Assembly: GCA_001750645.1 (NCBI GenBank)
Contig: MEIF01000228.1
Span: 79,322 to 143,321, forward strand
Reading direction: 5' to 3'
Source: Gammaproteobacteria bacterium AqS3
GTDB lineage: Bacteria; Pseudomonadota; Gammaproteobacteria; MEIF01; AqS3
Length of the DNA: 64,000 nucleotides
The position numbers were made by a program, and so were the translations under genes. This document shows positions 1-64,000 of this stretch, in pieces (positions within the stretch are counted from its first letter, which is position 1; each line of letters starts with the position of its first letter). Under the pieces are notes generated by a model. That model worked only from the letters and a program-made list of their open reading frames with translations, had not been told where the DNA came from and ran no database searches.

Positions 1-1690
1 GCTGCAGACCGAGGAGCGCCTGACCCTGGCGGCGGCTGCCGGCGATGCGGTTCAGGTGCGCTTCTACGCGAGACCCTCGGGCTTTGCCTTCGTCGATGCC
101 GACTGGCAGGAGCGCGGCAAGCTGAACATTCCCCTTGAGGCGGCGCCCGATCTGGACGGGTCGTCCAGGCGCATGATGATCGGCGGCAACCGCCAGCGCT
201 TCCTGTTTGTGCAGGCCGATGCCCGCTCGCTGGCGGTCTACGACCTGGCCGCCGACGCCCGCCTGCACGCCCTGACCCAGGTGGCCGGGGAGGGCGCCTC
301 AATCACCGCCCTGGAGCGCCTCAGCGGCGGGACTTCCCTGCTGATCGGCACCTCCGAGGGTGCGCTCTCGCAGTGGTTCACCAATGTCGATGCGGCCGAG
401 ACCTTTGTGCGCGCCCGAGAGTTTGACCCGCTTGAGGGCGGGCCGGTGCGGGGCATCGTCCCCGAGCAGGGGCGCCGCGGCTTTATCGCCTTCACCGACG
501 CCGACTGGGGCATCTATCACAGCACGGCCGGTCGGCGCGTGCTGCATCTCGAGGATGCCGGCATCGCCGCTGCGGCCATCAACTCCCGAAGCGACCGGCT
601 GCTGCTCAACACGGCCTCGGGGGTGCGCTACTACGGCATTGAGAATGAACACCCGGACGTGTCCTGGACCCTGATGTGGGGGCAGGTCTGGTACGAGGGC
701 TATGCCGAGCCCAGCTATCAGTGGCAGTCCTCCTCGGCCAGCAGCGACTACGAGCCCAAGCTGAGCCTGGTGCCGCTCTCGCTCGGGACGCTCAAGGCGA
801 CCTTCTACGCCATGCTGTTCGCCATTCCCCTGGGGCTGGCCGGGGCGGTCTACACGGCGGTCTTCATGGCCCCGGAAATGCGCCGCATGATCAAGCCGAC
901 GGTCGAGCTGATGGCGGCGCTGCCGACGGTGATCCTGGGGTTTCTCGGCGGTCTGATGCTGGCGCCCTTCATCGAGGCGCACCTGCCGGGGCTGGCGCTG
1001 TTTCTGGTTTTGTTCCCCCTGTTTGTGGTGCTGGTCAGCCTGCTCTGGCAGTGGCTTCCCGGGCCGGCGGGCTCGTGGGCGCAGCGGGGCTGGACGGCCC
1101 TGATCCTGCTGCCGCTGCCGGTGCTCATCGGCTGGGGCTGCATCGCCCTGTCGCCCGGCCTGGAGACCCGCTTTTTTGGCGGCGACGCCCCGGCCTGGAT
1201 CACGGCCAACCTGGGCATTTCCTTTGATCAGCGCAATGCCCTGGTGGTGGGCGTGGCCATGGGGTTTGCGGTGGTGCCGACGATCTTCTCGATCGCCGAG
1301 GACGCCCTGTTCGGCGTGCCCAAGCAGCTGATCTCCGGCTCGCTGGCGCTGGGCGCCAGCATGTGGCACACCACCATGCACGTCGTGCTGCCGACCGCCA
1401 GCCCGGGGATCTTCTCGGCGCTGATGATCGGCATGGGGCGCGCCGTCGGCGAGACCATGATCGTGCTGATGGCGACCGGCAACACGCCCCTGCTGAACTT
1501 CAACATGTTTGAGGGGATGCGCACGCTGTCGGCCAACATCGCCGTCGAAATGCCCGAGGCCGAGGTCGCCAGCACCCACTACCGCGTGCTCTTCCTGTGC
1601 GCGCTGGTGCTGTTCGTCTTCACCTTCATTCTCAACACGACCGCAGAGGCTGTGCGCCAGCGTCTGCGCGAGCGCTACGGGTCGCTGTAG
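1..1690 (+). CDS. pstC: Phosphate ABC transporter permease PstC, long form; 5' end probably upstream of the window (frame open from nt 2)
   Basis: C-terminal half is a typical ABC permease core (GTLKATFYAMLFAIPLGLAG...MATGNTP). Synteny pstC-pstA-pstB-phoU. No stop between window start and the first ATG at 56. Confidence 0.85.
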   Translation, partial: LQTEERLTLAAAAGDAVQVRFYARPSGFAFVDADWQERGKLNIPLEAAPDLDGSSRRMMIGGNRQRFLFVQADARSLAVYDLAADARLHALTQVAGEGASITALERLSGGTSLLIGTSEGALSQWFTNVDAAETFVRAREFDPLEGGPVRGIVPEQGRRGFIAFTDADWGIYHSTAGRRVLHLEDAGIAAAAINSRSDRLLLNTASGVRYYGIENEHPDVSWTLMWGQVWYEGYAEPSYQWQSSSASSDYEPKLSLVPLSLGTLKATFYAMLFAIPLGLAGAVYTAVFMAPEMRRMIKPTVELMAALPTVILGFLGGLMLAPFIEAHLPGLALFLVLFPLFVVLVSLLWQWLPGPAGSWAQRGWTALILLPLPVLIGWGCIALSPGLETRFFGGDAPAWITANLGISFDQRNALVVGVAMGFAVVPTIFSIAEDALFGVPKQLISGSLALGASMWHTTMHVVLPTASPGIFSALMIGMGRAVGETMIVLMATGNTPLLNFNMFEGMRTLSANIAVEMPEAEVASTHYRVLFLCALVLFVFTFILNTTAEAVRQRLRERYGSL

Positions 1691-3388
1691 ATGAGCGGTG
1701 CGGACAAGAACGCGCTGATCTGGAGCCGCTGGAGGGGCTCGCGCGAGGGCGGCGTCTGGCTGATCGCCAGCGCCATCTCGCTGTCGCTGGTGCTGGTGCT
1801 GGGCATGATCCTGCTGCTGGCGGTGCGCGGCATGGGGTATTTCTGGCCGTCCGAGATCATCGCCTTCGAATACCGGGAGTATCGGGAGGATCCCTGGATG
1901 CCGGTTCAGGGCGAGGTCGTCGGGCGCGAGGACGTCATTGCAGCACAGCTGATCTCGGCGGGCTATGAGCTGGAGTCGGACCAGGGCACGGTGGAGCGCT
2001 GGCTGATCAAGGTCGGCAACCGCGACGTCGGCCCGAGCGACTTTCTCTGGGTGCTCAGGCAGCACACCCGCGCTCTGAAAGTCCCCGAGGACGTCGCCGT
2101 CATCGAGCGCCTCGAGTGGGGCAATTTTTACGGAACCATCAGCGAGCTGCACCGGGGCGATGAACGGATTGGGCGCGCACAGGACGGCTCCGAGGCGCTG
2201 ATGGACGCCCTGCGGGAGAGCATCGAGCGCGCCGAGGCGCTGCGCATCCAGGTGCGCGAAATCGAAAAGCACGACATCGGCACGATCAATGCCGCACTCA
2301 ACGCCCTGCGCCTCGAGGAGCGGGGACTGAACCTGCGCGGAGAGTGGAGCCCCGAGCACGCCGCCCGGCTGGAGCGGGCGCGTCAGGTGCAGCAGCAGGC
2401 GTTTGAGCAGCTCTCCGGTCAGATTGCCGAACTGCGCGAACAGCTGATGCGCGATTCCATATCCGTTGTCGATGCCGAGGGCGCCCGGCACGAGATCGAG
2501 CTGGAGCAGATCGTGCGCGTTCTGGTCCCCAACCGCATGGGCGTGTTCTCCAAGCTGGCGGCATATCTCGAGCGCATCTGGGAATTTCTCAGCGACGAGC
2601 CGCGCGAGGCCAACACCGAGGGCGGCATCTTTCCGGCGCTGTTCGGCACCGTCATCATGGTGCTGCTGATGACGATCTTCGTCACCCCCGGCGGGGTCAT
2701 CGCCGCGATCTATCTGCGCGAATACGCCCACCAGGGGATGCTGACCCGCATCGTGCGCATCGCCATCAACAACCTGGCGGGGGTTCCCTCGATCGTCTAC
2801 GGCATCTTCGGTCTGGGGTTTTTCGTCTACTTCGTCGGCGGCGAGATCGACGAGGTGTTCTACAGCGAAAACCTCCCGGCCCCGACCTTCGGCAGCCCCG
2901 GGCTGGTGTGGGCCTCCCTGACCCTCGCCCTGCTCTCCCTGCCCGTGGTGGTGGTGGCCACCGAGGAGGGGCTGGCGCGCGTCCCCAAGAGCATGGCCGA
3001 GGGCAGCTATGCACTCGGGGCGACGCAGTTTGAAATGCTGCGCACGGTGCTGATGCCCATCATCAGCCCGGCGATCATGACCGGGCTGATCCTCGCCATT
3101 GCGCGCGCCGCCGGCGAGGTCGCCCCGCTGATGCTGGTCGGCGCCGTCAAGCTGGCCCCGTCGCTTCCGGTCGACTTCACCTTTCCGTTTGTGCACCTGG
3201 ATCGCCAGTTCATGCACCTGGGCTTTCACATCTATGACGTCGGCTTTCAGAGCCCCAATGTCGAGGCGGCCCAGCCCCTGGTCTACGCCACGGCGTTTCT
3301 GCTGGTGCTGATCATCATCGTCCTCAACCTGCTCGCCATACAAATCCGCAACAATCTGCGCGAGCAATACCGCAGTCTGGAGAGTTGA
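1691..3388 (+). CDS. pstA: Phosphate ABC transporter permease PstA, long form
   Basis: 565 aa multi-TM ABC permease. Start overlaps the pstC stop (TAGATG). Followed by pstB. Confidence 0.88.
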   Translation: MSGADKNALIWSRWRGSREGGVWLIASAISLSLVLVLGMILLLAVRGMGYFWPSEIIAFEYREYREDPWMPVQGEVVGREDVIAAQLISAGYELESDQGTVERWLIKVGNRDVGPSDFLWVLRQHTRALKVPEDVAVIERLEWGNFYGTISELHRGDERIGRAQDGSEALMDALRESIERAEALRIQVREIEKHDIGTINAALNALRLEERGLNLRGEWSPEHAARLERARQVQQQAFEQLSGQIAELREQLMRDSISVVDAEGARHEIELEQIVRVLVPNRMGVFSKLAAYLERIWEFLSDEPREANTEGGIFPALFGTVIMVLLMTIFVTPGGVIAAIYLREYAHQGMLTRIVRIAINNLAGVPSIVYGIFGLGFFVYFVGGEIDEVFYSENLPAPTFGSPGLVWASLTLALLSLPVVVVATEEGLARVPKSMAEGSYALGATQFEMLRTVLMPIISPAIMTGLILAIARAAGEVAPLMLVGAVKLAPSLPVDFTFPFVHLDRQFMHLGFHIYDVGFQSPNVEAAQPLVYATAFLLVLIIIVLNLLAIQIRNNLREQYRSLES

Positions 3389-3443
3389 GGGTGAGCAGTC
3401 GGATTGATCGCGACGGGATGGAGCGGCTCGGGAGGGCGTCCGG

Positions 3444-4214
3444 ATGAGCGGAGACAAAGAGAGCGCCATCAGCGTGCGCGACGTCAATTTCTACTACCCC
3501 GGGCGCCAGCAGGCGCTCAAGTCGATCAGCATGGAGATCCCGACCAGGCAGGTCACCGCCTTCATCGGCCCGTCCGGCTGCGGCAAGTCCACGCTGCTGC
3601 GCTGCTTCAACCGCATGAACGACCTGATCGAGGGCACCGAAATCGAGGGCGAGATCATCGTCCACGGCACCGACATTCACCATCCCGAAACGGACGTGTC
3701 CGAGCTGCGCCGCAACGTCGGCATGGTGTTCCAGAAGCCCAACCCCTTTCCCAAGAGCATCTTTGAGAATGTCGTCTACGGCCTGAGGCTGCAGGGCATC
3801 AAGCAAAAGTCCGAGCTGCAGGACCGCGCCGAGCGGGCGCTGAAGGGCGCGGCGCTCTGGGATGAGGTGTCCGATCGGCTGCACCAGAATGCGCTCGGGC
3901 TCTCGGGCGGCCAGCAGCAGCGGCTGGTCATCGCCAGGGCCATTGCGGTGGCGCCCCAGGTGCTGCTCCTGGACGAGCCGGCCAGTGCGCTGGATCCGAT
4001 CTCCACGCTGCGCATTGAGGAGCTGATCAACACCCTCAAGCAGGACTACACCGTGGTCATCGTCACCCACAACATGCAGCAGGCCGCGCGCATTTCGGAC
4101 TTCACCAGCTTTCTCTACCTGGGCGAGCAGATTGAATTTGGCCAGACCCAGCAGATCTTCACCAATCCCAGCGAAAAGCAGACCGAGGATTACATCACAG
4201 GCCGCTACGGCTAG
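3444..4214 (+). CDS. pstB: Phosphate import ATP-binding protein PstB
   Basis: Walker [10 protein letters not shown], signature LSGGQQQRL, Walker B LLLDEP. Classic PstB N-terminus ([13 protein letters not shown]). Confidence 0.95.
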
Positions 4215-4223
4215 GAGGGCGCC

Positions 4224-4916
4224 ATGACCGATCACATCCTGACCGAATTTGACAACGATCTAAAGGGGCTGCACGAATTGCTGGCCAGCATGTCGGCGCA
4301 CGTCGAGGAGCAGATGCGGGAGACCGAGCAGCTGCTCAAAGACCCGCACCTGGAGCTGGTCGACAGCGTGCTGGCCAAGGCCACGAACGTCAACCGCATG
4401 GAGATCCGCATTGACCGGACGTGTGCCCGCATCCTGGCCAGGCACCACCCGCTGGCCAGCGACCTGCGCACCATCATCACCGCCCAGAAGGTCATCGCCG
4501 ACATCGAGCGCATCGGCGATGAGTGCGAGCGCATCGCCAAGAGCGTCAACGACCGCCTTGAGGAGGGCTTCGATGCGGGACAGATGCCGGACAACCTGGT
4601 CGGGCTGGCCGGGCTGGTCAGCCAGTCCGTGCGGGGCAGCATCGACTCCTATCTGCGGGTCGACACCGACGGGGCACGGCAGGTCATCAGCGGCGACCAG
4701 GCGATTGACGAGTGCTATGCCGAAATTCTGGGGCAGATCTCCGAGCGGCTGAAAAAATCCGAGGCCGGGGTCGAGGCCGTGGCAATGGAGTGGCTCTGGG
4801 TGGTGCGCTCGCTGGAGCGCATCGGCGACCACAGCTGCAACGTGGCCGAGTACGCCATCTACCTGGACGAGGGCAAGGACGTCCGGCACAAGGGCAAGCT
4901 CAATCCCGGGGATTGA
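4224..4916 (+). CDS. phoU: Phosphate-specific transport regulator PhoU
   Basis: 230 aa. Two PhoU-like repeats with conserved D/E...R helices. Immediately downstream of pstB. Confidence 0.9.
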   Translation: MTDHILTEFDNDLKGLHELLASMSAHVEEQMRETEQLLKDPHLELVDSVLAKATNVNRMEIRIDRTCARILARHHPLASDLRTIITAQKVIADIERIGDECERIAKSVNDRLEEGFDAGQMPDNLVGLAGLVSQSVRGSIDSYLRVDTDGARQVISGDQAIDECYAEILGQISERLKKSEAGVEAVAMEWLWVVRSLERIGDHSCNVAEYAIYLDEGKDVRHKGKLNPGD

Positions 4917-5068
4917 CGGGATGGCGGCGGGGAGCTGTCACTGATGTTTCAACTTGACCGCTCTGCGTGTAAAATCCGCCCCGTGCAGGGACGATGCCGT
5001 ACTGATTGGAAGAATGTCTAGGCACTTGCTGAAAGAAAGGGCATCACTGTGCTTTAGGTGGGGCAATC

Positions 5069-6139
5069 ATGACTAGTCCCCAGCGAGATCTCATTCAAAA
5101 TCTTATTGAAGGAAAAGCCTTGACAATCGCCGACTTCCCTCCGCAATCTAGGCTCAAAAATACCCAATATAGGAAAGTCTCACGGCTCATTTCCGCAGCC
5201 GGCACTTCAGAAAATATCCCAAGGAACTTTCATTCCCTCTGTAGCTTCATTGAAAAAGAAGTTCTTGCGACAGGTGAATCTAATCTCAAAGCTAGGCCCG
5301 TCAGTCGCCCTTACTTTGGAGAAACCGCGCATTACCGCCGCACCGCATCAGCTTTCATTGGAGGAAAGAATTTGATGCATCGTGATTTGAAGTTGGAAGC
5401 TTTGGAAAAATATATCCACAAACAAGCCTACTACTTGCTTCTATCAGTCTTGGCTGGGATGGAAGAAGAAAAAACCACAATGCGTCGAAGTTTCATCAAA
5501 AGCCTCATTGAAAAAGAGGCTTTAATTTTTGGTGATTTCAAGCTGAAATCTGGGCGAAAAAGTCCTTACTTTTTTAACATCGGCAACCTTAGCCAGGGAA
5601 GTTTTGTCAACGTGTTGGGGAGACAGTATGCGGAGTCGATCCAAAACGAATTTGGTTCGCAATCGGAAGGTGACACTGTTCTTTTTGGACCAGCTTACAA
5701 AGGCATTCCGCTGGTCACCGCAACCGCTATGGTGTTGGGTTGGGAAATGGCTTATGACCGCAAAGAGGAAAAAGAGCATGGTGAGGGCGGGCGCCTGTGC
5801 GGCTCGGATCTAGACGGTCGCGAGGTGATTTTGATCGATGATGTTTTGACGGCTGGGACAGCTGTTAGACACTCCGCTGAACTGATTGAAGAGGCGGGCG
5901 GAAAGCTAAAAGGAGTTGTGCTGGCCTTTGATCGTCAGGAAAAGGTGGATAAGCACTCAGGTTTCTCGGCCACGCAGAAATTACAGGAAGACTTGGATGT
6001 GGCTGTAGAGTCATTGGCATGTATGGATGATCTATTGGATTATTTGTTGAACACCAGTGAAGGCGAGGAAGCACTTCCCGATCAACAGGTGAAAAGGATG
6101 TTGCGCTACCGCGAGCGCTACGGCGTCCGGGCCGCCTAG
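5069..6139 (+). CDS. pyrE: Orotate phosphoribosyltransferase-like protein, atypical low GC, with ~140-aa N-terminal extension that duplicates the PyrE N-terminus
   Basis: C-terminal 217 aa from MRRSFIKSLIEKEALIFGDFKLKSGRKSPYFFN through FGPAYKGIPLV to VILIDDVLTAGTA is an unmistakable OPRTase, colinear with E. coli PyrE. Residues 1-25 (MTSPQRDLIQNLIEGKALTIADF) resemble the PyrE N-terminus a second time. GC roughly 43% against ~65% in the flanks. Confidence 0.7.
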   Translation: MTSPQRDLIQNLIEGKALTIADFPPQSRLKNTQYRKVSRLISAAGTSENIPRNFHSLCSFIEKEVLATGESNLKARPVSRPYFGETAHYRRTASAFIGGKNLMHRDLKLEALEKYIHKQAYYLLLSVLAGMEEEKTTMRRSFIKSLIEKEALIFGDFKLKSGRKSPYFFNIGNLSQGSFVNVLGRQYAESIQNEFGSQSEGDTVLFGPAYKGIPLVTATAMVLGWEMAYDRKEEKEHGEGGRLCGSDLDGREVILIDDVLTAGTAVRHSAELIEEAGGKLKGVVLAFDRQEKVDKHSGFSATQKLQEDLDVAVESLACMDDLLDYLLNTSEGEEALPDQQVKRMLRYRERYGVRAA

Positions 6140-6154
6140 CCCCGGGGGCAGACG

Positions 6155-6763
6155 GTGTTCACCGGCATTGTCCAGGGCTGCGCCACACTGCGGAGCCGCA
6201 CCGTCAGCGAGGCCGGCGAGCGCTGGTGCATCGGCGGGCCGGCACATCTGTTTCAGAATCTGGAAATCGGCGCCAGCGTCGCCGTCAACGGCTGCTGCCT
6301 GACCGCAGTCGCCCGGGCGGCGGATTGGATGGAGGTCGACCTGGTCGGCGAGACCCTCGCGCGCACGCACTTCGGCGACCTGTCCGAGGGCGCCTCCCTC
6401 AACCTCGAGCGCTCGCTGAAATTCGGCGACGAGGTCGGCGGGCACATTCTCTCCGGGCACGTCCACTGCTGCGCCCAGCTGATCGCCAGGGACGGGGAGA
6501 CCTTCCGCTTCCGGGCGCCGCCGGAGTGGGCCAAGTACCTGATCTCCAAGGGCTTCATCGGCCTGGCCGGCTGTAGCCTGACGCTGGGAGCGCTCGGCCC
6601 CGCCGACGGCGAGTTCTGCGTCCATCTCATTCCCGAGACGCTGCGCCTGACCAACCTGGACGCACTGGCTGAGGGGGACAGGGTCAACATCGAATTCGAG
6701 CAGCAGACGGTCGCCGTGGTCGAGACCGTCGAGCGTGTTCTGGCGGTGCGCGGGGCGGGCTAG
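6155..6763 (+). CDS. ribE: Riboflavin synthase alpha subunit
   Basis: MFTGIVQG start, NGCCLT motif, CVHLIPETL motif. Colinear with E. coli RibC/RibE over the full length. Confidence 0.88.
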   Translation: MFTGIVQGCATLRSRTVSEAGERWCIGGPAHLFQNLEIGASVAVNGCCLTAVARAADWMEVDLVGETLARTHFGDLSEGASLNLERSLKFGDEVGGHILSGHVHCCAQLIARDGETFRFRAPPEWAKYLISKGFIGLAGCSLTLGALGPADGEFCVHLIPETLRLTNLDALAEGDRVNIEFEQQTVAVVETVERVLAVRGAG

Positions 6764-6937
6764 AAATCGCCCCCCGGGGGCTTTCATCCGATCCGATTGA
6801 CGGGGTTATTTCGCCCCCGATCAGGGGGCTGTTTCGGGGCGCTCATGTAAAATGCGCGGCCCGCGAATGGTGCCGACGCACCGACAGTGCGGCCTCGCCA
6901 ATAAGGTGCGCGCACGAGCAAAACTGGGGGAAGGGGA

Positions 6938-8950
6938 ATGGATGGATGGATGATACCGGCACTGGGAGTGGCCGGGCTGGCGTTTGCATATCTGCTCTAT
7001 TTTGTGATCACGCGCCGCAGCGAGGGCGAGGGCGAGATCAAGGCCATAGGCGATGAGATCCACCTGGGGGCGATGGTCTTCATGCGCCGGGAATATCTCA
7101 TGCTGCTGCTGTTTTCCTCTGTCGTTCTGGTGCTGATCTTCTTCGGGCTCGGAACCAACACCGCCATTGCCTTTGTCGTCGGAGCCTCCTGCTCGGCGCT
7201 GGCCGGCTACTTCGGCATGTTTTCAGCGACCCGGGCCAATGTGCGCACGGCTGTGGCCGCGCGCGACGAGGGGGCGGCAGGGGCGCTTTCGATCGCCTTT
7301 TACGGCGGCTCGATCATGGGTCTGTGCGTCGCCTCGCTGGGTCTGATCGGCCTGGGTGCGCTCTACCTGATGTTCGGCAGCAACCCCGAGCACGCCGAGG
7401 CGATTCACGGCTTCGGGGTCGGCGCCTCCTCGGTGGCGCTGTTCTCGCGCGTCGGCGGGGGGATCTTCACCAAGAGCGCCGACATCGGCGCCGACCTGGT
7501 CGGCAAGGTCGAGGCGGGCATCCCCGAGGACGACCCGCGCAACCCCGGGGTGATTGCCGACAACGTCGGCGACAATGTCGGCGATGTCGCCGGAATGGGG
7601 TCGGACATCTTCGAGTCCTACTGCGGCTCGATCATCGCCACCATGGCGATCGCCGCGACGCTGGCCATCGGAATGGCCGAAAAAACCAACTCAATGCTGC
7701 TGCCGCTGGCGCTCGCGGCCATCGGCCTGATCGCCTCGGTGCTGGGCATTCTGATTGTCCGCCTGCGCGCCGGGTCGGCTCCGGACGCCGCCCTGCGCAG
7801 CGGCATGCTGCTGGCTCCGGTGGTCTTCGTCGCCATGGCCTGGGTGGTGATGGGGCGGCTCGCCGTGGACGGCCGGCTGGCCGACAACCCGATGCTCGAT
7901 ATCTGGCTGAGCGTGCTCGCCGGGGCGGTCGGCGGCGTCGCCGTCGGGCTGATCACCGACTACTACACCTCGAAAAAGCCGGTGCGCGACATCGCCCAGG
8001 CCGGCGAGACCGGTCCGGCGACGGTGCTGATCGCCGGGCTGGCCGTCGGCATGCAGTCGGTGGTGCTGCCGCTGCTGGTGATCTGCGGGATCATATTCGT
8101 CTCGACTTACCTGGCCGGCCTCTACGGGGTCGGAATCGCCGCGGTCGGCATGCTGGCGACGGTGGGCATCACCATGGCGGTCGACGCCTACGGTCCGGTT
8201 GCCGACAACGCCGGCGGCATTGCCGAGATGGGCGGCATGGGCGCCGAGACGCGCGAGATCACCGACTCCCTCGACGAGCTGGGCAACACCACCGCCGCGA
8301 TCGGCAAGGGCTTTGCGATCAGCGCCGCCGCCCTGGCAGCGCTGGCCATCATTGCCGCCTTCATCCAGACCGTCGAAAAGAACGTCGACGGCTTTGCACT
8401 TGAGTTGAGCAATCCCATGGTGCTGATCGGGCTGTTTATCGGCGGGCTGCTGCCGTTTCTGATCGCCTCGATCACGATGACTGCGGTCGGCGATGCGGCC
8501 TTTGACATGATCAAGGAGATCCGCCGCCAGTTCAAGGAAATCCCCGGCCTGCTCGAGGGCACCGGCAAGCCCGACACCGCCCGCTGCGTCGACATTGCCA
8601 CCAGCGCCGCCCTGCGCCGGATGATGCTGCCGGGCGTGATTGCGGTCGGCTCCCCGGTTGTGGTGGGCTTCGTCCTCGGACCCGAGGCGCTCGGCGGCAT
8701 GCTCGGCGGAGCGCTGCTCAGCTGCGTCCTGCTGGCGCTGATGATGGCCAATGCGGGCGGGGCCTGGGACAACGCCAAGAAGTATGTCGAAAAGGGCAAC
8801 CTCGGCGGCAAGGGCAGCGAGGTGCACGCCGCCACAGTGGTTGGCGACACGGTCGGCGATCCTTTCAAAGACACCTCGGGGCCGTCAATGAATATTCTGA
8901 TCAACGTGATGGCGATCGTGAGTCTGGTGATTGCCCCGCTGCTGGGTTGA
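6938..8950 (+). CDS. hppA: Membrane-bound proton/sodium-translocating pyrophosphatase
   Basis: [18 protein letters not shown] and DNAGGIAEM signatures. 670 aa polytopic. Confidence 0.95.
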
Positions 8951-11357
8951 ACGTCTGCGGCGGCAGATTGAGCCCCTGAACCTGCGAGTCCTGCCGGCAC
9001 CCCAAACTCTGCGCACTGTCGGGCTGTTGGCAATCCTGCTGCTGTTCAGCTCGGGCGCCCGTGCCGAGATCGTCGTCGACGGGGTTATGGATGAAGCCGA
9101 ATGGGGCCGGGCGCAGCAGCTGGAGGCGCTGCGGGGCGTCATGCCCAAGCTGGGCGACGCCGCACCGTGGCCGACCGAGGTGCGGCTGATTTCACGCCCC
9201 GACGGGCTCTACATCGGCATCGCCAACTTCCAGCCCTACGACACGCACGTCGACAAGCTGCACCCGCGCGATGGCTGGAGTTTTGCCGATTTCAATCAGG
9301 TGGTCATAGACTTTGCCGCCTCGGGCGTGCAGGCCTATGAGTTCTTCGTTTCGCTCGGGGGCTCGATCAAAGACGGCACCTGGCGCAACCAGAACGAGCG
9401 CTCAACCGACTGGGACGGGCTCTGGCACGCCGCCACCAGCCGGCACCCCGACCGCTGGGAGATGGAGATGCTGATCCCCTGGGGCTCGGTCGCACTGCCG
9501 GCGGCGGACTCGGACATGCGCGAGATCCGCCTCTACGTCTCCCGGCGGGTGCTGCACACCAACCGAATGTACGGCGCGCCCTTTCTCAACATGCGCGATC
9601 AGAAATTCATCAGCGAATTCACCCCGATTCAGATCAGGGCCTACAGCGCGCGCCAGCTGATCTTCACCCCCTACGCCTCGGCCGACTCCGATCAGCTGCC
9701 CGGCGGCGAGGACGAGCGGCGCGCCGGAGTCGACATCAACTGGCGCTACGGGCCGGGCCAGATCAGCGCGACCCTCAACCCCGACTTCGGCACGGCCGAG
9801 AGCGACGACCTGGTGGTGAATTTTTCATCGGTCGAGACGCTGCTGTCCGACCGCCGGCCCTTCTTCACCGAGAATCAGGATCTGTTCAAGATCACCGGTC
9901 ACCGACTGACGCTGATCAACACCAGGCGCATCGGCTCCGAGCCGGACTACCGCTGCGGCGACTACGACGATGAGCCGAGCAAGCGCAATGCCTGCGAGGC
10001 CGAGGACGACGCCAATCAGACGCTCGCAGAGCTCGACTTCGGCATCAAGCTGAACCACCTGCTGAACAACCGCGAGGTGGGGCTGCTGGTCGCCTCGGAG
10101 GGTGACAGCCGCTACTCCGAGGGGCGCGACTTCTTCGCCCTGCGCGGGGTGATCAACCGCTCCCCCAACAAGATCGGCGCGCTGGTCACCCACACCCGCC
10201 GCCCGGTGATTGAGCGCGATGCCCGGGTGTACTCCCTCGACTATGAATACGTATTCAATTCCAAGTGGCGCATCACCGGCCTGAGCATGCAGTCCTCGGT
10301 GCAGGAGGCGGATGCAGACCCCGTCGAAGGCTTCGGCCAGCGCCTGATCTTTTGGCACACCCCCGATGATGAATGGCAGAACTTCTATGTGCTGGCGCAC
10401 TACGACGAGGGCTTTGACCTCAACGACATGGGTTATGTCAACCGCGACGAGTACAACGATTTCTACATCAGCACCAAGCGCATCCAGAGGCAGTTTGACA
10501 AGGACTCGCCGCTGCGCCGCCGGCAGTTTGAATTCAATGTGGATCACTCGCGCGGCTACGACAACCTCAACCTGCGCCGTTTTGTCGAGCTCAAGCTCAA
10601 CGGCCAGTTCAAAAACAGCTATCAGCTCAACTTCAGTCTGGTGCACAGGGACGCCGGCATCGACGACCTGATGACCTTCTCCGACCCGGCCGGTCCCTAT
10701 GCCAGGGTCGGCGAGTCGGGCGAGCTGGAGATCTTCGCCAAGACGCCCGACCAGAGAAGGGTGTTTTTCGAGGTTGCAGCCCTGGCGGGTCGGGAGCCGC
10801 TTGGCGGTCGGGTTCAGAGGCTGCGGGCCCGGGTGCATTTCAAGCTCTCGCTGACCAGCAACCTGTCGCTCCAGCTCATCGAGCGCCGCTCGAGCGGCTG
10901 GCTGGTGTCGTGGCACGGCGACCGCTTCATCACCCGCTTTTCCGACACCCTGCGCAACCGCATCAACATCAACTTTGACTGGCTGCCGGCGCCCGGCCAC
11001 GAGATCCGCCTGAAGGTGCAGTGGGCCGGGATACAGGCGCACAGCGGCCAGCTGCTGACGCCCGACCTTTCGGACGGCGGCGAGCTGCGTCCCGCGCAGG
11101 CCGATTTAGATGGTTCTCTCACCAACCGAGACAGCCTTGTGAACGGGCTGAGCTACTACTCGGTCAGCAGCCAGCTGCGCTATCGCTGGCGCTTTGCCCC
11201 GCTGAGCGATTTTTACCTGGTCTACCAGAGGGGCGGCAGCGGCTCAGAAAACGCCGAGACCGGCGATCCGGAATTCAGCCGCAGGGGGCTGATTCGCACG
11301 GCGTGGTCGCATCCCGACCAGGCCTTCCTGCTGGCCAAGCTGAGCTACCGCTTTTAG
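8931..11357 (+). CDS. Secreted/outer-membrane protein with CBM9-like (DUF5916-type) N-terminal domain; start codon uncertain
   Basis: Signal-peptide-like [14 protein letters not shown]. 800-aa protein ending in the aromatic terminal ...AKLSYRF typical of OM beta-barrels. Family recall is tentative. Confidence 0.4.
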
Positions 11358-11638
11358 CCCGCATCCGCCTCGGCGTGTTCCCGGCAGCAGTACCAGCGCC
11401 CCCCGGTGCGCACCCCTGTGGAGGCCTCGGCGTGCACGCCGCAGTGGCGGCACTCAAGCATTTCCCGGGTCTTGCCGGGTTTCGAGCGGGAGGGGCGCTC
11501 TTTGCGCCTTTGGCGGGTGCGCTGGCGGGTCCTGTGTCTGGGATCGGTCGGCTGCGCCTCATCATCGTCCCGGGGGCGCAGCAGCCGGTACATCAGCCAA
11601 GCGCCAAACGCCAGCACCAAGATTGCGAACAGGGCCAT
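11354..11638 (-). CDS. Small membrane-anchored Cys-rich protein (PP0621-like family, tentative)
   Basis: N-terminal TM helix (ALFAILVLAFGAWLMYRLL), basic linker, C-terminal CRHCGVHAEA...WYCCREH zinc-ribbon-like motif. Confidence 0.45.
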   Translation of the reverse strand: MALFAILVLAFGAWLMYRLLRPRDDDEAQPTDPRHRTRQRTRQRRKERPSRSKPGKTREMLECRHCGVHAEASTGVRTGGRWYCCREHAEADAG

Positions 11639-11639
11639 T

Positions 11640-12551
11640 TCAGTTTTCTTGGCGTCGGCTCGGTCGCTGGATGTCGTAGCGCAGCTTGGGAATATTGCCC
11701 TCGTTGCGATAGAAAAACCCCTGCGTCATCCGGTGCAGGATGCCGAAGGGTGTCGCCTTGGGCAAAATCAATTCGCCGTTTTCGTCCAGTGACGGGTGCT
11801 CGGGATGGTTCAGTTTCAGCAGTTCGACCGCCTTCAGCGCGCTCTCATCCTGATCCAGCTCGTAGTGAGCCGATGCGATCAGCACCAGGGCATCGCCGGT
11901 TTCAGGCGTCTGCGGATAGTCGACCAGAACGCCCTGTGCGCGCCGCAGCGCCCCGATGTAGGCCCGCCGCTTGAAGTAATAGGCGGCCACAGAGATCTCG
12001 TGCTTGGCCAGCAGGCTGCGAATGTAGATCATCCGCTGGCGGGCATCGGCCACCAGCAGGCTGTCGGGAAAGCGCTGGATGAATTCGGCCAGCAGAAAGA
12101 ATGAGCGCCGCCCGGCCTCGATGTCCCTCTGGTAGGCGAAGCGCTGGTTGGTGCGGTTCAGGGCGGTGTAGACCGCCGGAAAGATCGCGATCGCCTTCAT
12201 GTAATAGGCGTAGTCGGTGTTGGGGTGATTGGGGTGCAGTTCGGTGAAGCGCTCGGCGGCGGTTTCTGCTGCGGCGTAGTCGGTGCGCTTGAAATAGGCG
12301 AATATCAGATCGGCCTGTGCCTGCGTGGTGTACTGTCCAAAGGGATGGCGCCGCTCCAGCTCCTCAAGCAGCTGGATCGCCAGCTCGTAATTCCTCGCAT
12401 CCAGGGCATTTTGTGCGCGCTCAAAGTAGACGCGCTCGGACTGGCTCTCCTCGACGGCAGCGGCCTGCTGCTCCTCATCGCCGCCCTTGCTGCCGCATCC
12501 GGCCAGAGACAGGACGACGGCGAGCGCCAGTATCACGGTTAAACTGCGCAT
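11640..12551 (-). CDS. bamD: Outer membrane protein assembly factor BamD
   Basis: Lipobox LSLAGC. TPR-like repeats. Divergent from rluD as in E. coli (bamD / rluD-yfiH). Confidence 0.85.
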   Translation of the reverse strand: MRSLTVILALAVVLSLAGCGSKGGDEEQQAAAVEESQSERVYFERAQNALDARNYELAIQLLEELERRHPFGQYTTQAQADLIFAYFKRTDYAAAETAAERFTELHPNHPNTDYAYYMKAIAIFPAVYTALNRTNQRFAYQRDIEAGRRSFFLLAEFIQRFPDSLLVADARQRMIYIRSLLAKHEISVAAYYFKRRAYIGALRRAQGVLVDYPQTPETGDALVLIASAHYELDQDESALKAVELLKLNHPEHPSLDENGELILPKATPFGILHRMTQGFFYRNEGNIPKLRYDIQRPSRRQEN

Positions 12552-12595
12552 CGACCAGGTGCAGGCGGCAAAAAGCCGCGCATTTTAGCGGATTG

Positions 12596-13570
12596 ATGAG
12601 TTCGGACTGCACCCCCATCATCGACGAGACCGCCTCGGTTCCGCCTGAGCAGGACAGCCGGCGCGCCGATGTCATCGCCGCCTGGGCGTTCCCCGGCTAT
12701 TCCCGCACCCAGCTCACCAGGTGGATTCGAAGCGGCGAGCTGCGCGTTGACGGAGCCGGCGTCCGCCCGAGCCAGGCGCTGAAAGCGGGTCAGCGACTGC
12801 ATCTGCGCGCCCAGGCTCCCCGGGCTGTCGACTACCGGGGCGAGCCGGCCGAATACGCCTGCGTATACGAGGACGAGCACATCCTGGTGGTCGACAAGCC
12901 CGCAGGTCTGGTGGTTCACCCCGGTGCGGGCATCGCCTCGGGAACGCTCGCCAACGCGCTCATCCACGACCGGCCGGAGCTCAGGGGGCTGCCCCGTGCC
13001 GGCATCGTCCACCGGCTGGATGCGCACACCAGCGGGCTGATGGTCATCGCCAAGGATCTGAGGGTGCACTCGGCGCTGGTGCAGATGATGCAGGAGCGAT
13101 CTGTGGAGCGCCGCTATCTCGCCCTGGTGCACGGCGTGCTGATCGCCGGCGGCGAGATCGAGGCACCCATCGGGCGGCATCCCCGCCACCGCACCCGCCA
13201 GGCCGTCGTCAAGGGCGGGCGCTGGGCGCGCACGCACTACCGGGTGCGCGAGCGTTTTCGGCACCACACGCTGATTGAATGCCGACTGGAGACCGGCCGC
13301 ACGCATCAGATCAGGGTGCACTGCGCCCATGCCGGGTTTGCCCTGGTGGGCGATGCCACCTACGGTGCGCACGCAGTGCCCCGAAAGGATCATCTGCCCG
13401 CAGCGGGGGAGCTGTTGAGAGACTTTCGCCGCCAGGCGCTGTGCGCCCATCAGCTGGATCTCGAGCATCCGATCACCGGGCGGGAGTGCTCTTGGAGCAT
13501 TGAGCCGCCCGAGGATCTGCGACAGCTGATCGACGTGCTGCGCTGCGATGCCGACGGAAACCATGACTGA
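12596..13570 (+). CDS. rluD: 23S rRNA pseudouridine synthase RluD
   Basis: HRLDAHTSGLMVIAKD catalytic motif and S4-like N-terminus. The ORF track start at 12317 overlaps bamD, so the internal in-frame ATG at 12596 (MSSDCTPII) was chosen. Confidence 0.85.
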   Translation: MSSDCTPIIDETASVPPEQDSRRADVIAAWAFPGYSRTQLTRWIRSGELRVDGAGVRPSQALKAGQRLHLRAQAPRAVDYRGEPAEYACVYEDEHILVVDKPAGLVVHPGAGIASGTLANALIHDRPELRGLPRAGIVHRLDAHTSGLMVIAKDLRVHSALVQMMQERSVERRYLALVHGVLIAGGEIEAPIGRHPRHRTRQAVVKGGRWARTHYRVRERFRHHTLIECRLETGRTHQIRVHCAHAGFALVGDATYGAHAVPRKDHLPAAGELLRDFRRQALCAHQLDLEHPITGRECSWSIEPPEDLRQLIDVLRCDADGNHD

Positions 13571-14330
13571 GGCGACTGAGGCCTGGGTTGAGCGGGCGGG
13601 GCTGCGCTGGCTTGAGCCGAAGTGGAATGTCCCCGGGGTGTGCGCTGTCTCCCTCAGCCGAGCCGGCGGCAGCAGCGCCGGCGCCTGGGCGGGACTCAAC
13701 CTGTCCGATGCCGTCGGCGATGATCCCGAAGCCGTTGAGGTCAACCGCAGCCGGGTGCGGGACGTGCTGGGCGTGCAGTCGCCCGACTGGATCCGGCAGC
13801 GCCACGGCATTGCCGTTGCCAGAGCCGGCTCGGGGCCGGTCATTGCCGATGCGCTGCTCACCCAGCGCAGCCGGGCCTCTCGGACGCCCTGTGCCATTCT
13901 CAGCGCCGACTGCCTGCCGGTGGTGCTGGCCGCCCGGGACGGCAGAGCGGTCGGCATCGCCCATGCGGGATGGCGCGGCCTGCTCGCCGGTGTCGTCCCC
14001 AATCTGCTGCGCGCACTCGACCTCCCCTCCGGCGAGCTGAGCGCCTGGCTGGCGCCGTGCATCGGGCCCGAGGCCTTCTGGGTCGGCCCCGAAGTGCGCC
14101 GAGCCTATCTGATGCTCTGGGGTGAGATGGCCGAGGGCGAATTTGTCGCCTGCCATGTCGATCGCTGGCAGATGAACCTGGCCGGGCTGGCCGAGCGCCA
14201 GCTGCGGCTTCTGGGCGTGGAGCACATTCTGCGGGGCAGTCACTGCACGCACCGGGATGCCGACACCTTCTACTCGTACCGGCGGGAGCAAACCAGCGGC
14301 CGGCAGGCCACGCTGGCATGGCTGGAGTAG
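13548..14330 (+). CDS. pgeF: Peptidoglycan editing factor / purine nucleoside phosphorylase YfiH (DUF152, laccase-domain)
   Basis: Conserved rluD-yfiH synteny. Conserved His/Cys core (GIAHAGWRG, HCTH). Confidence 0.8.
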   Translation: MPTETMTEATEAWVERAGLRWLEPKWNVPGVCAVSLSRAGGSSAGAWAGLNLSDAVGDDPEAVEVNRSRVRDVLGVQSPDWIRQRHGIAVARAGSGPVIADALLTQRSRASRTPCAILSADCLPVVLAARDGRAVGIAHAGWRGLLAGVVPNLLRALDLPSGELSAWLAPCIGPEAFWVGPEVRRAYLMLWGEMAEGEFVACHVDRWQMNLAGLAERQLRLLGVEHILRGSHCTHRDADTFYSYRREQTSGRQATLAWLE

Positions 14331-14351
14331 CGAAATAGCGGGGTAACAGAT

Positions 14352-15074
14352 TTGCGCGGCAGCGGATACAATCCGCCCCGCCTTTGGCCTTGTCATCCTG
14401 ACCGAGCCGCAGAAAGGGAGCCATTGAACGTGAATGCACTTGAGACTTATCTGAACCTGGGCGGTGGGTTGTCGCCGGATTTTCAAAAGCGGCTGACGGC
14501 TGACGAGGCCGTTGAACTGCTCAAGGCGGGGTATCAGCGCTTTCGAAAGGGGGAGACCTTTAAGCGCCCCAGAGAGACGCTTCTGGCGGATGCCGGGGTC
14601 GGCCAGGCGCCCTATGCCGCCGTGCTCAGCTGCATGGACAGCCGCGTCCCGGTTGAGACCCTGTTTGATGCGGACATCGGGGATCTGTTCGCCATACGGA
14701 TTGCCGGCAACGTCGTCAACGACGACATCATGGCCTCGCTGGAATTTGCCGTGAAATACCTCGGCGCCAAGGCCATCCTGGTTCAGGGGCACACCGACTG
14801 CGGCGCCATCAAGGGGGTCTTCGCCGGGGTTGAGGACGGCCACGTCACCGGACTGCTGGAGCGGATCAAGCCGGCCCTTGAAAAGACCAAGGCAGAGCAC
14901 GGCGAAGAGGCGACCGATGCCTCGCTCCTGGCCTGCACCGAAAACCATGTCGACCACATCCTGGCGACGGTCCGCAGCGAGAGCTCAATCGTCGCCGACA
15001 TGGAAAAATCCGGCGACATCCGCATGCTCGGAGCCGTCTACAACGTCGGCACCGGCGAGGTTGCGTTTCGCTGA
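14352..15074 (+). CDS. can: Beta-class carbonic anhydrase (true start may be the GTG near 14430)
   Basis: CMDSRVP, HTDCGAIKG zinc-ligand motifs. Confidence 0.8.
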   Translation: MRGSGYNPPRLWPCHPDRAAEREPLNVNALETYLNLGGGLSPDFQKRLTADEAVELLKAGYQRFRKGETFKRPRETLLADAGVGQAPYAAVLSCMDSRVPVETLFDADIGDLFAIRIAGNVVNDDIMASLEFAVKYLGAKAILVQGHTDCGAIKGVFAGVEDGHVTGLLERIKPALEKTKAEHGEEATDASLLACTENHVDHILATVRSESSIVADMEKSGDIRMLGAVYNVGTGEVAFR

Positions 15075-15128
15075 TGAGCGGATTGCTTGACTCTGGGTGA
15101 TTTCTAGTAAAAAACAGAAGTCCGGGCT

Positions 15129-17006
15129 TCAAGCATCCAATATCTCAATTTGATCTTCTGAGAAATAACCTTTTTCTATAAGTTCCTCTCGCACTTTGCA
15201 TGGGTTGAGAGTAAACAGAATAATGACTAAATCTTTTTTAGCTCTGGAAAAGCTTACATAAGCCAGTTTTTTGGTTCGATCCTTTTGCTTTTCAGAAGAA
15301 CTTTCACCGGATGTTTCTGGTGACAGTAATTTAGCAAAATTGTAATTATTCCAATTTGTTTCAGTGTCATCATAGAAAACTAAAACTTTGTCATATTCTT
15401 CACCCTTCACACCATGCTGTGTGCTAAACGGAGTATTTTCATAAATAAAGTCGTAATACTTCTCCAATTGATCTGTCTTCATTTCAAAAAATCGATCAGC
15501 CAGCCATTCGCCCTTGTCTTTTTCATGTTCATTTTCGTCATATTCTTCAGACCTGACAGTTCGCTGAATCTGATCAGCAAGTCTGGTGGAAGCGGGAATT
15601 ATTTTGAGCTTGAGAGAGAGCTCAAGTATTTCTCTTAAGGAGCTCTTTTTCCATTCTTTAACTAGAGTCCTTACTGCTTTGCGCGCCTTTTTTCTGACGA
15701 AGCCAAGTGTTTCGTCAGAGCTTGGGCTTAAAAGAGGGCTGGATTCTTGAAGAATCTTAAAAACCTCCTGCTGATCATCTTTATCAAATGCTCGAACAAG
15801 TGGAATTAGCGGGTCAAAAAAGGGCCTTAATAAAAAATGCTCTCCTTTTTGGTAGTCATTTTTAGTTGACAGGCTGGCATAAGGCCCATTGAATAATTCA
15901 TGCAACTCCAGAAACCCCAATCGCCTTGCTATCATTTTATGAGTCAAAAATAAACTTTTAATTTTTGTGTCGTCTTGCCAATTCAGTTTGTCTAGTGCCG
16001 CATCAAACTTGGTGAGTGCGCGATCCATTTGATCACTGCTATAGGTTTTTCTATAGCCTTTTCCTTTTTCAGATTGCACCAGCATTACTTGAACACTGCC
16101 CTGGCAATTCTCTCCGGCTGGAACTTGCTGGACATCTTGTCTAAAGGAATTTAACAGCTGGATTACCGCTTTGGAGCAACGATAATTTTCCCGCTTGGTA
16201 ATTACTTTTAGGTGTGCACCTTCGCTAAAATTATCAGATCGCTCATCATAAATTTGCTGCATGGGATCCCCAAAATATCCAACGATGGGAGGTCCTTCTT
16301 TGGAAGTTAGTAGGTTTAGCGCACAGATAATGGAGGAATCAGTATCTTGTGCCTCATCGACAAAGATATAAGGGTATTTCTGTCCTATGATCTTTTGAAA
16401 GGCCGGAAATTTTTTGATCATCAGCCCTGAAAGCTCGATAACATCATCATGATCCAATTGCCCTTCTTCGTAATTTTTAGATGGGCTGTCATCATATTTG
16501 AATTTTTCGATTTCATTTATATTTTCCAGCACCTGTTCATATTTAGCGATTCTCTCTTGCGCATTTGTTGCGGCAGTACTTCTTCCATTGGCTCTGAGCT
16601 TGTTTTTCGCTATCTGGGATGGGATGATGCAATCTTTTATCATTGTTTTGATTTCTTGTTGAAAGCTTTTGATCTCTCCCCACAAAAATGAGTGAAGGGT
16701 AGAAACTATAAATAAATCATCGAAATTTAAACGTTTCAATATGACATTGACAGCTCTATTGGTGTATGTAATGCATACAACGCGCCGACCCTTTTTTCTA
16801 AGCAGAGCCCTTTTATGCTGTCGAATGTAATCTAGGGCATTAATCAAAGATCTGGTCTTGCCCGATCCTGCACCGGCAACCACAGCAAAGCTTTCATCCT
16901 TATCAATGCAATTTCGAATCTCCCTATCCGAATCCGAGAGAGCATTCCGTTTTGGTGACGTCAAGTCTTTCCTATTGTTCTTCAGCCCGTTGTTCGTTCT
17001 AGTCAT
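15129..17006 (-). CDS. gajB: UvrD/PcrA/Rep-like SF1 helicase, GajB-like (Gabija-like pair 1)
   Basis: Walker A AVVAGAGSGKTRSL, motif II FVDEAQD, C-terminal VSFSRAKKDL. 4-nt overlap with the upstream OLD-family gene. ~36% GC. Confidence 0.7.
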   Translation of the reverse strand: MTRTNNGLKNNRKDLTSPKRNALSDSDREIRNCIDKDESFAVVAGAGSGKTRSLINALDYIRQHKRALLRKKGRRVVCITYTNRAVNVILKRLNFDDLFIVSTLHSFLWGEIKSFQQEIKTMIKDCIIPSQIAKNKLRANGRSTAATNAQERIAKYEQVLENINEIEKFKYDDSPSKNYEEGQLDHDDVIELSGLMIKKFPAFQKIIGQKYPYIFVDEAQDTDSSIICALNLLTSKEGPPIVGYFGDPMQQIYDERSDNFSEGAHLKVITKRENYRCSKAVIQLLNSFRQDVQQVPAGENCQGSVQVMLVQSEKGKGYRKTYSSDQMDRALTKFDAALDKLNWQDDTKIKSLFLTHKMIARRLGFLELHELFNGPYASLSTKNDYQKGEHFLLRPFFDPLIPLVRAFDKDDQQEVFKILQESSPLLSPSSDETLGFVRKKARKAVRTLVKEWKKSSLREILELSLKLKIIPASTRLADQIQRTVRSEEYDENEHEKDKGEWLADRFFEMKTDQLEKYYDFIYENTPFSTQHGVKGEEYDKVLVFYDDTETNWNNYNFAKLLSPETSGESSSEKQKDRTKKLAYVSFSRAKKDLVIILFTLNPCKVREELIEKGYFSEDQIEILDA

Positions 17007-19060
17007 GACGAAGGATTATCCATCACAGACACTAACCATTGCAGGCCTTTGGATATATATTGAGGAGTAACCCATTCAACGTCGCTACTCATCACTTCAA
17101 GAGCAAATTCGGTTTTTTTGTAATTTGGTGACTTTACAGTTGAATAAACTTTTTTGTAATCCTCTGAAAAATTTTCGTCTTCACCAAGTTTTATAAAATT
17201 TTTAAGAAACGAATTTGCTCTAATCAAATTGATGTTGTGGTAAATAAAGGATTCTTCAAAAGTTCTGGGTATCATTTCTTGTTCCCCAGGATAGGGAGAT
17301 ATGGAGTTTTGAAAAGTGATCCCCAGGTCTTTCTGTTCCGGAGAGATATGCAGGTGGGGCTCTTCATTTGATATTTTCAGTAAATCTGAAATAGCTTTTT
17401 TGTTAACAAGAGATGTAATGGTTTTATTGCTGGAAACCGCACCAGATTGGCAGGCCATGCATGCTTTTCGATTCTTTCGAGGGTCGATTGAATCAAGGTC
17501 CGAAATAATGAGAGCTGGCAGGTTTAAGAATTTGATTAAAGGAACTAACTGATGTGCGTATGCCCCTCCTACTTCTAGAATTGTCAAATATTTGCTTGAA
17601 AGATCCCGAGCTTCTTTCTCGATAAATTTTGGCAAAAGCAGTTTCTCGGTGGCCCCTTCAACTAAGACTGCTCCATCTGAGAAAAACAAATCACAGTGAG
17701 TGAGTCTCAGATATTTTTTGAGAAAATTGACATTTTTCTCTGAATTTTCTTTGCTGGAAAAATCTTTTAGATCTAGAATTTTTGTGGCTATTTTTCGATC
17801 ATCAGATTCTTTTATTTCAGACCTGCATCTTTGAAAGTAACGAATGGAGGTGAAATCCCCCTCATCAATAATGTGGGGCGAGTGAGTGCTTATTAAAAGT
17901 TGAGGGTTGGATAATTCGTTATTTTCCGGGTTGCTGCCCCTCTCTATTACTTTTCTTATTTTTCGAATAAATGTTTGTTGCACCTGTGTGTGCAGGTGAA
18001 CTTCAGGCTCTTCGACGAAAATGAGGTGACAGGGCGGTTGAGTTTCTTCTATAGTCAGCCATTTTCTCTGGAAATGACTGATCTGGGCTGCTATATAAAT
18101 GAGGTTCTTGAAACCCAATCCATTGTAGGCTTCCGGCAGTTCATAGTCAGGATATTTGCTGTCTGCGTAAAGTAAAGTGGTACTTCCTTGAAGGGCGTCT
18201 TCTGGCTTCAGAGTTGACGATATTCTTAATTCTCTGTCATTTGCAGATGGAAAACCCAAGTCACTAATAATGTCAAATAATGGATTAAACTGCCTATCGT
18301 AATGTTCAGAAAGTTTTCTGTTGCTCTCATCAATGACTGCGAATGCTTCATCGTCAGCTTCTAATTTTTCCAGATTGGCTTTGTAATACTCATTTAGGAT
18401 GCTAGACAGTCTTGTGCTCCTCGCGGCTTCTTTGTCATCAATGTTCCTTTGAGCGTCGACAAAGTCGACCGCAATTAGGCTTCTTAAAGCTCGCCTTCCT
18501 TCTTCTCCTTCTAAGGCATGCGGCTTTGTCAAACTTTTGTTGAATGAATCACCAGTTTTTTCTAACTTGAAGTATTTCAGACTGAAGTGATTTTTCAGTC
18601 GATCTTTCTCAGATAAAAACCGTGATAGCTTTATATCCGGGCTGGATTTTCTACTGCTGTCAAATTCACTGATTAGTTCAGTTTGATCATTCACTGAAAA
18701 TGAAATTCTGATGCCTATTTCAGAATATTCTTTTTCTAGAGAGGTTAACAAGTTATAAACTTTTCCATATTCAGCTTCTGGATTGATGGAAAACCAAAGA
18801 TCCAAGTCGATCGATGGAATCTTGTTTTCTCTTTCTTTTTCCTCTTCGCCGATCTGATCTATTTTTTGCAATAGCGGTACTGAAAAATCATAAATTTGAA
18901 ATTCAGAGTTCCGCCCAGGAAGAAATAGCCTGAAAATCATGGATGCGGATGTTTTGCCGGAATTGTTCGGACCAACCAGTATGGTGTCCGTATCGCTGAG
19001 ATTGACCTCGACATTTTCCAGTCGCCTGAAATTTCTGACGCAGAATCTATCTAGTTTCAT
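17003..19060 (-). CDS. gajA: OLD-family ABC-type ATPase with C-terminal TOPRIM nuclease domain, GajA-like (Gabija-like pair 1)
   Basis: Walker A GPNNSGKTS. D-loop/Walker B LIFVEEPEVHLH. H-loop STHSPHII. TOPRIM-like VLVEGATEKLLL ... ALIISDLDSIDP. Immediately upstream of and coupled to the UvrD-like gene. Confidence 0.75.
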   Translation of the reverse strand: MKLDRFCVRNFRRLENVEVNLSDTDTILVGPNNSGKTSASMIFRLFLPGRNSEFQIYDFSVPLLQKIDQIGEEEKERENKIPSIDLDLWFSINPEAEYGKVYNLLTSLEKEYSEIGIRISFSVNDQTELISEFDSSRKSSPDIKLSRFLSEKDRLKNHFSLKYFKLEKTGDSFNKSLTKPHALEGEEGRRALRSLIAVDFVDAQRNIDDKEAARSTRLSSILNEYYKANLEKLEADDEAFAVIDESNRKLSEHYDRQFNPLFDIISDLGFPSANDRELRISSTLKPEDALQGSTTLLYADSKYPDYELPEAYNGLGFKNLIYIAAQISHFQRKWLTIEETQPPCHLIFVEEPEVHLHTQVQQTFIRKIRKVIERGSNPENNELSNPQLLISTHSPHIIDEGDFTSIRYFQRCRSEIKESDDRKIATKILDLKDFSSKENSEKNVNFLKKYLRLTHCDLFFSDGAVLVEGATEKLLLPKFIEKEARDLSSKYLTILEVGGAYAHQLVPLIKFLNLPALIISDLDSIDPRKNRKACMACQSGAVSSNKTITSLVNKKAISDLLKISNEEPHLHISPEQKDLGITFQNSISPYPGEQEMIPRTFEESFIYHNINLIRANSFLKNFIKLGEDENFSEDYKKVYSTVKSPNYKKTEFALEVMSSDVEWVTPQYISKGLQWLVSVMDNPSS

Positions 19061-19099
19061 ATTTTTGACTGTACTCGATTATTTCGCTCCAACAGCATT

Positions 19100-21796
19100 C
19101 TAGACGGATGCCCCGGTCGCCTCGTCCGCAGATCTGGGGGTGAAGGTCAGCTGCCCGCCCTCGGCGCCCACGTCGAGTGCGGTCCCGGACGGGTATTTGT
19201 CCTCCAGCAGCAGCTGCGAGAGCGGATTGAGCAGGTGGGTTTCGATGGCGCGGCGGATCGGTCGGGCGCCGTAGATCGGCGAGTATCCGGCCGAGGCCAG
19301 GAAGTTCTCGGCGTCCTCCGACAGCACGATGTCCAGATCCTGCTGCTGCAGCCGCCGGCGCAGGTGCCGGATCTGAATGCCGATGATGTCGCGCACGTGC
19401 TCGCGCGCCAATGGATCAAACAGCACGATCTCGTCGACGCGGTTGAGAAACTCGGGCAGAAAGTGCTGGCGCAGCCGCTCCTGGACTGCGCGCTGCACGG
19501 TCTCGCGCTCGACATTCTGCTCGACCATTCGGGTGATCTCATCGGCGGCCAGGTTGGAAGTCATCACCACGACCACGTTGCGAAAGTCCACGGTGCGACC
19601 CTGGCCGTCGGTCAGGCGCCCGTCGTCGAGCACCTGCAGCAGCACGTTGAAGACATCAATGTGCGCCTTTTCTATTTCATCGAGCAGCAGCACCATGTAG
19701 GGCTGGCGCCGCACCGCCTCGGTCAGATAGCCGCCGTCCTCGTGGCCGACGTAGCCGGGCGGGGCGCCGATCAGGCGTGAGACCGAGTGCTGCTCCATGA
19801 ACTCGGACATGTCAATGCGCACCATGGCCTGCTCGGAGTCGAACAGAAACTCGGCCAGCGCCTTGCACAGCTCGGTCTTGCCGACCCCGGTCGGGCCGAG
19901 AAACATGAACGAGCCGTTGGGACGGCCCGGATCAGCCAGGCCGACCCGGGCGCGCCGGACGACGTTGGCCACCGCAGTCAGGGCGGCCTCCTGTCCGACC
20001 ACGCGCTGCCGCAGGGCATCCTCGATGTGCAGCAGGCGCTCCCGCTCCCCCTGGCGCAGCCGCATCACCGGAATGCCGGTCCACTTGGCGATGACCTCGG
20101 TGACCTCGTCTTCGGTGACGCGGTCGCGCAGCAGCCGGCTGGGGGAGTCCCCGTCCTCGGCCGCATCGCTGTCGCTGTCGCTGTCGCTCTGCGCGGAGGT
20201 GCGCTCGGCCTGAAGCATCTGCTTCTCCAGCTCGGGAATGCGCCCGTACTTGAGCTCGGACATGCGGGTCAGATCGTTGTCCCGGCTGGCCTGCTCCAAC
20301 TCCAGCTTGGCCTGCTCGAGTGCGCTCTTGAACTGCGCGGCGCCCTCGACCTTGGCTTTTTCGGCGCGCCAGACTTCCTCCAGGCCGGCGTACTCGGCCT
20401 CGACCTCGGCGATCTCCGCCTCCAGCGACTGCAGCCGCTCGGCGGCCTCGGCCTCGGTTTCCTTGCTGAGCGCCTCGCGCTCCATCTGCAGCTGCACCAG
20501 CCGGCTGTGGAGGCGGTCCATCGGCTCCGGCAGCGAGTCGATTTCCATGCGGATCTGGCTGGCGGCCTCGTCGATGATGTCAATCGCCTTGTCGGGCAGA
20601 TTGCGCTCGGGGATGTAGCGCACCGACAGCCGCGTCGCTGCGATCAGTGCCGAGTCGGTGATCGACACGCCGTGATGCACCTCGTAGCGCTCCTTCAGCC
20701 CGCGCAGGATGGCGATGGTGTCCTCCTCGCTGGGGGTGTTGACCAGCACTTTCTGGAAGCGCCGCTCGAGCGCCTTGTCCTTTTCGATGTACTGGCGGTA
20801 CTCGTCGAGCGTGGTCGCCCCGATGCAGTGCAGCTCGCCCCGCGCCAGCGCCGGCTTGAGCATGTTGCCGGCGTCCATGGCTCCCGAGGTGCGGCCGGCC
20901 CCGACCACCGTGTGCAGCTCGTCGATGAAGATGATGTACTCGTCGCGGTGCTGCTCGAGCTCCTTCAGCACCGCCTTGAGGCGCTCCTCAAATTCGCCGT
21001 GGTACTTGGCGCCGGCGATCAGGGCCGAGAGATCCAGCGAGAGGATTTCGCGGCTGCGCATGGCCTCGGGGACCTGGCCGTTGACGATGCGCTGCGCCAG
21101 CCCCTCGACGATGGCGGTCTTGCCGACGCCGGGTTCGCCGTAGAGCACCGGGTTGTTCTTGGTGCGCCGCTGCAGCACCTGGATGGTGCGGCGGATCTCC
21201 TCGTCGCGTCCGATGACCGGATCCAGCTTGCCCTCGCGCGCCAGGGCCGTCATGTTGACGGTGTAGCGCTGGAGGGCATCGCGCTCGTCCTCGCTGGAGG
21301 GCGAGCTGACCGGACCCTGCCGGCTGCGCAGCTCGTCGATGCGCTGGTGCAGCTGGGTCAGGTCGACACCGGAGCGCTGCAGCAGCTGGCCGATGGCCTC
21401 GCCCTCGCCGCTCGCCGCCAGCAGAAAGTGCTCGCTGGCGATGAACTTGTCGCCCCGCCTGTGCGCCTGGCTGTGCGCCACCTGCAGATGGCGTCGCAGT
21501 TCCCGGTGCGGAACGATCTCGCCCTGCTCGGCATCCGCCGATTTCGGCAGCGCCTCGATGCGGGCCTCCAGCAGCTCTTTCAGGGTTTCGGTTGAGCCGC
21601 CGGCCTGCTGGATCAGGGGCGAGATGCTGTTGTCCAGCTGTCGCAGCAGCACCAGCAGAACGTGCTCGCTCTGCACCTGCAGCTGACCCGAGGTGCGCGC
21701 GAACAGCTGCGCCTCCTCAATGGCTTGGGTGAATCTTCTGGTGAAGTGTTCCTGCACGGTAATGAGGGGAGATGTCCACGCCCCTTTAATGGTCAT
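19100..21796 (-). CDS. clpB: Chaperone ClpB (AAA+ disaggregase); start at ATG 21796 or GTG 21757
   Basis: Two AAA+ modules ([16 protein letters not shown]), coiled-coil M-domain, [14 protein letters not shown]-domain. The ORF track's extra ~300 N-terminal codons are a high-GC artefact. Confidence 0.95.
20166..20189 (-). repeat. Hexanucleotide SSR (TCGCTG)x4 on the + strand inside clpB, encoding (SD)4
   Basis: Read directly: tcgctgtcgctgtcgctgtcgctc. In-frame (SD)n insert in the ClpB linker ([17 protein letters not shown]). Confidence 0.8.
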
Positions 21797-21868
21797 TGCC
21801 GCGCACTTTTTCAAGGAGGGGGGTTTGGGACGGGTGATATAGTCGGCCAGTTTTTCAGGGGGTCCGCT

Positions 21869-22366
21869 GTGCGACATCTGAGAGAAATCATCGTTTTTGC
21901 CGCAGTGATGCTCGCCCTCGCCGGCTGTGGCGAGCCCCCTGCTCCCCCTCCTCCGCCCGCTGCGGGACCGTATCCCGAGGGCGCCGACGCCCGTGCTGCC
22001 ATCGCGGTCGGATTGCAGCGCGCCAGGGAGAGCGGCAAGCGTGTCCTGCTGAAATTCGGCGCCAACTGGTGCCCTGACTGCCTGGCGCTGGAGCAATCCT
22101 TCACCGGGGACGGCCCGACCGGCGAGCTGATTCGCGCCAACTTTGAAGTCGTCAAGATCGATGTCGGTCGCTGGGATGTCAATATGGACGTGGCCGCCGA
22201 CTACGACGAGGCAGCCTCCAACGGAATCCCCTCGATAGCTGTTCTGGACAGCGAGGGCAAGCTGCTGCACGTGACCAAGGCCAGGGAGCTGGCCAGTGCG
22301 CGCGGCATGTCCGAGGACAACATTCACGAGTGGTTTGGCGACCTTCTGAAACAGCTGGATGGCTGA
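21869..22366 (+). CDS. Thioredoxin-fold lipoprotein (GTG start)
   Basis: Lipobox MLALAGC after GTG 21869 with AGGGGG RBS. CxxC-like WCPDC thioredoxin-fold motif. Confidence 0.6.
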   Translation: MRHLREIIVFAAVMLALAGCGEPPAPPPPPAAGPYPEGADARAAIAVGLQRARESGKRVLLKFGANWCPDCLALEQSFTGDGPTGELIRANFEVVKIDVGRWDVNMDVAADYDEAASNGIPSIAVLDSEGKLLHVTKARELASARGMSEDNIHEWFGDLLKQLDG

Positions 22367-23354
22367 GGGGCAGTATCCGGCAGTGCGTCTGCGCCGCCTG
22401 CGCAGCCAGGCGTTTCTGCGCCGGCAGGTCGCCGAGCATCGCCTTGACCCGGCCGGGCTGATCCTTCCGGTATTTGTGCATGGGCACTCTGAAAGCGAGC
22501 CGATCCCGGCGATGCCCGGAGTCAGCCGGCTCTCAACCGAAGACCTGCTGCGCACCGGAGCGCGCTGCCTCGAGCTCAACATTCCCTCGATCGCCGTCTT
22601 CCCGGCAATCGATCCGGCGCTCAAAACTCCGGACGGGCGGGAGGCGCTCAACCCCGACGGTCTGGCGCAGCGCAGCGTGCGCGCCCTCAAAACCGAATTC
22701 GGAGATCGACTCGGCGTCATTGCCGACGTCGCCCTGGATCCCTATACCAGCCACGGGCACGACGGCGTTCTCGATGAGGCGGGTCGGGTGCGCAACGACG
22801 AAAGCGTTGCACTCCTGGTCGACCAGGCCGTCTCGCTGGCTGAGGCCGGCGTCGACGTCGTCGCACCCTCGGACATGATGGACGGGCGCATCGGGGCGAT
22901 TCGCAGCGCACTTGAGTCCGCCGGCCACAGCGACGCCGTCATCCTGTCCTACGCCGCCAAATACGCCTCGAGCTTCTACGCCCCGTTTCGTCACGCCCTG
23001 GGCTCGGCCGGTGCGCTGCGGGGCGACAAGCGCACCTATCAGATGGATCCCGCCAATGCGCGCGAAGCCGAGCGGGAGGCGGCGCTGGATCTGGCCGAGG
23101 GTGCGGACATGATCATGGTGAAGCCCGGCATGATGTACCTGGACATCGTTCGCCGCCTTGCCGAGCGCTTTGAGGCGCCGGTGCTGGCCTATCAGGTCAG
23201 CGGCGAATATGCTATGTTAAAAAACGCGATCAACTCGGGCGCACTCGGATCCGAGGCTGTCTTGGAAACCTTGAGAGCCTTCTTTCGAGCCGGCGCCCGA
23301 GCGGTTCTGACCTACCATGCACTGGAGGCCGCCGAGGCCATCCGCAAACTGTGA
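22359..23354 (+). CDS. hemB: Porphobilinogen synthase (delta-aminolevulinic acid dehydratase)
   Basis: Full-length HemB colinearity (PSDMMDGRIGAIR, active-site Lys region SYAAKYAS, C-terminal GADMIMVKPG). Confidence 0.9.
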   Translation: MAEGQYPAVRLRRLRSQAFLRRQVAEHRLDPAGLILPVFVHGHSESEPIPAMPGVSRLSTEDLLRTGARCLELNIPSIAVFPAIDPALKTPDGREALNPDGLAQRSVRALKTEFGDRLGVIADVALDPYTSHGHDGVLDEAGRVRNDESVALLVDQAVSLAEAGVDVVAPSDMMDGRIGAIRSALESAGHSDAVILSYAAKYASSFYAPFRHALGSAGALRGDKRTYQMDPANAREAEREAALDLAEGADMIMVKPGMMYLDIVRRLAERFEAPVLAYQVSGEYAMLKNAINSGALGSEAVLETLRAFFRAGARAVLTYHALEAAEAIRKL

Positions 23355-23383
23355 TCCACCCCAAAACAAAGGAGTAAAGTCAG

Positions 23384-23710
23384 ATGAGCAACGTCGTTGA
23401 AATTAACCGGGACAACTTTGACCAACTGGTGCGGCAGGCCGGCATGCCCGTGCTGGTTGATTTTTGGGCGGCCTGGTGCGGGCCCTGCAAGCAGATCGCC
23501 CCGCTGATCGAACAGATGGCTGAAAGCCGAAGCGATCTTCGCATCGGCAAGGTCGATGTCGATGCCAACCCCGAGCTGGCCGCTGAATTCGGCGTGCGCA
23601 GCATCCCCACCCTGATGCTGTTTTCCAACGGCGAGGCGGTCAACACCCGTCTGGGCACATTGACCCAGAATGAACTCGATGAATTTGTCCAGTTGAATCA
23701 GGGTGACTGA
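23384..23710 (+). CDS. trxA: Thioredoxin 1
   Basis: WAAWCGPCK active site. 108 aa. Upstream of rho as in E. coli. Confidence 0.92.
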   Translation: MSNVVEINRDNFDQLVRQAGMPVLVDFWAAWCGPCKQIAPLIEQMAESRSDLRIGKVDVDANPELAAEFGVRSIPTLMLFSNGEAVNTRLGTLTQNELDEFVQLNQGD

Positions 23711-23876
23711 ATTTCGCGTTTTAACTATGTGCCTTGTGCTAAAATCACGCCGCTCTGGGCGCCTGGGTGAGCGGGCGCGGATGATGAGACCCCAGACTTC
23801 CCCTATGCATCGGGCTTGGAAAATTAGGCTGGCCTGAAAATCATTTACACCGACACTTCGCAAAGAAGGATCTTTT

Positions 23877-25364
23877 ATGTCGATTGACGAAAACAATAAT
23901 CTTGAGGTTGAGGCTACGGCCGGCGAGCGACCGGCGCGCAATTCGCGCAATCGCGGCAGGTCGAGGCGACGGTCCTATCGTCCCAGTGCCCCGGGCAGTC
24001 CTGAAAATCAGCAGGGCGAGGAAAGCCAGCAATACGAGGAGCGCGTTCCCCAGGAGCCTGAGCCGCTGCCTGACGGCATTGAAATCTCCTCTGAGCTCTC
24101 GGTTCTGCGCGGCGATTCAGTCGAGCGGCTGCACGAACTGTGTCAGCAGCTTGGGCTGGAGACCGGTCGGGCGCGCAAGGTTGACCTGATCTGCTCCATT
24201 GCCAGACGGCTGGCGCGTGCCGGCAATGAAATATTCGGCGAGGGCGTGCTCGATATTGTCTCGGGCCGGGACAACCGCCAGAACGGTTTTCTGCGTTCGC
24301 GCGAGGCCTCGTACACCAGCAGCCAGGATGACATCTACGTCGACGGTCGGCAGATCAACCGCCACCGCCTGCGCCCCGGCGATGTGATCCGGTGCAGCCT
24401 GCGGATCTCGCCCAAGAGCTTTTCGCTGGATCGCATTGAGACGGTCAACGGGGTGGCGATTGATGAGCTCAGGCGCCGGCCTGTTTTTGAGGAATTGACG
24501 CCGACCTTCCCCGACCAGGCCATGAAATTGGAGCAGGGCACCGGGAGCAGCGACGACATCTCGGCGCGCACGATTGATCTGATTGCTCCGATAGGCCGGG
24601 GCCAGCGCGGGCTGATTGTCTCGCCGCCCAAGGCCGGCAAGACCGTTCTGCTGCACGCCATTGCCCAGTCCATCCTGCGCAACAACGACGACATTGAGCT
24701 GATCGTGCTGCTGATCGATGAGCGTCCCGAGGAGGTCACCGAGATGGAGCGCACGGTGCGCAGCGACATCAATCCCGTCGAAGTCATCGCCAGCACCTTT
24801 GACGAGCCCGCCACCCGCCATGTCCAGGTCGCCAACATGGTGATTGAAAAGTCCAGGCGCATGGTCGAGAACGGCAAGCACGTGGTCATCCTGCTCGACT
24901 CGCTGACACGCCTGGCGCGCGCCTACAACACCGTCCAGCCGTCCTCAGGCCGGGTGTTGACCGGCGGGGTGGACGCCAATGCACTGGAGCGGCCCAAGCG
25001 TTTCTTTGGCGCTGCGCGCAATATTGACGGCGGCGGGAGCCTGACCATCCTGGCCACCGCGCTGATCGACACCGGCTCGAAAATGGACGAGGTCATCTAC
25101 GAGGAATTCAAGGGCACCGGCAACATGGAAGTACACCTGGATCGGCGCATCGCCGAGAAGCGCGTCTTCCCGGCCATCAATATCCGGCGTTCAGGCACGC
25201 GCCGCGAAGACCTGGTCATGGAGGCGGACGTGCTCAACAACATCTGGATTCTGAGGCGGCTGCTGCACGATATGGATGATTTGCCGGCGATGGAGCTGCT
25301 CAGCGGCCAACTCAAGCAGACCAGGACCAACGAGGCGCTTCTGAACAGCATGAAGGGCAAATAG
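23877..25364 (+). CDS. rho: Transcription termination factor Rho with ~75-aa R/S/E-rich N-terminal insertion
   Basis: RNA-binding OB ([20 protein letters not shown]). Walker A PPKAGKT. Q- and R-loops. 495 aa versus ~419 typical. Confidence 0.95.
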
Positions 25365-25881
25365 CCGGCCCTTGATTTGCGGGCGGCAGGCCCTCTCCAC
25401 ACCACCACTATCAGGACTTTGCCGGTCGCCGGTCGGGCTTTTCTTCCCCTGCGGCGGCGGGGTGAAAGATTCGAGCCTGCGACCTTTTGACCCCTGACAG
25501 ACTGCCGGGCGCTGCACCGCTAGGCCCGCTCCTGAGGGGAGCGCGGATCATTGGCGCAGCACTTCGGCGGCTCGCCACTCGCGGGCCGGCGAATCCGCAG
25601 CGGGGTCAGATTGTGATCGTTTCCAGCGCAGCGGGGGCAGTGGTCGGGGTTGGTCGCCCGGTATGCCCGCAGCGCATCAAAGTCGGTCTCGGCGATCACG
25701 GCGGCGAGGCAGCTCATCTGCGCACCTCCCCGAACACCCCAACCGGCAGATCGATGGCGGACAGCAGACTGGCCATCTGTCAGAAGAGAACAGCGCCGCC
25801 GCCGATCAGCAGCGTCAAGCCGGCGATAAATCTATGTATCCGAATGCTGGAATGTGCCTTTCGGGAAAAGCCGTCAAAGCA

Positions 25882-27714
25882 TCACCACCCGCAGGAGCGA
25901 CCGGCGTTCTGCTCATCGAGCCATATCTTCAGCGGTGCAAAGTACTCCTGAATGACGCTGGCATCCATGCTGCGCTGACCGGCGAGCACTTCCATGGTGT
26001 CCTGCCACGGACGGCTCAATCCCATCTCCAAGGCCTTGATCAGGCGCTCACCGGCCTCCTTGCTGTCGTAGACGGTGCACAGGTGCAGGGGGCCTTCGTA
26101 ACCGGCGCTCTTGCACAGCGCCTTGTGGAACTGGAACTGCTGAATGTGCGCCAGAAAGTAGCGCATGTAGGGCGTATTTCCGGGGATGTGGTATTTGGCG
26201 CCGGGGTCGAAGTTGTCCTCGGTGCGCTCCACCGGCGGGACGATGCCCTGGTACTTCAGGCGCAGATCCCACCAACCCTGATTCCATTTGCTCTCGGGCA
26301 ATTCACCGCTGAACACCTGCCAGCGCCACTTGTCGATCAGCAGACCGAACGGCAGAAAAGCGATCTTGTCCAGCGCCTGCCGCAGCAGCATGGAAATGTC
26401 GTCGCGCTGGCGGGGCGCCTCCTCGAGCATTCCGATCTTGACCAGGTAGTCGGGCGTGATCGACAGGGCAATGGTGTCGCCAATGGCCTCGTGAAAGCCG
26501 TCGTTGGCTCCGCCTCTCAGCAGCAGCGGCAGGTGTTTGTAGGCGCGCTGATAGAAGTTGTGGCCGAGCTCGTGGTGGATGGTTGAGAAATCCTCGGCAT
26601 CCGGCTTGATGCACATCTTGATGCGGATGTCATCCTGATCGTCCAGATTCCAGGCGCTCGCATGGCAGACCACGTCGCGATCACGCGGCTTGAGGAACAG
26701 GGAGCGATCCCAGAAAGTCTTGGGAAGGGGCTCAAACCCGAGGGAGGTGAAGAATTTTTCGGCGATTCGCACCATCTCGACCTCATCGGTATCCGCCAGC
26801 AGGGCGTCAAGGTCGTAGCCCGCCCCCACTCCGGAGCCGGCGGGCTTGATCAGGTCGTAGACATTGCCCCACTGCTGCGCCCACATGTTGCCCAGCAGAT
26901 GCGCCGGGATCGGCTTGTCCAGGGGGACCTGATCGTCGCCGTAGCGCTCGTTCAGCTTGGCGCGCACGTGGCAGTGCAGTGCGGTGTAGAACGGCTTGAC
27001 CTGATCCCAGAGACGATCCATCTCCTGGACGAAGGTATCGGGTCTCATGTCATACCCGCTGCGCCACAGATGCCCGATATCCTCATAGCCCAGATCGCGC
27101 GCACCCTCGTTGCCGAGCTGCACCAGCTCCTGGTATTCGCTCCGCATCGGCGGGGAGATGGTGCGCCAGCCCTTCCAGGCCTCCAGCAGATCGTTGTAAT
27201 TGCGGCTCTTGGCCATCACCTCGGACAGCTCGCCGAGATTGCGGCAGCTTTCGGTCCCGTCGGGCTGCTCTTGGCAGTAGGTGCCCTTGCCGTACGTCCC
27301 CTCCAGGCTGGCCTCGATTTCTGAGAGTCGCTTGCTCTTTTCCGGGTCGCCCGGCGGCGGCAGGGTCAGCCCGCCCTTGAGGATTTCCAGCTGCCGGCGA
27401 ACCTCCAGGGGCAGTGCGATGCCGTCAAAGTAGGGAGCCTTGACCGCGTACTCCTTGACGATCGACTTGACCTGCTCGGAGGTGTAGGCGCTCAGCTCCT
27501 GGCTGTCGTAGGTGATGAAGTTGGCGGCAATCCAGGCTGCGTGGGCAGCGGCCTTGCCGGGCCCCTCCAGATCTTTTTCAAGATCTTGGAGAAACTGCCT
27601 GGCCCCGGCCTCGTTCCGGGAATACTCCTCCTGAGAGCAGGAACCGAGCAGCAGTGCGACCGACCACAGGGCGGCCAGAGCGACCGCCTTGGAAAAACCC
27701 CTGATTTTGTCCAT
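25882..27714 (-). CDS. M2-family peptidyl-dipeptidase (bacterial ACE-like zinc metallopeptidase), lipoprotein
   Basis: HHELGH zinc motif plus downstream E. ~610 aa. Lipobox LLLGSC. Confidence 0.75.
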   Translation of the reverse strand: MDKIRGFSKAVALAALWSVALLLGSCSQEEYSRNEAGARQFLQDLEKDLEGPGKAAAHAAWIAANFITYDSQELSAYTSEQVKSIVKEYAVKAPYFDGIALPLEVRRQLEILKGGLTLPPPGDPEKSKRLSEIEASLEGTYGKGTYCQEQPDGTESCRNLGELSEVMAKSRNYNDLLEAWKGWRTISPPMRSEYQELVQLGNEGARDLGYEDIGHLWRSGYDMRPDTFVQEMDRLWDQVKPFYTALHCHVRAKLNERYGDDQVPLDKPIPAHLLGNMWAQQWGNVYDLIKPAGSGVGAGYDLDALLADTDEVEMVRIAEKFFTSLGFEPLPKTFWDRSLFLKPRDRDVVCHASAWNLDDQDDIRIKMCIKPDAEDFSTIHHELGHNFYQRAYKHLPLLLRGGANDGFHEAIGDTIALSITPDYLVKIGMLEEAPRQRDDISMLLRQALDKIAFLPFGLLIDKWRWQVFSGELPESKWNQGWWDLRLKYQGIVPPVERTEDNFDPGAKYHIPGNTPYMRYFLAHIQQFQFHKALCKSAGYEGPLHLCTVYDSKEAGERLIKALEMGLSRPWQDTMEVLAGQRSMDASVIQEYFAPLKIWLDEQNAGRSCGW

Positions 27715-27720
27715 TTGAAA

Positions 27721-29514
27721 TTAATTCCCCCCGTTGGCAACCCATTCATCGATCAAACTCTCGAGAATGTCCAGAGGCACGGCGCCGTTTTGCAGCACCA
27801 CCTCGTGAAACTTGCGGATGTCAAAATTTTCGCCCAGCTGCTCGCGCGCGCCCTCGCGCAGCTCGAGGATCTTCATCATTCCGATCTTGTAGGCGGTGGC
27901 CTGGCCGGGCATGACGATGTAGCGCTCGATGGATTTGGCTGAGTCGTTCTCGGGGTTCGGGGTGTTTTCAATCAGCCAGTCGATGGCCTGCTGGCGGGTC
28001 CACTTCTTGCTGTGCAGGCCGGTGTCCACCACCAGGCGGGCGCTGCGCCAGAGCTCCATGGCCAGTCGACCGAAATCCGAGTACGGATCCTGATACATGC
28101 CGACCTCCTTCGGCAGATATTCCGAATACAGCCCCCAGCCCTCGATGTAGGCCGTGAAGTTGCTCAGCTTGCGGAACTCGGGAACCCCCTCCAGCTCGGC
28201 TGCGACGGCCAGCTGCAGGTGGTGGCCGGGAACGCCCTCGTGATAGGCCAGCGCCTCCATCTGATATTTCGGCATGTCGGCCATGACGGACAGGTTGGCG
28301 TAGTAGATCCCCGGGCGCGATCCATCCGGGGCGGGGCGCGAGTAGAACGCCTTGCCGGCGGCCTTCTCGCGGAACTTCTCGACCCGCTTGACCTTCAGCT
28401 TGGAAGTCGGAATGGTGATGAACTGCTCGCCCAGCTTGGCCTCCATGGCATCGATGATCTTCTGGGTGTCGTCCAGATAAGCCTGCCTGCCGGCATCGGT
28501 TTCCGGGTAGTAGAACTGCTTGTCGCTGCGCATGAACTTGAAGAAGGCCTGCAGGTCGCCGCGGAAATTGACTTGCTTGCGCAGCTCGTCCATCTCGGCG
28601 TGAACGCGCTTGACATCCTCCAGACCCTTTTGGTGGATCTCATCCGCCGTCATGTCGGTTGTGGTGTAGCTGCGCAGCTGGAAGTTGTAGTACTCCTCGC
28701 CGTCGGGCAGCTTCCAGACCCCGTCGTCCTCGGTGGCCTTGCTTTCAAGGTCGCGCAGCACGCCGATCAGCTGTCGATAGCCGGCGCTGAACTGCAGCAG
28801 CAAGGCATTGGAGGCGCGCTCGATGAGTTTGTCAGTTTTGGCCTGGTCAAGGTTCAGCGCCTTCACCTTCTTGACGAAGTCGGCGTAGACGGCGTTGTCA
28901 AAATCGTCCTTCTTGTTCAGAGGCTTGCCCGACAGCACGCGCTCGCTGGTTCCGATCACCAGAGGGTAGACGAACTTGGGCGGGAAGATGCCCTCCTTCT
29001 GCTGTTTCTGCAGGAGCACATTGACCTGCTTGAGCAGCTTCTCGACTCCCCTGATGCGCTCGATGTAGGCGAGGGCATCCTCCTCGGAGTCGATTCTGTG
29101 GAAGTTGATCAGCAGGGCGGGTATCCCTGCCTGGACGCCGAACATCTGGTTGACCGGATAGGTGTGCAGGCGCCAGCGGTTGCGCTCGATCTGGCGCTCC
29201 AGCATGCGCTCGAACAGATCGTAGTTCAGGCGGTTTTCGGGGGTGAGCTGGTCATAGCTGAGACCGCGCAGCTCTTCTAACTGACGCTGAGCCATCCTGT
29301 AGCTCATATCCATGTCGCGCTCGGCGTAGCTGTCCCACTCCCCGTAGCGTTCCCTTCGTCCCAGAGCCGTCAGCGTCTCCGGCGAGGTCATCAGCTGCTC
29401 CTCGTAAGCCTTGGCGAAGAATTCCTCGGCTGATTCATTGGCGAGCTGATTCAGATACTCACAGCCCCCCAGCAGAAAAGCCATGAGAACGACAGTGAAT
29501 AGGCGATAGTGCAT
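27721..29514 (-). CDS. DUF885-family putative metallopeptidase lipoprotein
   Basis: HEGVPGHHLQ motif. Lipobox FLLGGC after the ATG at 29514. Confidence 0.6.
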   Translation of the reverse strand: MHYRLFTVVLMAFLLGGCEYLNQLANESAEEFFAKAYEEQLMTSPETLTALGRRERYGEWDSYAERDMDMSYRMAQRQLEELRGLSYDQLTPENRLNYDLFERMLERQIERNRWRLHTYPVNQMFGVQAGIPALLINFHRIDSEEDALAYIERIRGVEKLLKQVNVLLQKQQKEGIFPPKFVYPLVIGTSERVLSGKPLNKKDDFDNAVYADFVKKVKALNLDQAKTDKLIERASNALLLQFSAGYRQLIGVLRDLESKATEDDGVWKLPDGEEYYNFQLRSYTTTDMTADEIHQKGLEDVKRVHAEMDELRKQVNFRGDLQAFFKFMRSDKQFYYPETDAGRQAYLDDTQKIIDAMEAKLGEQFITIPTSKLKVKRVEKFREKAAGKAFYSRPAPDGSRPGIYYANLSVMADMPKYQMEALAYHEGVPGHHLQLAVAAELEGVPEFRKLSNFTAYIEGWGLYSEYLPKEVGMYQDPYSDFGRLAMELWRSARLVVDTGLHSKKWTRQQAIDWLIENTPNPENDSAKSIERYIVMPGQATAYKIGMMKILELREGAREQLGENFDIRKFHEVVLQNGAVPLDILESLIDEWVANGGN

Positions 29515-29702
29515 AACCGACCCTCTTTGGGTGGAAATTAAGCCGAGCATTGTAATGGCAACTCAGCCGAATATTCATAGCGGGCGGGTTGAATGGGTTC
29601 GCCGCCAAGCAACGGACTTTTATTGGGATGAGTGGATGGTTGACCCAATCCGCCCTTTTCAGTTGAGTTGGGGTGCATATTGGCCCACGCAGAGGCCTGT
29701 TC

Positions 29703-31640
29703 TTATGCAATGTCTACCTCTTCCTCGGCAAACCAGTCATTTCTCAAGACGTAATCTTTCACCTTGTCGGGGTTTTCAGCATAAGCCACCAAAGCCAGGC
29801 TGCTTTTGCTGCGGCTGCAGGCAACATAGAAAAGCCGCCGGGTTCGATCAATTGAGCTGTCTCTGCCCTCGTCAAGGTTGCTTATGTCAGTCCGCGAATA
29901 CGCCCTGTCGCCGAGCAGCTTGCCGTAGCTGAACATGAAGCCGCGCGACTCGGAATCGTCCATGATCACCATGACACGCTCAAACTCCAAGCCCTTCACG
30001 CCTTGGTGGGTGTCAAACGCTGTCAGCCCGTCAATATATTTCTGATAGATGTCGATCTCGGAGAATGGAGCCTCCAAGAAGGAAAGCACGGCTGCTGTGC
30101 GTTCATCAAGCGGATCGGCTTGCATGTCTTCCTGGGAGGAGTCCGCAGAGCTGTCTAAGACCGCGTGGGCAGACAGCAAGACCTCTGGGATCTCGAACAA
30201 TTCGTGTTCAAGAATGCAGCGCAAAACGTCGGCGCATGTCGGTGTGCCTTTGCCGCAAAGCGACATCAGGGCATCAACGCCGGCCTGAGCCTGCATCATC
30301 AATTGCTTTGGGTCGGAAGCCTCTTTGAGAGCGTCTCGAGTCAACAGCGGAGACGACTGCCGGATCAGCCTGAAAACTGTGAATCGGTCGTTTTTCTGTT
30401 GGGCCTGAACAAGCGGAAAAGCCAATTGAGTGAAGAACCGAAGCAGGGGGAGGCTGCCATCGAGCAGTCCGGTGCGCCAGCCATCGATTTTGTAGAGAGG
30501 CTTGAAGACCGCTTCAAACTTCAGGCGCCTTGCAGCCATGTGATGCTCAAGCGTGAGAATCTTGCACTGATCTCGATTGCCCCAGCCGGCATCACCGGAA
30601 TATTCAGCCATTTGGCTTCGGATATCCTCTTCGATTGCCGTATGGTCTGTTACATCGGCGCGTCGGATAAACAGCCTCACCTTCCCATTAAGTGCATCCG
30701 ATCTGGCTTCCTGAGTGTGCTCATCCGCTGTCTCCCGAATCTTATTGATGAGTCGCACAACCCGCTTGGGGCAGCGATGATTGAGTCTTTTGGAGGGCCT
30801 TCCCCAACGCTCGGGAAGCTCCTCTTCGATATGCTCTTTGCCGTCCTGATAAATTCGCTGCATGACATCGCCGATCAGTCCCAGGCAAAACCGGTCTGAA
30901 TGCCTTTGATCAACCGTGAAGAGGGCGCCAATCAGATGGCGGTTGGTGTCCTGACTTTCGTCAATTAGCAGGATGGGAAATCGACCAACCAGTATCCAGC
31001 CCATGAGGGGTTTCTGAGATAGAAAATCTGCGCAGATTTGAATGACTTCTGCATGGTTGAGTGCATTGGATTCGGAGTTTTCACCGTTGGGGCTGTAGAT
31101 GAAAGACTGAATGGCATCAAGCCGCTCTAACTGCTTTCCTTTGGATTTGATTTTGGCTTGCCGTTCTATCGATGCCTTGGTTCTAGAGCGGCCTTTATCT
31201 TCCTTTATTTGGAGTTCATCTATTTCCTCTTGCAAATTTTTGCGGAGCCATTCTCTAATGTCGTGATCAAAACCCTTAATCAGCTCCCAGGCAAAGCTGT
31301 GAATGGTCGCTACGTAGAAGAGAGGATGGGAATCTGTCCGCCGAATGATTTCATCACGGGCGGCATTGGTATAGGTGATCACACCGACACGATGGCCGTG
31401 CAATGTCAGTTCGCGTTCATATTTTGAGCGAATATGATCCAGTGAATTGACCAAGGTCCGCGTCTTTCCTGAGCCGGCACCTGCAAAAAGAAAGAAGCTT
31501 CTCGGCTCTTTGGGATTGAGATAGCCGGCGATTTCCTCATCTACGGGGTCGTCTAAGGTGCTGTTTACAGTCAGGGACGGACTAATGGTCATGGCCTTTT
31601 TGAGGCTTTGTATCTTCAGCTGGCTTTGGATTAACGACAC
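29703..31640 (-). CDS. gajB: UvrD-like SF1 helicase, GajB-like (Gabija-like pair 2); start may be the internal Met near 31592
   Basis: Walker A FLFAGAGSGKTRTL, motif II LLIDESQD, C-terminal VACSRSKSSL. Paralogous to the 15129..17006 product. Confidence 0.7.
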   Translation of the reverse strand: MSLIQSQLKIQSLKKAMTISPSLTVNSTLDDPVDEEIAGYLNPKEPRSFFLFAGAGSGKTRTLVNSLDHIRSKYERELTLHGHRVGVITYTNAARDEIIRRTDSHPLFYVATIHSFAWELIKGFDHDIREWLRKNLQEEIDELQIKEDKGRSRTKASIERQAKIKSKGKQLERLDAIQSFIYSPNGENSESNALNHAEVIQICADFLSQKPLMGWILVGRFPILLIDESQDTNRHLIGALFTVDQRHSDRFCLGLIGDVMQRIYQDGKEHIEEELPERWGRPSKRLNHRCPKRVVRLINKIRETADEHTQEARSDALNGKVRLFIRRADVTDHTAIEEDIRSQMAEYSGDAGWGNRDQCKILTLEHHMAARRLKFEAVFKPLYKIDGWRTGLLDGSLPLLRFFTQLAFPLVQAQQKNDRFTVFRLIRQSSPLLTRDALKEASDPKQLMMQAQAGVDALMSLCGKGTPTCADVLRCILEHELFEIPEVLLSAHAVLDSSADSSQEDMQADPLDERTAAVLSFLEAPFSEIDIYQKYIDGLTAFDTHQGVKGLEFERVMVIMDDSESRGFMFSYGKLLGDRAYSRTDISNLDEGRDSSIDRTRRLFYVACSRSKSSLALVAYAENPDKVKDYVLRNDWFAEEEVDIA

Positions 31641-33900
31641 CCAAACTCTCTTGCTGGTTATTTAGTTGCTTAATCAGCCACCGTAGCCCTTCACGAATAT
31701 AAGAAGGCGGCTGTAATTTTATGGGTTCTGAGATATATAGAAGATCAAGTGCGAATTCTGCTTTTCCTCCAGCTTCCAATGCTTGAAATATTTGGTTGCG
31801 CAATGCTTCTAGATCAGAGCTTGTATCAATTGCTGTCTTAAATTTCTCCCCTAGGCTGTTACTTGGAAGATGATTTTGAAAGAGTTTTAGGTTCTCCATT
31901 ATCAATGCGTCTTCAAAAGTGTTGCACAAGGCCTCTTCGCGCTTTCCTTTAAATTCCACGCTGACTGGCCGTTGGTATGCGACGCGAATGGAAAAATGCT
32001 GGCTTTCATATTTTTTACTCTTTAACTTTTCATCAAGATCCAAGAGGACATCCAGTTCTTCAACACCGGGACACCACGACTTGAGGGTGTAGTTGCGTGT
32101 TTTAAGGCTGCTATCGCGCCTTGGTATTTCTTTTGCTCGGTCTGTGTTAGAAGCATCAAGATCGGTGATGATGAGAGTTGTCAGGCCCAGGTGTTCAACC
32201 AAATCTTTGAACCTATGAGCATGACTTCCGCCAATCTCAAGCCATGAGATGTAGCACTGCTGCAAAGCATTGAGTTCTGGCTGGTGTTCGACAAAGAACG
32301 GAATCAAGATTCTTTCAGCCGGGCCTTCCACAAATACCGCCGCATCGGCAAAAAGCAGGTCACAGTGAGTCACCTTGATATATCGAGTGACAAAGCGCTT
32401 GGTCTCATCTTCTGCCCCGAATATATTACTCAGATTGATGACGCATGAGAGGGGAACAGATGCTGCATCGATGGGAAGACGGCGAAAATATCGCAGGTCA
32501 TCAAATTCACATTCATGGGCGATATGGCTGGAGTGCGTGCTCACGATCACCTGGGTTTTCAATTCCTCTGATTGCCCTAATTCACTGTGGCTTCGAAGAA
32601 ATTTATAGGCCTGTCTGATAAATACCTGTTGAACCTGTGTGTGAAGGTGGGCTTCAGGTTCTTCAATGAGCACAAGATGCAAAGGCGGAATATGCACATC
32701 AGATTCTTCCTCTGATTGAATATTGGCTTTGCCAACGCGCATCCGCGCATCGCGAAAGCTCATTAACCGGAAAATCATGGATATAAGGTTTTGATAACCC
32801 AGACCGTTGGAGTCTTCAGGGAGGCTAAGTTCAACTGTGTTCCCGTCATCTTGTGTGGTTACAGCATATTGGACGGCAGTGGGATGATTAAGACCATCAA
32901 CCGGCTTGATGCGTGTGGAAATTTTGAGCTTTGGATCGGTGATGCCCGGATACCCCATTTTTTCCACTTCTTGGATGGCTGCTGAGAATCCATTCATAAG
33001 TTTCTCATCAAAAGTCTCTTGAGCCGTTTTGATGGCAGCCAACGCTCTGATGTCTTGTTCGCTTGAATGTTTAAGCGGGTCGAGGTGCCTATTCCAATAG
33101 CGCTGAAGTTGATGGGACATGCGCCGACTGGAGCTTGATCCGGCAAGTGTGCCGTCATCATCGGGATCGCCGGACTCAGTGGTTTGGCCAAAACCCCGCT
33201 GGGCGCCGATCTCATCAATTTGGATGAGACCTTTGAGGGGGTTGCTGCCGATGGGCTCTGCGTTATCTGGCAGCGGTTGAGGCTGTGACTCGCCACGATC
33301 AGCCTTGCTGAATTTTGCGGGATCAAGAATGTACGCCTCAATGGAGAAGAGGTCGCTCAATCTGCGCTTTAGAAAATCGGTAAGTGAAAGGGGCCAAAGC
33401 AAATCTGATAGATCACCTTCAGTTCGTTTCTTGGTCGTTTCCAAAGAATGCGATTGGGCACGAGCGACTACATAGGCCTTTTGGAGTTTGGATTCGTCTT
33501 TCGGTTGAAGCCGAAAGCGAACGCCAAGCCGTCCGCCATCCCAATCAAGCGTCGGGATTATCTTTTGGACTAAATGAGCCTCTTCCTTGTCGGCGTGAAG
33601 CCAGACATCCAGAAAGGGCAGGATGGGGGCCCAATCGGGCTCAGGAAGAGGCTGATCTTCTGTATTCGCCCTCTCCCAGGCAGCCCCCATTTCGTCAATT
33701 TTCGGCCAATTGGACAGCGTGAAGTCATCGAGAGAAAAAGGATTTCTGCCTTTTTCGATAAGAAAGTACTGAAGGGCGCGCATTGCCGAAGTCTTTCCGC
33801 TGTTATTCGCCCCGACAAAAACTGTGGTCTCCCCAGAAAATTCGATCCGCACTGATTTGAGCTTTCTAAAATTTGCAATCTCAATACATTCAATGTGCAT
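31582..33900 (-). CDS. gajA: OLD-family ATPase + TOPRIM nuclease, GajA-like (Gabija-like pair 2)
   Basis: Start chosen at ATG 33900 (AGGGAA RBS; aligns with the N-terminus of pair 1). GANNSGKTS Walker A, LVLIEEPEAHLHTQVQQVFIR, STHSSHIAHE, TOPRIM VFVEGPAERILIP ... LIITDLD. Confidence 0.75.
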   Translation of the reverse strand: MHIECIEIANFRKLKSVRIEFSGETTVFVGANNSGKTSAMRALQYFLIEKGRNPFSLDDFTLSNWPKIDEMGAAWERANTEDQPLPEPDWAPILPFLDVWLHADKEEAHLVQKIIPTLDWDGGRLGVRFRLQPKDESKLQKAYVVARAQSHSLETTKKRTEGDLSDLLWPLSLTDFLKRRLSDLFSIEAYILDPAKFSKADRGESQPQPLPDNAEPIGSNPLKGLIQIDEIGAQRGFGQTTESGDPDDDGTLAGSSSSRRMSHQLQRYWNRHLDPLKHSSEQDIRALAAIKTAQETFDEKLMNGFSAAIQEVEKMGYPGITDPKLKISTRIKPVDGLNHPTAVQYAVTTQDDGNTVELSLPEDSNGLGYQNLISMIFRLMSFRDARMRVGKANIQSEEESDVHIPPLHLVLIEEPEAHLHTQVQQVFIRQAYKFLRSHSELGQSEELKTQVIVSTHSSHIAHECEFDDLRYFRRLPIDAASVPLSCVINLSNIFGAEDETKRFVTRYIKVTHCDLLFADAAVFVEGPAERILIPFFVEHQPELNALQQCYISWLEIGGSHAHRFKDLVEHLGLTTLIITDLDASNTDRAKEIPRRDSSLKTRNYTLKSWCPGVEELDVLLDLDEKLKSKKYESQHFSIRVAYQRPVSVEFKGKREEALCNTFEDALIMENLKLFQNHLPSNSLGEKFKTAIDTSSDLEALRNQIFQALEAGGKAEFALDLLYISEPIKLQPPSYIREGLRWLIKQLNNQQESLGVVNPKPAEDTKPQKGHDH

Positions 33901-34045
33901 TGTGAAATCATTCCCTGATGACAGTTTCTGTTGAACTGCCGGCACCTGGTTGATAGGGGGGTTGACAGGAAGACGCAAAAACGAGCGAAGCCATGGCTGT
34001 CAGGATGTGAATACGCAGCATTTCATTAGCCCTCCTCAATCCAGC

Positions 34046-34122
34046 TGGCGCGCCCGGCAGGATTCGAACCTGCGACCAACGGCTTCGGAAGCCGCTACTC
34101 TATCCAGCTGAGCTACGGGCGC
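34046..34122 (-). tRNA. tRNA-Arg (anticodon CCG)
   Basis: Reverse complement folds as a canonical cloverleaf: acceptor GCGCCCG/CGGGCGC, D-arm GCTCAGCTGGATAGAGT, anticodon loop TTCCGAA, T-arm GCAGGTTCGAATCCTGC, 3' GCCA. Confidence 0.85.
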
Positions 34123-34136
34123 GTGTGCGGGGGATT

Positions 34137-34901
34137 TTAAGACGACTCGGAAGCTTCGGACGATTCATCCGCTTCCGATGCCTCGGCCTCCCCCCGTTCA
34201 CGTCGGATGAGCGCGAGCAGATGATCGGCGATCCTGAGGATGCGCTCGATCGGCATGGAGGAGTTGATCAGATACCGCTCGCCGATCACCAGGGATGGGG
34301 TCGCCGGGATGCGCATCGCCTTGGCGATGCTGCGCGCCTCCCGCACCTGCTGCGTCACGAAGAACGAATCCAGCACCTGATTGATGTCGCCCTCGGAGGC
34401 GCCCTGCCGCTTCAGAAAGGCGCGCACCGCACCGCCGTCGGCGAGGAAGTTGCGCTCCTGGTGAATGGCTCGGTAGACCGCCGCCGAGCCGGCTTCCCGG
34501 TCAATGCCCAGGCGCTGCATGGCAAAGTAGAGGCGCGCGTGATTTTCGTGCTGAGCGCTGAACACGGCCGGCGTGTGCAGCCATTCGATCTGGTCCTGAT
34601 GACGCTCGGCCCAAACCGCGAAGAAGGGATCGGTTCGATAGCAGGCCGCGCATCCGTACCAGAAGAACAGGCGCGCCGGGATGCGGTCGGTGTCGCCGGC
34701 GTATGACTCCGTGATGCTGGCATCGAGCTCAAAATAGTCGCGACCGGCGCGATACTCGCTGCGCTCGCCGGAGCCGCTGCCCGAGGAGGACGTGGCGGCG
34801 GACAGAAGCTGCGGTCCGAAGGTCAGCCCCGCCCAGAACAGCGCAGCCGCTCCCGCAGCGATGACGGCGGCGCTGATCAGGCGGCGCTGAACCGCTTTCA
34901 C
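34137..34901 (-). CDS. dsbA: DsbA-family thiol:disulfide oxidoreductase with acidic C-terminal tail
   Basis: Signal peptide and WYGCAACY CxxC motif in a thioredoxin fold. Confidence 0.65.
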
Positions 34902-35518
34902 CGTTTGCGCAGCCCGCTGACGTAACTGGCCACGGCGTCGATCTCCTGTTCGGTGAGGCGCGCGCTGATCGTGGCCATGATCTGGTTTTCACCGCCGATG
35001 CGGCGCTTGAAGCGGTAGTTGCGCAGCGCCTTGGCGACGTATTGGGAGCTCTGCCCGCTCAGTGCCGGATATGCCGCAGCGGGCGTCCCGGAGCCGGTGG
35101 GCGAGTGGCAGGCGGTGCAGGCCGGGATGCCGCGCTCGTGGCTGCCGCCCATGTAGATGCGCCTGCCCTGATCGAGCAGCTCAGGGTCGGTGCTGCCGGT
35201 GGCCATCGGCTGGTCGCTGAAGTACTTTGCCAGGGCTTTCAGATCCTGATCGGAGAGCTTGTCAAGCTGGCCGGTCATCTCGGGTATTGAGCGGTCTCCG
35301 GACTGAATCCACTTGAGCTGTTCGTGCAGGTAGCGAAAGCCCTGACCCCCCAAGTTGGGGAAGGCCGGCCCCGTACCGGCGCCGCTGGCGGTGTGGCAGG
35401 CGATGCAGGCCTTGGCCAGCTCGGCCCCCTGCTCATAGAGATCAACTTTGGCTCCGTGATCATCAGCACTCGCCAGGGCGGCGAAAACGATCAGGGCTGT
35501 CGCGGCGAAAAGTCGCAT
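34898..35518 (-). CDS. Dihaem cytochrome c4
   Basis: Two CxxCH sites (CIACH, CTACH), signal peptide, ~200 aa. Confidence 0.8.
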   Translation of the reverse strand: MRLFAATALIVFAALASADDHGAKVDLYEQGAELAKACIACHTASGAGTGPAFPNLGGQGFRYLHEQLKWIQSGDRSIPEMTGQLDKLSDQDLKALAKYFSDQPMATGSTDPELLDQGRRIYMGGSHERGIPACTACHSPTGSGTPAAAYPALSGQSSQYVAKALRNYRFKRRIGGENQIMATISARLTEQEIDAVASYVSGLRKR

Positions 35519-35590
35519 AATGGAAATGCTTTGAGCTCAGTCACCCGCCGAGGGCGGCGATTATACGTGTTCCCCGCCGCCGCCCGGTTC

Positions 35591-36184
35591 ATGCTCAGTG
35601 CATTTGACGCGCAACATTTCCCTGCCGACGAGGGCGTCGAGATCGCCTGCTGCGGACGTTCCAACGCCGGCAAGTCGAGTGCGCTCAATGCCCTGATGGG
35701 GCGCAAAAACCTGGCCCGCACCAGCAAGACGCCGGGGCGCACGCGGGAGATCAATTTCTTTTCCCTCGATGCCGGGGATCAGCGCCGGCTGGTCGATCTG
35801 CCCGGCTACGGCTATGCGCGCGTGTCCAAATCAGAGCGGCGCTCGTGGGGGGTTCTGGTCGACGACTACCTGGACATGCGCGCCAGCCTGTCGGGCGTCC
35901 TCATGGTGGTCGACATCCGCCGCGGTCTGCTGGATTTTGATCGGCAGATGCTCGCCTGGTGCGGCGCCGCCGAGCTGCCCGTGCTGATTCTGCTGAGCAA
36001 GGCGGATCGGCTGTCGAAATCGCACCGCAGCAATGCGGTTCGCGAGCACCGGGGCGATGCCGAGGTGGTCCGCTCGGAGGCCGCCGTGCTGGCTTTTTCA
36101 AGCACCACCCGTCTGGGGCTGGATGAGGCCAGACAGTGGCTGAGTGATCATCTGACCGGGACAGCCGACGGGCGGGCGCCCTGA
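35591..36184 (+). CDS. engB: Ribosome biogenesis GTPase EngB/YihA
   Basis: G1 GRSNAGKSSALN, G3 DLPGYG, G4 SKADR. Internal ATG chosen because the upstream part of the ORF overlaps cyt c4. Confidence 0.85.
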   Translation: MLSAFDAQHFPADEGVEIACCGRSNAGKSSALNALMGRKNLARTSKTPGRTREINFFSLDAGDQRRLVDLPGYGYARVSKSERRSWGVLVDDYLDMRASLSGVLMVVDIRRGLLDFDRQMLAWCGAAELPVLILLSKADRLSKSHRSNAVREHRGDAEVVRSEAAVLAFSSTTRLGLDEARQWLSDHLTGTADGRAP

Positions 36185-36209
36185 CATCAAGGGCGACCGA
36201 AAGCCGGCG

Positions 36210-36863
36210 ATGTCCTCACAGGCCGTGCTTCGGTCGCTGCGGCAGATGCGATTTGACAATGTCTTCAATCCATACACAGACCGCTGTCCGGTATATGACC
36301 GCATCAACGCACCCCTGATCCGAGGGCGATGCCTCGGGCGCGTGCTCAGGCGGGCGGCGGCGACCCGGCTGGATGCAATCTGGGTGGGGCGCGACCTCGG
36401 CCATCGGGGCGGACGGCGCACGGGGCTGGCTTTTGCGGATGATGTGAATCTCCCGGGTCATCTCGCCCGCTGGGGTCTGCGTACGCAGCGGGCCACCTCG
36501 GGGGAGCCGATGGCCGAAACCACTGCGGCGGTGATCTGGGACGTGCTGCGGCAAATCGAGTCCCCGATTTTTCTCTGGAACATCTTTCCGCTGCACCCGC
36601 ACCGCCGGGGGGAGCCGTTTTCAAATCGCACCCACAACGCTCAGGAGGGACGCGCGGGGGAGGAGCTTCTGATCAGAATGATCGAGTGGCTCGCACCCCG
36701 CCGGGTCATCGCCGTCGGCGGCGACGCCTTTGCCGCACTGTCAAGGCGATCCGCAGGTGTCGAGGTTGTCAGGGTGCGGCATCCGAGCTATGGCGGGCGC
36801 AGCGAGTTTCTGAATTCAATGCGGGGGCTCTACGGGTTGGAGCATCCCGAGGCGCCGGGCTGA
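36210..36863 (+). CDS. Uracil-DNA glycosylase superfamily protein (family uncertain)
   Basis: C-terminal HPSYGG resembles UDG motif B (HPSxxxxN). Gly-rich motif-A-like GRDLGHRGGRRTGLAF. Confidence 0.4.
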   Translation: MSSQAVLRSLRQMRFDNVFNPYTDRCPVYDRINAPLIRGRCLGRVLRRAAATRLDAIWVGRDLGHRGGRRTGLAFADDVNLPGHLARWGLRTQRATSGEPMAETTAAVIWDVLRQIESPIFLWNIFPLHPHRRGEPFSNRTHNAQEGRAGEELLIRMIEWLAPRRVIAVGGDAFAALSRRSAGVEVVRVRHPSYGGRSEFLNSMRGLYGLEHPEAPG

Positions 36864-37062
36864 ACCGGGAGCCGTCAGCCAAAAATCTAAAAGGGGGATT
36901 CCCAAAAACTTGGGGAGTCCAGCGGGGATGTCGCCGAACTCCCCGAGGCGCCAAGTAGGGAGGGAAGAGGCGCCTCACAGAAGAAACAGTAAATAGGGGG
37001 AGGGTGTTTCTGTCTGCACCAACTATGAGTGCGCAATTTTCGAATAAGTTCCCGCCCCGGGT

Positions 37063-37839
37063 TCAGGGGCTTTCGCCGCTTCGCCCCCGGCGTTTTGATC
37101 GCCCCGCCAGGGCATTTTGAATGGCGCTCAGAAAGCCGCGCAGCATGCCCAGCTCATGCGCATCCGGGGAGAGCTGCGTGAACAGCTTGCGAACGCGCAC
37201 CGGAACCAGCCCCGGGTTGTCCGGATCGTAGAACTCGACGTCGAGGAGCACCTGCCGCAGATGTTCGTGCATGTATTCCAGCTCGGCGCTGCTGGGCCAC
37301 TCGCGCGTGTCCTCGGCCATCTCGCCCTGCTGTGCCCTGGCGCTGCAGAGGATTTCATAGGCCACCAGCTGCACCGCCATGGCCAGGTTGAGCGAGCTGT
37401 AATCCTCGTTGCTGGGGATGTTCAGCTGCCAGTGGCAGCGCTGCAGCTCGCTGTTCAGCAGGCCGCGATCCTCGCGCCCGAACAATACCGCAGCGGGTGT
37501 GCGCCCGGCTGCGGCTGCGGTGATCATTTCGACCGCACTGTCTCGGGCATCAAGGCATGGCCAGTCGACCTTTCGGGTGCGCGCACTGGTGCCGACCACA
37601 AGGGTGCAGTCGGCAATGGCCTCATCCAGCGTGTCGACCACCCGGGCGTTCTCGAGCACCGAGAGACCGCCCTTGGCGCGGTGCCCGGCCTCGGGATCGG
37701 GGAAGCGCTTCGGAGCCACCAGAACCAGCCGGCCCAGCCCCATATTGACCATGGCGCGCGCGGCGGCGCCGATGTTGCCCGGGTGTGTGGTGTGAACCAG
37801 CACGATGCGGATCTGATCCAGAACAGGGGGCAGGCTCAC
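37063..37839 (-). CDS. trmJ: tRNA (cytidine/uridine-2'-O)-methyltransferase TrmJ (SPOUT)
   Basis: IRIVLVHTTHPGNIGAAARAM N-terminus. GTG start at 37839 with AAGGA RBS. Divergent from suhB as in E. coli. Confidence 0.85.
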   Translation of the reverse strand: MSLPPVLDQIRIVLVHTTHPGNIGAAARAMVNMGLGRLVLVAPKRFPDPEAGHRAKGGLSVLENARVVDTLDEAIADCTLVVGTSARTRKVDWPCLDARDSAVEMITAAAAGRTPAAVLFGREDRGLLNSELQRCHWQLNIPSNEDYSSLNLAMAVQLVAYEILCSARAQQGEMAEDTREWPSSAELEYMHEHLRQVLLDVEFYDPDNPGLVPVRVRKLFTQLSPDAHELGMLRGFLSAIQNALAGRSKRRGRSGESP

Positions 37840-37898
37840 AGGGCAATATCCTTGAGGGTGCGAGAATTTTAGCCGCGGGATGCAGAGGGCGGGCGCTA

Positions 37899-38812
37899 GA
37901 ATGCCGCCGCCCCGCGCAATTCGCCCCGGAGACGCCTTCGTGCCGTCTGCTGTTCGTTCTGACGAAGCGCTTCTGAACGTTGCAGTGAAGGCCGTGCGCA
38001 AGGGTCATCGAGTCCTGAACCGCTGCGCCCAGAGGCTCGACCGGCTGAATGCGGCCGCAAAGCAGGACAATCCGACCAACCTGGTGACCCAGGCCGATAC
38101 CGAGGTCGAGGCGGCGGTGATCGAGGAGATCCGCACCTTCTTTAAGCACGACGCCATTCTGGCCGAGGAGCTCAGCGGGGAGGAGCCCGATGTCGCCGCC
38201 CTGATGCAGCGCGACGCACCGCGCACCTGGGTCATTGACCCGATCGACGGAACCACCAACTTTGTGCACGGCTATCCGCACTACGCCGTCGCGCTGGCCT
38301 ATGTCGAGGACGGCAGGGTGCGCCTGGGCGTGATCAGCAGCGCGGCCACGGGAGAGCTGTTTACCGTGGTTCGGGGCGCCGGCGCCCTGCTCGACGGACA
38401 CGCCATGCGGGTCAGCGGGCGCACCCAGCTGAGGGGGGCGCTGCTGGCCAACTGCTCGCACGGGCGCGAAACCGACGCCCTGCAGCACGACAACCTTGCC
38501 ACATACCGCGACCTCTACAGCAAGCGCCTGACGATTCGCCGAACCGGGTCAGCGGTGCTGGATATGGCCTACGTCGCCGCCGGGCGGCTCGACGGCTTTT
38601 GGGGCTCGGGCCTGCAGCCCTGGGACATGGCCGCCGGAGGGCTGATGATTGCCGAGGCCGGCGGTCTGATCAGCGACTACTCCGCCGCCGACAATTGGAT
38701 GCAGACCGGGCAGGTGGTCTGCGGTGCACCGCAGTGCTACGCCGGCATTCTTCATTCGGTGATGCAGCGCAGCCGCCCCGCCGAGGAGCCGGCCGGGGAG
38801 TCGCCGGACTAG
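37899..38812 (+). CDS. suhB: Inositol-1-monophosphatase SuhB (start uncertain)
   Basis: WVIDPIDGTTNF and VHGYPHYAVALA motifs. Confidence 0.85.
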
Positions 38813-39768
38813 CTGTTTTCGGTGTCCTCGTCGGAGTCGAGCAGGTCTTCGCTGCGCAGGTTGAGGGAGATCATCACCGGGGCGGCGACGTAGACCGACG
38901 AATAGGTTCCGACAATGATTCCGATGATCATCGCCTTGGCAAAGCCGGCGATCAGTTCGCCGCCCATCAGCAGCAGCGCCGCCAGCACCAGCATGGTGGT
39001 CAGCGAGGTGATCAGGGTGCGATCCAGGGTCTGGTTGACCGACTCGTTGATGATCTGAACCGGGCTGGTGGCGCGCCGGTGCAGCAGGTTTTCCCGTATG
39101 CGGTCGGACACCACGATGGTGTCGTTGAGCGAGTAGCCGATGATCGCCAGGACTGCGGCGAGCACGGTCAGGTCAAAGTCCCAGCGCATGAGCGAGAACA
39201 CGCCGACGATGAGCAGCACGTCGTGCATCAGCGCCGCCACCGCTGCGACGGCAAACTTGAACTGAAACCGCAGGGCGATGTAGACCATGACCACGCCGAG
39301 GGCCAGCAGCAGGCCGAGCCCGCCCTGATCAAACAGCTCATCGCCGACCTGGGGGCCGACAAACTCGGTCAGCTTGACTTCCGATGGGTTGTCCGGGGTC
39401 TCGCCGACCGCGGAGATCACTCGCTCTGAGACATCCTCGCTGCTCTCCCGCACACGGATCAGCAGGTCCTGATCGGAGCCGAAATGGGTCACGGTGGGGC
39501 TGTTGAAGCCGACCGAGCGCAGTCGATCACGCGCCCACTCGACCTCAACCGGCTGCTCCCAGCGCATCTCGATCTGGGTCCCGCCGGTGAAGTCCAGGCC
39601 GAACACCAGACCCTGCAGCACCAGCGACAGCACGCTGGAGAGCAGCACTGCGAGGGACAGCCCCATCGCCCAGTGGCGCCAGCGCATGAAGTCGAGAATG
39701 GGTCGGCCCAGCTTGAGCGCCGCGGAGGGCTGCGGCTGCTCGGTCTTCTTGGGGCTGCCCTGGCTCAT
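38809..39768 (-). CDS. secF: Protein translocase subunit SecF
   Basis: Six-TM SecF core. 4-nt overlap with secD. Confidence 0.9.
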   Translation of the reverse strand: MSQGSPKKTEQPQPSAALKLGRPILDFMRWRHWAMGLSLAVLLSSVLSLVLQGLVFGLDFTGGTQIEMRWEQPVEVEWARDRLRSVGFNSPTVTHFGSDQDLLIRVRESSEDVSERVISAVGETPDNPSEVKLTEFVGPQVGDELFDQGGLGLLLALGVVMVYIALRFQFKFAVAAVAALMHDVLLIVGVFSLMRWDFDLTVLAAVLAIIGYSLNDTIVVSDRIRENLLHRRATSPVQIINESVNQTLDRTLITSLTTMLVLAALLLMGGELIAGFAKAMIIGIIVGTYSSVYVAAPVMISLNLRSEDLLDSDEDTENS

Positions 39769-41627
39769 GAACTTGCCGGACGCACCCAGCCGATGGACAG
39801 GGTGCGCCCGCGGTTGCCGTAGATGGCATTGGTCATGGCGCGGCTGAACATCACTGCGGTGAAGATCGAGGTCAGGATGCCGACGCTCAGGGTGACGGCA
39901 AAACCCTTGACCGAGCCGGTGCCGACGGCGTAGAGAATGATGGCGACGAGCAGCGTCGTGATGTTGGCGTCGAGGATCGAGATCAGGGCGCGCCCGTAGC
40001 CGCGGTCAATCGCCGCGGCGGGCGGCGTCCCGGCGCGCAGCTCCTCCCGAACGCGGGAGAAGATCAGCACGTTGGCATCCACCGCCATGCCGACGGTCAG
40101 CACAAAGCCGGCGATGCCCGGCAGCGTCAGGGTGGCCTGCAGGATCGACATCACCGCCGCCATCAGCAGCAGGTTGAGCGACAGGGCGAGCGTGCTGACG
40201 ATGCCGAAGACGTGGTAGTAGAAGATCATGAACACCAGGACCAGGGCGAAGCCGATCTGCACGGACAGCAGCCCGGCATTGATGTTCTCCTGCCCCAGGC
40301 TGGGGCCGATGACGCGCTCCTCGGCGTAGCGCATCGGCGCCGCCAGGGAGCCGGCGCGCAGCAGCAGCGCCAGCTCCGAGGATTCCGCCGGGCTGTCCAG
40401 CCCGGTGATGCGAAAGTCGCTGCCCAGCTGTGCCTGAATGGTCGCCCAGCTGATGACGTTGCGATCGCGCACGGTCACCTGCTGCGGCTCGCCATTTTCG
40501 TCGGGCTCATAGATCGTGCGCTCCTCGATGAAGATCACGGCCATGGGGCGTCCGATGTTGCCCCGCGTGTTGCGCCCCATCGTGCGGCCTGCGCTGCTGC
40601 TGAGCGAGATGTTGACCTGCGGCACGCCGCTCTCGTCGTAAGACGGGGTGGCATTGATCACCTGCTCGCCGGTGACGATGACGTCCCTCAGGACGGGGTG
40701 CATCAGGCCCGGCTGGCTGCGCGAGGGCAGGCGCTCGACATCGTAGCTGGGGGTGTTGTCCAGAGCCGAGAGTCGAAACTCCAGATTGGCGGTTTTGCCG
40801 ATGATGTTTTTGGCGTGGGCGGTGTCCTGGACGCCGGGCAGCTGCACCACGATGCGGTTGCTGCCCTGGCGCTGAACCACCGGCTGTGCCACCCCCAGCT
40901 CGTTGATGCGGTTGCGCAGGGTGATGAGGTTCTGCTCCAGCGCCCGGCTGATCACCTGCTCGCGCGCCTGATCGCTGAGCAGCATGCGCACGGCGTCGCG
41001 CCCGTCGATGCGGTCGGCCACAACCACGTAGTCGGTGTACTGGGGCCTCAGCAGGGAGACGGCCCGGTCGCGGTCGGCCTCATTGCCGAACATCAGCACC
41101 AGTCCGCTGCTGATGGTGGTCGCGCGGCGATAGCGAATCTCCTCTTCGCGCAGCTGCCGCTTGACGGCGGACAGCACCGTGCCCAGCGCGTTTTCAAGGG
41201 CTGCGGGGGCGTCGACTTCCAGCAGAAAATGCACGCCCCCGCGCAGGTCGAGGCCCAGGCTCATGGGCTGTGCCCCCAGAGCGCGCAGCCACTCGGGGGT
41301 GGTCGGAGCCAGGCTGAGCGCCAGCACCAGATTCTGATCCAGCTGCGGAGCCAGAACCTCGCGCGCGCGCAGCTGGTCATCGGCCGAGTGCAGGTGGATC
41401 AGCAGATTGCCGTTTTCCTGTCGCTTGAATTTCTTGACCTCAATGTCGGCGGCGCCCAGCATGGCGGTGACCTCGTCCTCCAGCCCGGCGGGGGCCGCAG
41501 CCCCGGCAGTGCGCGATGAAATCTGCAGGGCGGCGTCGGGGGCGTAGAGATTGGGCAGGGCGTAGATCACGCCGATGGAGATGACCAGCCCGATCAGAAG
41601 CAGCTGCCAGAGCGGGGTGTGATTCAT
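39765..41627 (-). CDS. secD: Protein translocase subunit SecD
   Basis: Start at ATG 41627 (MNHTPLWQLLLIG matches the SecD N-terminus). Large periplasmic domain plus C-terminal six-TM bundle. Confidence 0.9.
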   Translation of the reverse strand: MNHTPLWQLLLIGLVISIGVIYALPNLYAPDAALQISSRTAGAAAPAGLEDEVTAMLGAADIEVKKFKRQENGNLLIHLHSADDQLRAREVLAPQLDQNLVLALSLAPTTPEWLRALGAQPMSLGLDLRGGVHFLLEVDAPAALENALGTVLSAVKRQLREEEIRYRRATTISSGLVLMFGNEADRDRAVSLLRPQYTDYVVVADRIDGRDAVRMLLSDQAREQVISRALEQNLITLRNRINELGVAQPVVQRQGSNRIVVQLPGVQDTAHAKNIIGKTANLEFRLSALDNTPSYDVERLPSRSQPGLMHPVLRDVIVTGEQVINATPSYDESGVPQVNISLSSSAGRTMGRNTRGNIGRPMAVIFIEERTIYEPDENGEPQQVTVRDRNVISWATIQAQLGSDFRITGLDSPAESSELALLLRAGSLAAPMRYAEERVIGPSLGQENINAGLLSVQIGFALVLVFMIFYYHVFGIVSTLALSLNLLLMAAVMSILQATLTLPGIAGFVLTVGMAVDANVLIFSRVREELRAGTPPAAAIDRGYGRALISILDANITTLLVAIILYAVGTGSVKGFAVTLSVGILTSIFTAVMFSRAMTNAIYGNRGRTLSIGWVRPASS

Positions 41628-41694
41628 CTGCCCGCTGCTGTCTTCGCGACGCGAACGGGAACCTGCGCGCTGCGGGACCAGCATTTTGGACGGT

Positions 41695-42090
41695 CTAGGA
41701 CAGGGTGCCGTGCGGCAGCGCTGCAACCACAGCGCTGCGCTGCAGTTTGAATGAGCTCTCGCCGCTGGTCAGGGTGACGACGTTTTCGTCAACCTGCGTG
41801 ATGCGCCCGACGATGCCGCCCGAGGTCACCACTTCATCGCCCTCCTTGATCGAGCTGATCAGCTCGCGGTGCGCCTTGGCGCGCTTCTGCTGCGGGCGGA
41901 TGGTCAGAAAATACATCAGTGCAAAGATGCCCAGCAGCATCAGCAGAATCGGGTCGAAGAAGTTAAAGCCGCCGCCGGCTTCGGGAGAGCCGGCGCCGGA
42001 GGCTGCTGCCGGAGCGGCGCCCTCCTGCACCTGAATCAGCAGCGGGAAAATGGAGGGGGGCAAAAGATCGGATAGTGAGCTCAAGGTCAT
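41695..42090 (-). CDS. yajC: Preprotein translocase accessory subunit YajC
   Basis: FFDPILLMLLGIFALMYFLTIRPQQKR and GDEVVTSGGIVGRI. Order queA-tgt-yajC-secDF. Confidence 0.85.
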   Translation of the reverse strand: MTLSSLSDLLPPSIFPLLIQVQEGAAPAAASGAGSPEAGGGFNFFDPILLMLLGIFALMYFLTIRPQQKRAKAHRELISSIKEGDEVVTSGGIVGRITQVDENVVTLTSGESSFKLQRSAVVAALPHGTLS

Positions 42091-42094
42091 CGGA

Positions 42095-43204
42095 TCAACT
42101 CTCGGGCGGATTTTCGCAGCGCAAATTATAGAACTCGTCCCGAAAAGCCCCGAGCGCACCCGAGGCGATGGCGGAGCGCATCTGCCGCATCAGTTCGGCA
42201 TAGTAGTGCAGGTTGTGCAGACTGGCCAGCTGTGCTCCCAGCATTTCGCCGCAGCGGTGCAGGTGGTGCAGATAGGCGCAGCTGTGGTTCGCACAGCAGG
42301 GACAGGAGCACTCCGGATCGGGCGCAGCGGTCTCGGTGCGCCATCGGGCATTGCGCAGGTTGATCTCGCCCCGGCGGGTGTAGAGGCGGCCGTGCCGGCC
42401 CGCGCGCGTCGGCAGAACGCAGTCAAACAGATCCATTCCCAGATGCACCGCCTCAACCAGATCCTGAGGTCGTCCGACCCCCATCAGATAGCGCGGCTGG
42501 TCTTCGGGCAGCAGCGGTGCGGTGACGCGCAGCGTCTGGCGCATCTGCTCGGGGGGCTCCCCCACCGCCAGCCCGCCGATGGCGTAGCCGGCAAAGCCCA
42601 GGTCACGCAGTCCTGCGGCGGACTCGGCGCGCAATTCGGGGTGGTGACTTCCCTGGACAATGCCGAACAGCGCCGAGGTGTGGTCGCCGTGGGCATCCCG
42701 GCATCGTGCTGCCCAGTCCAGCGACAGCCGCATCGAGCGGGCCGCATCGTCGAACCCGGCCGGGTAGGCGGTGCAGTCGTCGAGCTGCATGATGATGTCG
42801 GCATCCAGATCGTGCTGCAGCTGGATGCACCTCTCCGGTGAGAGAAACACTTCGGAGCCGTCAATGGGCGAGCGGAAGCGGGCTCCGTCGGGCTCGATGC
42901 GCGCCCTCAGGCTGAACACCTGATAGCCGCCGGAGTCGGTCAGGATGTTGCCCCTCCAATTCATGAATCGGTGCAGCCCGCCGTGGGCGGCGACCACGTC
43001 GGCCCCCGGCCGCAGCATCAGGTGGTAGGTGTTGGCCAGAACGACCTCGGCCCCGGTTGCGGCCAGCTCATTCGAGGAGATGCCGCGCACGCTGGCGCGC
43101 GTTCCGACCGGCATGAAGGCGGGCGTTTGGATCGGACCCGCGCGCGCCTGCACCGCACCGGTGCGCGCCGCACCGTCCCGGGCCGTGCAGTCAAGTCTCA
43201 GCAC
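42095..43204 (-). CDS. tgt: Queuine tRNA-ribosyltransferase
   Basis: TPAFMPVGT, LGGLAVGE, and zinc site CxCxxC...H (CSCPCCANHSCAYLHHL). Confidence 0.92.
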   Translation of the reverse strand: MLRLDCTARDGAARTGAVQARAGPIQTPAFMPVGTRASVRGISSNELAATGAEVVLANTYHLMLRPGADVVAAHGGLHRFMNWRGNILTDSGGYQVFSLRARIEPDGARFRSPIDGSEVFLSPERCIQLQHDLDADIIMQLDDCTAYPAGFDDAARSMRLSLDWAARCRDAHGDHTSALFGIVQGSHHPELRAESAAGLRDLGFAGYAIGGLAVGEPPEQMRQTLRVTAPLLPEDQPRYLMGVGRPQDLVEAVHLGMDLFDCVLPTRAGRHGRLYTRRGEINLRNARWRTETAAPDPECSCPCCANHSCAYLHHLHRCGEMLGAQLASLHNLHYYAELMRQMRSAIASGALGAFRDEFYNLRCENPPES

Positions 43205-44276
43205 GGTACATCAGGGTGGCGTCGCCGTAGCTGTAAAACCTGTAGCCGGAGGCGGCGGCGGTTCGGTAGGCGCGCATCACCCGCTCGTGGCCGGCAAAGG
43301 CGCAGACCAGCATCAGCAGGCTCGATTCGGGCAGGTGAAAGTTGCTGATGAGGCCGTCCACCACGGCGAAGCGAAATCCCGAGCCGGGGTAGATGAACAG
43401 GTCGGTCTCGCCCGTCCAGGGCTTCAGGGCACCCCCGTGAACCAGCGAGCAGGCCTCCAGGGCTCGCACGCATGTGGTGCCGACGGCGATCACCCGCCCC
43501 CCGCCGCTGCGGGTGTCCTCGACCGCGCGGCACAGCGGACGGTCAATTTCGACCGACTCGCTGTGCAGATGGTGCGCACTCGGATGGGATGTCTTGACCG
43601 GCAGGAAGGTTCCGGCCCCGACGTGCAGCGTCAGTTCAGCGGTGCGCACGCCGCTCTCGGTGCGCAGGTGCTGCAGCAGCTTCTCGGTAAAGTGCAGGCC
43701 GGCGGTCGGCGCCGCCGCCGAGCGCTCCTGATCGGTTCGGGCGTAGACGGTCTGGTAGCGCTCCCGATCCTCGGGCCCGGCCTGACGGCGGATGTAGGGC
43801 GGCAGCGGCACCGTTCCCTGCTCGGACATCAGCGCCCGCCATGGCGTCTGGCTCCGCAGCAGGAAGAGCCGGCCATCGCGCGCGACGATCTCGGTGCGCT
43901 CATCGCCGAGTGCGATTTCAGTTCCGACTTTGGGCGTGCGCGAGGCGCCCAGCTGCACCCAGGCTTCGCGCGGTTCGCCGGTGACACGCTCAACCAGAAT
44001 CTCCACACTGCCGCCGGTTGTCTTGCGACCGAAGAGCCTCGCCGGCATCACGCGGGTATTGTTGAGCACCAGCAGATCGCCGGCGCGCAGCAGTTTGGTC
44101 AGGTCGTCAAAGCGACGGTGCTCGTCACCGGCCGGGCCCAGATGCAGCAGCCGGCTGTCGCCGCGCTCGCAGCTGGGGCGCTCGGCGATCAAGCGCTGCG
44201 GCAGTTCATAGCGGTAGCAGGCGGTGTCCAAAAGCGGCGGCGACCCCATCAGGGCGTAGCGGTTCAAGCGTATCAC
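43191..44276 (-). CDS. queA: S-adenosylmethionine:tRNA ribosyltransferase-isomerase QueA (start uncertain, 44276 or 44249)
   Basis: YRYELPQRLIAERP N-terminus, LLVLNNTRVMPARLFG, full-length colinearity. Confidence 0.9.
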   Translation of the reverse strand: MIRLNRYALMGSPPLLDTACYRYELPQRLIAERPSCERGDSRLLHLGPAGDEHRRFDDLTKLLRAGDLLVLNNTRVMPARLFGRKTTGGSVEILVERVTGEPREAWVQLGASRTPKVGTEIALGDERTEIVARDGRLFLLRSQTPWRALMSEQGTVPLPPYIRRQAGPEDRERYQTVYARTDQERSAAAPTAGLHFTEKLLQHLRTESGVRTAELTLHVGAGTFLPVKTSHPSAHHLHSESVEIDRPLCRAVEDTRSGGGRVIAVGTTCVRALEACSLVHGGALKPWTGETDLFIYPGSGFRFAVVDGLISNFHLPESSLLMLVCAFAGHERVMRAYRTAAASGYRFYSYGDATLMYRAET

Positions 44277-44307
44277 CTGTCGGTGTACAATCCGCGCCGT
44301 TAAATGA

Positions 44308-44337
44308 TTGACAAACGCTTGGCTGCGGGTCTATAAA
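44308..44337 (+). promoter_or_regulatory. Near-consensus sigma70 promoter for hupB (TTGACA-18-TATAAA)
   Basis: ttgaca at 44308-44313 and tataaa at 44332-44337. AAGGAGGG RBS at 44373-44380. Confidence 0.5.
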
Positions 44338-44387
44338 TGCAGGCAGGACGAGGCAATCGTCATCCGTTTTCAAAGGAGGGAAACAAA

Positions 44388-44660
44388 TTGAATAAATCTG
44401 AACTGATTGAGTCCATTGCAGACCAGGCTAATCTCAGCAAAGCTGATGCGGGTCGTGCACTTGATGCCTTCATCGATTCCGTGGGTGGGTCGCTGGGCAA
44501 CGGTGATACGGTTTCGATTCCTGGTTTTGGCACTTTCGCCGTGCGTCAAAACAAGCAAAGAGAGGGGCGCAACCCGCAGACCGGCGAAAAGATCACCATC
44601 AAGGCTTCGAAGTCCGCCACTTTCAAGGCGGGCAAGGGCCTGAAAGATCGGCTCAAGTAA
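44388..44660 (+). CDS. hupB: DNA-binding protein HU (TTG start)
   Basis: [11 protein letters not shown]...GFGTF...RNPQTG. Exactly 90 aa from TTG 44388, preceded by AAGGAGGG. The ORF track's 17 extra codons were rejected. Confidence 0.9.
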
Positions 44661-44684
44661 GTCCGACTTTTCACATTCATGCAG

Positions 44685-44724
44685 CCTGTCTGCCTTGTTA
44701 TCTGAGGCAGACAGGTTTTTTATT
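44685..44724 (+). terminator. Rho-independent terminator of hupB
   Basis: Stem cctgtctgcc / ggcagacagg with 11-nt loop, followed by ttttttatt. Confidence 0.65.
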
Positions 44725-44768
44725 GGGGACGGAATGCTCCGTCCCATAACGGGTCTGAGGAAGACACA

Positions 44769-46691
44769 GTGCTGCAGCGGATAAGAAGCAAATTCAAGGG
44801 GGTCACGGCAGCGGTGGTGCTCGGCTTTATCGCCGTTCCCTTCGTCCTGTTCTTCGGCGCCGAGTCCTATTTCTTCGGCGACGACCCCAATCTCATCGCC
44901 CAGGTTGACGGCGAGGCCGTCACCAGTTTTGACCTCGACGCCGAGGCCAATAGCCTGCGTCTGGAGCTTGCAGAGTCAGAGGAAGAGCAGGATGTCGATG
45001 AAAACACGCTGCGGGAGGACGCGCTGCGCTCGCTGCTGCTGCGCATCATTGAGCGTCAGAATCTGGACGGCGCCGGCCTGCGCGTGACCGACCGCATCGT
45101 TGCGCGCTACATCGCCGGCCAGAGCGAGTTCAAGGACGAGACGGGGCGCTTCTCATCGGAGCTTTACAACCGCGCGCTGCTGAACAGCGGGCGCAGCGAC
45201 CCTGAATTCCGCTCCGTGCTCGGCAGCGGCCTGCGGCAGCTGCAGGTTTCCGCAGCCTATCTGCACGGGGCCGGGCTGCCCCCGGATCAGCTCGAGCGGC
45301 TGGCGCGGATTGCCGGCGAGCAGCGCAGCTTTCGCTACATCCCGCTCTATGCGGAGGAGCTGTCAGCCGATTACAAACCCACCCCGGAGGAGCAGAAGGC
45401 CCATTACGAGGCCGACCCCGAGCGCTATACGGCGCCCGAAGAGCGCGTGCTGCGCTACATCGATCTGAACTACCGCACCCTCGCCAGCCAGGTGCCGTTC
45501 GAGGAAGATCAGCTGCGCGATGCCTATGAGCGCCGCGTCGATCAGGCGCGCTCTGAGGCGCGGGTGCGGGCGTCGGCCATTGTGCTGCTCTACGGCTCCG
45601 GCCCCGATGCCCCGCGCAGCGCCGAGGCCGCCGCCGAGCTGGCCGACGAACTGAAGGCCAAGCTTGAGGAGGGAGCGGACTTCGCCGAGCTGGCGCGCGA
45701 GCATTCCGATGACGACTCCACCGCCGAGGAGGGCGGCGACCTGGGCTGGTCCGACGAGGGCGGCTACACCCGCTCTTTTCTGAACGCACTGCAGGATCTC
45801 AAACCCGGCGAGCTGGGCAGCGTCGACACCAGCGATGCCCAGGTTCTGCTGCGCCTGGAGGAGCGCGAGTCTGAAGAGGTGGGCAGCTATGAAGAGGAAT
45901 TGCCCCGCATTCGCCAGCGCCTGGTCGAGGCCGAGGGGCGGCGCATGTTTGACGAACAGTACGAGATCCTCCAGGACCTGGCCTTTGAGTCCGACAGCTT
46001 CACGGAGATTGCCGGCGGCGTGGGGCTGGCGGTGATCACGAGCGATCCCATCACCGAGGAGAGCAGCACGGAATTGGCCGCCCTGTCCGGCGTGGTGGAG
46101 ACCACCTTCGCACTTGAGCAGGGCGAGATGAGCCGGCTGCTGGAAGTTGAGGAGGGCCGCGTGCTGCTGCTTGAGCTGGCCGAGATCACCGAGGAGCGCC
46201 CGATGAGCGAGGAGGAGGCCCGCGATCAAATCATTGAGGATCTGACCACGGCATTTGCGGAAGCCGAGCGCGACCGCACCATTGAAAGCATCCGCGAGCT
46301 GCTGGTTGACGAGGGCCTGTCATTCACCGCCGCTGTCGCCCGTCTCGGATTGACCTGGGAGTCGATCGACGATGTCGACCGCTTTCGGCTGAGTGATCCC
46401 GCACTGGCCGAGGCGGTATTCGGTCTTGAGGCTCCCGAACCCGATGCGCCCGCCTATGACAGTGTCGTGATGGCCGATGGCAGCGCTCTGGTGTTTGAGC
46501 TGACATCGGTCAAGGTGCCGGAGATTGAGGACACCGACGATTCAGAGATCCTGGCGCTGATCGAGAGCGGTCGGGCGCGCTATGCGCAGGCCTACTATGA
46601 AATGCGCACGCGCCTGCTGATGTCCGACGCCGAGGAGGATATTCAGTGGTTCAATCAGGGGCGCCCGGCGGCCCCGAGCCAGCAGCAATGA
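44769..46691 (+). CDS. ppiD: Periplasmic chaperone PpiD (parvulin-like PPIase domain protein)
   Basis: N-terminal TM anchor (VVLGFIAVPFVLFFGA). hupB-ppiD synteny. ~640 aa. Confidence 0.8.
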   Translation: MLQRIRSKFKGVTAAVVLGFIAVPFVLFFGAESYFFGDDPNLIAQVDGEAVTSFDLDAEANSLRLELAESEEEQDVDENTLREDALRSLLLRIIERQNLDGAGLRVTDRIVARYIAGQSEFKDETGRFSSELYNRALLNSGRSDPEFRSVLGSGLRQLQVSAAYLHGAGLPPDQLERLARIAGEQRSFRYIPLYAEELSADYKPTPEEQKAHYEADPERYTAPEERVLRYIDLNYRTLASQVPFEEDQLRDAYERRVDQARSEARVRASAIVLLYGSGPDAPRSAEAAAELADELKAKLEEGADFAELAREHSDDDSTAEEGGDLGWSDEGGYTRSFLNALQDLKPGELGSVDTSDAQVLLRLEERESEEVGSYEEELPRIRQRLVEAEGRRMFDEQYEILQDLAFESDSFTEIAGGVGLAVITSDPITEESSTELAALSGVVETTFALEQGEMSRLLEVEEGRVLLLELAEITEERPMSEEEARDQIIEDLTTAFAEAERDRTIESIRELLVDEGLSFTAAVARLGLTWESIDDVDRFRLSDPALAEAVFGLEAPEPDAPAYDSVVMADGSALVFELTSVKVPEIEDTDDSEILALIESGRARYAQAYYEMRTRLLMSDAEEDIQWFNQGRPAAPSQQQ

Positions 46692-46912
46692 GTCGCCCTG
46701 ATTCTGAGCAAAATTCTGAGGAGACCAAGGGGCTCACCGTGCTTCAGGTCGTCATGTCGGTGCTGAGCGCATTTTTTGGCGTGCAGTCGGAGAGCAACCG
46801 CCGGCGCGACTTTGAGCACGGCAAACCGCTCCATTTCATCATCGCAGGGCTGATTCTTGCGGCGGCATTTGTAGGTGCAATCGCCTTGGTTGTGGTCCTG
46901 ATCACACCGTGA
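46688..46912 (+). CDS. Small membrane protein, DUF2970-like
   Basis: VLSAFFGVQS...RRRDFEHGKPLHFIIAGLILAAAF. ATG overlaps the ppiD stop. Confidence 0.45.
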   Translation: MSRPDSEQNSEETKGLTVLQVVMSVLSAFFGVQSESNRRRDFEHGKPLHFIIAGLILAAAFVGAIALVVVLITP

Positions 46913-47129
46913 AGTGCAGCGAGCCGCTGCCGACATGATTGACAGCAATCACGCCATCCCTTACCCTGAGCCGCTTTTTAAGCGGCTCGGGCAAGTGTGG
47001 TTTGATCTGAGTCTAATTAGTAGCTAGCTTGCTCTTGTCCAGTAGGCTTTCCGTGATCTGTGATCCATTAAAAAACCCGTTTGATCTGGGTGGCTGCTGG
47101 CTATGTCTACTTAAAGGAGGCAGTTGGGT

Positions 47130-48290
47130 ATGGGGTTGAACTGGGGCAATGACGATCAAAGCAATCAACGGGCAGTAGCACCGCCGCCCCCTGAACGAAG
47201 TCAAGCCAACCCCGTACTCGAGCAGCAGCAGACCCTGCTCGATCAGCTGCCCCAGACCGACAGCAGTCGGGTTCGGGTCGACGACAAGCGCATGATCAAC
47301 TGCCGGGCCGACCTCAATCAGCTGGTTCCGTTCAAGTACAAGTGGGCTTGGGAGAAATACCTGGCCGCCTGCCGCAACAACTGGTCCCCGCAGGAAGTCA
47401 ACATGCAGGACGACATCCGAGAGTGGAACACGCCCGGGGCGCTGACCGATGATGAGCGCCGCATCGTCAAGCGCAGCCTGGGGTTCTTCTCCACGGCTGA
47501 TTCGCTGGTCGCCAACAACCTCGTGCTGGCGGTCTATCGCCTGATCACCAACCCCGAGTGTCGCCAGTATCTGCTGCGCCAGGCCTTCGAGGAGGCCATG
47601 CACACCGAGGCCTACCAGTACTGCATCGAAAGCCTGAGCATGGACGAGGGCGAAATCTTCAACATGTACCACGAGGTCTCCTCGGTCGCCGCCAAGGCCG
47701 AGTGGGCGATTCGCTACACCCGGGCGATCAGCGACCCCAATTTCGCCACCGGAACGGTTGAAAAAGACCGCGAATTTCTCAAGAACCTGATCGCCTATTA
47801 CTGCGTCACCGAGGGCATGTTCTTCTACTGCGGCTTCACGCAGGTTCTCTCAATGGGTCGGCGCGGGCGGCTGAAGGGGATCACCGAGCAGTTTCGCTAC
47901 ATCATGCGCGATGAGTCGATGCACGTCGATTTCGGGGTTGCGGTGATCAACACCATCGTCCGCGAGAACCCGCAGTTGTGGGACGATGAGATGCGCCGTG
48001 CCAGCCGCGAGATGATCCGCGAGGGCACCGAGCTGGAGATTGCCTACGCACACGACACCATGCCCCAGCCGATTCTCGGCTTCAGCGCCGACTCGATGGC
48101 GCAGTACCTGCGCTACATCGCCGACCGCCGCTGTGAAAAGATCGGTCTTGAGCCGCTTTACTCCGGCAGGGTCGAAAATCCTTTTCCCTGGATGTCCGAG
48201 ATGATTGACCTGCGCAAGGAAGCCAACTTCTTCGAGCGCCAGGTGACCGACTACAAGGCCAACGCCGGGCTCAGCTGGTCGGAGGGCTAG
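47130..48290 (+). CDS. nrdB: Class Ia ribonucleotide reductase beta subunit
   Basis: Ferritin-like diiron ligands (EAMHTEAY, E...H). AAAGGAGG RBS 9 nt before ATG 47130. Confidence 0.9.
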   Translation: MGLNWGNDDQSNQRAVAPPPPERSQANPVLEQQQTLLDQLPQTDSSRVRVDDKRMINCRADLNQLVPFKYKWAWEKYLAACRNNWSPQEVNMQDDIREWNTPGALTDDERRIVKRSLGFFSTADSLVANNLVLAVYRLITNPECRQYLLRQAFEEAMHTEAYQYCIESLSMDEGEIFNMYHEVSSVAAKAEWAIRYTRAISDPNFATGTVEKDREFLKNLIAYYCVTEGMFFYCGFTQVLSMGRRGRLKGITEQFRYIMRDESMHVDFGVAVINTIVRENPQLWDDEMRRASREMIREGTELEIAYAHDTMPQPILGFSADSMAQYLRYIADRRCEKIGLEPLYSGRVENPFPWMSEMIDLRKEANFFERQVTDYKANAGLSWSEG

Positions 48291-48312
48291 GCCGCCTGCG
48301 GCTGCGGATTCT

Positions 48313-49704
48313 GTGCAGGACGCTCGACCCACACAGCAGCCGCTCAGCGTCAGTGCATTGAACCAGGGAGTCCGTCGGTTGCTGGAGCAGAACTACGGAT
48401 TTGTCAATGTCGCCGGTGAGATCTCCAACCTGCGCAGCTATCCCTCCGGACACTGGTACTTCACGCTCAAGGACGAGCGCGCCGAGGTCTCGTGCGTGAT
48501 GTTTCGCGGCCAGAATCAGCGCATTGCGCGCAGGCCGGAGAACGGTGACAGCATCCGCCTCGAGGGTCGATTGAGCCTCTACGAGGCCCGCGGAACCTAC
48601 CAGATCATCGTCTCCTCGATGCACGCCATGGGCGAGGGTGCGCTGATGCTGGCCTACGAGCGGCTCAAGCGCCGGCTGCATCAGGAGGGGCTGTTTGACG
48701 AGGGCCGCAAAGTTCCCATACCGACCGCACCCGGTCGGGTCGCGCTGGTCACTTCGCTGCGGGGCGCTGCGCTGCAGGACATGCTGACCCTGCTCAGGAG
48801 ACGCTCCCCGCAGACCGAGGTCATCGTTGTCGGCAGCGCCGTTCAGGGTGATGCGGCTCCGGGCGAGCTGGTTGAGGCGCTGGAGCGGATTCAGCGAACC
48901 GATCTGGAATTCGACTGCATCGTCATCGGTCGGGGCGGCGGATCGATCGAAGATCTGTGGGCCTTCAACGATGAGCGCCTCGCGCGCACCATTGCCGACT
49001 GCACCATTCCGACGGTCAGCGCCGTCGGGCATGAGACCGATTTCACCATCGCCGACTTCGTCGCTGACGCCCGTGCCCCGACCCCCTCGGCCGCGATCGA
49101 GATGATCACCGCCGACTCGGTGCTCTACCCCCAGCTGTTAAATTACATCGGCGCCCGTCTGCCGCAGCTGATGCAGCAGCATCTGGTGCGGGCGAGGCGC
49201 TCGCTGGAGCGTCAGCGTCTGCGCCCCCCGACGCGGCTGCTGCAGCACCACGCCCAGCGGCTGGACGATGTCGAGCGGCGCATGCACGCCGCCATCGGAA
49301 AACAGCTGCACCGCCAGCGCAGCCGGCTGCAGTGGATGCACGGGCGCATGCGCCACCCCGGCATGGCGCTGCGACTGGTGCGGCAGCGGCTTGACATCCT
49401 GAGGCACCGGCTGCGGAACAACTCGCTGGCGGGGCATCTTCAGCGCCGGCGCCGGGAGCTCGAGGAAGCGCCCGCCCGCATGGCGGCTGGAGCCGGTCGG
49501 CGGCTGCGCACATTCAGGGCGGGTCTGGATGCCGCCTCGGCCCGCCTTGAGGCCGTCAGCCCCCAGGCGGTGCTGAAACGCGGCTATGCCCTGGTGTGGC
49601 GGGACGGAGAACTGATCCGCATGCAGGCCGATGTCAAACCGGACGACATCCTGCAGATCCAATGGGCTGACGGTGAGCGCCCGGTGCGCGCAGAGGATTC
49701 ATGA
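48313..49704 (+). CDS. xseA: Exodeoxyribonuclease VII large subunit
   Basis: OB-fold N-terminus (VAGEISNLRSYPSGHWYFTLKD), catalytic core (RGGGSIEDLWAFN), long C-terminal coiled coil. Confidence 0.9.
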   Translation: MQDARPTQQPLSVSALNQGVRRLLEQNYGFVNVAGEISNLRSYPSGHWYFTLKDERAEVSCVMFRGQNQRIARRPENGDSIRLEGRLSLYEARGTYQIIVSSMHAMGEGALMLAYERLKRRLHQEGLFDEGRKVPIPTAPGRVALVTSLRGAALQDMLTLLRRRSPQTEVIVVGSAVQGDAAPGELVEALERIQRTDLEFDCIVIGRGGGSIEDLWAFNDERLARTIADCTIPTVSAVGHETDFTIADFVADARAPTPSAAIEMITADSVLYPQLLNYIGARLPQLMQQHLVRARRSLERQRLRPPTRLLQHHAQRLDDVERRMHAAIGKQLHRQRSRLQWMHGRMRHPGMALRLVRQRLDILRHRLRNNSLAGHLQRRRRELEEAPARMAAGAGRRLRTFRAGLDAASARLEAVSPQAVLKRGYALVWRDGELIRMQADVKPDDILQIQWADGERPVRAEDS

Positions 49705-50552
49705 GCTCGACTGTGCGGTGCCAGGCTGCTCTGTTGGTGCTGCTGATCTGCACCGCAGCGGCGGCGCCTGCCGCCAGAGCGGAGCCGGCCAGCCTGCCGA
49801 GTGAGGCGCGCATTCCCGGCGGCATCGCCCTGATCGAACTGCCCAGCAGGCGCATCGCCCGCCGGGCGACCTTTCAGGATCGCCCGGTGCTCGCCGTCGG
49901 CCGCACCGCCGTGGTCGCGATCCCGCTGAACACCGCCCCTGGCGACTACGCCCTCAAAAGCGGCAAGCGCGAGTATCGGTTCAGCGTGTCCGAGCATGTC
50001 TACCCCGAATCGCGCATTACCTTGCAGGGTGAAAAGCGCGAAATGGTCGACGTCCCCGAGGAGCGCCTGGTGCGCATTCGCTCCGATCATCGCGCCATTC
50101 GCGGGGCTTATGCCACCCGGGACGAGAATGTTCCGCTGCTGCGCCTGAACCTGCCGGCCGAGGGGCCCTGGTCATCGCGCTACGGCCTCAAGCGCTTCTT
50201 CAACGGCAAGCAGCGCAGCCCGCACACCGGCCTGGACATCGCCGCCCCCACCGGGACCCCCGTCTACGCCGCCGCCGCCGGCGAGGTTGTCGCCAGCGAT
50301 GACTACTACTTCAACGGCCACACCGTCATCGTCCACCACGGCGGCGGACTGGTCACGCTGTACTGCCACCTCAGCGAGCGGCTGGTTGAGGCCGGTGCGA
50401 CAGTTGAGGCCGGCCAGCTGATCGGCAGAGTCGGCTCCAGCGGCCGGGCCTCAGGTGCGCATCTGCACTGGAGCGTCAGCCTCAGCAACGTCCGCGTCGA
50501 CCCCGAGCTGTTTGTGGATCCCGAGGTTCGAGCGGCACAGTCTGCGGATTAG
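49701..50552 (+). CDS. M23-family peptidase (LytM/NlpD-like), secreted
   Basis: Signal peptide. M23 motifs HTGLDIAAPTGTPVYAAAAG and HLHW. Confidence 0.75.
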   Translation: MSSTVRCQAALLVLLICTAAAAPAARAEPASLPSEARIPGGIALIELPSRRIARRATFQDRPVLAVGRTAVVAIPLNTAPGDYALKSGKREYRFSVSEHVYPESRITLQGEKREMVDVPEERLVRIRSDHRAIRGAYATRDENVPLLRLNLPAEGPWSSRYGLKRFFNGKQRSPHTGLDIAAPTGTPVYAAAAGEVVASDDYYFNGHTVIVHHGGGLVTLYCHLSERLVEAGATVEAGQLIGRVGSSGRASGAHLHWSVSLSNVRVDPELFVDPEVRAAQSAD

Positions 50553-50690
50553 CGAATGGCGGTATGCGGCTGAAGTTTGATGGGTGCGGACTTGAAATGT
50601 TGAAAGGGCATACCATATAAGGCCCAGATGAGTTGGTCGGGGCCTGGGCTTGTTCAGGTTCCGCAGTTTTGAATCATGGAGGACGCTGTT

Positions 50691-51257
50691 ATGTCTGATG
50701 ACGGTACCAAGGGCAAATTTACTGCCCGCATTAAATGTGATGATCGCGAATGCCGCGTGGCGTGCGACACACAAAACCCCGCTGTTCGAGAAATTTTGGA
50801 TAAAGCCGCAGAGAGTGACCTTCTGCGGCCGTCGGACAATATCGACGACTTTGAGCTGGTGGACGAGCAGAATGGCAGACAGATTGACGGCGATGAAGTT
50901 GACATAGCTGAAAATCCCAATTTGGTTCTTCGGCCCAAAAAGCCTGAGCTGCCGGATTCAGAAAAACCGGAAGAGACAGACAAATCGAAGCCGCCCGCCC
51001 CTCCCGTCCCGCCCTTCCAAGGGCCTTACAAATTTCAAGTCAACGGCCAGGAAATGGAAAGCGATCAGGAAAAATTGAAGGCATCGGAGATTATCCGGCT
51101 GGCTCAGGACAGGGGCTTTGCCAGTTCGGGCAAGCCGGAAGAATTCGTCCTGCAGGTGTCGGGCGAGGATAAGGAATTCAAATACGATGAAACTGTCGAT
51201 TTAAGCCGGGATAATGCTTTTCTGATCATTCCGAGAAAGCCCACCCCTGTTGCATAG
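50691..51257 (+). CDS. Tandem beta-grasp (ubiquitin-like) protein: two ~75-aa Ubl-like modules joined by a K/P/E-rich linker; no C-terminal Gly-Gly
   Basis: GGAGG RBS 8 nt before ATG 50691. Secondary-structure-like periodicity of two beta-grasp modules (KFTARIKCDD...LVLRP and YKFQVNGQEM...FLIIPRK). First gene of a coupled E2 / JAB-E1 cassette. Fold assignment is an inference. Confidence 0.4.
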   Translation: MSDDGTKGKFTARIKCDDRECRVACDTQNPAVREILDKAAESDLLRPSDNIDDFELVDEQNGRQIDGDEVDIAENPNLVLRPKKPELPDSEKPEETDKSKPPAPPVPPFQGPYKFQVNGQEMESDQEKLKASEIIRLAQDRGFASSGKPEEFVLQVSGEDKEFKYDETVDLSRDNAFLIIPRKPTPVA

Positions 51258-51649
51258 TGATGGACGAGTGCCTGGAGCGAATCTTTGAGGAACTGAAGGG
51301 TCTGGGCTATGACCCTTATTACGCGGACTGGCCGCAGGGGAAAAAGGTGGTCATCAAATACAGGATTCTCACGGGCAAATACGCCAATCAAACGGTCTTG
51401 CTGGGGGTCTCAAACCCGGATGGCCCCTATCCTGAATACCCTCCGCATTGGATTCACATTAGCCCGCTGCACGACGATGGATTGGGAGGGCCAGTAGAAA
51501 TCTATTCAAGTGAAAATGAAAAGGGGCAGACCTGTGAATGGGGCGCATTGAGCCGCCCTCCTCGCGATATTTGGGATCAGCTGCCGGAAAAAAGCATGAA
51601 GTCATTTCTTAATGAACATGTTGGCCGCTTTTGCAAAGCCCTGAAGTGA
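51257..51649 (+). CDS. Prokaryotic E2 (UBC-like) conjugating enzyme candidate
   Basis: 130 aa. HPN-like segment YPPHWIHISP followed by a conserved Cys (GQTCEWG). Start overlaps the upstream stop. Overlaps the downstream E1 gene by 19 nt. Confidence 0.5.
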   Translation: MMDECLERIFEELKGLGYDPYYADWPQGKKVVIKYRILTGKYANQTVLLGVSNPDGPYPEYPPHWIHISPLHDDGLGGPVEIYSSENEKGQTCEWGALSRPPRDIWDQLPEKSMKSFLNEHVGRFCKALK

Positions 51650-53124
51650 ATATATACGAGGCAGTCTTTTTGGGCGAGACCAATGAAGAAATATGCGCTC
51701 ACTTATTGCAGCACTTCAACAAGGGGGAGTATCAGGAGGATCTTTGCTTTGCCCTTTGGCGCCCCAGCACGGGTCAAAATCGCTACAGCGCTTTGATTTA
51801 CAAAGCCATTCTCCCCCATGAGGGTGAAAGAAACCTCCATGGAAATGTGGAGTTCAATCCAAATTATTTGTCCCGCGCCATTAACCTGGCCTGCCGGGAG
51901 GGTGCAGGACTTGCCTTTATGCACAGCCATCCGTCCGATGGCTGGCAGGCCATGAGCCAGCCGGATGTCGTCGCTGAAAAGGAGGCGATTTTTTATCCGG
52001 CACAGGCCACACAATTGCCGTTGCTGGGGTTAACGGTGGGAACCGACGGTTATTGGAGCGCTCGATTTTGGATCAGGGAGGGCAGGAAAAATCAGATTCA
52101 TTGGTGTCAAAAGGTCCGGGTGGTCGGCGAGAAAAAATATCAGCTCTACCATAACGATGCCCTTGCACCCGCTCCGAAGAGAAGAAATATCCTGCGGAGA
52201 ACTTATGACACCTGGGGGGCAGAAAAGCAGAACGATATTGCGCGTCTCAAGATCGGCGTGGTGGGCTTGGGCAGTGTCGGCTGCATTGTTGCCGAGGCGC
52301 TCGCCCGAGGCGGCATTCAGGAAATTGTTCTGATCGATCCGGATCGGGTGGAGGAGCACAATCTGGATCGGCTGCTGTATGGAACGCAGAGCGAGATCGG
52401 CCAATATAAAGTGGACGTGGCTGAGAGGCGCCTCCGGCTCAATTCCACCGCAGAGAGGGTTGCCGTTCAAAAAATCCCGCTCTCCCTCCGCGATGAGCGG
52501 GCTTATCTGGCGGCGCTGGACTGCGATCTCCTGCTGAGCTGTGTCGACCGTCCGGTTGCCAGGGATGTGCTTAATTTCATTGCCTTTGCGCATTTGATAC
52601 CGGTGATTGACGGGGGCATTGCCATTGAGCATGCGGAAAATCTGGATTCATTCTTTGCCCATTGGAGGGCGCACCTTGTCACCCCATACCACCAGTGCAT
52701 GCGCTGCAATGGCCAGTACACGACCAGTGACGTGTCTGTGGAATTGGATGGATCGCTGGACAACCCTGCCTATGTCAGCAGTCTGCCGCCCGAGGAGCGG
52801 GGCCGCAACCAGAATGTTTTTCCGTTCAGCCTGCATGTTGCAGCCATGGAAGCCGGCGCCATGTTTCGGTACTTGGTGGCGCCTGATTGGTGGCCTCCGG
52901 TTCAGCAGCAGGACTATGATTTTTTAAGGGGTACGACAACCATTCAGAACGACAAGTGCAGGCCACATTGCGTATTTCAAAATGAGCGAATTGCCCGGGG
53001 CGATGCAATCAACCCCAATCTCAAAAGCCTGATTATTCGGACAGGTGAACCAGACAGAGACGAACGGAAAAGCTGGCTCCGCGGTTTATTGTCTAAATTC
53101 ACCAGAGCTTTCGGTAAGGAATAG
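51631..53124 (+). CDS. JAB/MPN metalloprotease domain fused to E1-like (ThiF/MoeB) adenylyltransferase (TTG start)
   Basis: N-terminal JAMM motif E...HSHPS...S..D (FMHSHPSDGWQAMSQPD). C-terminal Rossmann KIGVVGLGSVGCIVAEALARGGIQEIVLIDPDRVEEHNLDR. Cys pairs CMRCNG ... CRPHC. Confidence 0.75.
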   Translation: MQSPEVNIYEAVFLGETNEEICAHLLQHFNKGEYQEDLCFALWRPSTGQNRYSALIYKAILPHEGERNLHGNVEFNPNYLSRAINLACREGAGLAFMHSHPSDGWQAMSQPDVVAEKEAIFYPAQATQLPLLGLTVGTDGYWSARFWIREGRKNQIHWCQKVRVVGEKKYQLYHNDALAPAPKRRNILRRTYDTWGAEKQNDIARLKIGVVGLGSVGCIVAEALARGGIQEIVLIDPDRVEEHNLDRLLYGTQSEIGQYKVDVAERRLRLNSTAERVAVQKIPLSLRDERAYLAALDCDLLLSCVDRPVARDVLNFIAFAHLIPVIDGGIAIEHAENLDSFFAHWRAHLVTPYHQCMRCNGQYTTSDVSVELDGSLDNPAYVSSLPPEERGRNQNVFPFSLHVAAMEAGAMFRYLVAPDWWPPVQQQDYDFLRGTTTIQNDKCRPHCVFQNERIARGDAINPNLKSLIIRTGEPDRDERKSWLRGLLSKFTRAFGKE

Positions 53125-54034
53125 AGGAGGCCACAAATCTTGGCCCTCTCAAACCTTTTTGCTTGCCCAGCTGCTCAAACAGTGTCCGCACTCTTTCCAG
53201 GTCCGGCACTCGGGGCCCGATCGTAATGATGCTTCCGCTTTGCAAAAGATTTTTGGTCTTTAGGGCATCTGTGTCAACATATTTCCTTATGTGAGATGTA
53301 GCCGGTTTATAGTCAAAGGAGTGTTCTTTCTCCCCTATATCTTGATATGGAATTAAAATTCGACTTTCTCTTTCATGCTTATAGGCGCTATCCTTGTATA
53401 AAAATCGCAAAACAACAAAATACTCCAAAATTTCTTCGATAAAGGCGTTTTTATTCTCCTCACTCAACTTATCTTTCCAATAACCCTTATATCTTTGCAG
53501 GATTCCCCCAAACTCTTCCGCGCATTTCTCGAGGGCTCTTTTTTCATAGGCTACTTTGTATATTTTTTCCGGCCTGATAATTTTAGGTAAAGCTATAGAG
53601 CAGCCCAGCCCATCCTGCCCGTATGATTGCCAATACATCAGCTCATCTTCAACACCCTTTTTTCCCCCTATGAAGGAGCATGAAAACGGGGGGTTTTTTC
53701 TGGGAGTGATTATTTCTTCGGGCAATTCATATTTTTTTTGAATTTCGTTGAGGAAATATTTTCCTTCATTGGGATCATTCGTGGCTGAAATATCGTAACA
53801 CCTTAATCCCCTGCTCTCATGGTGCGGGGGTTCATCTGTCTCGCAGGGAAGATTATTGAGCATTGAATAAACTGTTTCCATATTGGTGTAATGAACAAAA
53901 TATTCCAGACTTTCGTCAGTGTCGGTCACGAGATAATTATCAGCAAGATAATGATCTATTGACCCTCGAATCTCTGCCATCAAGGCCTTCCAATCCAGAG
54001 TGCCGGGTTCCAGCTTATTTGCCATCGTGATCAC
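53099..54034 (-). CDS. Hypothetical protein, DUF2971-like (tentative), convergent with the Ubl cassette
   Basis: Motifs FVHYTNMETVYSMLNN ... LRCYDISATNDPNEG fit my recollection of DUF2971 (HYT ... NDP.E). Same low-GC island. Confidence 0.35.
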   Translation of the reverse strand: MITMANKLEPGTLDWKALMAEIRGSIDHYLADNYLVTDTDESLEYFVHYTNMETVYSMLNNLPCETDEPPHHESRGLRCYDISATNDPNEGKYFLNEIQKKYELPEEIITPRKNPPFSCSFIGGKKGVEDELMYWQSYGQDGLGCSIALPKIIRPEKIYKVAYEKRALEKCAEEFGGILQRYKGYWKDKLSEENKNAFIEEILEYFVVLRFLYKDSAYKHERESRILIPYQDIGEKEHSFDYKPATSHIRKYVDTDALKTKNLLQSGSIITIGPRVPDLERVRTLFEQLGKQKGLRGPRFVASSIPYRKLW

Positions 54035-54092
54035 CCCAATAAAGCAAAATCAACGGCGGATTATACCGGGCATATTCGCCGCTTTGGCTGAC

Positions 54093-55259
54093 CTACCGCC
54101 CTGCCCTCAGACTCCATTTCTCGGCGCCCCATTGCAGCAGGATCAGCGCTGTGAGGACATTGCTGAAGAAGAAAAATCTCAGCGACAGATCGTGAAGCAA
54201 TACGATGTGGGCGGCGGCGAACAGCACGGCGGCCATCAGAAAACCGTTCTCGCTTTTCCAGAAATTTCCTTGGCGAAAATTCTGGATCAATTTATAGCCA
54301 ACCACTCCAAGCAAAACCAGGCGAAACAGGGTTCTGCGCCAAGCCGCAAGGATGTATTCAATGGTCCTCGCGTAGGGCGGCCAGTAATCGGAGAGCTGGG
54401 CTGAGATCGGAATGTCTCCGCCGCCGGCAAAAACACGCAGCAGCTCAGGTGTGTTATGCACGATGAATATGAAATTGAACAGGGCCAAATATCCGGGATG
54501 TTCGGAGAGGGTATTCGCCATCAAATAAGAGAGCAATGCCCCGGCATAAGCCAGATACTCCCACTTGGGCGATGCCTTTTGACTGTTTCTGACTTTGACC
54601 CAGTCGTCGCACAGCTGCCAGAGCATTAGCAGGGTGATGAAAATAATAAAATTGGTGCGAATCAATGGCAGCAGCACAATCAGAGCCAGCGCCCAATTCC
54701 GCCTTTTATTCCAGCACAGCACAATTCCCAAGGCGGCCACTGCGGCCAGCAAATCCGGGGTGGCAAGGGCGGCCACTTTGGGGAGCTGGAACACCAGCAG
54801 CGCAACCGGAAAAAGCGCGAATATGCGCCAGTTGCTGCCCAGCAGCGCCCCGCCAAACAGCAGGGCAAAAACGGCTCCGGCCAGTGCGCCAGTCAAGGCG
54901 ATGGCTGAACTGATGGTGTCGGTGAATAGCGACAGCGCCCGCACCGTCGCCAGATACAGATATCGGCCCTGATAAAACGCAACTTGGCGCTCGAAAAATT
55001 GCGGATCTTGGTGCGTCAATGTTCGGTACAAAATATCTTCTGTCAGCTCTCGCCACTTTTCATCATCAACGCTGGCCCGCACATCTGCATAAGTGGCCTC
55101 GTGCAGCTGAGCTCCGCGCGCACCCTCGAGATGCAAAATGGATGCGGTGTAGCCGATCATGTCCCAATTTTGGCGAGGATTCACCAAGCCGTTGGCCAGA
55201 ACCAGGGCGGAGAAAATCAGGATCGTCAGAGCCTGCCAGGGGTGTTGTTTGAGAATCAA
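54093..55259 (-). CDS. Polytopic inner-membrane protein, last gene of the arabinose-like operon; candidate GT-C-type arabinofuranosyltransferase (inference from position)
   Basis: ~10 predicted TM helices. 4-nt overlap with the dprE2-like gene. Occupies the aftA position of the mycobacterial Rv3789-Rv3792 cluster. Confidence 0.4.
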   Translation of the reverse strand: MILKQHPWQALTILIFSALVLANGLVNPRQNWDMIGYTASILHLEGARGAQLHEATYADVRASVDDEKWRELTEDILYRTLTHQDPQFFERQVAFYQGRYLYLATVRALSLFTDTISSAIALTGALAGAVFALLFGGALLGSNWRIFALFPVALLVFQLPKVAALATPDLLAAVAALGIVLCWNKRRNWALALIVLLPLIRTNFIIFITLLMLWQLCDDWVKVRNSQKASPKWEYLAYAGALLSYLMANTLSEHPGYLALFNFIFIVHNTPELLRVFAGGGDIPISAQLSDYWPPYARTIEYILAAWRRTLFRLVLLGVVGYKLIQNFRQGNFWKSENGFLMAAVLFAAAHIVLLHDLSLRFFFFSNVLTALILLQWGAEKWSLRAGR

Positions 55260-56011
55260 AATCGAATTCTTTTGAATAGAGCTTCAGGCAGGTGGCGCAT
55301 GATCCACATGATCGGCGCCCAAAGCTTCCCGACGTAGATCCGGTTTTTGCACCGCAGCACGCTGCGGTATATCGCCCGGCCGACCGCTTCGGGGGAGGCG
55401 GTCAACGGCTTGGGCGTTTGCAGATGGCTGATCATTTTGGTGGCGACAAATCCGGGCAGAACGGTCACAACATGCACGCCGGAACCGACCAGGCGCGCGC
55501 GCAGCCCGGACAGGAATGCGGTGAAACCGGCTTTGGCGGAACCGTAAATGTAATTGGATGCCCGTCCCCGATCACCGGCGACCGAGCTGACACCGACCAG
55601 CGCGCCGGAGCCGCGCTGTGCAAAACGTCCGGCCAACGCCTCCAGGATTTGCGCCGGCCCCTCGTAATTGGTTCGCATGATGCGGACGGCATCGGCGGGA
55701 TGGGCTTGATCATGCTCCTGGTCGCCCAGAGCGCCGACGCAGCAGATCGCAGCATCGGGCAGCTCCGGCAGGGCCTCAATAAAGCGGAGGTGGTCCGATA
55801 TGGCCAGGACATCAAATTCACACAGCGTCACTGAGACGCCGAACTGTTCTTCGAAAAACCCTCTGTTTTCCTGCAGGGTTTCGGCATTTCTGGCCGCCAG
55901 CTGCAGGTTCCAGCCGGCCCGGGCAAAAACCTCTGCGGTCGCCAGGGCGATGTTCGAGCGCGCCCCCAGCAGCAGCACGACGGGTCGGCGATCAGAGGGG
56001 TTTGAACTCAC
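55256..56011 (-). CDS. Short-chain dehydrogenase/reductase, DprE2-like
   Basis: TGxxxGxG-type Rossmann VVLLLGARSNIALATA. YxxxK region. ATGA overlap with the DprE1-like gene. Confidence 0.7.
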   Translation of the reverse strand: MSSNPSDRRPVVLLLGARSNIALATAEVFARAGWNLQLAARNAETLQENRGFFEEQFGVSVTLCEFDVLAISDHLRFIEALPELPDAAICCVGALGDQEHDQAHPADAVRIMRTNYEGPAQILEALAGRFAQRGSGALVGVSSVAGDRGRASNYIYGSAKAGFTAFLSGLRARLVGSGVHVVTVLPGFVATKMISHLQTPKPLTASPEAVGRAIYRSVLRCKNRIYVGKLWAPIMWIMRHLPEALFKRIRF

Positions 56012-57342
56012 AGCCCCAGTCGCTCCGATTGCATTGAGGAAAACCGCTCCGCCGCAGAGCAGCTGGATCGGAACTGCCGGAACGCCTCCAGCCGGTGTTC
56101 ACTCCGGGCAAACGACTGCGCACTCATGCGCGCGTCTTTGGCCAGGTAAAAATGCCCGCCGCAGGACAGCACGATTTCATCCAGCTGATTCAGCAGTTTC
56201 AGCACCCCGGGGGTCGCCGGAAAATCCAGCGCCAAGGTGTAGCCAGACATCGGAAAAGACAGGGTATTTTCGGCGCCATCTTTTTTTCCGGATCCGAAGC
56301 GCTTGAGCACGGACAAAAACGAACCCTGTCCGCTGGATGCAATGGCTTGCAGCAATTCGGCGAGTCCGGCTCGGGACTGCTCCAGCGGCAGCACACACTG
56401 AAACTGAACCAGCTTTGCGGAGCCGTACAGGCGGTTCCAGTTATGCAGCGCATCAAGCGGGTAAAAATAGCGATCCCAGTCGATCCATTGTGCCCGCCCG
56501 CCGGCGTGAAAATAAAGGGCATTGAAAGCCTTCAGCGTCAGGCGATTCAGGGTGATTTTGGGCAGATTGAACGGCACCGAAAGATGGCTCCGCCCGGGAA
56601 CATCGAAGGGCCGCCTGCCCAGCGAATCCGGCAGCTCATCTCGGCGGGCATGCTCCCCCAGAAGCAGCACCGAACGCCCCAGATGAGCTCCGCAGCCGAG
56701 GCTGTCAATCCAGGCGACCGAATAGGTGCTGTCGTCATGCGCGTCAAAGGCATCCAGAGTCTCCCCAAGGTTTTTTGAGCGAATGCATTTTTGTCGAATC
56801 CAGCCGGTTTCGACCGGCTGCAGCCTCACCGCCAGGCGCGCGATGATGCCGGTCAGCCCCATTCCGCCGAGGGTCCACTCAAACAGCCGGGGGTTTTCGC
56901 TGGGGGATGCGCGGATGAGGCGGCCATGCGCATCGATCAATTCGATCCATTCAACGAAACGGCCCAGCGAGCCGACTCGGTGATGATTTTTTCCGTGTAC
57001 ATCGGCGGCAGCCATTCCGCCCAGCGTGACAAATTTGGTCCCCGGCGTCACCGGAAAAAACCATCCATGCGGCAGAAACTGCGCAATAAGATCACCGAGC
57101 ATCGCACCGGCCTCGGCAGTGAGCAGACCGCTGTCCTGCTCAAAGCTCAGCACCCGATTCAATCGCCGCATATCGATGGTGCAGGCAGGATTGATCGCAC
57201 TGTCACCGTAGGCCCTTCCGCAGCCCCTGGCGATCAGTGAATCGCCGCTTCGGACAAGCCGGATGAGCTCTTGCTCTGATGCGGGTGCATGCACCTGGCA
57301 GTCCCACTCCTGAAAGCGACCCCAGCCATGAAGCTTGGTCAC
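56008..57342 (-). CDS. FAD-dependent oxidoreductase, DprE1-like (decaprenylphosphoryl-beta-D-ribose 2'-oxidase family)
   Basis: GWGR, RGCGRAYGDSA, VTLGGMAAADVHGKNHH. GTG start overlapping the GtrA stop (GTGA). Colinear with mycobacterial DprE1. Confidence 0.8.
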   Translation of the reverse strand: MTKLHGWGRFQEWDCQVHAPASEQELIRLVRSGDSLIARGCGRAYGDSAINPACTIDMRRLNRVLSFEQDSGLLTAEAGAMLGDLIAQFLPHGWFFPVTPGTKFVTLGGMAAADVHGKNHHRVGSLGRFVEWIELIDAHGRLIRASPSENPRLFEWTLGGMGLTGIIARLAVRLQPVETGWIRQKCIRSKNLGETLDAFDAHDDSTYSVAWIDSLGCGAHLGRSVLLLGEHARRDELPDSLGRRPFDVPGRSHLSVPFNLPKITLNRLTLKAFNALYFHAGGRAQWIDWDRYFYPLDALHNWNRLYGSAKLVQFQCVLPLEQSRAGLAELLQAIASSGQGSFLSVLKRFGSGKKDGAENTLSFPMSGYTLALDFPATPGVLKLLNQLDEIVLSCGGHFYLAKDARMSAQSFARSEHRLEAFRQFRSSCSAAERFSSMQSERLGL

Positions 57343-57746
57343 TGCACCGCCCGGGTTGTGAATACATAGTGTTTGTCGAGAAAATATTTGGTCACATATC
57401 CCGCAGCCAAGCCCAGCACGGCGCCCATTTCGCGCATGACATGCGTTCCCCAGATTGACCAAAACAGGGATTCGGTCAGCCAGAACAGCAGCGTGGGCGG
57501 GATGCCCATCGCCGAATACAGCAGGAACTTTCGGCTGTTGCCGCGCAGCGTCAGCTCGCGGTCGGAAAATATCCACCACTTGTCGAGGACAAACTTCAGA
57601 ATCAGTCCGGCGGCGGTGCCGCAGATCAGGGCTGCGATGAATCCCGGGCGGTCGGGGATGTAAAACAGCACGGCGCGCTGCGTCGCCAGATTGGCCAGCA
57701 CGGCCAGCAGGCAGAAAAGCGAATATTTCACGGCCAGAGTTGTCAA
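57339..57746 (-). CDS. GtrA-family small membrane protein (putative polyprenyl-phosphate sugar flippase), TTG start
   Basis: 135 aa, 4 TM. TTG overlaps the UbiA stop (TTGA). Same position as Rv3789 relative to dprE1. Confidence 0.6.
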   Translation of the reverse strand: MTTLAVKYSLFCLLAVLANLATQRAVLFYIPDRPGFIAALICGTAAGLILKFVLDKWWIFSDRELTLRGNSRKFLLYSAMGIPPTLLFWLTESLFWSIWGTHVMREMGAVLGLAAGYVTKYFLDKHYVFTTRAVQ

Positions 57747-58555
57747 GGCAGCGCTCCGGCCAGGCCCAGCGTACCGATGATCGCCAGGCAGATCAGGCTG
57801 GGTCGGTCGCGGATGGCAAACACCACCGGGTCGTCGTGCATCTCGCCCCTCAGCGTCAGCATCGCCAAGCGGGTAAACCAGTACAGCATCACCAGGCAAA
57901 CCCCCCAGAGCAGCTCCGGATGCGAGTACAGCAGCGTGACTTCGGGAGAATTGATGTAGAGCACCAGCACCAGAATGGCGATGTATCCCGAGGCGATGGC
58001 CACCATGGACAGGACGGGTCGGTCGCTGATCAGATAGGCTCTCCCGGGAACCTGAACCTCGCTGCGGCCGTATAAGTCGATCAATTCGGCCAGGCGCTTG
58101 AGCACCGCCAGAGCCAGAAAAATGAACATTGAAAAAGCCAGCAGCCAGAGGGAGACGTCAATCTCGCCGGCCGCACCGCCGCAAATGATGCGCAGCGTGT
58201 AGAGCAGGCTCAGTGCGGCGATGTCCAGCACCAGCTGACGCTTGATACCGCAGGAATACGAAATGGACAGCAGCGCATAGATCGCGGCGACCAGCCCGGT
58301 CGGCGTGTTGACCGAGAAGGCCAGAAGCAGGCCGGCAGCCACCAGGGACGGCGGCAGCCAGAGACCGTGTGCAATGCGCAGCTGGCCAGAGGCAAATGGT
58401 CGACCGCTCTTGCGCGGGTGGGAGCGGTCGGCGGAAAGATCCAGCAGGTCGTTGAAAAGATAAATTCCGGAGGCGATCAGGCAGAACGCTGCAAATGCCT
58501 CGAACACCGGCAGCCCCGCCGCCGGCGTCAATTGATGCCCGAGCACCATCGGCAC
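57743..58555 (-). CDS. UbiA-family prenyltransferase, DPPR-synthase-like (polyprenyl-phosphate 5-phosphoribosyltransferase)
   Basis: Asp-rich motif FNDLLDLSADRSHPRK, second motif region, 7-8 TM. N-terminus looks short; the ORF is in the same frame as the upstream HAD gene, separated only by TAG. Confidence 0.7.
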   Translation of the reverse strand: MPMVLGHQLTPAAGLPVFEAFAAFCLIASGIYLFNDLLDLSADRSHPRKSGRPFASGQLRIAHGLWLPPSLVAAGLLLAFSVNTPTGLVAAIYALLSISYSCGIKRQLVLDIAALSLLYTLRIICGGAAGEIDVSLWLLAFSMFIFLALAVLKRLAELIDLYGRSEVQVPGRAYLISDRPVLSMVAIASGYIAILVLVLYINSPEVTLLYSHPELLWGVCLVMLYWFTRLAMLTLRGEMHDDPVVFAIRDRPSLICLAIIGTLGLAGALP

Positions 58556-58615
58556 GAATATCAGAAAATTCTTCAGCCATTGATGCGGGCGCAGTGCGCG
58601 CAGTGCGGCGCGGAT

Positions 58616-59212
58616 CTACGCAGGCGGATTTTTGAGGTGCTGAACCTGAATGCCCGGGATGCCCTCCACCTGGCGGCGCAGCCGGTGCGATGCCCCCACC
58701 GTAATGGCGGCCGCAGACCGGCGCCAGACCGGCAGATCGCGGCGGTGATCGCCGACGTAGGCAAATCGCTCGCTGCCGTAGCGCCCGGCCAGAAATTCGG
58801 CCTTGCGGTGTCCGGACAGGTTGAGTTTTCCATCGGAGGCGTACACCTCGTCAAAGATCTCCAGATGATCGGCCACGGCCTGGGCGCACCGGTGATCGGA
58901 TCCGGTCGCCAGCACAATGCGGGCGCCCTTGGATTTCCACAGCCGCACCAGGTCGAGCACCTCGGTGTTGTAGGGCAGCCGGTCGTAATTGATGGACGAG
59001 TGCGCAGCCAGATGCTGCTTCAGCTGCGGACGCCCGCCCCTCATCAGAGCCCAGAGTGCACTCAGCGGAATATGCCAGCAGCGGGACAGCGAGGAAAAAA
59101 AGCTTTCCGCCAGCAGATCGGTGCGCACCAGACTGTGATCCAGGTCGACCACCAGAATATTCAGATCGGGCGAGGGGCTGACGGGCGTCGGAACCTGATC
59201 GGGTTGATTCAT
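58616..59212 (-). CDS. HAD-superfamily phosphatase
   Basis: Motif I VVDLDHSLV (DxDxT/V type), motif III K, motif IV GDHRRD. Confidence 0.6.
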   Translation of the reverse strand: MNQPDQVPTPVSPSPDLNILVVDLDHSLVRTDLLAESFFSSLSRCWHIPLSALWALMRGGRPQLKQHLAAHSSINYDRLPYNTEVLDLVRLWKSKGARIVLATGSDHRCAQAVADHLEIFDEVYASDGKLNLSGHRKAEFLAGRYGSERFAYVGDHRRDLPVWRRSAAAITVGASHRLRRQVEGIPGIQVQHLKNPPA

Positions 59213-59364
59213 TTGCGCCCCCGGTGAACCCGCTGCCGAGCCCTTATGGTGCAGCTGACGGCGGGATTTTACAGGAGGAACGACGATGCAAGCCCCGGAT
59301 CTTGAGCCAAGAGGGTGACCTGATATGCTTCTGACGGCTGATAGAAGTTCTGACAGGGGGAGAT

Positions 59365-62146
59365 TTGATGAATCTGTCGTGGAATGAGATTCGCCATCGG
59401 GCAGGAAAATTTTCCGATGACTGGAGAGATGCGCATTATGAAAAAGGCGAGACTCAGAGTTTTTATAACGATTTCTTTCAGATTTTTGGACTGCAGAGAA
59501 GAAGTGTCGCCCGCTATGAGCAGCATGTCCAAAAATTAGGCGACCAGGCCGGCTTTATTGATCTGTTTTGGCCTGGCACACTGCTGGTTGAGCAAAAGAG
59601 CGCCGGTCGCAATCTTGAAAAAGCCAGGGAACAGGCGGGAGAATATTTTGACGGATTGCCCGACCACCAGCGCCCCCGCTACATTCTTTTGAGCGATTTC
59701 CAGACTTTTGAATTGCATGATTTGGAGGAGAAATCTGGAAATATCTGTTTTGAGCTTGCAAATCTGCACGAACATGTCGAGAAATTCAGCTTTATGATCG
59801 GGATTCAGCGCAGGGTTTTTCGCGATCAGGATCCGGTCAATATTTATGCAGCCGAGCAGGTCGGCAGACTCTATGACGCCCTCAAGCATGCGGGCCATGC
59901 CGAATATGACCTGGAGCGATTTTTGGTGCGCATTGTGTTCTGTCTTTTCGCCGACAACACCGGCATTTTTGAGTCCAGGCACAGCCTGCTTGACTTTATC
60001 GAAACGAGGACCCGGGAGGACGGCTCTGATCTGGGACAGCAATTGGCGCAATTATTCGAGGTCCTGGACACGCCCCCAGACAAGAGGGCCGGCACTCTGG
60101 ATGAAGATTTGGCTAAATTTCCCTATGTTAACGGAGAGCTTTTTAGGGATCATTTGAGAATATTTTCCTTTGATTCAAGAATGCGCAAAATGCTGCTGGA
60201 GGTCTGCCATTTCAATTGGTCCAACATATCGCCGGCCATATTCGGGGCACTGTTCCAATCGGTGATGGATCCGGAGATGCGCCGCACGCAGGGAACTCAT
60301 TACACGACCGAGCAGAATATTCTGAAGGTGATCGAGCCGCTGTTCATGGATGATTTGCGGGCGGAGTTTCAAAGGCTGAAGTCTCTTCGCAGGGGGCGCA
60401 TTCGGGCTCTCAGGCATTTTCAGAAAAAATTGGGGACCATGAAATTTCTGGACCCCGCATGCGGCTGCGGCAACTTTCTCATCATCGCCTATCGGGAATT
60501 GCGCCAGCTGGAAATTGAGGTGCTCAGAGAGATCTATCCCAAAGCCCAGGGTGTCCGGCAGTCGGCGTTATCCGTGCAGATTTTGTCGCTGATCGACGTC
60601 GACCAGTTCTACGGAATTGAAATCGGGAAATTCCCTGTTCGCGTTGCCGAAACGGCGCTGTGGATGATGGACCACATCATGAACAACAAGCTCAGCATTG
60701 AATTTAGCAAGAACTATGCGCGCATCCCGCTTGAGAAATCACCCTCTATTTTTCAGGGCGATGCGCTGGAAAATGATTGGGCTGATGTGCTCCCTCCCAA
60801 AGAGTGCTCCTTTGTATTGGGCAACCCCCCTTTTGCCGGATCAAAGCTTCAATCCGCCGAGCAGCGGATTCAGGTGCGTCAGATTGCAAGGGGGGGGAAC
60901 GCTCGATTACGTCTCGGCCTGGTTTGTTAAGGCTGGCGAGTACATAAAACGCTGCAATGCTCGAATGGGCTTTGTTGCGACCAATTCGATCACTCAGGGC
61001 GAGCAGGTGGCGCAATTGTGGCCAATCCTTTTCGATAGATGCAAACTGGAAATTAGCTTTGCGCATCGCACTTTTGCCTGGGGCTCGGACGCGCGCGGCA
61101 AGGCAAATGTGCATGTCGTGATTTTGGGCTTGGACAACTGTGAGAAAGCGCCAAAGGAAAAACGCCTGTTTAACTATCCCGATATTCGCGGCCAACCGGA
61201 AGAGAGCAGCCCCAAGGCGATATCGCCTTATTTATTTGATGCCGGTGATTTGTCTGATCCGCACACCGTGATCACAGAGGAAAGCCAGTCGATCAATGGA
61301 ATGAGCAAATTGGTTATGGGCTCCAAGCCCATCGATGGTGGGCACTATATTTTCAGCGAGACAAAACGTGACAACTTTCTCAAACTGGAACCGGGAGCAG
61401 AAACATTTCTCCGCCCCTATATCGGCGCTCGGGAATTTTTGCAGGGAGAGAAACGATGGATTTTGTCCCTGCATAACGCCTCTCCGGAACAATTGGCGCA
61501 CCTGCCGAATGTGAAAAAAAGAATCGCTCGGGTTCGCGCTTATCGAGAAGCGAGCAGAAGTTCACCAACGCGGAATTTGGCGGAAACGCCGAGGCTTTAT
61601 CACCTCAATGTGATTCCTGAAAAACCTTTTCTATTTATCCCAAGAGTAAGTTCACAGCGTCGCGAATACCTTCCCATTGGCTGGCTGGAGCCTCCTATCA
61701 TTCCCAGTGATGCGGCGCTTATTTTGGAAAATGCCACGCTGACTGACTTTGCCCTGCTGATCTCTGCAATGCATAACGCATGGCTGCGTCAGATAGGCGG
61801 TCGTCTGAAAAGCGACTATCGCTACTCGGCGGGTTCTGTTTACAACACCTTTCCGATGCCGCCTGCGACGGCAAAACTTGAAAAACTGGAGCCCCTGGCT
61901 CAGGCGGTGCTGGATGCCCGAGCCGCTCATTCAGGCTCAACGCCGGCCAATCTATATGATCCTGACCTGATGCCCGGTGACCTGCACCAAGCCCATAAGA
62001 ATCTGGACCGGGCCGTTGACCGCCTCTACCGCCGCGGCGGGTTTGCATCGGAGCACGAGCGCATCGGTCATTTGTTTGAGCGCTATGAAAAAGTGCGCAG
62101 TCCGCTGGAGGCGGGGAAGCGCAAAACAAGGCGTCGCCGTCGTTGA
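59365..62146 (+). pseudogene. MmeI-family type IIL restriction-modification enzyme (nuclease + gamma-class N6A methyltransferase + TRD in one ~925-aa polypeptide), interrupted by a frameshift at a G8 tract
   Basis: N-terminal D-X9-E-X-K nuclease motif (IDLFWPGTLLVEQK). Motif I DPACGCGNFL. Motif IV LGNPPFAGS. Downstream frame continues TLDYVSAWFVKAG ... C-terminal LFERYEKV. Reading frame 1 switches to frame 2 across gggggggg at 60910-60917. Confidence 0.75.
60910..60917 (+). repeat. Homopolymeric G8 tract inside the MmeI-like gene; 7 or 10 G would restore the frame
   Basis: Sequence ttgcaa-gggggggg-aacgc. Frame analysis done by hand. Confidence 0.85.
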
Positions 62147-62241
62147 ATTCGGGACGATCGCCAAGCCGGGCAGAAGGGATTCACACCGCTCGGAAAATCG
62201 CCGTCGGGATTTTCGATTGATTGGCGGCGCCTCAAGCCGGC

Positions 62242-63177
62242 CTAGGAGCCGGGTTTCCTTCCGGAGGCCAGGTCTTCCTGCAACAGTTTCGTGTATCTTT
62301 TGTTCGGCTTTTGGTATTTGTCGCGCAGACGCTTAATGAGGGTGTCCTGACGCCGCCGAATGTACTTGATCTTGGTGGCGAATTCGGCGCTGTAAATGTA
62401 AGGAACAGTCCGGGTTCTTGGCTTTGGGTCAGTCAGCAGGTTTGGAAAGTAGCTGCTCATCTTGTCGCCATTTTTGCGGTCCTCGGATGGCTCCTGCTTA
62501 TCTGGGGATTCAGATGAATTGAAGCCCCAGTCCTCATCCTTCCAAAGCGGGGGAATTTCCTTGAAATAGGGCTCAATGTGGTGCGCCTTGATCGGGGAGG
62601 GTGTTTTGGCCAGCTCCTCGACTTTTTCGAGGTCGTAGTTGCCGGGTCCCTTGCGGAGTTCCCGCTTGATTCGCCGCCAGGCCTTCGGGTTGATCCAGGT
62701 TTCATCAATGTCCTCGGGCCCCAGATACTTGGCCCGCTCCAGGGTGTAGGTGACGGTCACGCCGGTCTTTGAGCAGGTCAGTTCCGATTCCTGATTGGGA
62801 TAGATGTCCAGATCCTTCCCTTTCAGCCCCTGCCACAGCGCCAGATAGTTGAGCGAGCCGTAGATTTTGTTTGACTGTTCTTTGCTCACGCGACCGAGTT
62901 TTTTTCTCGCCCCGGGTTTTTCGGCGGGCGGTTTTTTCTTTGGCGGCGGCTTTTGGGGATCAATGCCGCCCTTCCAGGCCAGCATCGGCAGTTCTCCCCG
63001 CTCGACCTGCCTGGCCAGGTCCGGACTCTTTGTGCGCAGCGAGCGACCGATTTCCCAGCAGGAGATGATCCCGAGATCCTCTCCGTACCAGCGTTCGTGC
63101 CATGACGAATATTGAGTTCGGGGTTCGTCAAACGAGCGAGACAGGTGCAAGTCCCTGCTAGGCGGCCTTTTGGGCAT
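62242..63177 (-). CDS. Hypothetical K/R-rich protein of unknown function
   Basis: ATG 63177 preceded by AGGAGGGAG RBS. 311 aa with PKKKPPAEKPGARKK basic stretch. No recognisable catalytic motif. Confidence 0.35.
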   Translation of the reverse strand: MPKRPPSRDLHLSRSFDEPRTQYSSWHERWYGEDLGIISCWEIGRSLRTKSPDLARQVERGELPMLAWKGGIDPQKPPPKKKPPAEKPGARKKLGRVSKEQSNKIYGSLNYLALWQGLKGKDLDIYPNQESELTCSKTGVTVTYTLERAKYLGPEDIDETWINPKAWRRIKRELRKGPGNYDLEKVEELAKTPSPIKAHHIEPYFKEIPPLWKDEDWGFNSSESPDKQEPSEDRKNGDKMSSYFPNLLTDPKPRTRTVPYIYSAEFATKIKYIRRRQDTLIKRLRDKYQKPNKRYTKLLQEDLASGRKPGS

Positions 63178-63318
63178 GGTTTCTACTCCCTCCTGTTTCC
63201 TCTCTGGCTGACAGCAAGCCGGGCAGAACAAAATCATACCAGCAGTCGAATCAGAGGGCTCAATCAGCCGGCGGGTTGAGCGATTGGGCAGACTGAGGAT
63301 GCGGGCGGGCCGCTCAAA

Positions 63319-64000
63319 TCAGGTCACCGAGCCGGAGGCGAACAGCTCGTCGATCTCCTCTGCGGCAAAGCCGGCCTCCTGAAGCACTCGGCGCGAATGC
63401 GCCCCGGGCGCGGCGAGGTCCTCGCGCAGACGGGTGCGGCGTCCGTCGATCTCCAGCGGCAGGCCGGGCAGCCTGGTCTTGGTGTCGCTGTCCGGCAGCG
63501 TGACCTCGACCAGTCCGCCGCTGTTGAGATGCTCGTCCTCAAACAGTTCGCTGGGTCTGGCGATCGGCGCAAACGGCAGGCCGATGCGTTCAATGCGTTC
63601 GATCGCAGCGGTGCGGGTCATGCCGGCGAACAGCGCGCGGACTTCGTCGAGCAGCCAGCCTCGGGCGGCGACCCGGTCGTTGTTCTCGGCCAGCCGGGCG
63701 TCGCCCAGCCAGTCGTCGCGACCGAATTCCCGGCAGAAGGCCTGCCACTGGGCATTGCTGACGACGGCGACAAACAGCGGCAGCGCATCGGCGCACTGGA
63801 ATACGTCGTAGATCGCCCAGGCCGGGGCGCGCTCGGGCATTGGCGGGGCGGGCTCGCCGGTGACGGCCTCCTGCGCCATGTGCTGCCCGACCAAAAACGC
63901 GGTCGATTCGAACAGCCCGCTGGACAGGTGCTGCCCCTGGCCGGTGCGCCTGCGCTCGTGCAGCGCCGCCAAAATCCCCAGGGCGCCGAAGGTTCCGCCG
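63319..64000 (-). CDS. CoA-transferase family III (CaiB/BaiF-like), C-terminal part; N-terminus beyond the window
   Basis: C-terminal domain pattern of family III CoA-transferases (GLPFAPI, LPGLPLEIDG). ORF open to the window edge. Confidence 0.6.
   Translation of the reverse strand, partial: GGTFGALGILAALHERRRTGQGQHLSSGLFESTAFLVGQHMAQEAVTGEPAPPMPERAPAWAIYDVFQCADALPLFVAVVSNAQWQAFCREFGRDDWLGDARLAENNDRVAARGWLLDEVRALFAGMTRTAAIERIERIGLPFAPIARPSELFEDEHLNSGGLVEVTLPDSDTKTRLPGLPLEIDGRRTRLREDLAAPGAHSRRVLQEAGFAAEEIDELFASGSVT

What the first reader, a model, noticed from the sequence alone, without database searches (positions are those of the whole stretch)
15075..19099. Very low-GC (~36%) Gabija-like gene pair inserted between convergent can and clpB
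An OLD-family ABC ATPase with C-terminal TOPRIM (685 aa) is followed, with a 4-nt overlap, by a UvrD-like SF1 helicase (625 aa). This is the GajA/GajB architecture of the Gabija antiphage system. The pair exactly fills the gap between two native convergent genes with roughly 30 percentage points lower GC. No integrase, IS or tRNA is nearby, so the insertion mechanism is unclear. Both proteins are ~100 aa longer than canonical GajA/GajB.
Basis: partly seen in the sequence, partly recalled or inferred. Interest (0 to 1): 0.55.

Follow-up and report, generated by a model that had tools for sequence, protein, structure and literature searches.

The report
Horizontally acquired Gabija antiphage gene pair
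A sponge-symbiont bacterium carries an intact, foreign-looking two-gene Gabija antiviral system (a DNA-cutting ATPase and a helicase-like partner) between two housekeeping genes; this is an ordinary example of one of the commonest bacterial defence systems.

Summary
Two overlapping minus-strand genes, gajA (17003-19060, 685 aa) and gajB (15129-17006, 625 aa), fill the gap between convergent can and clpB. Spacers are 54 and 39 bp. GC is 39.1% (not ~36%), against 62-67% in the flanks. This is the lowest-GC 4 kb of the window, and both composition boundaries fall at the neighbours' stop codons.

Both proteins match curated Gabija profiles end to end (PADLOC GajA E=9e-203, GajB E=4e-168). All ATPase, TOPRIM and SF1 helicase motifs are intact.

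The predicted GajA fold is closest to solved Bacillus cereus GajA. The GajB fold is closer to Rep/PcrA/UvrD than to B. cereus GajB.

The "extra 100 aa" is normal for this subfamily: 514 cluster representatives at E<=1e-30, mostly 650-780 aa. Members sit beside a helicase gene in low-GC islands and on conjugative plasmids.

The host is the MAG 'Gammaproteobacteria bacterium AqS3' from the sponge Amphimedon queenslandica. It has no close relatives in the searched collections, so no empty site could be found. No integrase, IS, tRNA or flanking repeats mark the insertion.

A second, 29%-identical Gabija pair lies 10.6 kb away, beside tRNA-Arg.

Verdict: a new member of a known kind, of low interest.

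The parts
17003..19060 (-). gajA: OLD-family ABC-type ATPase with C-terminal TOPRIM nuclease, 685 aa (NCBI MBF2754405.1, annotated 'ATP-dependent endonuclease')
   Evidence: Pfam AAA_15 (1-398, E=2.4e-49) and OLD-like_TOPRIM (459-523, E=6.1e-18). PADLOC GajA PDLC00093 E=8.6e-203, full length. AF2 model pLDDT 82; top Foldseek PDB hits are B. cereus GajA 8u7i/8x5i/8sm3 at E~1e-19. Identity of the record.
18950..18973 (-). GajA Walker A (G30-P-N-N-S-G-K36-T37)
   Evidence: Read from the translation. G30, N32, N33, K36, T37 and S38 are invariant in 38 homologues.
17492..17686 (-). GajA TOPRIM core, with catalytic E468 (in VEGATE) and D521/D523 (in SDLD)
   Evidence: Pfam OLD-like_TOPRIM covers 459-523. 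The profile alignment to B. cereus GajA places E379 of that protein in the invariant VEG motif, whose Glu is E468 in the window protein, and D432/D434 in the DxD motif (window D521/D523). E379A is the nuclease-dead mutant used in PMC10781630. E468, E472, D521 and D523 are invariant in the family.
15129..17006 (-). gajB: UvrD-like SF1 helicase-family ATPase, 625 aa (NCBI MBF2754406.1, annotated 'ATP-dependent helicase'); its start overlaps the gajA stop (ATGA)
15075..15128 (.). 54-bp spacer between the can stop and the gajB stop (GC 46%); imperfect hairpin spanning 15080-15139
   Evidence: Fold energies are -21 to -25 kcal/mol with z-scores of -1.6 to -1.9, so not significant. No consensus terminator was called.
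19061..19099 (.). 39-bp spacer between the clpB stop and the gajA start (GC 36%); no terminator, no sigma-70-like promoter, no Shine-Dalgarno sequence
   Evidence: The fold is less stable than shuffled sequence (z=+1.1).
14430..15074 (+). can (beta-carbonic anhydrase, 214 aa, MBF2754407.1): native left flank, GC 62%
   Evidence: Pfam Pro_CA E=1.4e-38; exact match to the NCBI protein; GC3 76%.
19100..21796 (-). clpB (898 aa, MBF2754404.1): native right flank, GC 67%, directly upstream of gajA on the same strand
   Evidence: Pfam Clp_N, AAA, AAA_lid_9, AAA_2 and ClpB_D2-small; 100% match to the AqS3 ClpB; GC3 90%.

Best explanation
The region is an intact two-gene Gabija antiphage system (gajA-gajB) of the common 'long' subfamily. 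It was acquired by horizontal transfer from a low-GC donor and now sits as a bare cassette downstream of clpB in the chromosome of the sponge symbiont 'Gammaproteobacteria bacterium AqS3'. What is shown here: the gene pair, its domain content, full-length matches to Gabija profiles, intact catalytic motifs, a foreign composition with razor-sharp boundaries, and the same gene pair in islands and on plasmids elsewhere. What is inferred by homology with studied Gabija systems: GajA (ABC-type ATPase plus TOPRIM nuclease) oligomerises and docks GajB into a GajAB complex. The TOPRIM site (E468, D521, D523) nicks or cuts invading DNA. GajA's nucleotide-binding domain and GajB's DNA-end-stimulated (d)NTPase activity gate the nuclease, so that phage DNA is attacked and the chromosome is not. 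In B. cereus the trigger is nucleotide depletion. In P. aeruginosa PA14 the target is linear DNA ends not occupied by RecBCD. Expression is probably by read-through from clpB or from an unrecognised promoter, because no terminator or promoter lies in the 39-bp spacer. That last point is inference only.
Against: There is no experimental evidence for this locus or, as far as I could establish, for this exact subfamily. Similarity to the type system is remote. Structural alignments give 12-15% identity for GajA. B. cereus GajB is not found by a profile of the window's GajB family even at E<=10, and it ranks 42nd by Foldseek. The GajB mechanism may therefore differ. No empty site, mobile-element gene or flanking repeat documents the insertion. 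The sequence is a MAG contig, so the junctions are not independently verified.
Confidence: 0.88

Rival explanations
1. Assembly or binning artefact. The 4-kb low-GC segment belongs to another organism in the sponge metagenome and was joined into the AqS3 contig by misassembly.
For: The source is a MAG. The composition contrast is extreme and the switch is abrupt. No related genome confirms the junctions.
Against: This would need two chimeric joins, each landing in a short intergenic spacer right after a stop codon and leaving all four genes intact. The segment is internal to a contig reported as 311.5 kb. The window holds several other low-GC patches with defence genes, including a second Gabija pair, which fits real, frequent gene acquisition.
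Confidence: 0.04
2. The pair is a Class 2 OLD nuclease plus helicase module whose main role is not phage defence. Candidate roles are DNA repair or recombination, or exclusion and competition between mobile elements such as plasmids.
For: The same pair sits on conjugative Phaeobacter plasmids next to a relaxase and an SbcCD-like 'DNA repair exonuclease' plus 'AAA family ATPase' pair. The GajB model is closer to the bona fide repair and replication helicases Rep/PcrA/UvrD than to B. cereus GajB. PA14 Gabija also acts on plasmids (abstract of PMC12407980).
Against: Scores for the housekeeping helicase models are far below their cut-offs (57 bits against more than 900). The nearest homologues lie among restriction-modification and other defence genes. 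Every tested OLD-plus-UvrD pair named in the papers read here defends against phage.
Confidence: 0.06
3. The pair is a silent or decaying relic: acquired DNA that is not expressed in the symbiont and is on its way to loss.
For: No recognisable promoter or Shine-Dalgarno sequence lies upstream of gajA. Codon usage is very unlike the host's. The host is a vertically inherited symbiont (abstract of 10.64898/2026.08.05.743132). In one homologue locus (L085) the helicase gene is split.
Against: Both reading frames are full length with every catalytic motif intact. The overlapping ATGA junction is preserved. Placement 39 bp downstream of clpB with no terminator favours read-through transcription.
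Confidence: 0.1

Closest known systems
Bacillus cereus VD045 Gabija (GajA 578 aa and GajB about 494 aa; PDB 8SM3, 8U7I, 8J4T, 8JQB)
   Different: Structural alignments give only 12-15% identity for GajA. The window GajA is 107 aa longer: about +60 in the ATPase-domain insert, +29 between Walker B and TOPRIM, and +18 at the C-terminus (offsets taken). The window GajB is about 130 aa longer and aligns with B. cereus GajB over only 257 residues, against 393 for Rep. There is no sequence-level hit between the GajB families.
Long-form Gabija subfamily covered by PADLOC models PDLC00093/PDLC00095 (GajA) and PDLC00143/PDLC00111 (GajB)
   Same: Both proteins match end to end at E<=1e-168, and the profile lengths (736 and 632) fit the observed sizes. 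Hundreds of homologues of 650-780 aa and 609-630 aa occur in many phyla and on plasmids.
   Different: The nearest relative is only 61% (GajA) and 56% (GajB) identical, so this is a distinct lineage within the subfamily.
Pseudomonas aeruginosa PA14 Gabija (PAPI-1 island)
   Same: It is a gammaproteobacterial gajA-gajB operon on acquired DNA, and both genes and their ATPase, TOPRIM and DExx residues are required (PMC12407980).
   Different: I could not obtain its sequence, so its relationship to this subfamily is untested. Its GajB motif II is DESQ, whereas here it is DEAQ.
Class 2 OLD nucleases (Burkholderia pseudomallei and Xanthomonas campestris C-terminal regions, PDB 6NK8 and 6NJV) and the Class 1 OLD nuclease of Thermus scotoductus (6P74)
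   Same: The TOPRIM region matches at E=1e-11, 2.7e-10 and 1.3e-11 with the family profile. By my own knowledge of the OLD classification, Class 2 is defined by a neighbouring UvrD/PcrA/Rep-like helicase gene, which is the case here.
   Different: Those structures come from biochemical studies of the nuclease alone. Class 1 enzymes lack the helicase partner.
Second Gabija pair in the same window (gajA2 31582-33900, gajB2 29703-31592, minus strand)
   Same: It has the same best PADLOC GajA model (PDLC00093, E=1.4e-281) and matches the same two GajB models (PDLC00111 best at E=4.8e-245, PDLC00143 at E=6.3e-221). It has the same orientation and is also a bare two-gene cassette.
   Different: It is only 29% identical in both proteins. 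Its GC is 49.5% rather than 39%, and it lies beside tRNA-Arg. It is therefore an independent acquisition, not a duplication.

Membership tests
Gabija (GajA/GajB) antiphage system | GajA: a single polypeptide with an N-terminal ABC-type (AAA_15) ATPase and a C-terminal OLD-type TOPRIM nuclease | tested here: met
   Pfam AAA_15 at 1-398 and OLD-like_TOPRIM at 459-523. The AF2 model is closest to solved GajA.
Gabija (GajA/GajB) antiphage system | GajB: a UvrD-like SF1 helicase-family protein encoded immediately next to gajA in the same orientation | tested here: met
Gabija (GajA/GajB) antiphage system | Both proteins match curated Gabija profile HMMs over their full length, and those are their best defence-system matches | tested here: met
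   PADLOC GajA E=8.6e-203 and GajB E=4.4e-168. The next non-Gabija models (AriA, Old, RTasHel) are far weaker and partial.
Gabija (GajA/GajB) antiphage system | Catalytic residues intact: GajA Walker A/B and TOPRIM Glu plus DxD; GajB motifs I and II | tested here: met
   K36, E350/E351, E468 and D521/D523 in GajA; K50 and D217-E218 in GajB. All are invariant in the family alignments. The Glu and DxD align to B. cereus E379 and D432/D434.
Gabija (GajA/GajB) antiphage system | Detectable homology to the experimentally validated B. cereus VD045 proteins | tested here: inconclusive
Gabija (GajA/GajB) antiphage system | GajA and GajB assemble into a hetero-oligomeric (4:4) complex | not testable with these tools
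   Only monomer models were made. Complex prediction or purification is needed.
Gabija (GajA/GajB) antiphage system | Protection against phage that needs both genes | not testable with these tools
   Experimental test required.
Class 2 OLD-family nuclease | OLD nuclease (ATPase plus TOPRIM) encoded in tandem with a UvrD/PcrA/Rep-like helicase (definition from my own knowledge of the OLD classification) | tested here: met
   The profile hits 'Class 2 OLD family nuclease' 6nk8 at E=1e-11.
Housekeeping UvrD / Rep / PcrA helicases | Score above the NCBIfam equivalog cut-off | tested here: not met
   The rep, pcrA and uvrD models score 33-58 bits against cut-offs of 911-1168.
PARIS (AriA/AriB) | AriA ATPase without TOPRIM, plus a separate TOPRIM/DUF4435 AriB gene | tested here: not met
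   The AriA model matches only residues 1-398. TOPRIM is fused in the same protein, and the partner gene is a helicase.
Retron Eco8-type OLD effector | OLD effector above the NF038234 cut-off, with a reverse transcriptase and msr/msd RNA nearby | tested here: not met
   57 bits against a cut-off of 250. No reverse-transcriptase domain was found in the neighbouring ORFs scanned. No Rfam hit other than the tRNA.
Integrase-mediated genomic island | Integrase or transposase gene, tRNA or att target, and flanking direct repeats | tested here: not met
   No such domains in the ORFs scanned on either side. The nearest tRNA is 15 kb away. There are no flanking repeats. The only shared 7-mer is expected in 34% of shuffles.

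The most novel reading that the evidence does not exclude
The long subfamily represented here may be a mechanistically distinct Gabija variant. Its GajB keeps a fuller UvrD/Rep-like body (393 residues superpose on Rep, against 257 on B. cereus GajB), so it could be a true translocase or helicase rather than the non-unwinding NTPase described for B. cereus. In addition, in AqS3 the cassette, placed with no terminator 39 bp downstream of clpB, may be expressed as part of the heat-shock (clpB) transcript, which would couple antiviral defence to stress.
Probability: 0.12. Interest if true: 0.4.

Novelty: new member of a known kind. Interest (0 to 1): 0.15.

Why it matters
The finding adds one clear, intact Gabija system to a vertically inherited sponge symbiont. 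Together with the second pair, a split MmeI-type restriction enzyme and other low-GC patches, it is part of a small defence arsenal. This fits the known richness of defence genes in sponge-associated bacteria, where Gabija has been mentioned before. It has modest value for annotation, because NCBI names the two proteins only 'ATP-dependent endonuclease' and 'ATP-dependent helicase'. It is also a reminder that most Gabija systems in nature are of a long form only remotely similar to the B. cereus model system, especially in GajB. It does not open a new question.

Tried and rejected
1. Empty-site search. The single genome-contig scan with the carbonic anhydrase gave one hit, at 43% identity. The metagenome-contig scan gave 80 loci, all at 48% identity or less. 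The nearest non-self ClpB scores 1178 bits and the rest are about 60% identical; that nearest one has different neighbours.

2. Exact look-up of the AqS3 ClpB contig found nothing on record.

3. The GajA homology search did not return the protein itself. Its 90% cluster is represented by an unrelated 30-aa peptide (P0242), which is a clustering artefact and not a second copy.

4. Flanking direct or inverted repeats and target-site duplication: nothing beyond chance.

5. A promoter or terminator between clpB and gajA: none found.

6. Non-coding RNA in the region: none.

7. Rejected identities: housekeeping Rep/UvrD/PcrA, PARIS, Septu PtuA and the retron Eco8 effector.

8. Phage origin: only 8 phage records match, at 28% identity or less.

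9. I could not establish whether the PA14 or ECOR94 Gabija systems belong to this long subfamily.
Full report
**Observation**

The window has two long minus-strand ORFs at 17003-19060 (685 aa) and 15129-17006 (625 aa). They overlap by the four bases ATGA.

- To the left, a beta-carbonic anhydrase gene ends at 15074 on the plus strand.
- To the right, clpB ends at 19100 on the minus strand.
- The pair therefore sits between convergent can and clpB, co-directional with clpB. Only 54 bp and 39 bp of spacer remain.

GC of 15075-19099 is 39.1% and GC3 of both genes is 37%. In the neighbours, GC is 62% (can) and 67% (clpB), and GC3 is 76% and 90%. In 40-bp steps the composition switches exactly at the two stop codons. 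This is the lowest-GC 4-kb stretch of the window. All 4-kb windows outside it average 60.7% (sd 4.8, minimum 49.2).

**Source**

Exact-sequence look-up identifies the four genes as consecutive NCBI proteins MBF2754404-MBF2754407:

- ClpB
- 'ATP-dependent endonuclease'
- 'ATP-dependent helicase'
- carbonic anhydrase

They come from the MAG 'Gammaproteobacteria bacterium AqS3', on a contig reported as 311.5 kb. AqS3 is one of three dominant, vertically inherited symbionts of the sponge Amphimedon queenslandica. The AqS3 papers I read say nothing about Gabija or defence systems.

**What the genes are**

*The 685-aa protein.* It carries AAA_15 (residues 1-398) and OLD-like TOPRIM (459-523). Against PADLOC, the best hits are Gabija GajA models matched end to end: PDLC00093 at E=8.6e-203, residues 1-681 on 1-723 of 736.

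*The 625-aa protein.* It carries UvrD-helicase, AAA_19 and UvrD_C. It matches GajB model PDLC00143 at E=4.4e-168, residues 23-623 on 9-630 of 632.

*Other models score poorly.*

- AriA (PARIS) matches the ATPase half only.
- P2 Old and the DRT helicase model are much weaker.
- NCBIfam models for Rep, PcrA, UvrD, the retron Eco8 effector and PtuA score 21-58 bits against cut-offs of 250-1168.

*Motifs are intact and invariant in 38 and 35 homologues respectively*.

- GajA: Walker A (G30..K36-T37), Q-loop Q204, NGLG signature 313-316, Walker B E350/E351, H393, TOPRIM E468 and D521/D523.
- GajB: motifs I (G45..K50-T51), II (DEAQD, 217-221), III, IV (R276), V and VI.

**Relationship to the studied system**

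*GajA.*

- A single-sequence search of the PDB finds B. cereus GajA only weakly (E~1e-5).
- A profile of the family makes it the best hit (E=6e-14). That alignment places the nuclease-dead position E379 in the motif holding window E468, and D432/D434 in the motif holding D521/D523 (E379A from PMC10781630).
- The AlphaFold model (pLDDT 82, pTM 0.79) matches solved B. cereus GajA structures first (E about 1e-19).
- Thermus OLD and retron Eco8 OLD follow.

*GajB.* The picture differs.

- The model is confident (pLDDT 89).
- Foldseek ranks PcrA, UvrD and Rep first (E~1e-22) and B. cereus GajB only 42nd (E=4e-12).
- The family profile does not detect B. cereus GajB even at E<=10.

So the window's helicase shares the two RecA-like cores with B. 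cereus GajB. Its accessory parts are larger and more like Rep or UvrD. The published GajB structure has divergent accessory subdomains and showed no helicase activity (PMC10681800).

**The extra length is not unusual**

Against B. cereus (GajA 578 aa; GajB chains 493-499 aa) the window proteins are about 107 and 130 aa longer. However:

- The best-matching PADLOC profiles are 736 and 632 positions long.
- The 120 best GajA homologues are mostly 680-730 aa, and the GajB homologues 600-632 aa.
- An exhaustive search of 1.84 billion cluster representatives finds 514 at E<=1e-30, mostly 650-780 aa.

The pairing is conserved:

- All three nearest loci carry a UvrD-type gene directly after the ATPase gene.
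- So do conjugative Phaeobacter plasmids, with the same 4-nt overlap.
- At least 27 listed GajA and GajB homologues report identical longest-contig lengths.

**Origin**

The nearest homologues (61, 58 and 53% identity) lie in DNA of 29-34% GC.

- One lies among an MmeI-type enzyme, a DEAD helicase and a T5orf172 protein.
- One lies next to an integrase fragment and an excisionase-like HTH gene, inside a 42-49% GC genome.

A low-GC donor and spread on islands and plasmids is therefore the simplest history.

In AqS3 nothing marks the route.

- The neighbours are housekeeping genes: H+-pyrophosphatase, DUF5916, bamD, rluD, pgeF and can on one side; clpB, hemB and rho on the other.
- No integrase or transposase domain was found in the ORFs scanned on either side.
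- The only tRNA is 15 kb away.
- There are no flanking repeats. The one shared 7-mer is expected in a third of shuffles.

The syntenic comparison could not be done. AqS3 has no close relative in the genome or metagenome collections: the carbonic anhydrase reaches 48% identity at most, and most ClpB relatives are about 60% identical. The closest ClpB relative has different neighbours.

The insertion is thus inferred from composition alone, but that evidence is strong. An assembly chimera is unlikely. It would need two joins placed exactly in short spacers after stop codons, inside a 311-kb contig that carries other foreign patches.

**How it most likely works**

By homology (inferred, not shown here):

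- GajA forms the nuclease core, and GajB docks to give a GajAB complex that cleaves phage DNA (PMC10781630, PMC10822852).
- GajA is a nicking endonuclease held in check by nucleotides (PMC8136825).
- GajB is a DNA-end-stimulated (d)NTPase (bioRxiv 10.1101/2023.05.02.539174).
- In P. aeruginosa PA14 the system is non-abortive and attacks linear DNA ends that RecBCD does not occupy (PMC12407980).

For this locus, the 39-bp spacer after clpB has no terminator, no promoter match and no Shine-Dalgarno sequence. Read-through from clpB is therefore the most economical guess for expression.

**Comparison and verdict**

The locus meets every sequence-testable criterion of Gabija, equivalently a Class 2 OLD nuclease with its helicase. 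It belongs to a large, already modelled subfamily. It is only remotely similar to the B. cereus type system, especially in GajB. Gabija is reported in 13-15% of prokaryotic genomes and has been mentioned in sponge holobiont studies.

The most novel reading still open is twofold: the long GajB may be a real helicase, and the cassette may be expressed with clpB. I give this a probability of about 0.12.

**Seen in passing**

- A second, independent Gabija pair of the same subfamily lies 10.6 kb away beside tRNA-Arg.
- A split MmeI-type restriction-modification gene, an E1-like protein and further low-GC patches are listed separately.

Noticed in passing
window 29703-33900 (-), next to tRNA-Arg(CCG) at 34046-34122 (-): A second complete Gabija pair. 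gajA2 is 31582-33900 (772 aa counted from the ATG where the profile match begins) and gajB2 is 29703-31592 (629 aa). PADLOC gives GajA PDLC00093 at E=1.4e-281 and GajB PDLC00111 at E=4.8e-245. GC is 49.5%. It is only 29% identical to the first pair in both proteins, so it is an independent acquisition. No tRNA-derived direct repeat was found at its far end, and no integrase was found in the flanking ORFs scanned.
   Followed up: partly
window 59365-62146 (+): An MmeI-like type IIG restriction-modification enzyme is split into two overlapping ORFs (59365-60930 and 60698-62146). Together they cover one PADLOC REase_MTase_IIG model (positions 2-515 and 512-909 of 912). This suggests a frameshift, from either a pseudogene or a sequencing error. 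GC is about 52%.
   Followed up: partly
window 51631-54034: A low-GC patch (42-56%) holds a ThiF/E1-like protein (51631-53124, +; weak PADLOC E1-E2 matches at E~1e-16, over the adenylation domain only) and a 311-aa ORF with no Pfam or PADLOC match (53099-54034, -). It may be another defence or ubiquitin-like conjugation module.
   Followed up: no
window 5069-6139 (+): An isolated low-GC (47%) ORF of 356 aa has a C-terminal phosphoribosyltransferase domain (E=6.7e-13) and no PADLOC match. It sits among genes of 63-67% GC.
   Followed up: no
window 25882-27714 (-): A full-length angiotensin-converting-enzyme homologue (Peptidase_M2, E=1.8e-216) lies next to a DUF885 protein (27721-29550, -). This is a eukaryote-like peptidase in an animal symbiont.
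   Followed up: no
window 11640-21796: The insertion lies in a neighbourhood that, from memory of the E. coli map, is conserved in Gammaproteobacteria: bamD, rluD, pgeF/yfiH and clpB. Here can and the Gabija pair lie between pgeF and clpB, and clpB faces the other way.
   Followed up: no
protein collection, cluster of the window's GajA (P0241/P0242); locus L004: The 90%-identity cluster holding the window's GajA is represented by an unrelated 30-aa peptide from a 2.2-kb ENA contig. This hides the protein from the homology search and is a database artefact.
   Followed up: yes
L085 12178-14020: In the homologue locus with the third-closest GajA (56-58% identity), the helicase gene is called as two pieces (290 and 271 aa). 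It may be a frameshifted or decaying gajB.
   Followed up: no

Follow-up and report, generated by a model that had tools for sequence, protein, structure and literature searches.

Two predicted complete Gabija systems of distant sub-clades, probably acquired separately, in the chromosome of the sponge symbiont AqS3

The Gabija system of Bacillus cereus VD045 (PDB 8jq9, 8sm3, 8u7i, 8jqb) is encoded by a gajA-then-gajB operon, whose products are GajA, an N-terminal ABC-type ATPase joined to a C-terminal TOPRIM domain, and GajB, a UvrD-like SF1 helicase. Two mechanistic reports describe DNA binding and nicking by GajA in vitro as being held off by NTPs (10.1101/2025.08.30.673261, 10.1101/2023.05.02.539174). 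In vivo, the Gabija system of Pseudomonas aeruginosa PA14 targets linear DNA ends that are free of RecBCD and blocks circularisation of phage genomes, and defence requires both genes as well as the catalytic residues (10.1101/2025.08.30.673261). Genomes with several Gabija systems have been described before and are an ordinary pattern, with two to four systems per genome in cold-seep sulfate reducers (10.1101/2024.09.26.614923), up to four in Pseudomonas syringae (10.1101/2024.03.19.585818) and two loci in Weizmannia coagulans XZL9 (PMC8954581). These reports, which resemble the present case in having more than one Gabija locus per genome, are automated defence-system counts, and the only cold-seep strain that they describe closely has an incomplete second system. 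Unlike them, the AqS3 genome carries two systems that are both predicted to be complete, lie 10.6 kb apart, and differ in sub-clade and donor composition.

The window, by which we mean the whole 64,000-nt stretch of DNA that was analysed, belongs to the metagenome-assembled genome (MAG) "Gammaproteobacteria bacterium AqS3" (contig JADHEJ010000044.1; genome GC about 65%). A first-pass annotation had proposed two related Gabija-like systems at separate loci 11 kb apart, and PADLOC and Pfam searches bore this out: the window contains two gajA-gajB operons, both intact and both on the minus strand, with 10.6 kb between them (19060 to 29703). Pair 1 consists of gajA1 (17003..19060, 685 aa, MBF2754405.1, GC 38.7%) and gajB1 (15129..17006, 625 aa, MBF2754406.1, GC 39.4%), with the gajB1 ATG lying over the gajA1 stop in a 4-nt overlap (ATGA). 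Pair 2 consists of gajA2 (31582..33900, 772 aa, MBF2754395.1, GC 47.4%) and gajB2 (29703..31592, 629 aa, MBF2754396.1, GC 52.0%), where gajB2 overlaps the end of gajA2 by 11 nt. In each pair, the predicted products are a class 2 OLD-type ABC-ATPase + TOPRIM nuclease and a UvrD-like SF1 helicase. The pairs were found where the first-pass annotation had placed them, with two starts revised: gajA2 begins with the ATG at 33900 and not with the TTG at 33978, because the first residue of the long ORF covered by the PADLOC and Pfam matches is residue 27 and the protein on public record has 772 aa, and gajB2 starts at 31592. The exact GajA2 product is recorded in GCA_015278115.1, and a cluster look-up placed GajA1, GajB1, ClpB and GajA2 each on two NCBI contigs (311,513 and 172,753 bp) and GajB2 on one contig under each of two start calls (629 aa and a 645-aa variant). 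A further defence gene in the window, for an MmeI-like Type IIG enzyme, has been broken in two by a frameshift, and defence genes therefore do decay in the AqS3 genome.

In class 2 OLD nucleases, the gene for an OLD-family ATPase-TOPRIM protein stands in tandem with that for a UvrD/PcrA/Rep-like helicase, and both pairs show this arrangement. In each, a GajA with an N-terminal ABC/AAA_15 ATPase and a C-terminal OLD-like TOPRIM domain is followed directly downstream, in the same operon, by a UvrD/PcrA-like SF1 helicase, a gajA-then-gajB order that the nearest relatives share. GajA1 matched Pfam AAA_15 (E = 2.4e-49) and OLD-like_TOPRIM (6.1e-18), and GajA2 did likewise (4.1e-51 and 5.8e-16); both matched the PADLOC GajA model PDLC00093 over their full length (8.6e-203 and 1.4e-281, respectively). 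The top PDB match of both clade profiles was B. cereus GajA (E = 1.1e-13 for the GajA1 clade and 1.1e-14 for the GajA2 clade), and both GajAs also matched the class 2 OLD C-terminal regions 6nk8 and 6njv (E = 1e-6 to 5e-11). An AF2 model of GajA1 (pLDDT 78) had GajA chains as its top Foldseek PDB matches (E = 2e-18, target-normalised TM 0.48–0.60), whereas the predicted structure of GajA2 was poor (pLDDT 60, ATPase core below 50) and was for this reason left out of the fold search, so that homology to a validated GajA was found with both clade profiles and by fold for GajA1 only.

Catalytic residues, namely the Walker A/B and TOPRIM acidic residues of GajA and the Walker A and DExx motifs of GajB, are present in both pairs. 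GajA1 keeps all of its clade-invariant residues, comprising Walker A K36, Q204, Walker B E350/E351 and H357 together with E468/E472 and D521/D523 of the TOPRIM domain, and GajA2 likewise keeps its clade-invariant G35/K36, Q234, E413/E414, H420, E525/E529 and D580/D582. GajB1 matched Pfam UvrD-helicase (9.1e-19) plus UvrD_C and PADLOC GajB PDLC00143 (4.4e-168), and retains the invariant motifs GAGSGKT (45–51) and DEAQD (217–221) and the C-terminal helicase motifs. Its clade profile scored PcrA (1e-11), B. cereus GajB (1e-11), Rep (1.1e-11) and UvrD1 (1.5e-11) almost equally, so B. cereus GajB is no closer to it than PcrA or Rep. GajB2 matched UvrD-helicase (1.3e-16) and PADLOC GajB PDLC00111 (4.8e-245), and has the motifs AGAGSGKT and IDESQD as read from a pairwise rather than a clade alignment; as a single sequence it reached only D. 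radiodurans UvrD (1.5e-5), and at E ≤ 1e-30 its family numbers 416 clusters of 50% identity. We assigned both helicases as putative GajBs on their PADLOC models and gene context and, judged from sequence, both pairs are complete Gabija systems.

The local pairs share operon order and domains with the B. cereus system, and among solved structures B. cereus GajA matches best, by profile for both clades and by fold for GajA1. The Walker A/B motifs, TOPRIM Glu and DxD motif fall at equivalent positions, with B. cereus E379 and D432/D434 corresponding to GajA1 E468 and D521/D523. The distance is nonetheless large: profile E-values are about 1e-13, in two local stretches, structural-alignment identity is about 14% (~12–15%), and the local GajAs (685 and 772 aa against 578 aa) are 100–190 residues longer, with the extra sequence lying within the ATPase region; the local GajBs (625 and 629 aa) are likewise longer than that of B. 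cereus (~494 aa). The PA14 system, to which we liken the local pairs by description, is also a proteobacterial gajA-gajB pair on a mobile island (PAPI-1), and its GajB has the DExx motif DESQ, as in GajB2; there, however, the operon is part of a conjugative element of 115 genes (10.1101/2025.08.30.673261), in contrast to the bare two-gene insertions found here. Other OLD-family nucleases, namely the class 1 OLD of Thermus scotoductus (6p74), the class 2 OLDs of Burkholderia and Xanthomonas (6nk8/6njv), the OLD of retron Eco8 and the PtuA of Septu and retrons, share the ABC-ATPase + TOPRIM core, except that PtuA lacks the TOPRIM domain, and all score below B. cereus GajA. Class 1 and retron OLDs have no adjacent UvrD-like helicase, and partners elsewhere in the family are the HNH protein PtuB and the retron RT/msDNA.

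The two pairs are only distantly related to each other. Protein identity between them is about 29%, and the sole blastn match at the DNA level is 47 nt at 83%; the pairs therefore represent neither a recent duplication nor an assembly artefact, and the near-identity that the first-pass annotation had named as grounds against its reading is not seen. Neither is one pair disrupted, as all four ORFs lack internal stops and close homologues span 96–100% of each query. For GajA, the phylogeny that the same annotation had called for placed GajA1 and GajA2 in separate, reciprocally monophyletic clades (28–34% identity between, 42–92% within), so that the local copies are not each other's nearest neighbours; hhalign nevertheless aligned the two clades end to end (probability 100%, 675 columns, 29% identity). 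The nearest relative of pair 1 is a metagenomic cassette, L082 (A 61%, B 61%, GC 0.32), and that of pair 2 another, L083 (A 66%, GC 0.51), in which the helicase beside the closest GajA2 homologue is 71% identical to GajB2; cross-comparisons between the pairs and these cassettes gave about 29% each. Homologues of GajA1 and GajB1 share contigs, A varies strictly together with B as a cassette, and in each clade the nearest cassettes have no further Gabija next to them. In similarity to GajB2, GajB1 ranks behind more than 150 distinct 50%-identity clusters. GajA1 itself does not appear in our homologue list, its cluster representative being a 30-aa fragment. Relatives were found on about 105 plasmids per clade, two thirds of them conjugative, and in only 1–2 of 50,697 phage records, which does not support phage-borne transfer as the main route.

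Composition sets both pairs apart from the host. Host genes have a GC of 60–67% and a GC3 of 0.80–0.90, against a GC3 of 0.37 for pair 1 and 0.47–0.59 for pair 2. The GC contrast of about 36% versus about 48% reported earlier held in kind, with measured values of 39.0% for island 1 (15075..19099, 4.0 kb) and 49.6% for island 2 (29515..34045, 4.5 kb), the latter being intermediate and delimited by composition. A codon-usage comparison, also proposed in the first-pass annotation, gave synonymous-usage correlations with the host of r = 0.11 for pair 1 and r = 0.51 for pair 2, and of r = 0.83 between pair 2 and its nearest cassette, L083; in GC and codon usage, the islands are closer to the nearest relative than to the host.

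Both islands are bare two-gene cassettes set in housekeeping DNA. Island 1 lies between bamD-rluD-pgeF-can on one side, where the stop of the beta-carbonic anhydrase gene can (14352–15074, plus strand) borders it, and clpB (19100–21796, minus strand) on the other, whose stop is only 39 nt from the gajA1 ATG. Across both of its edges, GC falls from 0.59–0.70 to 0.30–0.39 within 100 nt; a repeat scan found no flanking direct or inverted repeats above chance, and the island has no mobility gene. We considered and rejected the idea that island 1 is absent from the public record, since the window and the public contig are identical over a 22.3-kb stretch and all of the proteins are in NCBI. Island 2 is limited by the start of a DUF885 gene (29514) and the 3′ end of a tRNA-Arg(CCG) gene (34046..34122, minus strand; ARAGORN), which was the only Rfam match (tRNA, 68.5 bits). 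The 3′ end of a tRNA gene is a typical landmark of island insertion, and here it faces gajA2 at a distance of 145 nt. The integrase and distal tRNA direct repeat of a tRNA-targeted integrative island were both lacking: island 2 contains no integrase ORF or mobility gene, no second copy of the tRNA-Arg 3′ end was found (25-mer, up to 3 mismatches), and 15-mer near-matches to it were as frequent as expected (9 observed, 9.3 expected), with none at the far boundary. A repeat scan of island 2 likewise gave nothing above chance, and for neither cassette do mobility genes or att repeats account for the insertion. With the M2 peptidase gene between the islands as bait, no empty insertion site was found in a closely related genome among 80 M2-peptidase loci of GTDB species genomes, where the best identity was only 57–60% and tblastn synteny was limited to DUF885-M2, in three loci; for this reason, the insertions are deduced from composition and phylogeny.

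We conclude that these are very probably two complete Gabija systems from distant sub-clades of one "long GajA" branch, each acquired horizontally on its own from a different donor, one of the two origins that the first-pass annotation had proposed. Both would have entered the AqS3 chromosome as minimal cassettes of gajA and gajB, pair 1 from a low-GC donor and pair 2, by a transfer of its own, from a donor of about 50% GC. Independent acquisition is supported by the closer relatives elsewhere (61–71% versus 29%), by the separate clades, and by the occurrence of relatives mostly on conjugative plasmids. Old duplication within the lineage followed by divergence and amelioration, which had been offered as the other origin, would account for the full-length homology, the shared best PADLOC GajA model and the position of the pairs on the same strand 10.6 kb apart; we regard it as exceedingly improbable, because duplicates arising in one genome would be mutual nearest relatives, whereas both copies are closer to many proteins from unrelated taxa than to each other, and because amelioration would have raised both towards 65% GC, whereas both lie far below this and resemble their nearest foreign relatives. 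The intervening DNA, moreover, is native housekeeping DNA (clpB, hemB, trxA, rho), in which the M2 peptidase and DUF885 genes also lie. That one island, especially island 1 at 39% GC, is a chimera of MAG assembly or binning is suggested by the metagenomic source, the razor-sharp GC borders of island 1 and the absence of mobility signatures. It too is highly improbable, given that housekeeping genes of host composition flank each island on both sides within a single 311-kb contig, that the junctions fall in intergenic spacers and truncate no gene, and that the proteins recur in NCBI as described above; a false join would not leave both neighbours intact with precisely one complete operon between them.

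Separate acquisition makes the AqS3 locus a clean example of defence-system stacking, with two Gabija variants of different sub-clades and donors in the core chromosome of a vertically inherited sponge symbiont, and a natural "long GajA" pair for probing sub-clade differences in phage range or anti-Gabija sensitivity. It reveals no new mechanism and no new kind of system; the finding is useful as annotation, since the public record gives the four genes only generic ATPase and helicase names. A 2026 preprint on the AqS3 hologenome does not discuss defence systems, and the supplementary data of the dual RNA-seq study of AqS3 summarise expression at GO level and not gene by gene.

By analogy with B. 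cereus VD045 and P. aeruginosa PA14, each GajA would assemble with its own GajB, and the complex would attack invading DNA; this transfer of mechanism is an extrapolation, because no Gabija that has been studied by experiment is close to either clade. The two systems would most likely work side by side, each independent of the other, which would widen or back up protection, also where a phage inhibitor fits just one of the variants. A link between them through mixed GajA/GajB assemblies or cross-regulation, forming one higher-order system, is conceivable in principle given the proximity and common strand of the pairs and the solved complexes listed as GajA-GajB 4:4 (8jqb). We consider it very unlikely, as the pairs appear to have been acquired separately and have housekeeping genes between them, and the nearest cassettes of each clade occur without a second Gabija; mixed assemblies in particular are predicted to be unlikely, given that A varies together with B cassette by cassette and that identity from one pair to the other is just 29%.

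Sigma-70-like consensus promoter scans upstream of gajA1 and gajA2 found none. Together with the frameshifted Type IIG gene in the same window, this might indicate that either operon, or both, has become silent or decaying cargo that has ceased to defend a vertically inherited symbiont, which we judge unlikely, though worth some weight, since all four ORFs are full length, the clade-invariant catalytic residues are retained and the overlapping stop/start junctions are kept. As a tentative and rather doubtful further reading, the variants may be kept as non-redundant, differing in phage triggers or in sensitivity to Gad1-type anti-Gabija proteins, with variant 1 expressed from the clpB stress transcript. 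Variant 1 may ride on this transcript because gajA1 lies 39 nt downstream of clpB and no minus-strand consensus promoter or terminator was detected in the gap; if true, co-transcription with clpB would tie the defence of this vertically inherited sponge symbiont to stress.

Two gajA-gajB pairs lie 10.6 kb apart in the window, both on the minus strand. Pair 1 consists of GajA1 (17003-19060, 685 aa) and GajB1 (15129-17006, 625 aa), and pair 2 of GajA2 (31582-33900, 772 aa) and GajB2 (29703-31592, 629 aa), with the A and B genes overlapping by 4 nt in pair 1 and by 11 nt in pair 2. Both GajA proteins contain AAA_15 and OLD-like_TOPRIM domains and both GajB proteins contain UvrD-helicase domains; PADLOC GajA models matched GajA1 at 8.6e-203 and GajA2 at 1.4e-281 (best model for both, PDLC00093), and GajB models matched GajB1 at 4.4e-168 and GajB2 at 4.8e-245. 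The first-pass annotation had described two paralogous Gabija-like systems at separate loci of different GC, and these long, low-GC minus-strand ORFs with their Pfam and PADLOC matches bear this out. Its loci held, and two details changed: the end it assigned, 33978, is an upstream TTG, GajA2 starting at ATG 33900 in the public record, with domain matches beginning at residue 27 of the TTG-33978 ORF; and GC, previously put at about 36% and about 48%, is 39.0% for island 1 and 49.6% for island 2 (genes 47.4% and 52.0%). GC3 is 0.37 for pair 1 and 0.47 and 0.59 for pair 2.

The pairs are not near-identical in nucleotide sequence, and neither is disrupted. GajA1 and GajA2 share 29% identity over their full length, GajB1 and GajB2 likewise 29%, and the only DNA common to both islands is a single 47-nt match at 83%. 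All four ORFs are unbroken, and close homologues span 96-100% of each query. In clade alignments of 25-26 sequences each, GajA1, GajA2 and GajB1 matched the consensus at all invariant columns. Invariant residues of GajA1 include Walker A K36, Q-loop Q204, Walker B E350/E351, H357, and TOPRIM E468/E472 and D521/D523 (counterparts in GajA2: K36, Q234, E413/E414, H420, E525/E529 and D580/D582), and invariant motifs of GajB1 include GAGSGKT and DEAQD, which pairwise alignment placed with AGAGSGKT and IDESQD in GajB2. Public annotation gives these genes generic names only, and the GajA1 cluster is represented in the protein collection by a 30-aa fragment; naming them Gabija is a modest annotation gain.

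Closer outside relatives, separate clades and composition together make independent horizontal acquisition from different donors, as originally proposed, well supported. Two reciprocally monophyletic clades emerged when 62 GajA sequences, comprising both local copies and 30 sampled homologues of each, were placed in a neighbour-joining tree; identities are 42-92% within and 28-34% between the clades. The two copies are not nearest neighbours: the closest relatives reach 61% identity to GajA1 and 66% to GajA2, above the local paralogue, which ranks 47th and 55th of 61 by identity. The gene following the closest GajA1 homologue (on an ENA metagenome contig) encodes a helicase 61% identical to GajB1, and that following the closest GajA2 homologue (on a Logan contig) one 71% identical to GajB2, whereas all cross-pair comparisons, including these nearest cassettes, are at about 29%. 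The homologue lists of GajA1 and GajB1 also derive from the same contigs, and we conclude from these cassette-wise identities and common contigs that each A moves and diverges jointly with its B, as a cassette. With GajB2 as query, a full phmmer run against 1.84 billion representatives returned 416 clusters at the cut-off of E<=1e-30, the 150th scoring 299 bits, compared with 229 bits for GajB1-GajB2.

Composition agrees with foreign origins. Host genes in the window have a GC of 60-67% and a GC3 of 0.80-0.90, and the nearest cassettes have a GC of 32% for pair 1 and 51% for pair 2. In synonymous codon usage, pair 1 shows no correlation with the host (r=0.11), and the strongest correlation of pair 2 is with the cassette of its relative (r=0.83). 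The alternative of an old duplication plus amelioration is rejected because amelioration would shift the GC of both copies towards 65% and each duplicate would have the other as its nearest relative, whereas both pairs are far from 65% and neither is the other's nearest relative. For each clade, about 105 plasmids in PLSDB carry a relative, and two thirds of these plasmids are predicted to be conjugative; among phage records, only 1-2 carry a relative of either clade.

With regard to a possible assembly artefact, both islands lie within one long contig, flanked by intact host genes, and every island junction is intergenic. NCBI records place GajA1, GajB1, ClpB and GajA2 on two contigs each; GajB2 has two start calls, each found on one contig. 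NCBI contig JADHEJ010000044.1 (311,513 bp, GCA_015278115.1, annotated as "MAG: Gammaproteobacteria bacterium AqS3") matches the window identically over 22.3 kb. The sponge Amphimedon queenslandica harbours three dominant gammaproteobacterial symbionts that are inherited vertically, and AqS3 is one of them (10.64898/2026.08.05.743132).

The region around both islands is chromosomal housekeeping DNA: bamD, rluD, pgeF and a carbonic anhydrase gene precede island 1; clpB, two thioredoxin-family genes, hemB, rho, an M2 peptidase gene and a DUF885 gene lie between the islands; and tRNA-Arg, dsbA, a cytochrome c gene, a GTPase gene, UDG, secDF, yajC, tgt and queA follow island 2. The M2 peptidase (angiotensin-converting-enzyme-like, Pfam E 1.8e-216) and adjacent DUF885 protein (25882-29514, minus strand) are also paired in three distant genomes. 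The best M2 relatives among GTDB species genomes reach only 57-60% identity, indicating that AqS3 is without a close sequenced relative in that collection.

Island 1 (15075-19099) holds the two genes only, with no further cargo; its edges are the stop codons of the carbonic anhydrase gene and clpB, and at both edges GC drops from 0.59-0.70 to 0.30-0.39 within 100 nt. Between the clpB stop and the gajA1 ATG, which are on the same strand, there are only 39 nt (19061-19099); a consensus scan of this gap found no minus-strand promoter or terminator, from which we infer that the low-GC gajA1-gajB1 operon could possibly be transcribed by read-through from clpB. Island 2 (29515-34045) is flanked by the DUF885 gene on one side and by the 3' end of tRNA-Arg(CCG) (34046-34122) on the other. 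The end of a tRNA gene is a classic landmark of island insertion; within island 2, neither an integrase nor a repeat of the tRNA-Arg 3' end was found. The cassettes may have come in by recombination between homologous flanking sequences, or may be what is left of larger, eroded islands.

Compared with the studied Gabija, both local systems are distant relatives with longer proteins. The best solved relative of both GajA clade profiles is Bacillus cereus GajA (E 1.1e-13 for the GajA1 clade and 1.1e-14 for the GajA2 clade), which outranks the class 1 OLD nuclease, class 2 OLD C-terminal regions and retron/Septu ATPases, and whose E379 and D432/D434 align with E468 and D521/D523 of GajA1. The top Foldseek matches of the GajA1 AlphaFold2 model (pLDDT 78, pTM 0.73) were B. 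cereus GajA chains (E 2e-18), followed by the retron Eco8 OLD nuclease and Thermus OLD; the GajA2 model (pLDDT 60) was unfit for fold comparison. The GajB1-clade profile scored B. cereus GajB, PcrA, Rep and UvrD1 alike, at about 1e-11, so that by sequence the local GajB is a generic UvrD-family helicase, and its name rests on PADLOC models and gene context. B. cereus GajA has 578 aa and GajB about 494 aa, whereas the local proteins have 685 and 772 aa and about 625 aa, respectively.

By analogy with studied Gabija, whose solved complex is listed as GajA-GajB 4:4 (PDB 8jqb), each GajA would assemble with its cognate GajB. Assemblies mixing GajA and GajB across pairs are unlikely, since A and B co-vary strictly by cassette and identity across pairs is only 29%; the two systems most probably act independently. 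NTPs inhibit GajA DNA binding, and the DNA termini that GajA creates by nicking are sensed by GajB (10.1101/2023.05.02.539174). In Pseudomonas aeruginosa PA14, Gabija defence needs both genes and their catalytic residues, is non-abortive, targets linear DNA ends without RecBCD protection and blocks phage genome circularisation (10.1101/2025.08.30.673261); the local systems would be expected to act likewise. It is plausible that the pairs differ in phage range or in sensitivity to anti-Gabija proteins. We consider it quite improbable that their specificities are non-redundant, perhaps with expression of system 1 coupled to clpB.

[quoted passage not shown] Cold-seep sulfate reducers carry two to four Gabija loci per genome, one detailed case having one complete and one incomplete system (10.1101/2024.09.26.614923); P. 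syringae carries up to four (10.1101/2024.03.19.585818), and W. coagulans XZL9 two (PMC8954581). The AqS3 pair is a new, cleanly resolved case of a known pattern, the kind of system itself being known.

The window holds further foreign or defence-like features. Two overlapping plus-strand ORFs (59365-60930 and 60698-62146) in a foreign stretch of 51-53% GC cover positions 2-515 and 512-909 of the 912-position PADLOC model PDLC03598 (Type IIG restriction-methyltransferase; E 5.9e-193 and 3.4e-146), the first having MmeI N-terminal, helicase-spacer and MTase domains. Together they have the look of one MmeI-like enzyme that a frameshift near 60.7-60.9 kb has broken in two, whether through decay of a defence gene or through an error in sequencing. 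A lower-GC block (50676-55259, 42-55%) may be a ubiquitin-like conjugation defence island: one of its proteins (50676-51257) matches Multiubiquitin weakly (PF14452, E 9e-4), another (51631-53124) is ThiF/E1-like (PF00899, 6.5e-30; PADLOC E1-E2 models down to about 5e-16), and its minus-strand ORFs 53099-54034 (GC 42%) and 54093-55259 had no Pfam or PADLOC match. A lone 356-aa plus-strand ORF (5069-6139, GC 48%) within DNA of about 65% GC is, judged by composition, a single-gene foreign insertion; its C-terminal part is a phosphoribosyltransferase domain (PF00156, 6.7e-13), with no match to its N-terminal half and none in PADLOC.

The nearest pair-1 cassette (L082, ENA ERZ25068633, ctg150094_3x_l) sits within a defence island (1-7903), with an MmeI-like enzyme, a DEAD-box helicase, a T5orf172/MUG113 protein and a DUF5131 protein directly upstream of gajA. 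That MmeI-like enzyme is in two pieces, an N-terminal ORF of 140 aa and an MTase ORF of 651 aa, and the one in the window is split too. Directly after the nearest pair-2 cassette (L083, Logan ERR13828585) lies an HTH-HipA toxin-antitoxin-like pair (4558-6167), another sign that these cassettes move in variable defence/addiction regions.

Follow-up and report, generated by a model that had tools for sequence, protein, structure and literature searches.

Two adjacent genes in a 64,000-nt stretch of the genome of Gammaproteobacteria bacterium AqS3 (hereafter, the window) very probably comprise an intact, horizontally acquired Gabija system, predicted to act against phage, that is found as a minimal two-gene islet 3' of a tRNA-Arg(CCG) gene and that, in the simplest view, would once have been the cargo of an integrative element. 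This pair, referred to as pair 2 so as to distinguish it from another Gabija pair in the window (pair 1), is unannotated in the public record but can be detected by PADLOC, and is an ordinary addition to a very common defence family. Gabija is among the commonest of defence systems, being found in >15% of genomes (PMC10781630). That a second Gabija-like OLD/UvrD pair is encoded here had been proposed in an initial annotation of this DNA from AqS3, a symbiont of the sponge Amphimedon queenslandica, and is supported by PADLOC, by Pfam and by the GajA fold. The reading of the pair as a foreign island is based on such profiles and fold, together with base composition and the point at which homology to a related genome fragment is lost.

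The OLD-family nuclease and SF1 helicase of pair 2

The gajA gene of pair 2 (31582..33900, minus strand) encodes a predicted class 2 OLD-family nuclease of 772 aa (GajA2), as judged by Pfam, PADLOC, phmmer and Foldseek. The corresponding ORF spans 31582-33978 when read from a TTG codon; use of the ATG at 33900, the start initially assigned to an OLD/TOPRIM ATPase of 772 aa, agrees with NCBI MBF2754395.1 and with the N-termini of 25 homologues. The protein begins with an ABC-type ATPase domain containing a large insertion and ends with a TOPRIM domain at the C-terminus, with Pfam placing AAA_15 at residues 1-461 (E=3.7e-51) and OLD-like_TOPRIM at residues 516-582 (E=5.5e-16). PADLOC GajA model PDLC00093 spans residues 1-753 (E=1.2e-281, 935 bits). 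Within the ATPase, a Walker A motif (GANNSGKT, residues 30-37, running from G30 to T37 and including K36), a Walker B/D-loop segment (LVLIEEPEAHLH, residues 409-420, including EEPEAHLH at 413-420) and an H-loop motif (STHS, residues 454-457) were identified. The TOPRIM site is complete, comprising E525, G557/G558 and D580-x-D582. When aligned by phmmer, these residues match E379, G409 and D432/D434 of B. cereus GajA, with the DLD of GajA2 falling on the DND motif of the latter; the roles of these B. cereus residues in the TOPRIM active site have been described (PMC10781630). The motif residues of GajA2 are, moreover, invariant across 26 aligned sequences.

GajA2 thus resembles GajA of the B. 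cereus VD045 Gabija system (8SM3, 8U7I, 8X5I, 8JQ9) in presenting an ABC ATPase followed by TOPRIM, Walker motifs and a shared E/G/DxD site, and the two systems present gajA and gajB in the same order. At 772 aa, however, GajA2 is ~190 aa longer than its B. cereus counterpart (578 aa). Confident sequence matching between the two is limited to residues 408-654 (E=5e-10), namely, the stretch from Walker B to TOPRIM, with the match across the Walker A-containing N-terminus being weak (domain E ~1.4). The AF2 model of GajA2 (pLDDT 72) retrieved GajA structures as its top Foldseek PDB matches (8x5i_B, E=8e-17), with the solved GajA proteins being 12-16% identical to GajA2 in the structural alignment. 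Two long insertions modeled with low confidence, at residues 236-279 and 321-367, both fall in the ATPase half and distinguish GajA2 from B. cereus GajA.

The fold family that combines an ATPase with TOPRIM, to which GajA2 belongs, also includes P2 Old (class 1), TsOLD, retron-Eco8 OLD and AriA of PARIS. In the Foldseek search, retron-Eco8 OLD (class 3; ~1e-13) and T. scotoductus OLD (class 1; 5e-13) scored below GajA, and the PADLOC AriA model matched the ATPase half of GajA2 only (E=1.6e-54). Identification of pair 2 as a class 1 or class 3 OLD system or as PARIS was excluded by context, as neither a reverse transcriptase, an ncRNA nor AriB was found. The class 2 OLD proteins BpOLD and XccOLD (6NK8, 6NJV), which are reported to be non-specific nucleases with ATPase activity (Schiltz et al., 2019), gave weak matches confined to ~90 residues of the TOPRIM core (E=1.9e-6/1e-4) and as such belong to a different subclade. 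Given the adjacent gene encoding a UvrD-like helicase, pair 2 is a class 2 OLD system by definition (PMC10568477).

That neighboring gene, gajB (29703..31592, minus strand), encodes a UvrD/PcrA/Rep-like SF1 helicase of 629 aa (GajB2), an assignment based on Pfam, PADLOC, sequence motifs and the N-termini of homologues. The ORF (29703-31640) initiates at a GTG codon and corresponds to the 645-aa helicase and the overlap of up to 59 nt with gajA that were initially reported, values that hold for that ORF. Since the helicase homologues all begin at residues equivalent to the ATG at 31592, with M1 and T2 being invariant, the protein itself is likely 629 aa long and the real overlap with gajA is most likely 11 nt (ATGACCATTAG). 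The NCBI call is likewise 629 aa. Such placement of the gajB ATG, 11 nt ahead of where gajA ends, is consistent with translational coupling.

Pfam recognized UvrD-helicase (E=1.3e-16) and AAA_19 (E=7e-11) in GajB2, and PADLOC GajB model PDLC00111 was matched over nearly the full length of the protein (E=4.8e-245); both members of the pair are therefore assigned by OLD/UvrD profiles. Helicase motifs I (GAGSGKT, residue 38), Ia (TYTNAA, 73), II (DESQD, 211), III (GDVMQRIY, 241) and VI (YVACSRS, 589) are all seen. SF1 motifs, including the DExx box, are shared with B. cereus GajB, a protein of ~494 aa, as compared to the 629 aa of GajB2. With a profile constructed from five helicase sequences, matches to PcrA, UvrD and Rep were obtained (E=4e-16 to 1e-10), yet a search of the PDB with this profile did not return the solved chains of B. 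cereus GajB, even at E<=10. The AF2 model of GajB2, generated from a two-sequence alignment only, was too poor for fold comparison (pLDDT 41.9).

A gammaproteobacterial gajA-gajB operon is found on PAPI-1, an integrative island of P. aeruginosa PA14 (Hong et al., 2025; PMC12407980). Pair 2 is similar in operon layout and in motif II of GajB, which reads DESQ in PA14 Gabija and DESQD in GajB2. In the PA14 system, defence requires residues of the ATPase, of TOPRIM and of the DExx box (PMC12407980).

The state of these motifs bears on whether pair 2 is a silent or decaying relic, i.e., open frames that are neither expressed nor active, as could arise through relaxed selection in a vertically inherited symbiont. 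This is improbable, as neither ORF is truncated when compared to its homologues and all of the family-invariant catalytic residues are retained. The idea draws on the description of AqS3 as a vertically inherited symbiont in a preprint (bioRxiv 10.64898/2026.08.05.743132), on the splitting of the gene for an MmeI-like type IIG enzyme elsewhere in the window into two ORFs, and on the promoter scan of the spacer of 145 nt that separates gajA from the 3' end of the tRNA (33901..34045, GC 0.50), which presumably contains the gajAB promoter and in which no sigma-70 consensus site was detected. The scan is, however, a crude consensus test, with the difference between the 0 sites detected and the 3.9 expected from shuffled sequences mainly reflecting a composition unlike that of E. 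coli. At the level of the locus, scanning for promoters and terminators and searching Rfam returned nothing other than the tRNA, and the spacer shares no DNA similarity with the sequences that precede gajA in homologous loci.

Composition and boundaries of the island

The tRNA-Arg(CCG) gene (34046..34122, minus strand) is 77 nt long, intact and includes an encoded CCA (ARAGORN; Rfam RF00005, 68.5 bits). Being on the minus strand, its 3' end faces the island. At the distal side, a 188-nt spacer (29515..29702, GC 0.53), within which the distal island boundary lies, separates the gajB stop codon from the start of a flanking gene that lies outside the system and encodes a DUF885 lipoprotein (27721..29514, minus strand; Pfam DUF885, E=1.4e-181). 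The initial description of this neighbor as a native lipoprotein gene agrees with the lipobox at the N-terminus of its product (MHYRLFTVVLMAFLLGGC) and with a GC3 of 0.836, native status here being a matter of composition. Indeed, because no orthologue of >59% identity was found among the 5.8 billion proteins searched, the gene was assigned to the core genome, and the distal island boundary positioned, by composition only. When genome contigs were queried with DUF885, the best match was 58% identical (Microbulbifer) and no locus with a neighboring tRNA-Arg was retrieved.

Directly after the tRNA, there is thus an island of ~4.5 kb and low GC, with the two genes of pair 2 being the only ones between the tRNA and DUF885. 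GC across 29-34 kb is 0.45-0.56 (0.47-0.52 for the pair 2 genes), as compared to flanking values of ~0.65 (toward the tRNA) and 0.61 (toward DUF885). GC3, namely, GC at third-codon positions, is 0.471 in the gene for GajA2 and 0.592 in that for GajB2, as opposed to 0.75-0.88 for nine native neighboring genes (mean 0.82, sd 0.04). Pair 2 hence lies 6-9 sd under the native genes, a difference far beyond chance.

The proximal boundary was defined by comparison with L082, a fragment from a relative of AqS3 that shares 89% identity with the window along 10.9 kb ending at position 34043 and is unrelated beyond. As such, similarity stops 3 nt past the CCA of the tRNA, itself identical at 77/77 positions in L082, placing the proximal island boundary at ~34043. 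Together with the low GC, this break upholds the initial view of an island situated between the DUF885 gene and the 3' end of tRNA-Arg. A comparison of the tRNA-Arg locus in relatives, suggested at that time, could be realized in part: L082 diverges after the tRNA, and its contig reaches just 54 nt past the tRNA, with this 54-nt tail matching nothing in the window. In a search for related genomes using DsbA, L082 was the sole close relative. No close relative was found in JGI metagenomes using either a lineage-specific DsbA-tRNA DNA pattern or the DsbA protein, and clusters at 90% identity of 16 window proteins returned solely another assembly of AqS3. One "member" of the cluster containing GajA of pair 1, just 30 aa long, came from an unrelated contig and was discarded.

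Signs of an integration event were also sought. Pfam detected no integrase domain in the 10 kb flanking the DsbA gene (34137-34901) on each side. No exact words of at least 10 nt drawn from 34001-34122, a segment covering the tRNA plus its 3' flank, recur in 27001-34000, no 20-40-mers of the tRNA 3' end are matched anywhere in the window when up to 6 mismatches are allowed, and neither blastn-short nor a repeat-family search revealed a tRNA-derived repeat, including in the 188-nt distal spacer. The initial statement that the island contains no integrase and no direct repeat of the tRNA end thus stands following this broader set of searches, which included the recommended repeat check. A 16-nt imperfect repeat (34032-34047 vs 34095-34110, the latter inside the tRNA; 14/16 identical) is probably due to chance and was rejected as an att site, for which it would have to be located on the other side.

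Homologous cassettes, pair 1 and the tRNA neighborhood

Pair 2 belongs to a clade of proteobacterial long-form GajA/GajB pairs (PDLC00093/PDLC00095, PDLC00111/PDLC00143), examples of which occur in Rhodothalassium salexigens, Yunchengibacter salinarum, Agrobacterium, Rhizobium and Burkholderia, where they are labeled "AAA family ATPase" or "OLD family endonuclease." None of the clade members has, to our knowledge, been characterized biochemically. These systems resemble pair 2 in that GajA is 55-66% identical over its full length, in the sizes of the two proteins (~770 and 629 aa) and in having a helicase gene that overlaps or abuts gajA. In all ten distinct homologous loci considered, GajA is followed by a helicase of 628-630 aa, with the genes overlapping or lying no more than 5 nt apart. 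No relative of GajA2 exceeding 66% identity was found among 5.8 billion proteins. The closest named relatives are mostly from Alpha- and Betaproteobacteria, the host here being a gammaproteobacterium. GajA2 relatives were found in 363 plasmid records (full length in 90), most of them conjugative plasmids, with full-length relatives also being present on IMG/VR proviral contigs. Outside the pair 2 genes themselves, no DNA similarity to any homologous island was detected.

Genes near these homologues encode restriction-modification and toxin-antitoxin components, recombinases and relaxases. Indeed, the long-form cassettes are found inside plasmids or larger mobile islands, whether conjugative or integrative, that carry recombinases, relaxases, MmeI-type enzymes and toxin-antitoxin genes, whereas pair 2 stands alone beside a tRNA. 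Such surroundings, including plasmids, make it highly improbable that pair 2 is a native nuclease-helicase module for DNA repair or housekeeping rather than mobile defence. UvrD-family helicases and TOPRIM nucleases do also act in repair, and NCBI refers to the two genes simply as "AAA family ATPase" and "ATP-dependent helicase," yet a native module is difficult to reconcile with GC3 values 6-9 sd below those of native genes, with the lack of any orthologue above 66% identity or with full-length matches to Gabija-specific PADLOC models.

Pair 1 (15129..19060, minus strand; GC 0.39) comprises gajA (17003-19060, 685 aa) and gajB (15129-17006, 625 aa). The motif strings initially reported as conserved between the pairs are present in both GajA proteins (EEPEAHLHTQVQQVFIR in pair 2 and EEPEVHLHTQVQQTFIR in pair 1; STHSSHI and STHSPHI, respectively). 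The best PADLOC GajA model is also the same for both, with PDLC00093 yielding 674 bits for pair 1, and the GajA proteins match each other at E=2e-86, as compared to ~1e-10 (pair 2) and ~1e-5 (pair 1) for matches to the solved B. cereus GajA. The initial proposal that the pairs are paralogues of the same subfamily is thus correct in a loose sense only, insofar as the GajA model and mutual match are concerned. The pairs are, however, only ~29% identical in both proteins, they are best matched by distinct GajB models (PDLC00111 in pair 2 and PDLC00143 in pair 1), and in an alignment with relatives of GajA2 that share 55-67% identity with it, GajA of pair 1 stands apart (31%). Given the ~29% identity and a differing GC (GC3 of 0.47/0.59 in pair 2 vs 0.37 in pair 1), the two are taken as independently acquired xenologues and not as recent duplicates.

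Relative to tRNA genes, the homologous cassettes are variably placed. In L090/L091, a 64%-identical GajA and a GajB are encoded ~6.5 kb downstream of tRNA-Arg(CCG), where the island containing them starts, in the same orientation and behind a large serine recombinase. In A. tumefaciens (L087), the DNA 3.2 kb beyond gajB contains an orphan 3' fragment of a tRNA, with CCA at its end, and in L171, a tRNA-Met and an HTH_17 gene are found downstream of the cassette. Beyond the single tRNA-Arg locus among the ten distinct non-viral loci, one orphan tRNA fragment and one tRNA-Met were hence obtained. When 22 proviral loci were examined using ARAGORN, none contained tRNA-Arg and only one contained any tRNA (tRNA-Ser, in L107). 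As such, adjacency to tRNA-Arg was rejected as a clade-wide trait (1/10 distinct non-viral loci, 0/22 proviral loci), and the association of the cassette with tRNA is, in light of the proviral loci, anecdotal.

These observations bear on how pair 2 came to lie where it does. It is quite possible, if somewhat short of probable, that pair 2 is a Gabija cassette whose position next to the tRNA is incidental, having entered a permissive intergenic hotspot by illegitimate or homology-facilitated recombination, for instance with the flanking core genes serving as anchors in transformation or transduction, and with no tRNA-targeting integrase being involved. Such an origin would agree with the intact tRNA, with the lack of an integrase or att repeat and with the presence of but one tRNA among the 22 proviral loci. 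It also agrees with pair 1, an equally bare two-gene insertion flanked by spacers of 54 and 39 nt, with no tRNA nearby, such that AqS3 appears to take up naked cassettes without visible mobility genes. An incidental position would not, on the other hand, account for similarity to L082 ending 3 nt past the CCA, exactly where tRNA-targeted islands begin, for the L090/L091 cassette, which shares this orientation and lies in a recombinase-containing island beside a tRNA of the same species, nor for the orphan tRNA 3' fragment in which the L087 island ends. Pair 2 is, moreover, similar to tRNA-targeted islands in starting no more than 3 nt from the tRNA 3' end, in its foreign composition and in its defence cargo, although it differs from such islands in consisting of two genes only, without a recombinase or distal tRNA repeat. 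Origin as the cargo of an integrative element is thus the preferred reading: most simply, pair 2 would be what remains of an element that entered at, or recombined beside, the tRNA, with the recombinase and distal att repeat of that element having later been lost.

Predicted mode of action and significance

A mode of action for pair 2 can be proposed by analogy, drawing on studies of the B. cereus and P. aeruginosa systems, with function presumed to carry over from systems in which GajA is ~12-16% identical in structural alignment. GajA2 and GajB2 would assemble into a hetero-oligomer, as in the 4:4 complex of B. cereus. The TOPRIM site of GajA2 is predicted to cut invading DNA by two-metal catalysis, and nucleotide bound at the ABC ATPase domain would keep the nuclease off at normal NTP levels. 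GajB2, in turn, would engage DNA ends and hydrolyze (d)ATP/(d)GTP. The outcome may be nucleotide depletion and abortive infection, or else the destruction of linear phage DNA with ends unprotected by RecBCD. Defence by PA14 Gabija is reportedly non-abortive, being directed at ends of linear DNA that lack RecBCD (PMC12407980).

The ~190 additional residues in the ATPase half of long-form GajA could mean that the enzyme responds to a different trigger than does its B. cereus counterpart. Alternatively, long-form GajA could escape phage inhibitors such as Gad1, which wraps the GajA dimerization surface. These proposals and two further ideas are, taken jointly, rather doubtful, the further ideas being that pairs 1 and 2, deeply diverged and from different donors, are non-redundant and, separately, that the cassette marks serine-recombinase islands that form a family dedicated to tRNA-Arg(CCG). 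Were the former true, the symbiont would keep both pairs, with each covering phages or anti-Gabija proteins missed by the other. Were the latter true, serine-recombinase islands would shuttle this Gabija clade between marine Proteobacteria.

In more practical terms, the present analysis provides a defence annotation for genes publicly labeled as "AAA family ATPase" and "ATP-dependent helicase." Pair 2 opens no new mechanism, yet offers a clean case of a cassette cut down to its two essential genes beside a tRNA and as such, is of modest use for studies of island decay and hotspot reuse. In the same 64 kb, a probable ubiquitin-like defence module was also noted, such that this stretch holds two independently acquired Gabija systems, the probable ubiquitin-like module and a broken type IIG enzyme, a defence load in line with the defence-gene enrichment known from sponge symbionts.

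Pair 2 as a Gabija system

Gabija, a two-gene anti-phage system consisting of GajA (an OLD-family ATPase/TOPRIM nuclease) and GajB (a UvrD-like helicase), has reportedly been noted earlier in sponge holobiont metagenomes. Judged from sequence, the two minus-strand genes beside tRNA-Arg(CCG), termed pair 2, make up an intact Gabija system occupying a two-gene islet next to the tRNA, which upholds the initial annotation in its main points; all Gabija traits that can be checked at this level were found. The window is also contained within the 311,513-bp contig JADHEJ010000044.1 of assembly GCA_015278115.1 ("MAG: Gammaproteobacteria bacterium AqS3"). A preprint describes AqS3 as an extracellular, vertically inherited gammaproteobacterium, one of three dominant symbionts of this kind in the sponge Amphimedon queenslandica (bioRxiv 10.64898/2026.08.05.743132).

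The tRNA-Arg(CCG) gene (34046-34122), the sole tRNA of the window according to ARAGORN and in agreement with Rfam, is found on the minus strand, such that its 3' end points to lower coordinates. There lie the ORFs of gajA2 (31582-33978) and gajB2 (29703-31640), followed by a gene encoding a DUF885 protein with a lipobox (27721-29514; E=1e-181), as had been noted in the initial annotation. The 772-aa GajA2 read from ATG 33900 was likewise upheld, given that NCBI calls the same start (MBF2754395.1) and that the N-terminus MxIExxEIANFRKL is common to 25 homologues. As for the helicase, a 645-aa ORF from GTG 31640 indeed exists, but the protein is likely 629 aa long. Because GajB2 homologues start at residues encoded from ATG 31592, with M1 and T2 invariant, and because this start fits the 629-aa NCBI call, the two genes most likely overlap by 11 nt (ATGACCATTAG) and not by the up to 59 nt originally proposed.

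The assignment of both proteins to OLD, UvrD and Gabija profiles was borne out. GajA2 contains AAA_15 (E=3.7e-51) and OLD-like_TOPRIM (E=5.5e-16) Pfam domains and is covered over residues 1-753 by the PADLOC GajA model PDLC00093 (E=1.2e-281). In a phmmer alignment with the solved Bacillus cereus GajA (E=5e-10), E525, GG557/558 and D580-L-D582 of GajA2 correspond to E379, G409 and the DxD motif, namely, the TOPRIM active site residues of that enzyme (Antine et al., PMC10781630). An alignment of 26 sequences shows no variation at these residues, nor in Walker A (GANNSGKT), Walker B (EEPEAHLH) or STHS. When the AlphaFold2 model of GajA2 (pLDDT 72; pTM 0.66), in which low confidence is confined to residues 236-279, 321-367 and the C-terminal tail, was compared with the PDB using Foldseek, the top matches were the GajA structures 8x5i_B (E=8e-17), 8u7i_A and 8sm3_A, with the retron-Eco8 and T. 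scotoductus OLD proteins ranking behind. GajA2 exceeds B. cereus GajA by some 190 residues, among which are two insertions of low confidence within the ATPase half. The 629-aa GajB2 contains UvrD-helicase (E=1.3e-16) and AAA_19 domains, matches the PADLOC GajB model PDLC00111 (E=4.8e-245) and presents SF1 motifs I, Ia, II (DESQD), III and VI. A five-sequence GajB2 profile matched PcrA, UvrD and Rep (4e-16 to 1e-10), with the solved B. cereus GajB chain not being retrieved by this profile. The predicted GajB2 structure (pLDDT 42) was unusable.

By analogy to characterized Gabija systems (PMC10781630; PMC10568477), GajA2 and GajB2 would probably form a hetero-oligomer, in which the GajA TOPRIM site would cut DNA with two metals, nucleotide bound to the ATPase domain would restrain such cleavage, and GajB would act on DNA ends and hydrolyze purine (d)NTPs. 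The outcome would be either depletion of nucleotides in an abortive response or a direct attack on linear DNA whose ends lack RecBCD, with the latter having been proposed for the PA14 Gabija system (PMC12407980).

Boundaries of the islet

Over 29-34 kb, GC content is 0.45-0.56, as compared to ~0.65 past the tRNA and 0.61 toward the DUF885 gene, while third-position GC is 0.471 in gajA2 and 0.592 in gajB2, as compared to 0.75-0.88 in nine surrounding genes (including the DUF885 and M2 peptidase genes, 0.836 and 0.827). These shifts therefore place the compositional boundaries in the 188-nt and 145-nt spacers, as first drawn.

The only close relative found was L082, a metagenome fragment (ENA ERZ25073842, ctg43567_2x_l) with 89% identity to the window across 10.9 kb on the side running from SecDF to DsbA and with a tRNA-Arg matching at 77/77 positions. 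All similarity stops 3 nt past the CCA, at window position 34043, and the locus is thus variable from the tRNA end onward, although the contig ends 54 nt later, with this tail finding no match in the window. Sequencing error may account for part of the divergence, given the 2x coverage implied by the contig name; the differences are mostly substitutions, such that L082 seems to represent a distinct lineage in its own right. In L082, the genes for DsbA, QueA, inositol monophosphatase and SpoU are each split in two. A search of 5.8 billion proteins returned no GajA2 relative above 66% identity and no DUF885 relative above 59%.

In agreement with the initial annotation, no integrase domain was detected in the 10 kb flanking the DsbA gene on each side, nor was a tRNA-derived repeat detected by any of four search methods. 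A 16-nt imperfect direct repeat (14/16 identical), with one copy across the tRNA-Arg 3' junction (34032-34047, CTCCTCAATCCAGCTG) and the other in its D-arm region (34095-34110, CTACTCTATCCAGCTG), is probably due to chance.

Related cassettes in other genomes

The GajA2 clade is large, with 6,178 of the scored candidates matching at E<=1e-30; named relatives at 55-64% identity belong to Rhodothalassium, Yunchengibacter, Parasphingorhabdus, Agrobacterium, Rhizobium and Burkholderia. Each of the ten distinct homologous loci inspected encodes a GajA of ~770 aa and, downstream, a helicase of 628-630 aa, with the two genes overlapping or at most 5 nt apart. Neighbors include tyrosine/serine recombinases, relaxase/T4CP, transposases, MmeI-type enzymes, HipA and McrB-like AAA_5. 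GajA2 relatives were detected on 363 PLSDB plasmids, most of them conjugative (90 full length), and, at full length, on about a dozen IMG/VR proviral contigs.

Two near-identical metagenome contigs, L090 and L091, encode a GajA 64% identical to GajA2 in an island ordered as tRNA-Arg(CCG), large serine recombinase directly after, MmeI-like enzyme and gajA-gajB, with the latter oriented relative to the tRNA as in the window. In Agrobacterium tumefaciens GCA_017877215.1 (L087), an orphan 32-nt tRNA 3' fragment (GGTCACAGGTTCGAATCCTGTCGGGTGCGCCA; 15420-15451) comprising T-arm, acceptor strand and CCA but lacking a 5' half, and 91% identical to the window tRNA, lies 3.2 kb downstream of gajB. This fragment resembles an island end of the attR type; no partner tRNA was present within the 18 kb examined. 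In L171, a tRNA-Met and an HTH_17 gene lie downstream of the cassette. A scan of 22 proviral loci revealed only a single tRNA (tRNA-Ser, in L107) and no tRNA-Arg (0/22). Linkage to tRNA genes is thus seen repeatedly among GajA2 clade members without being general to them.

The serine recombinase at the edge of the L090/L091 island (536 aa; Resolvase and Zn_ribbon_recom; L090 1362-2972, L091 60-1670) is encoded by an ORF that runs through the entire opposite-strand tRNA-Arg(CCG) (L090 1365-1441, L091 63-139), and the 3' end of the recombinase gene may contain the att site. Ahead of the closest named GajA relatives, those of Rhodothalassium and Yunchengibacter, lies a conserved three-gene block with an 11-nt overlap into gajA (L168 2611-6930; L169 2578-6897; L171 366-4329), encoding a function-unknown protein of 229-350 aa, a ~685-aa protein with faint DEAD/ResIII matches in Rhodothalassium only, and a ~400-aa T5orf172/MUG113 protein. 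Together with gajAB, this block, missing from the window, may comprise a larger composite defense operon.

Pair 1 and other low-GC patches

The motif strings on which the two Gabija pairs of the window had been deemed paralogues of the same subfamily occur in both, and PDLC00093 is the best model for both GajA proteins. Nonetheless, pairs 1 and 2 are only 29% identical in either protein (GajA, E=2e-86; GajB, E=5e-66), their best GajB models differ, third-position GC is 0.37 in pair 1 and 0.47/0.59 in pair 2, and GajA1 is an outlier in the GajA2 alignment (31%, versus 55-67% for the others). On these comparisons, the pairs are to be read as independently acquired relatives within a broad long-GajA group, rather than as duplicates. 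Pair 1 (15075-19099; GC 0.39) is an even tighter bare insertion, separated by spacers of 54 and 39 nt from carbonic anhydrase and ClpB-like genes, with no tRNA, integrase or repeat being found nearby.

An MmeI-like type IIG restriction-modification gene (59365-62146, plus strand; GC ~0.52) is split into two overlapping ORFs (59365-60930 and 60698-62146) that align to positions 2-515 and 512-909 of PADLOC model PDLC03598, which has 912 positions; either the gene is a pseudogene with a frameshift or the split is due to faulty assembly. Next to the homologous Gabija cassettes of L086, L087, L090 and L169, MmeI-type genes are found as well. A low-GC patch (50676-55259; 0.43-0.56) encodes a ThiF/E1-like protein (51631-53124; Pfam ThiF, E=6.5e-30; PADLOC E1-E2, E=5e-16), preceded by a small ORF with a weak Multi_ubiq match (E=9e-4); minus-strand ORFs 53099-54034 and 54093-55259 yielded no Pfam or PADLOC match. 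The patch may be a ubiquitin-like (Bil-type) defense module. Finally, an isolated plus-strand gene (5069-6139; GC 0.47 versus 0.65 in its surroundings), whose 356-aa product carries a phosphoribosyltransferase domain at its C-terminus (E=7e-13) and has no PADLOC match, may be another small foreign insertion.
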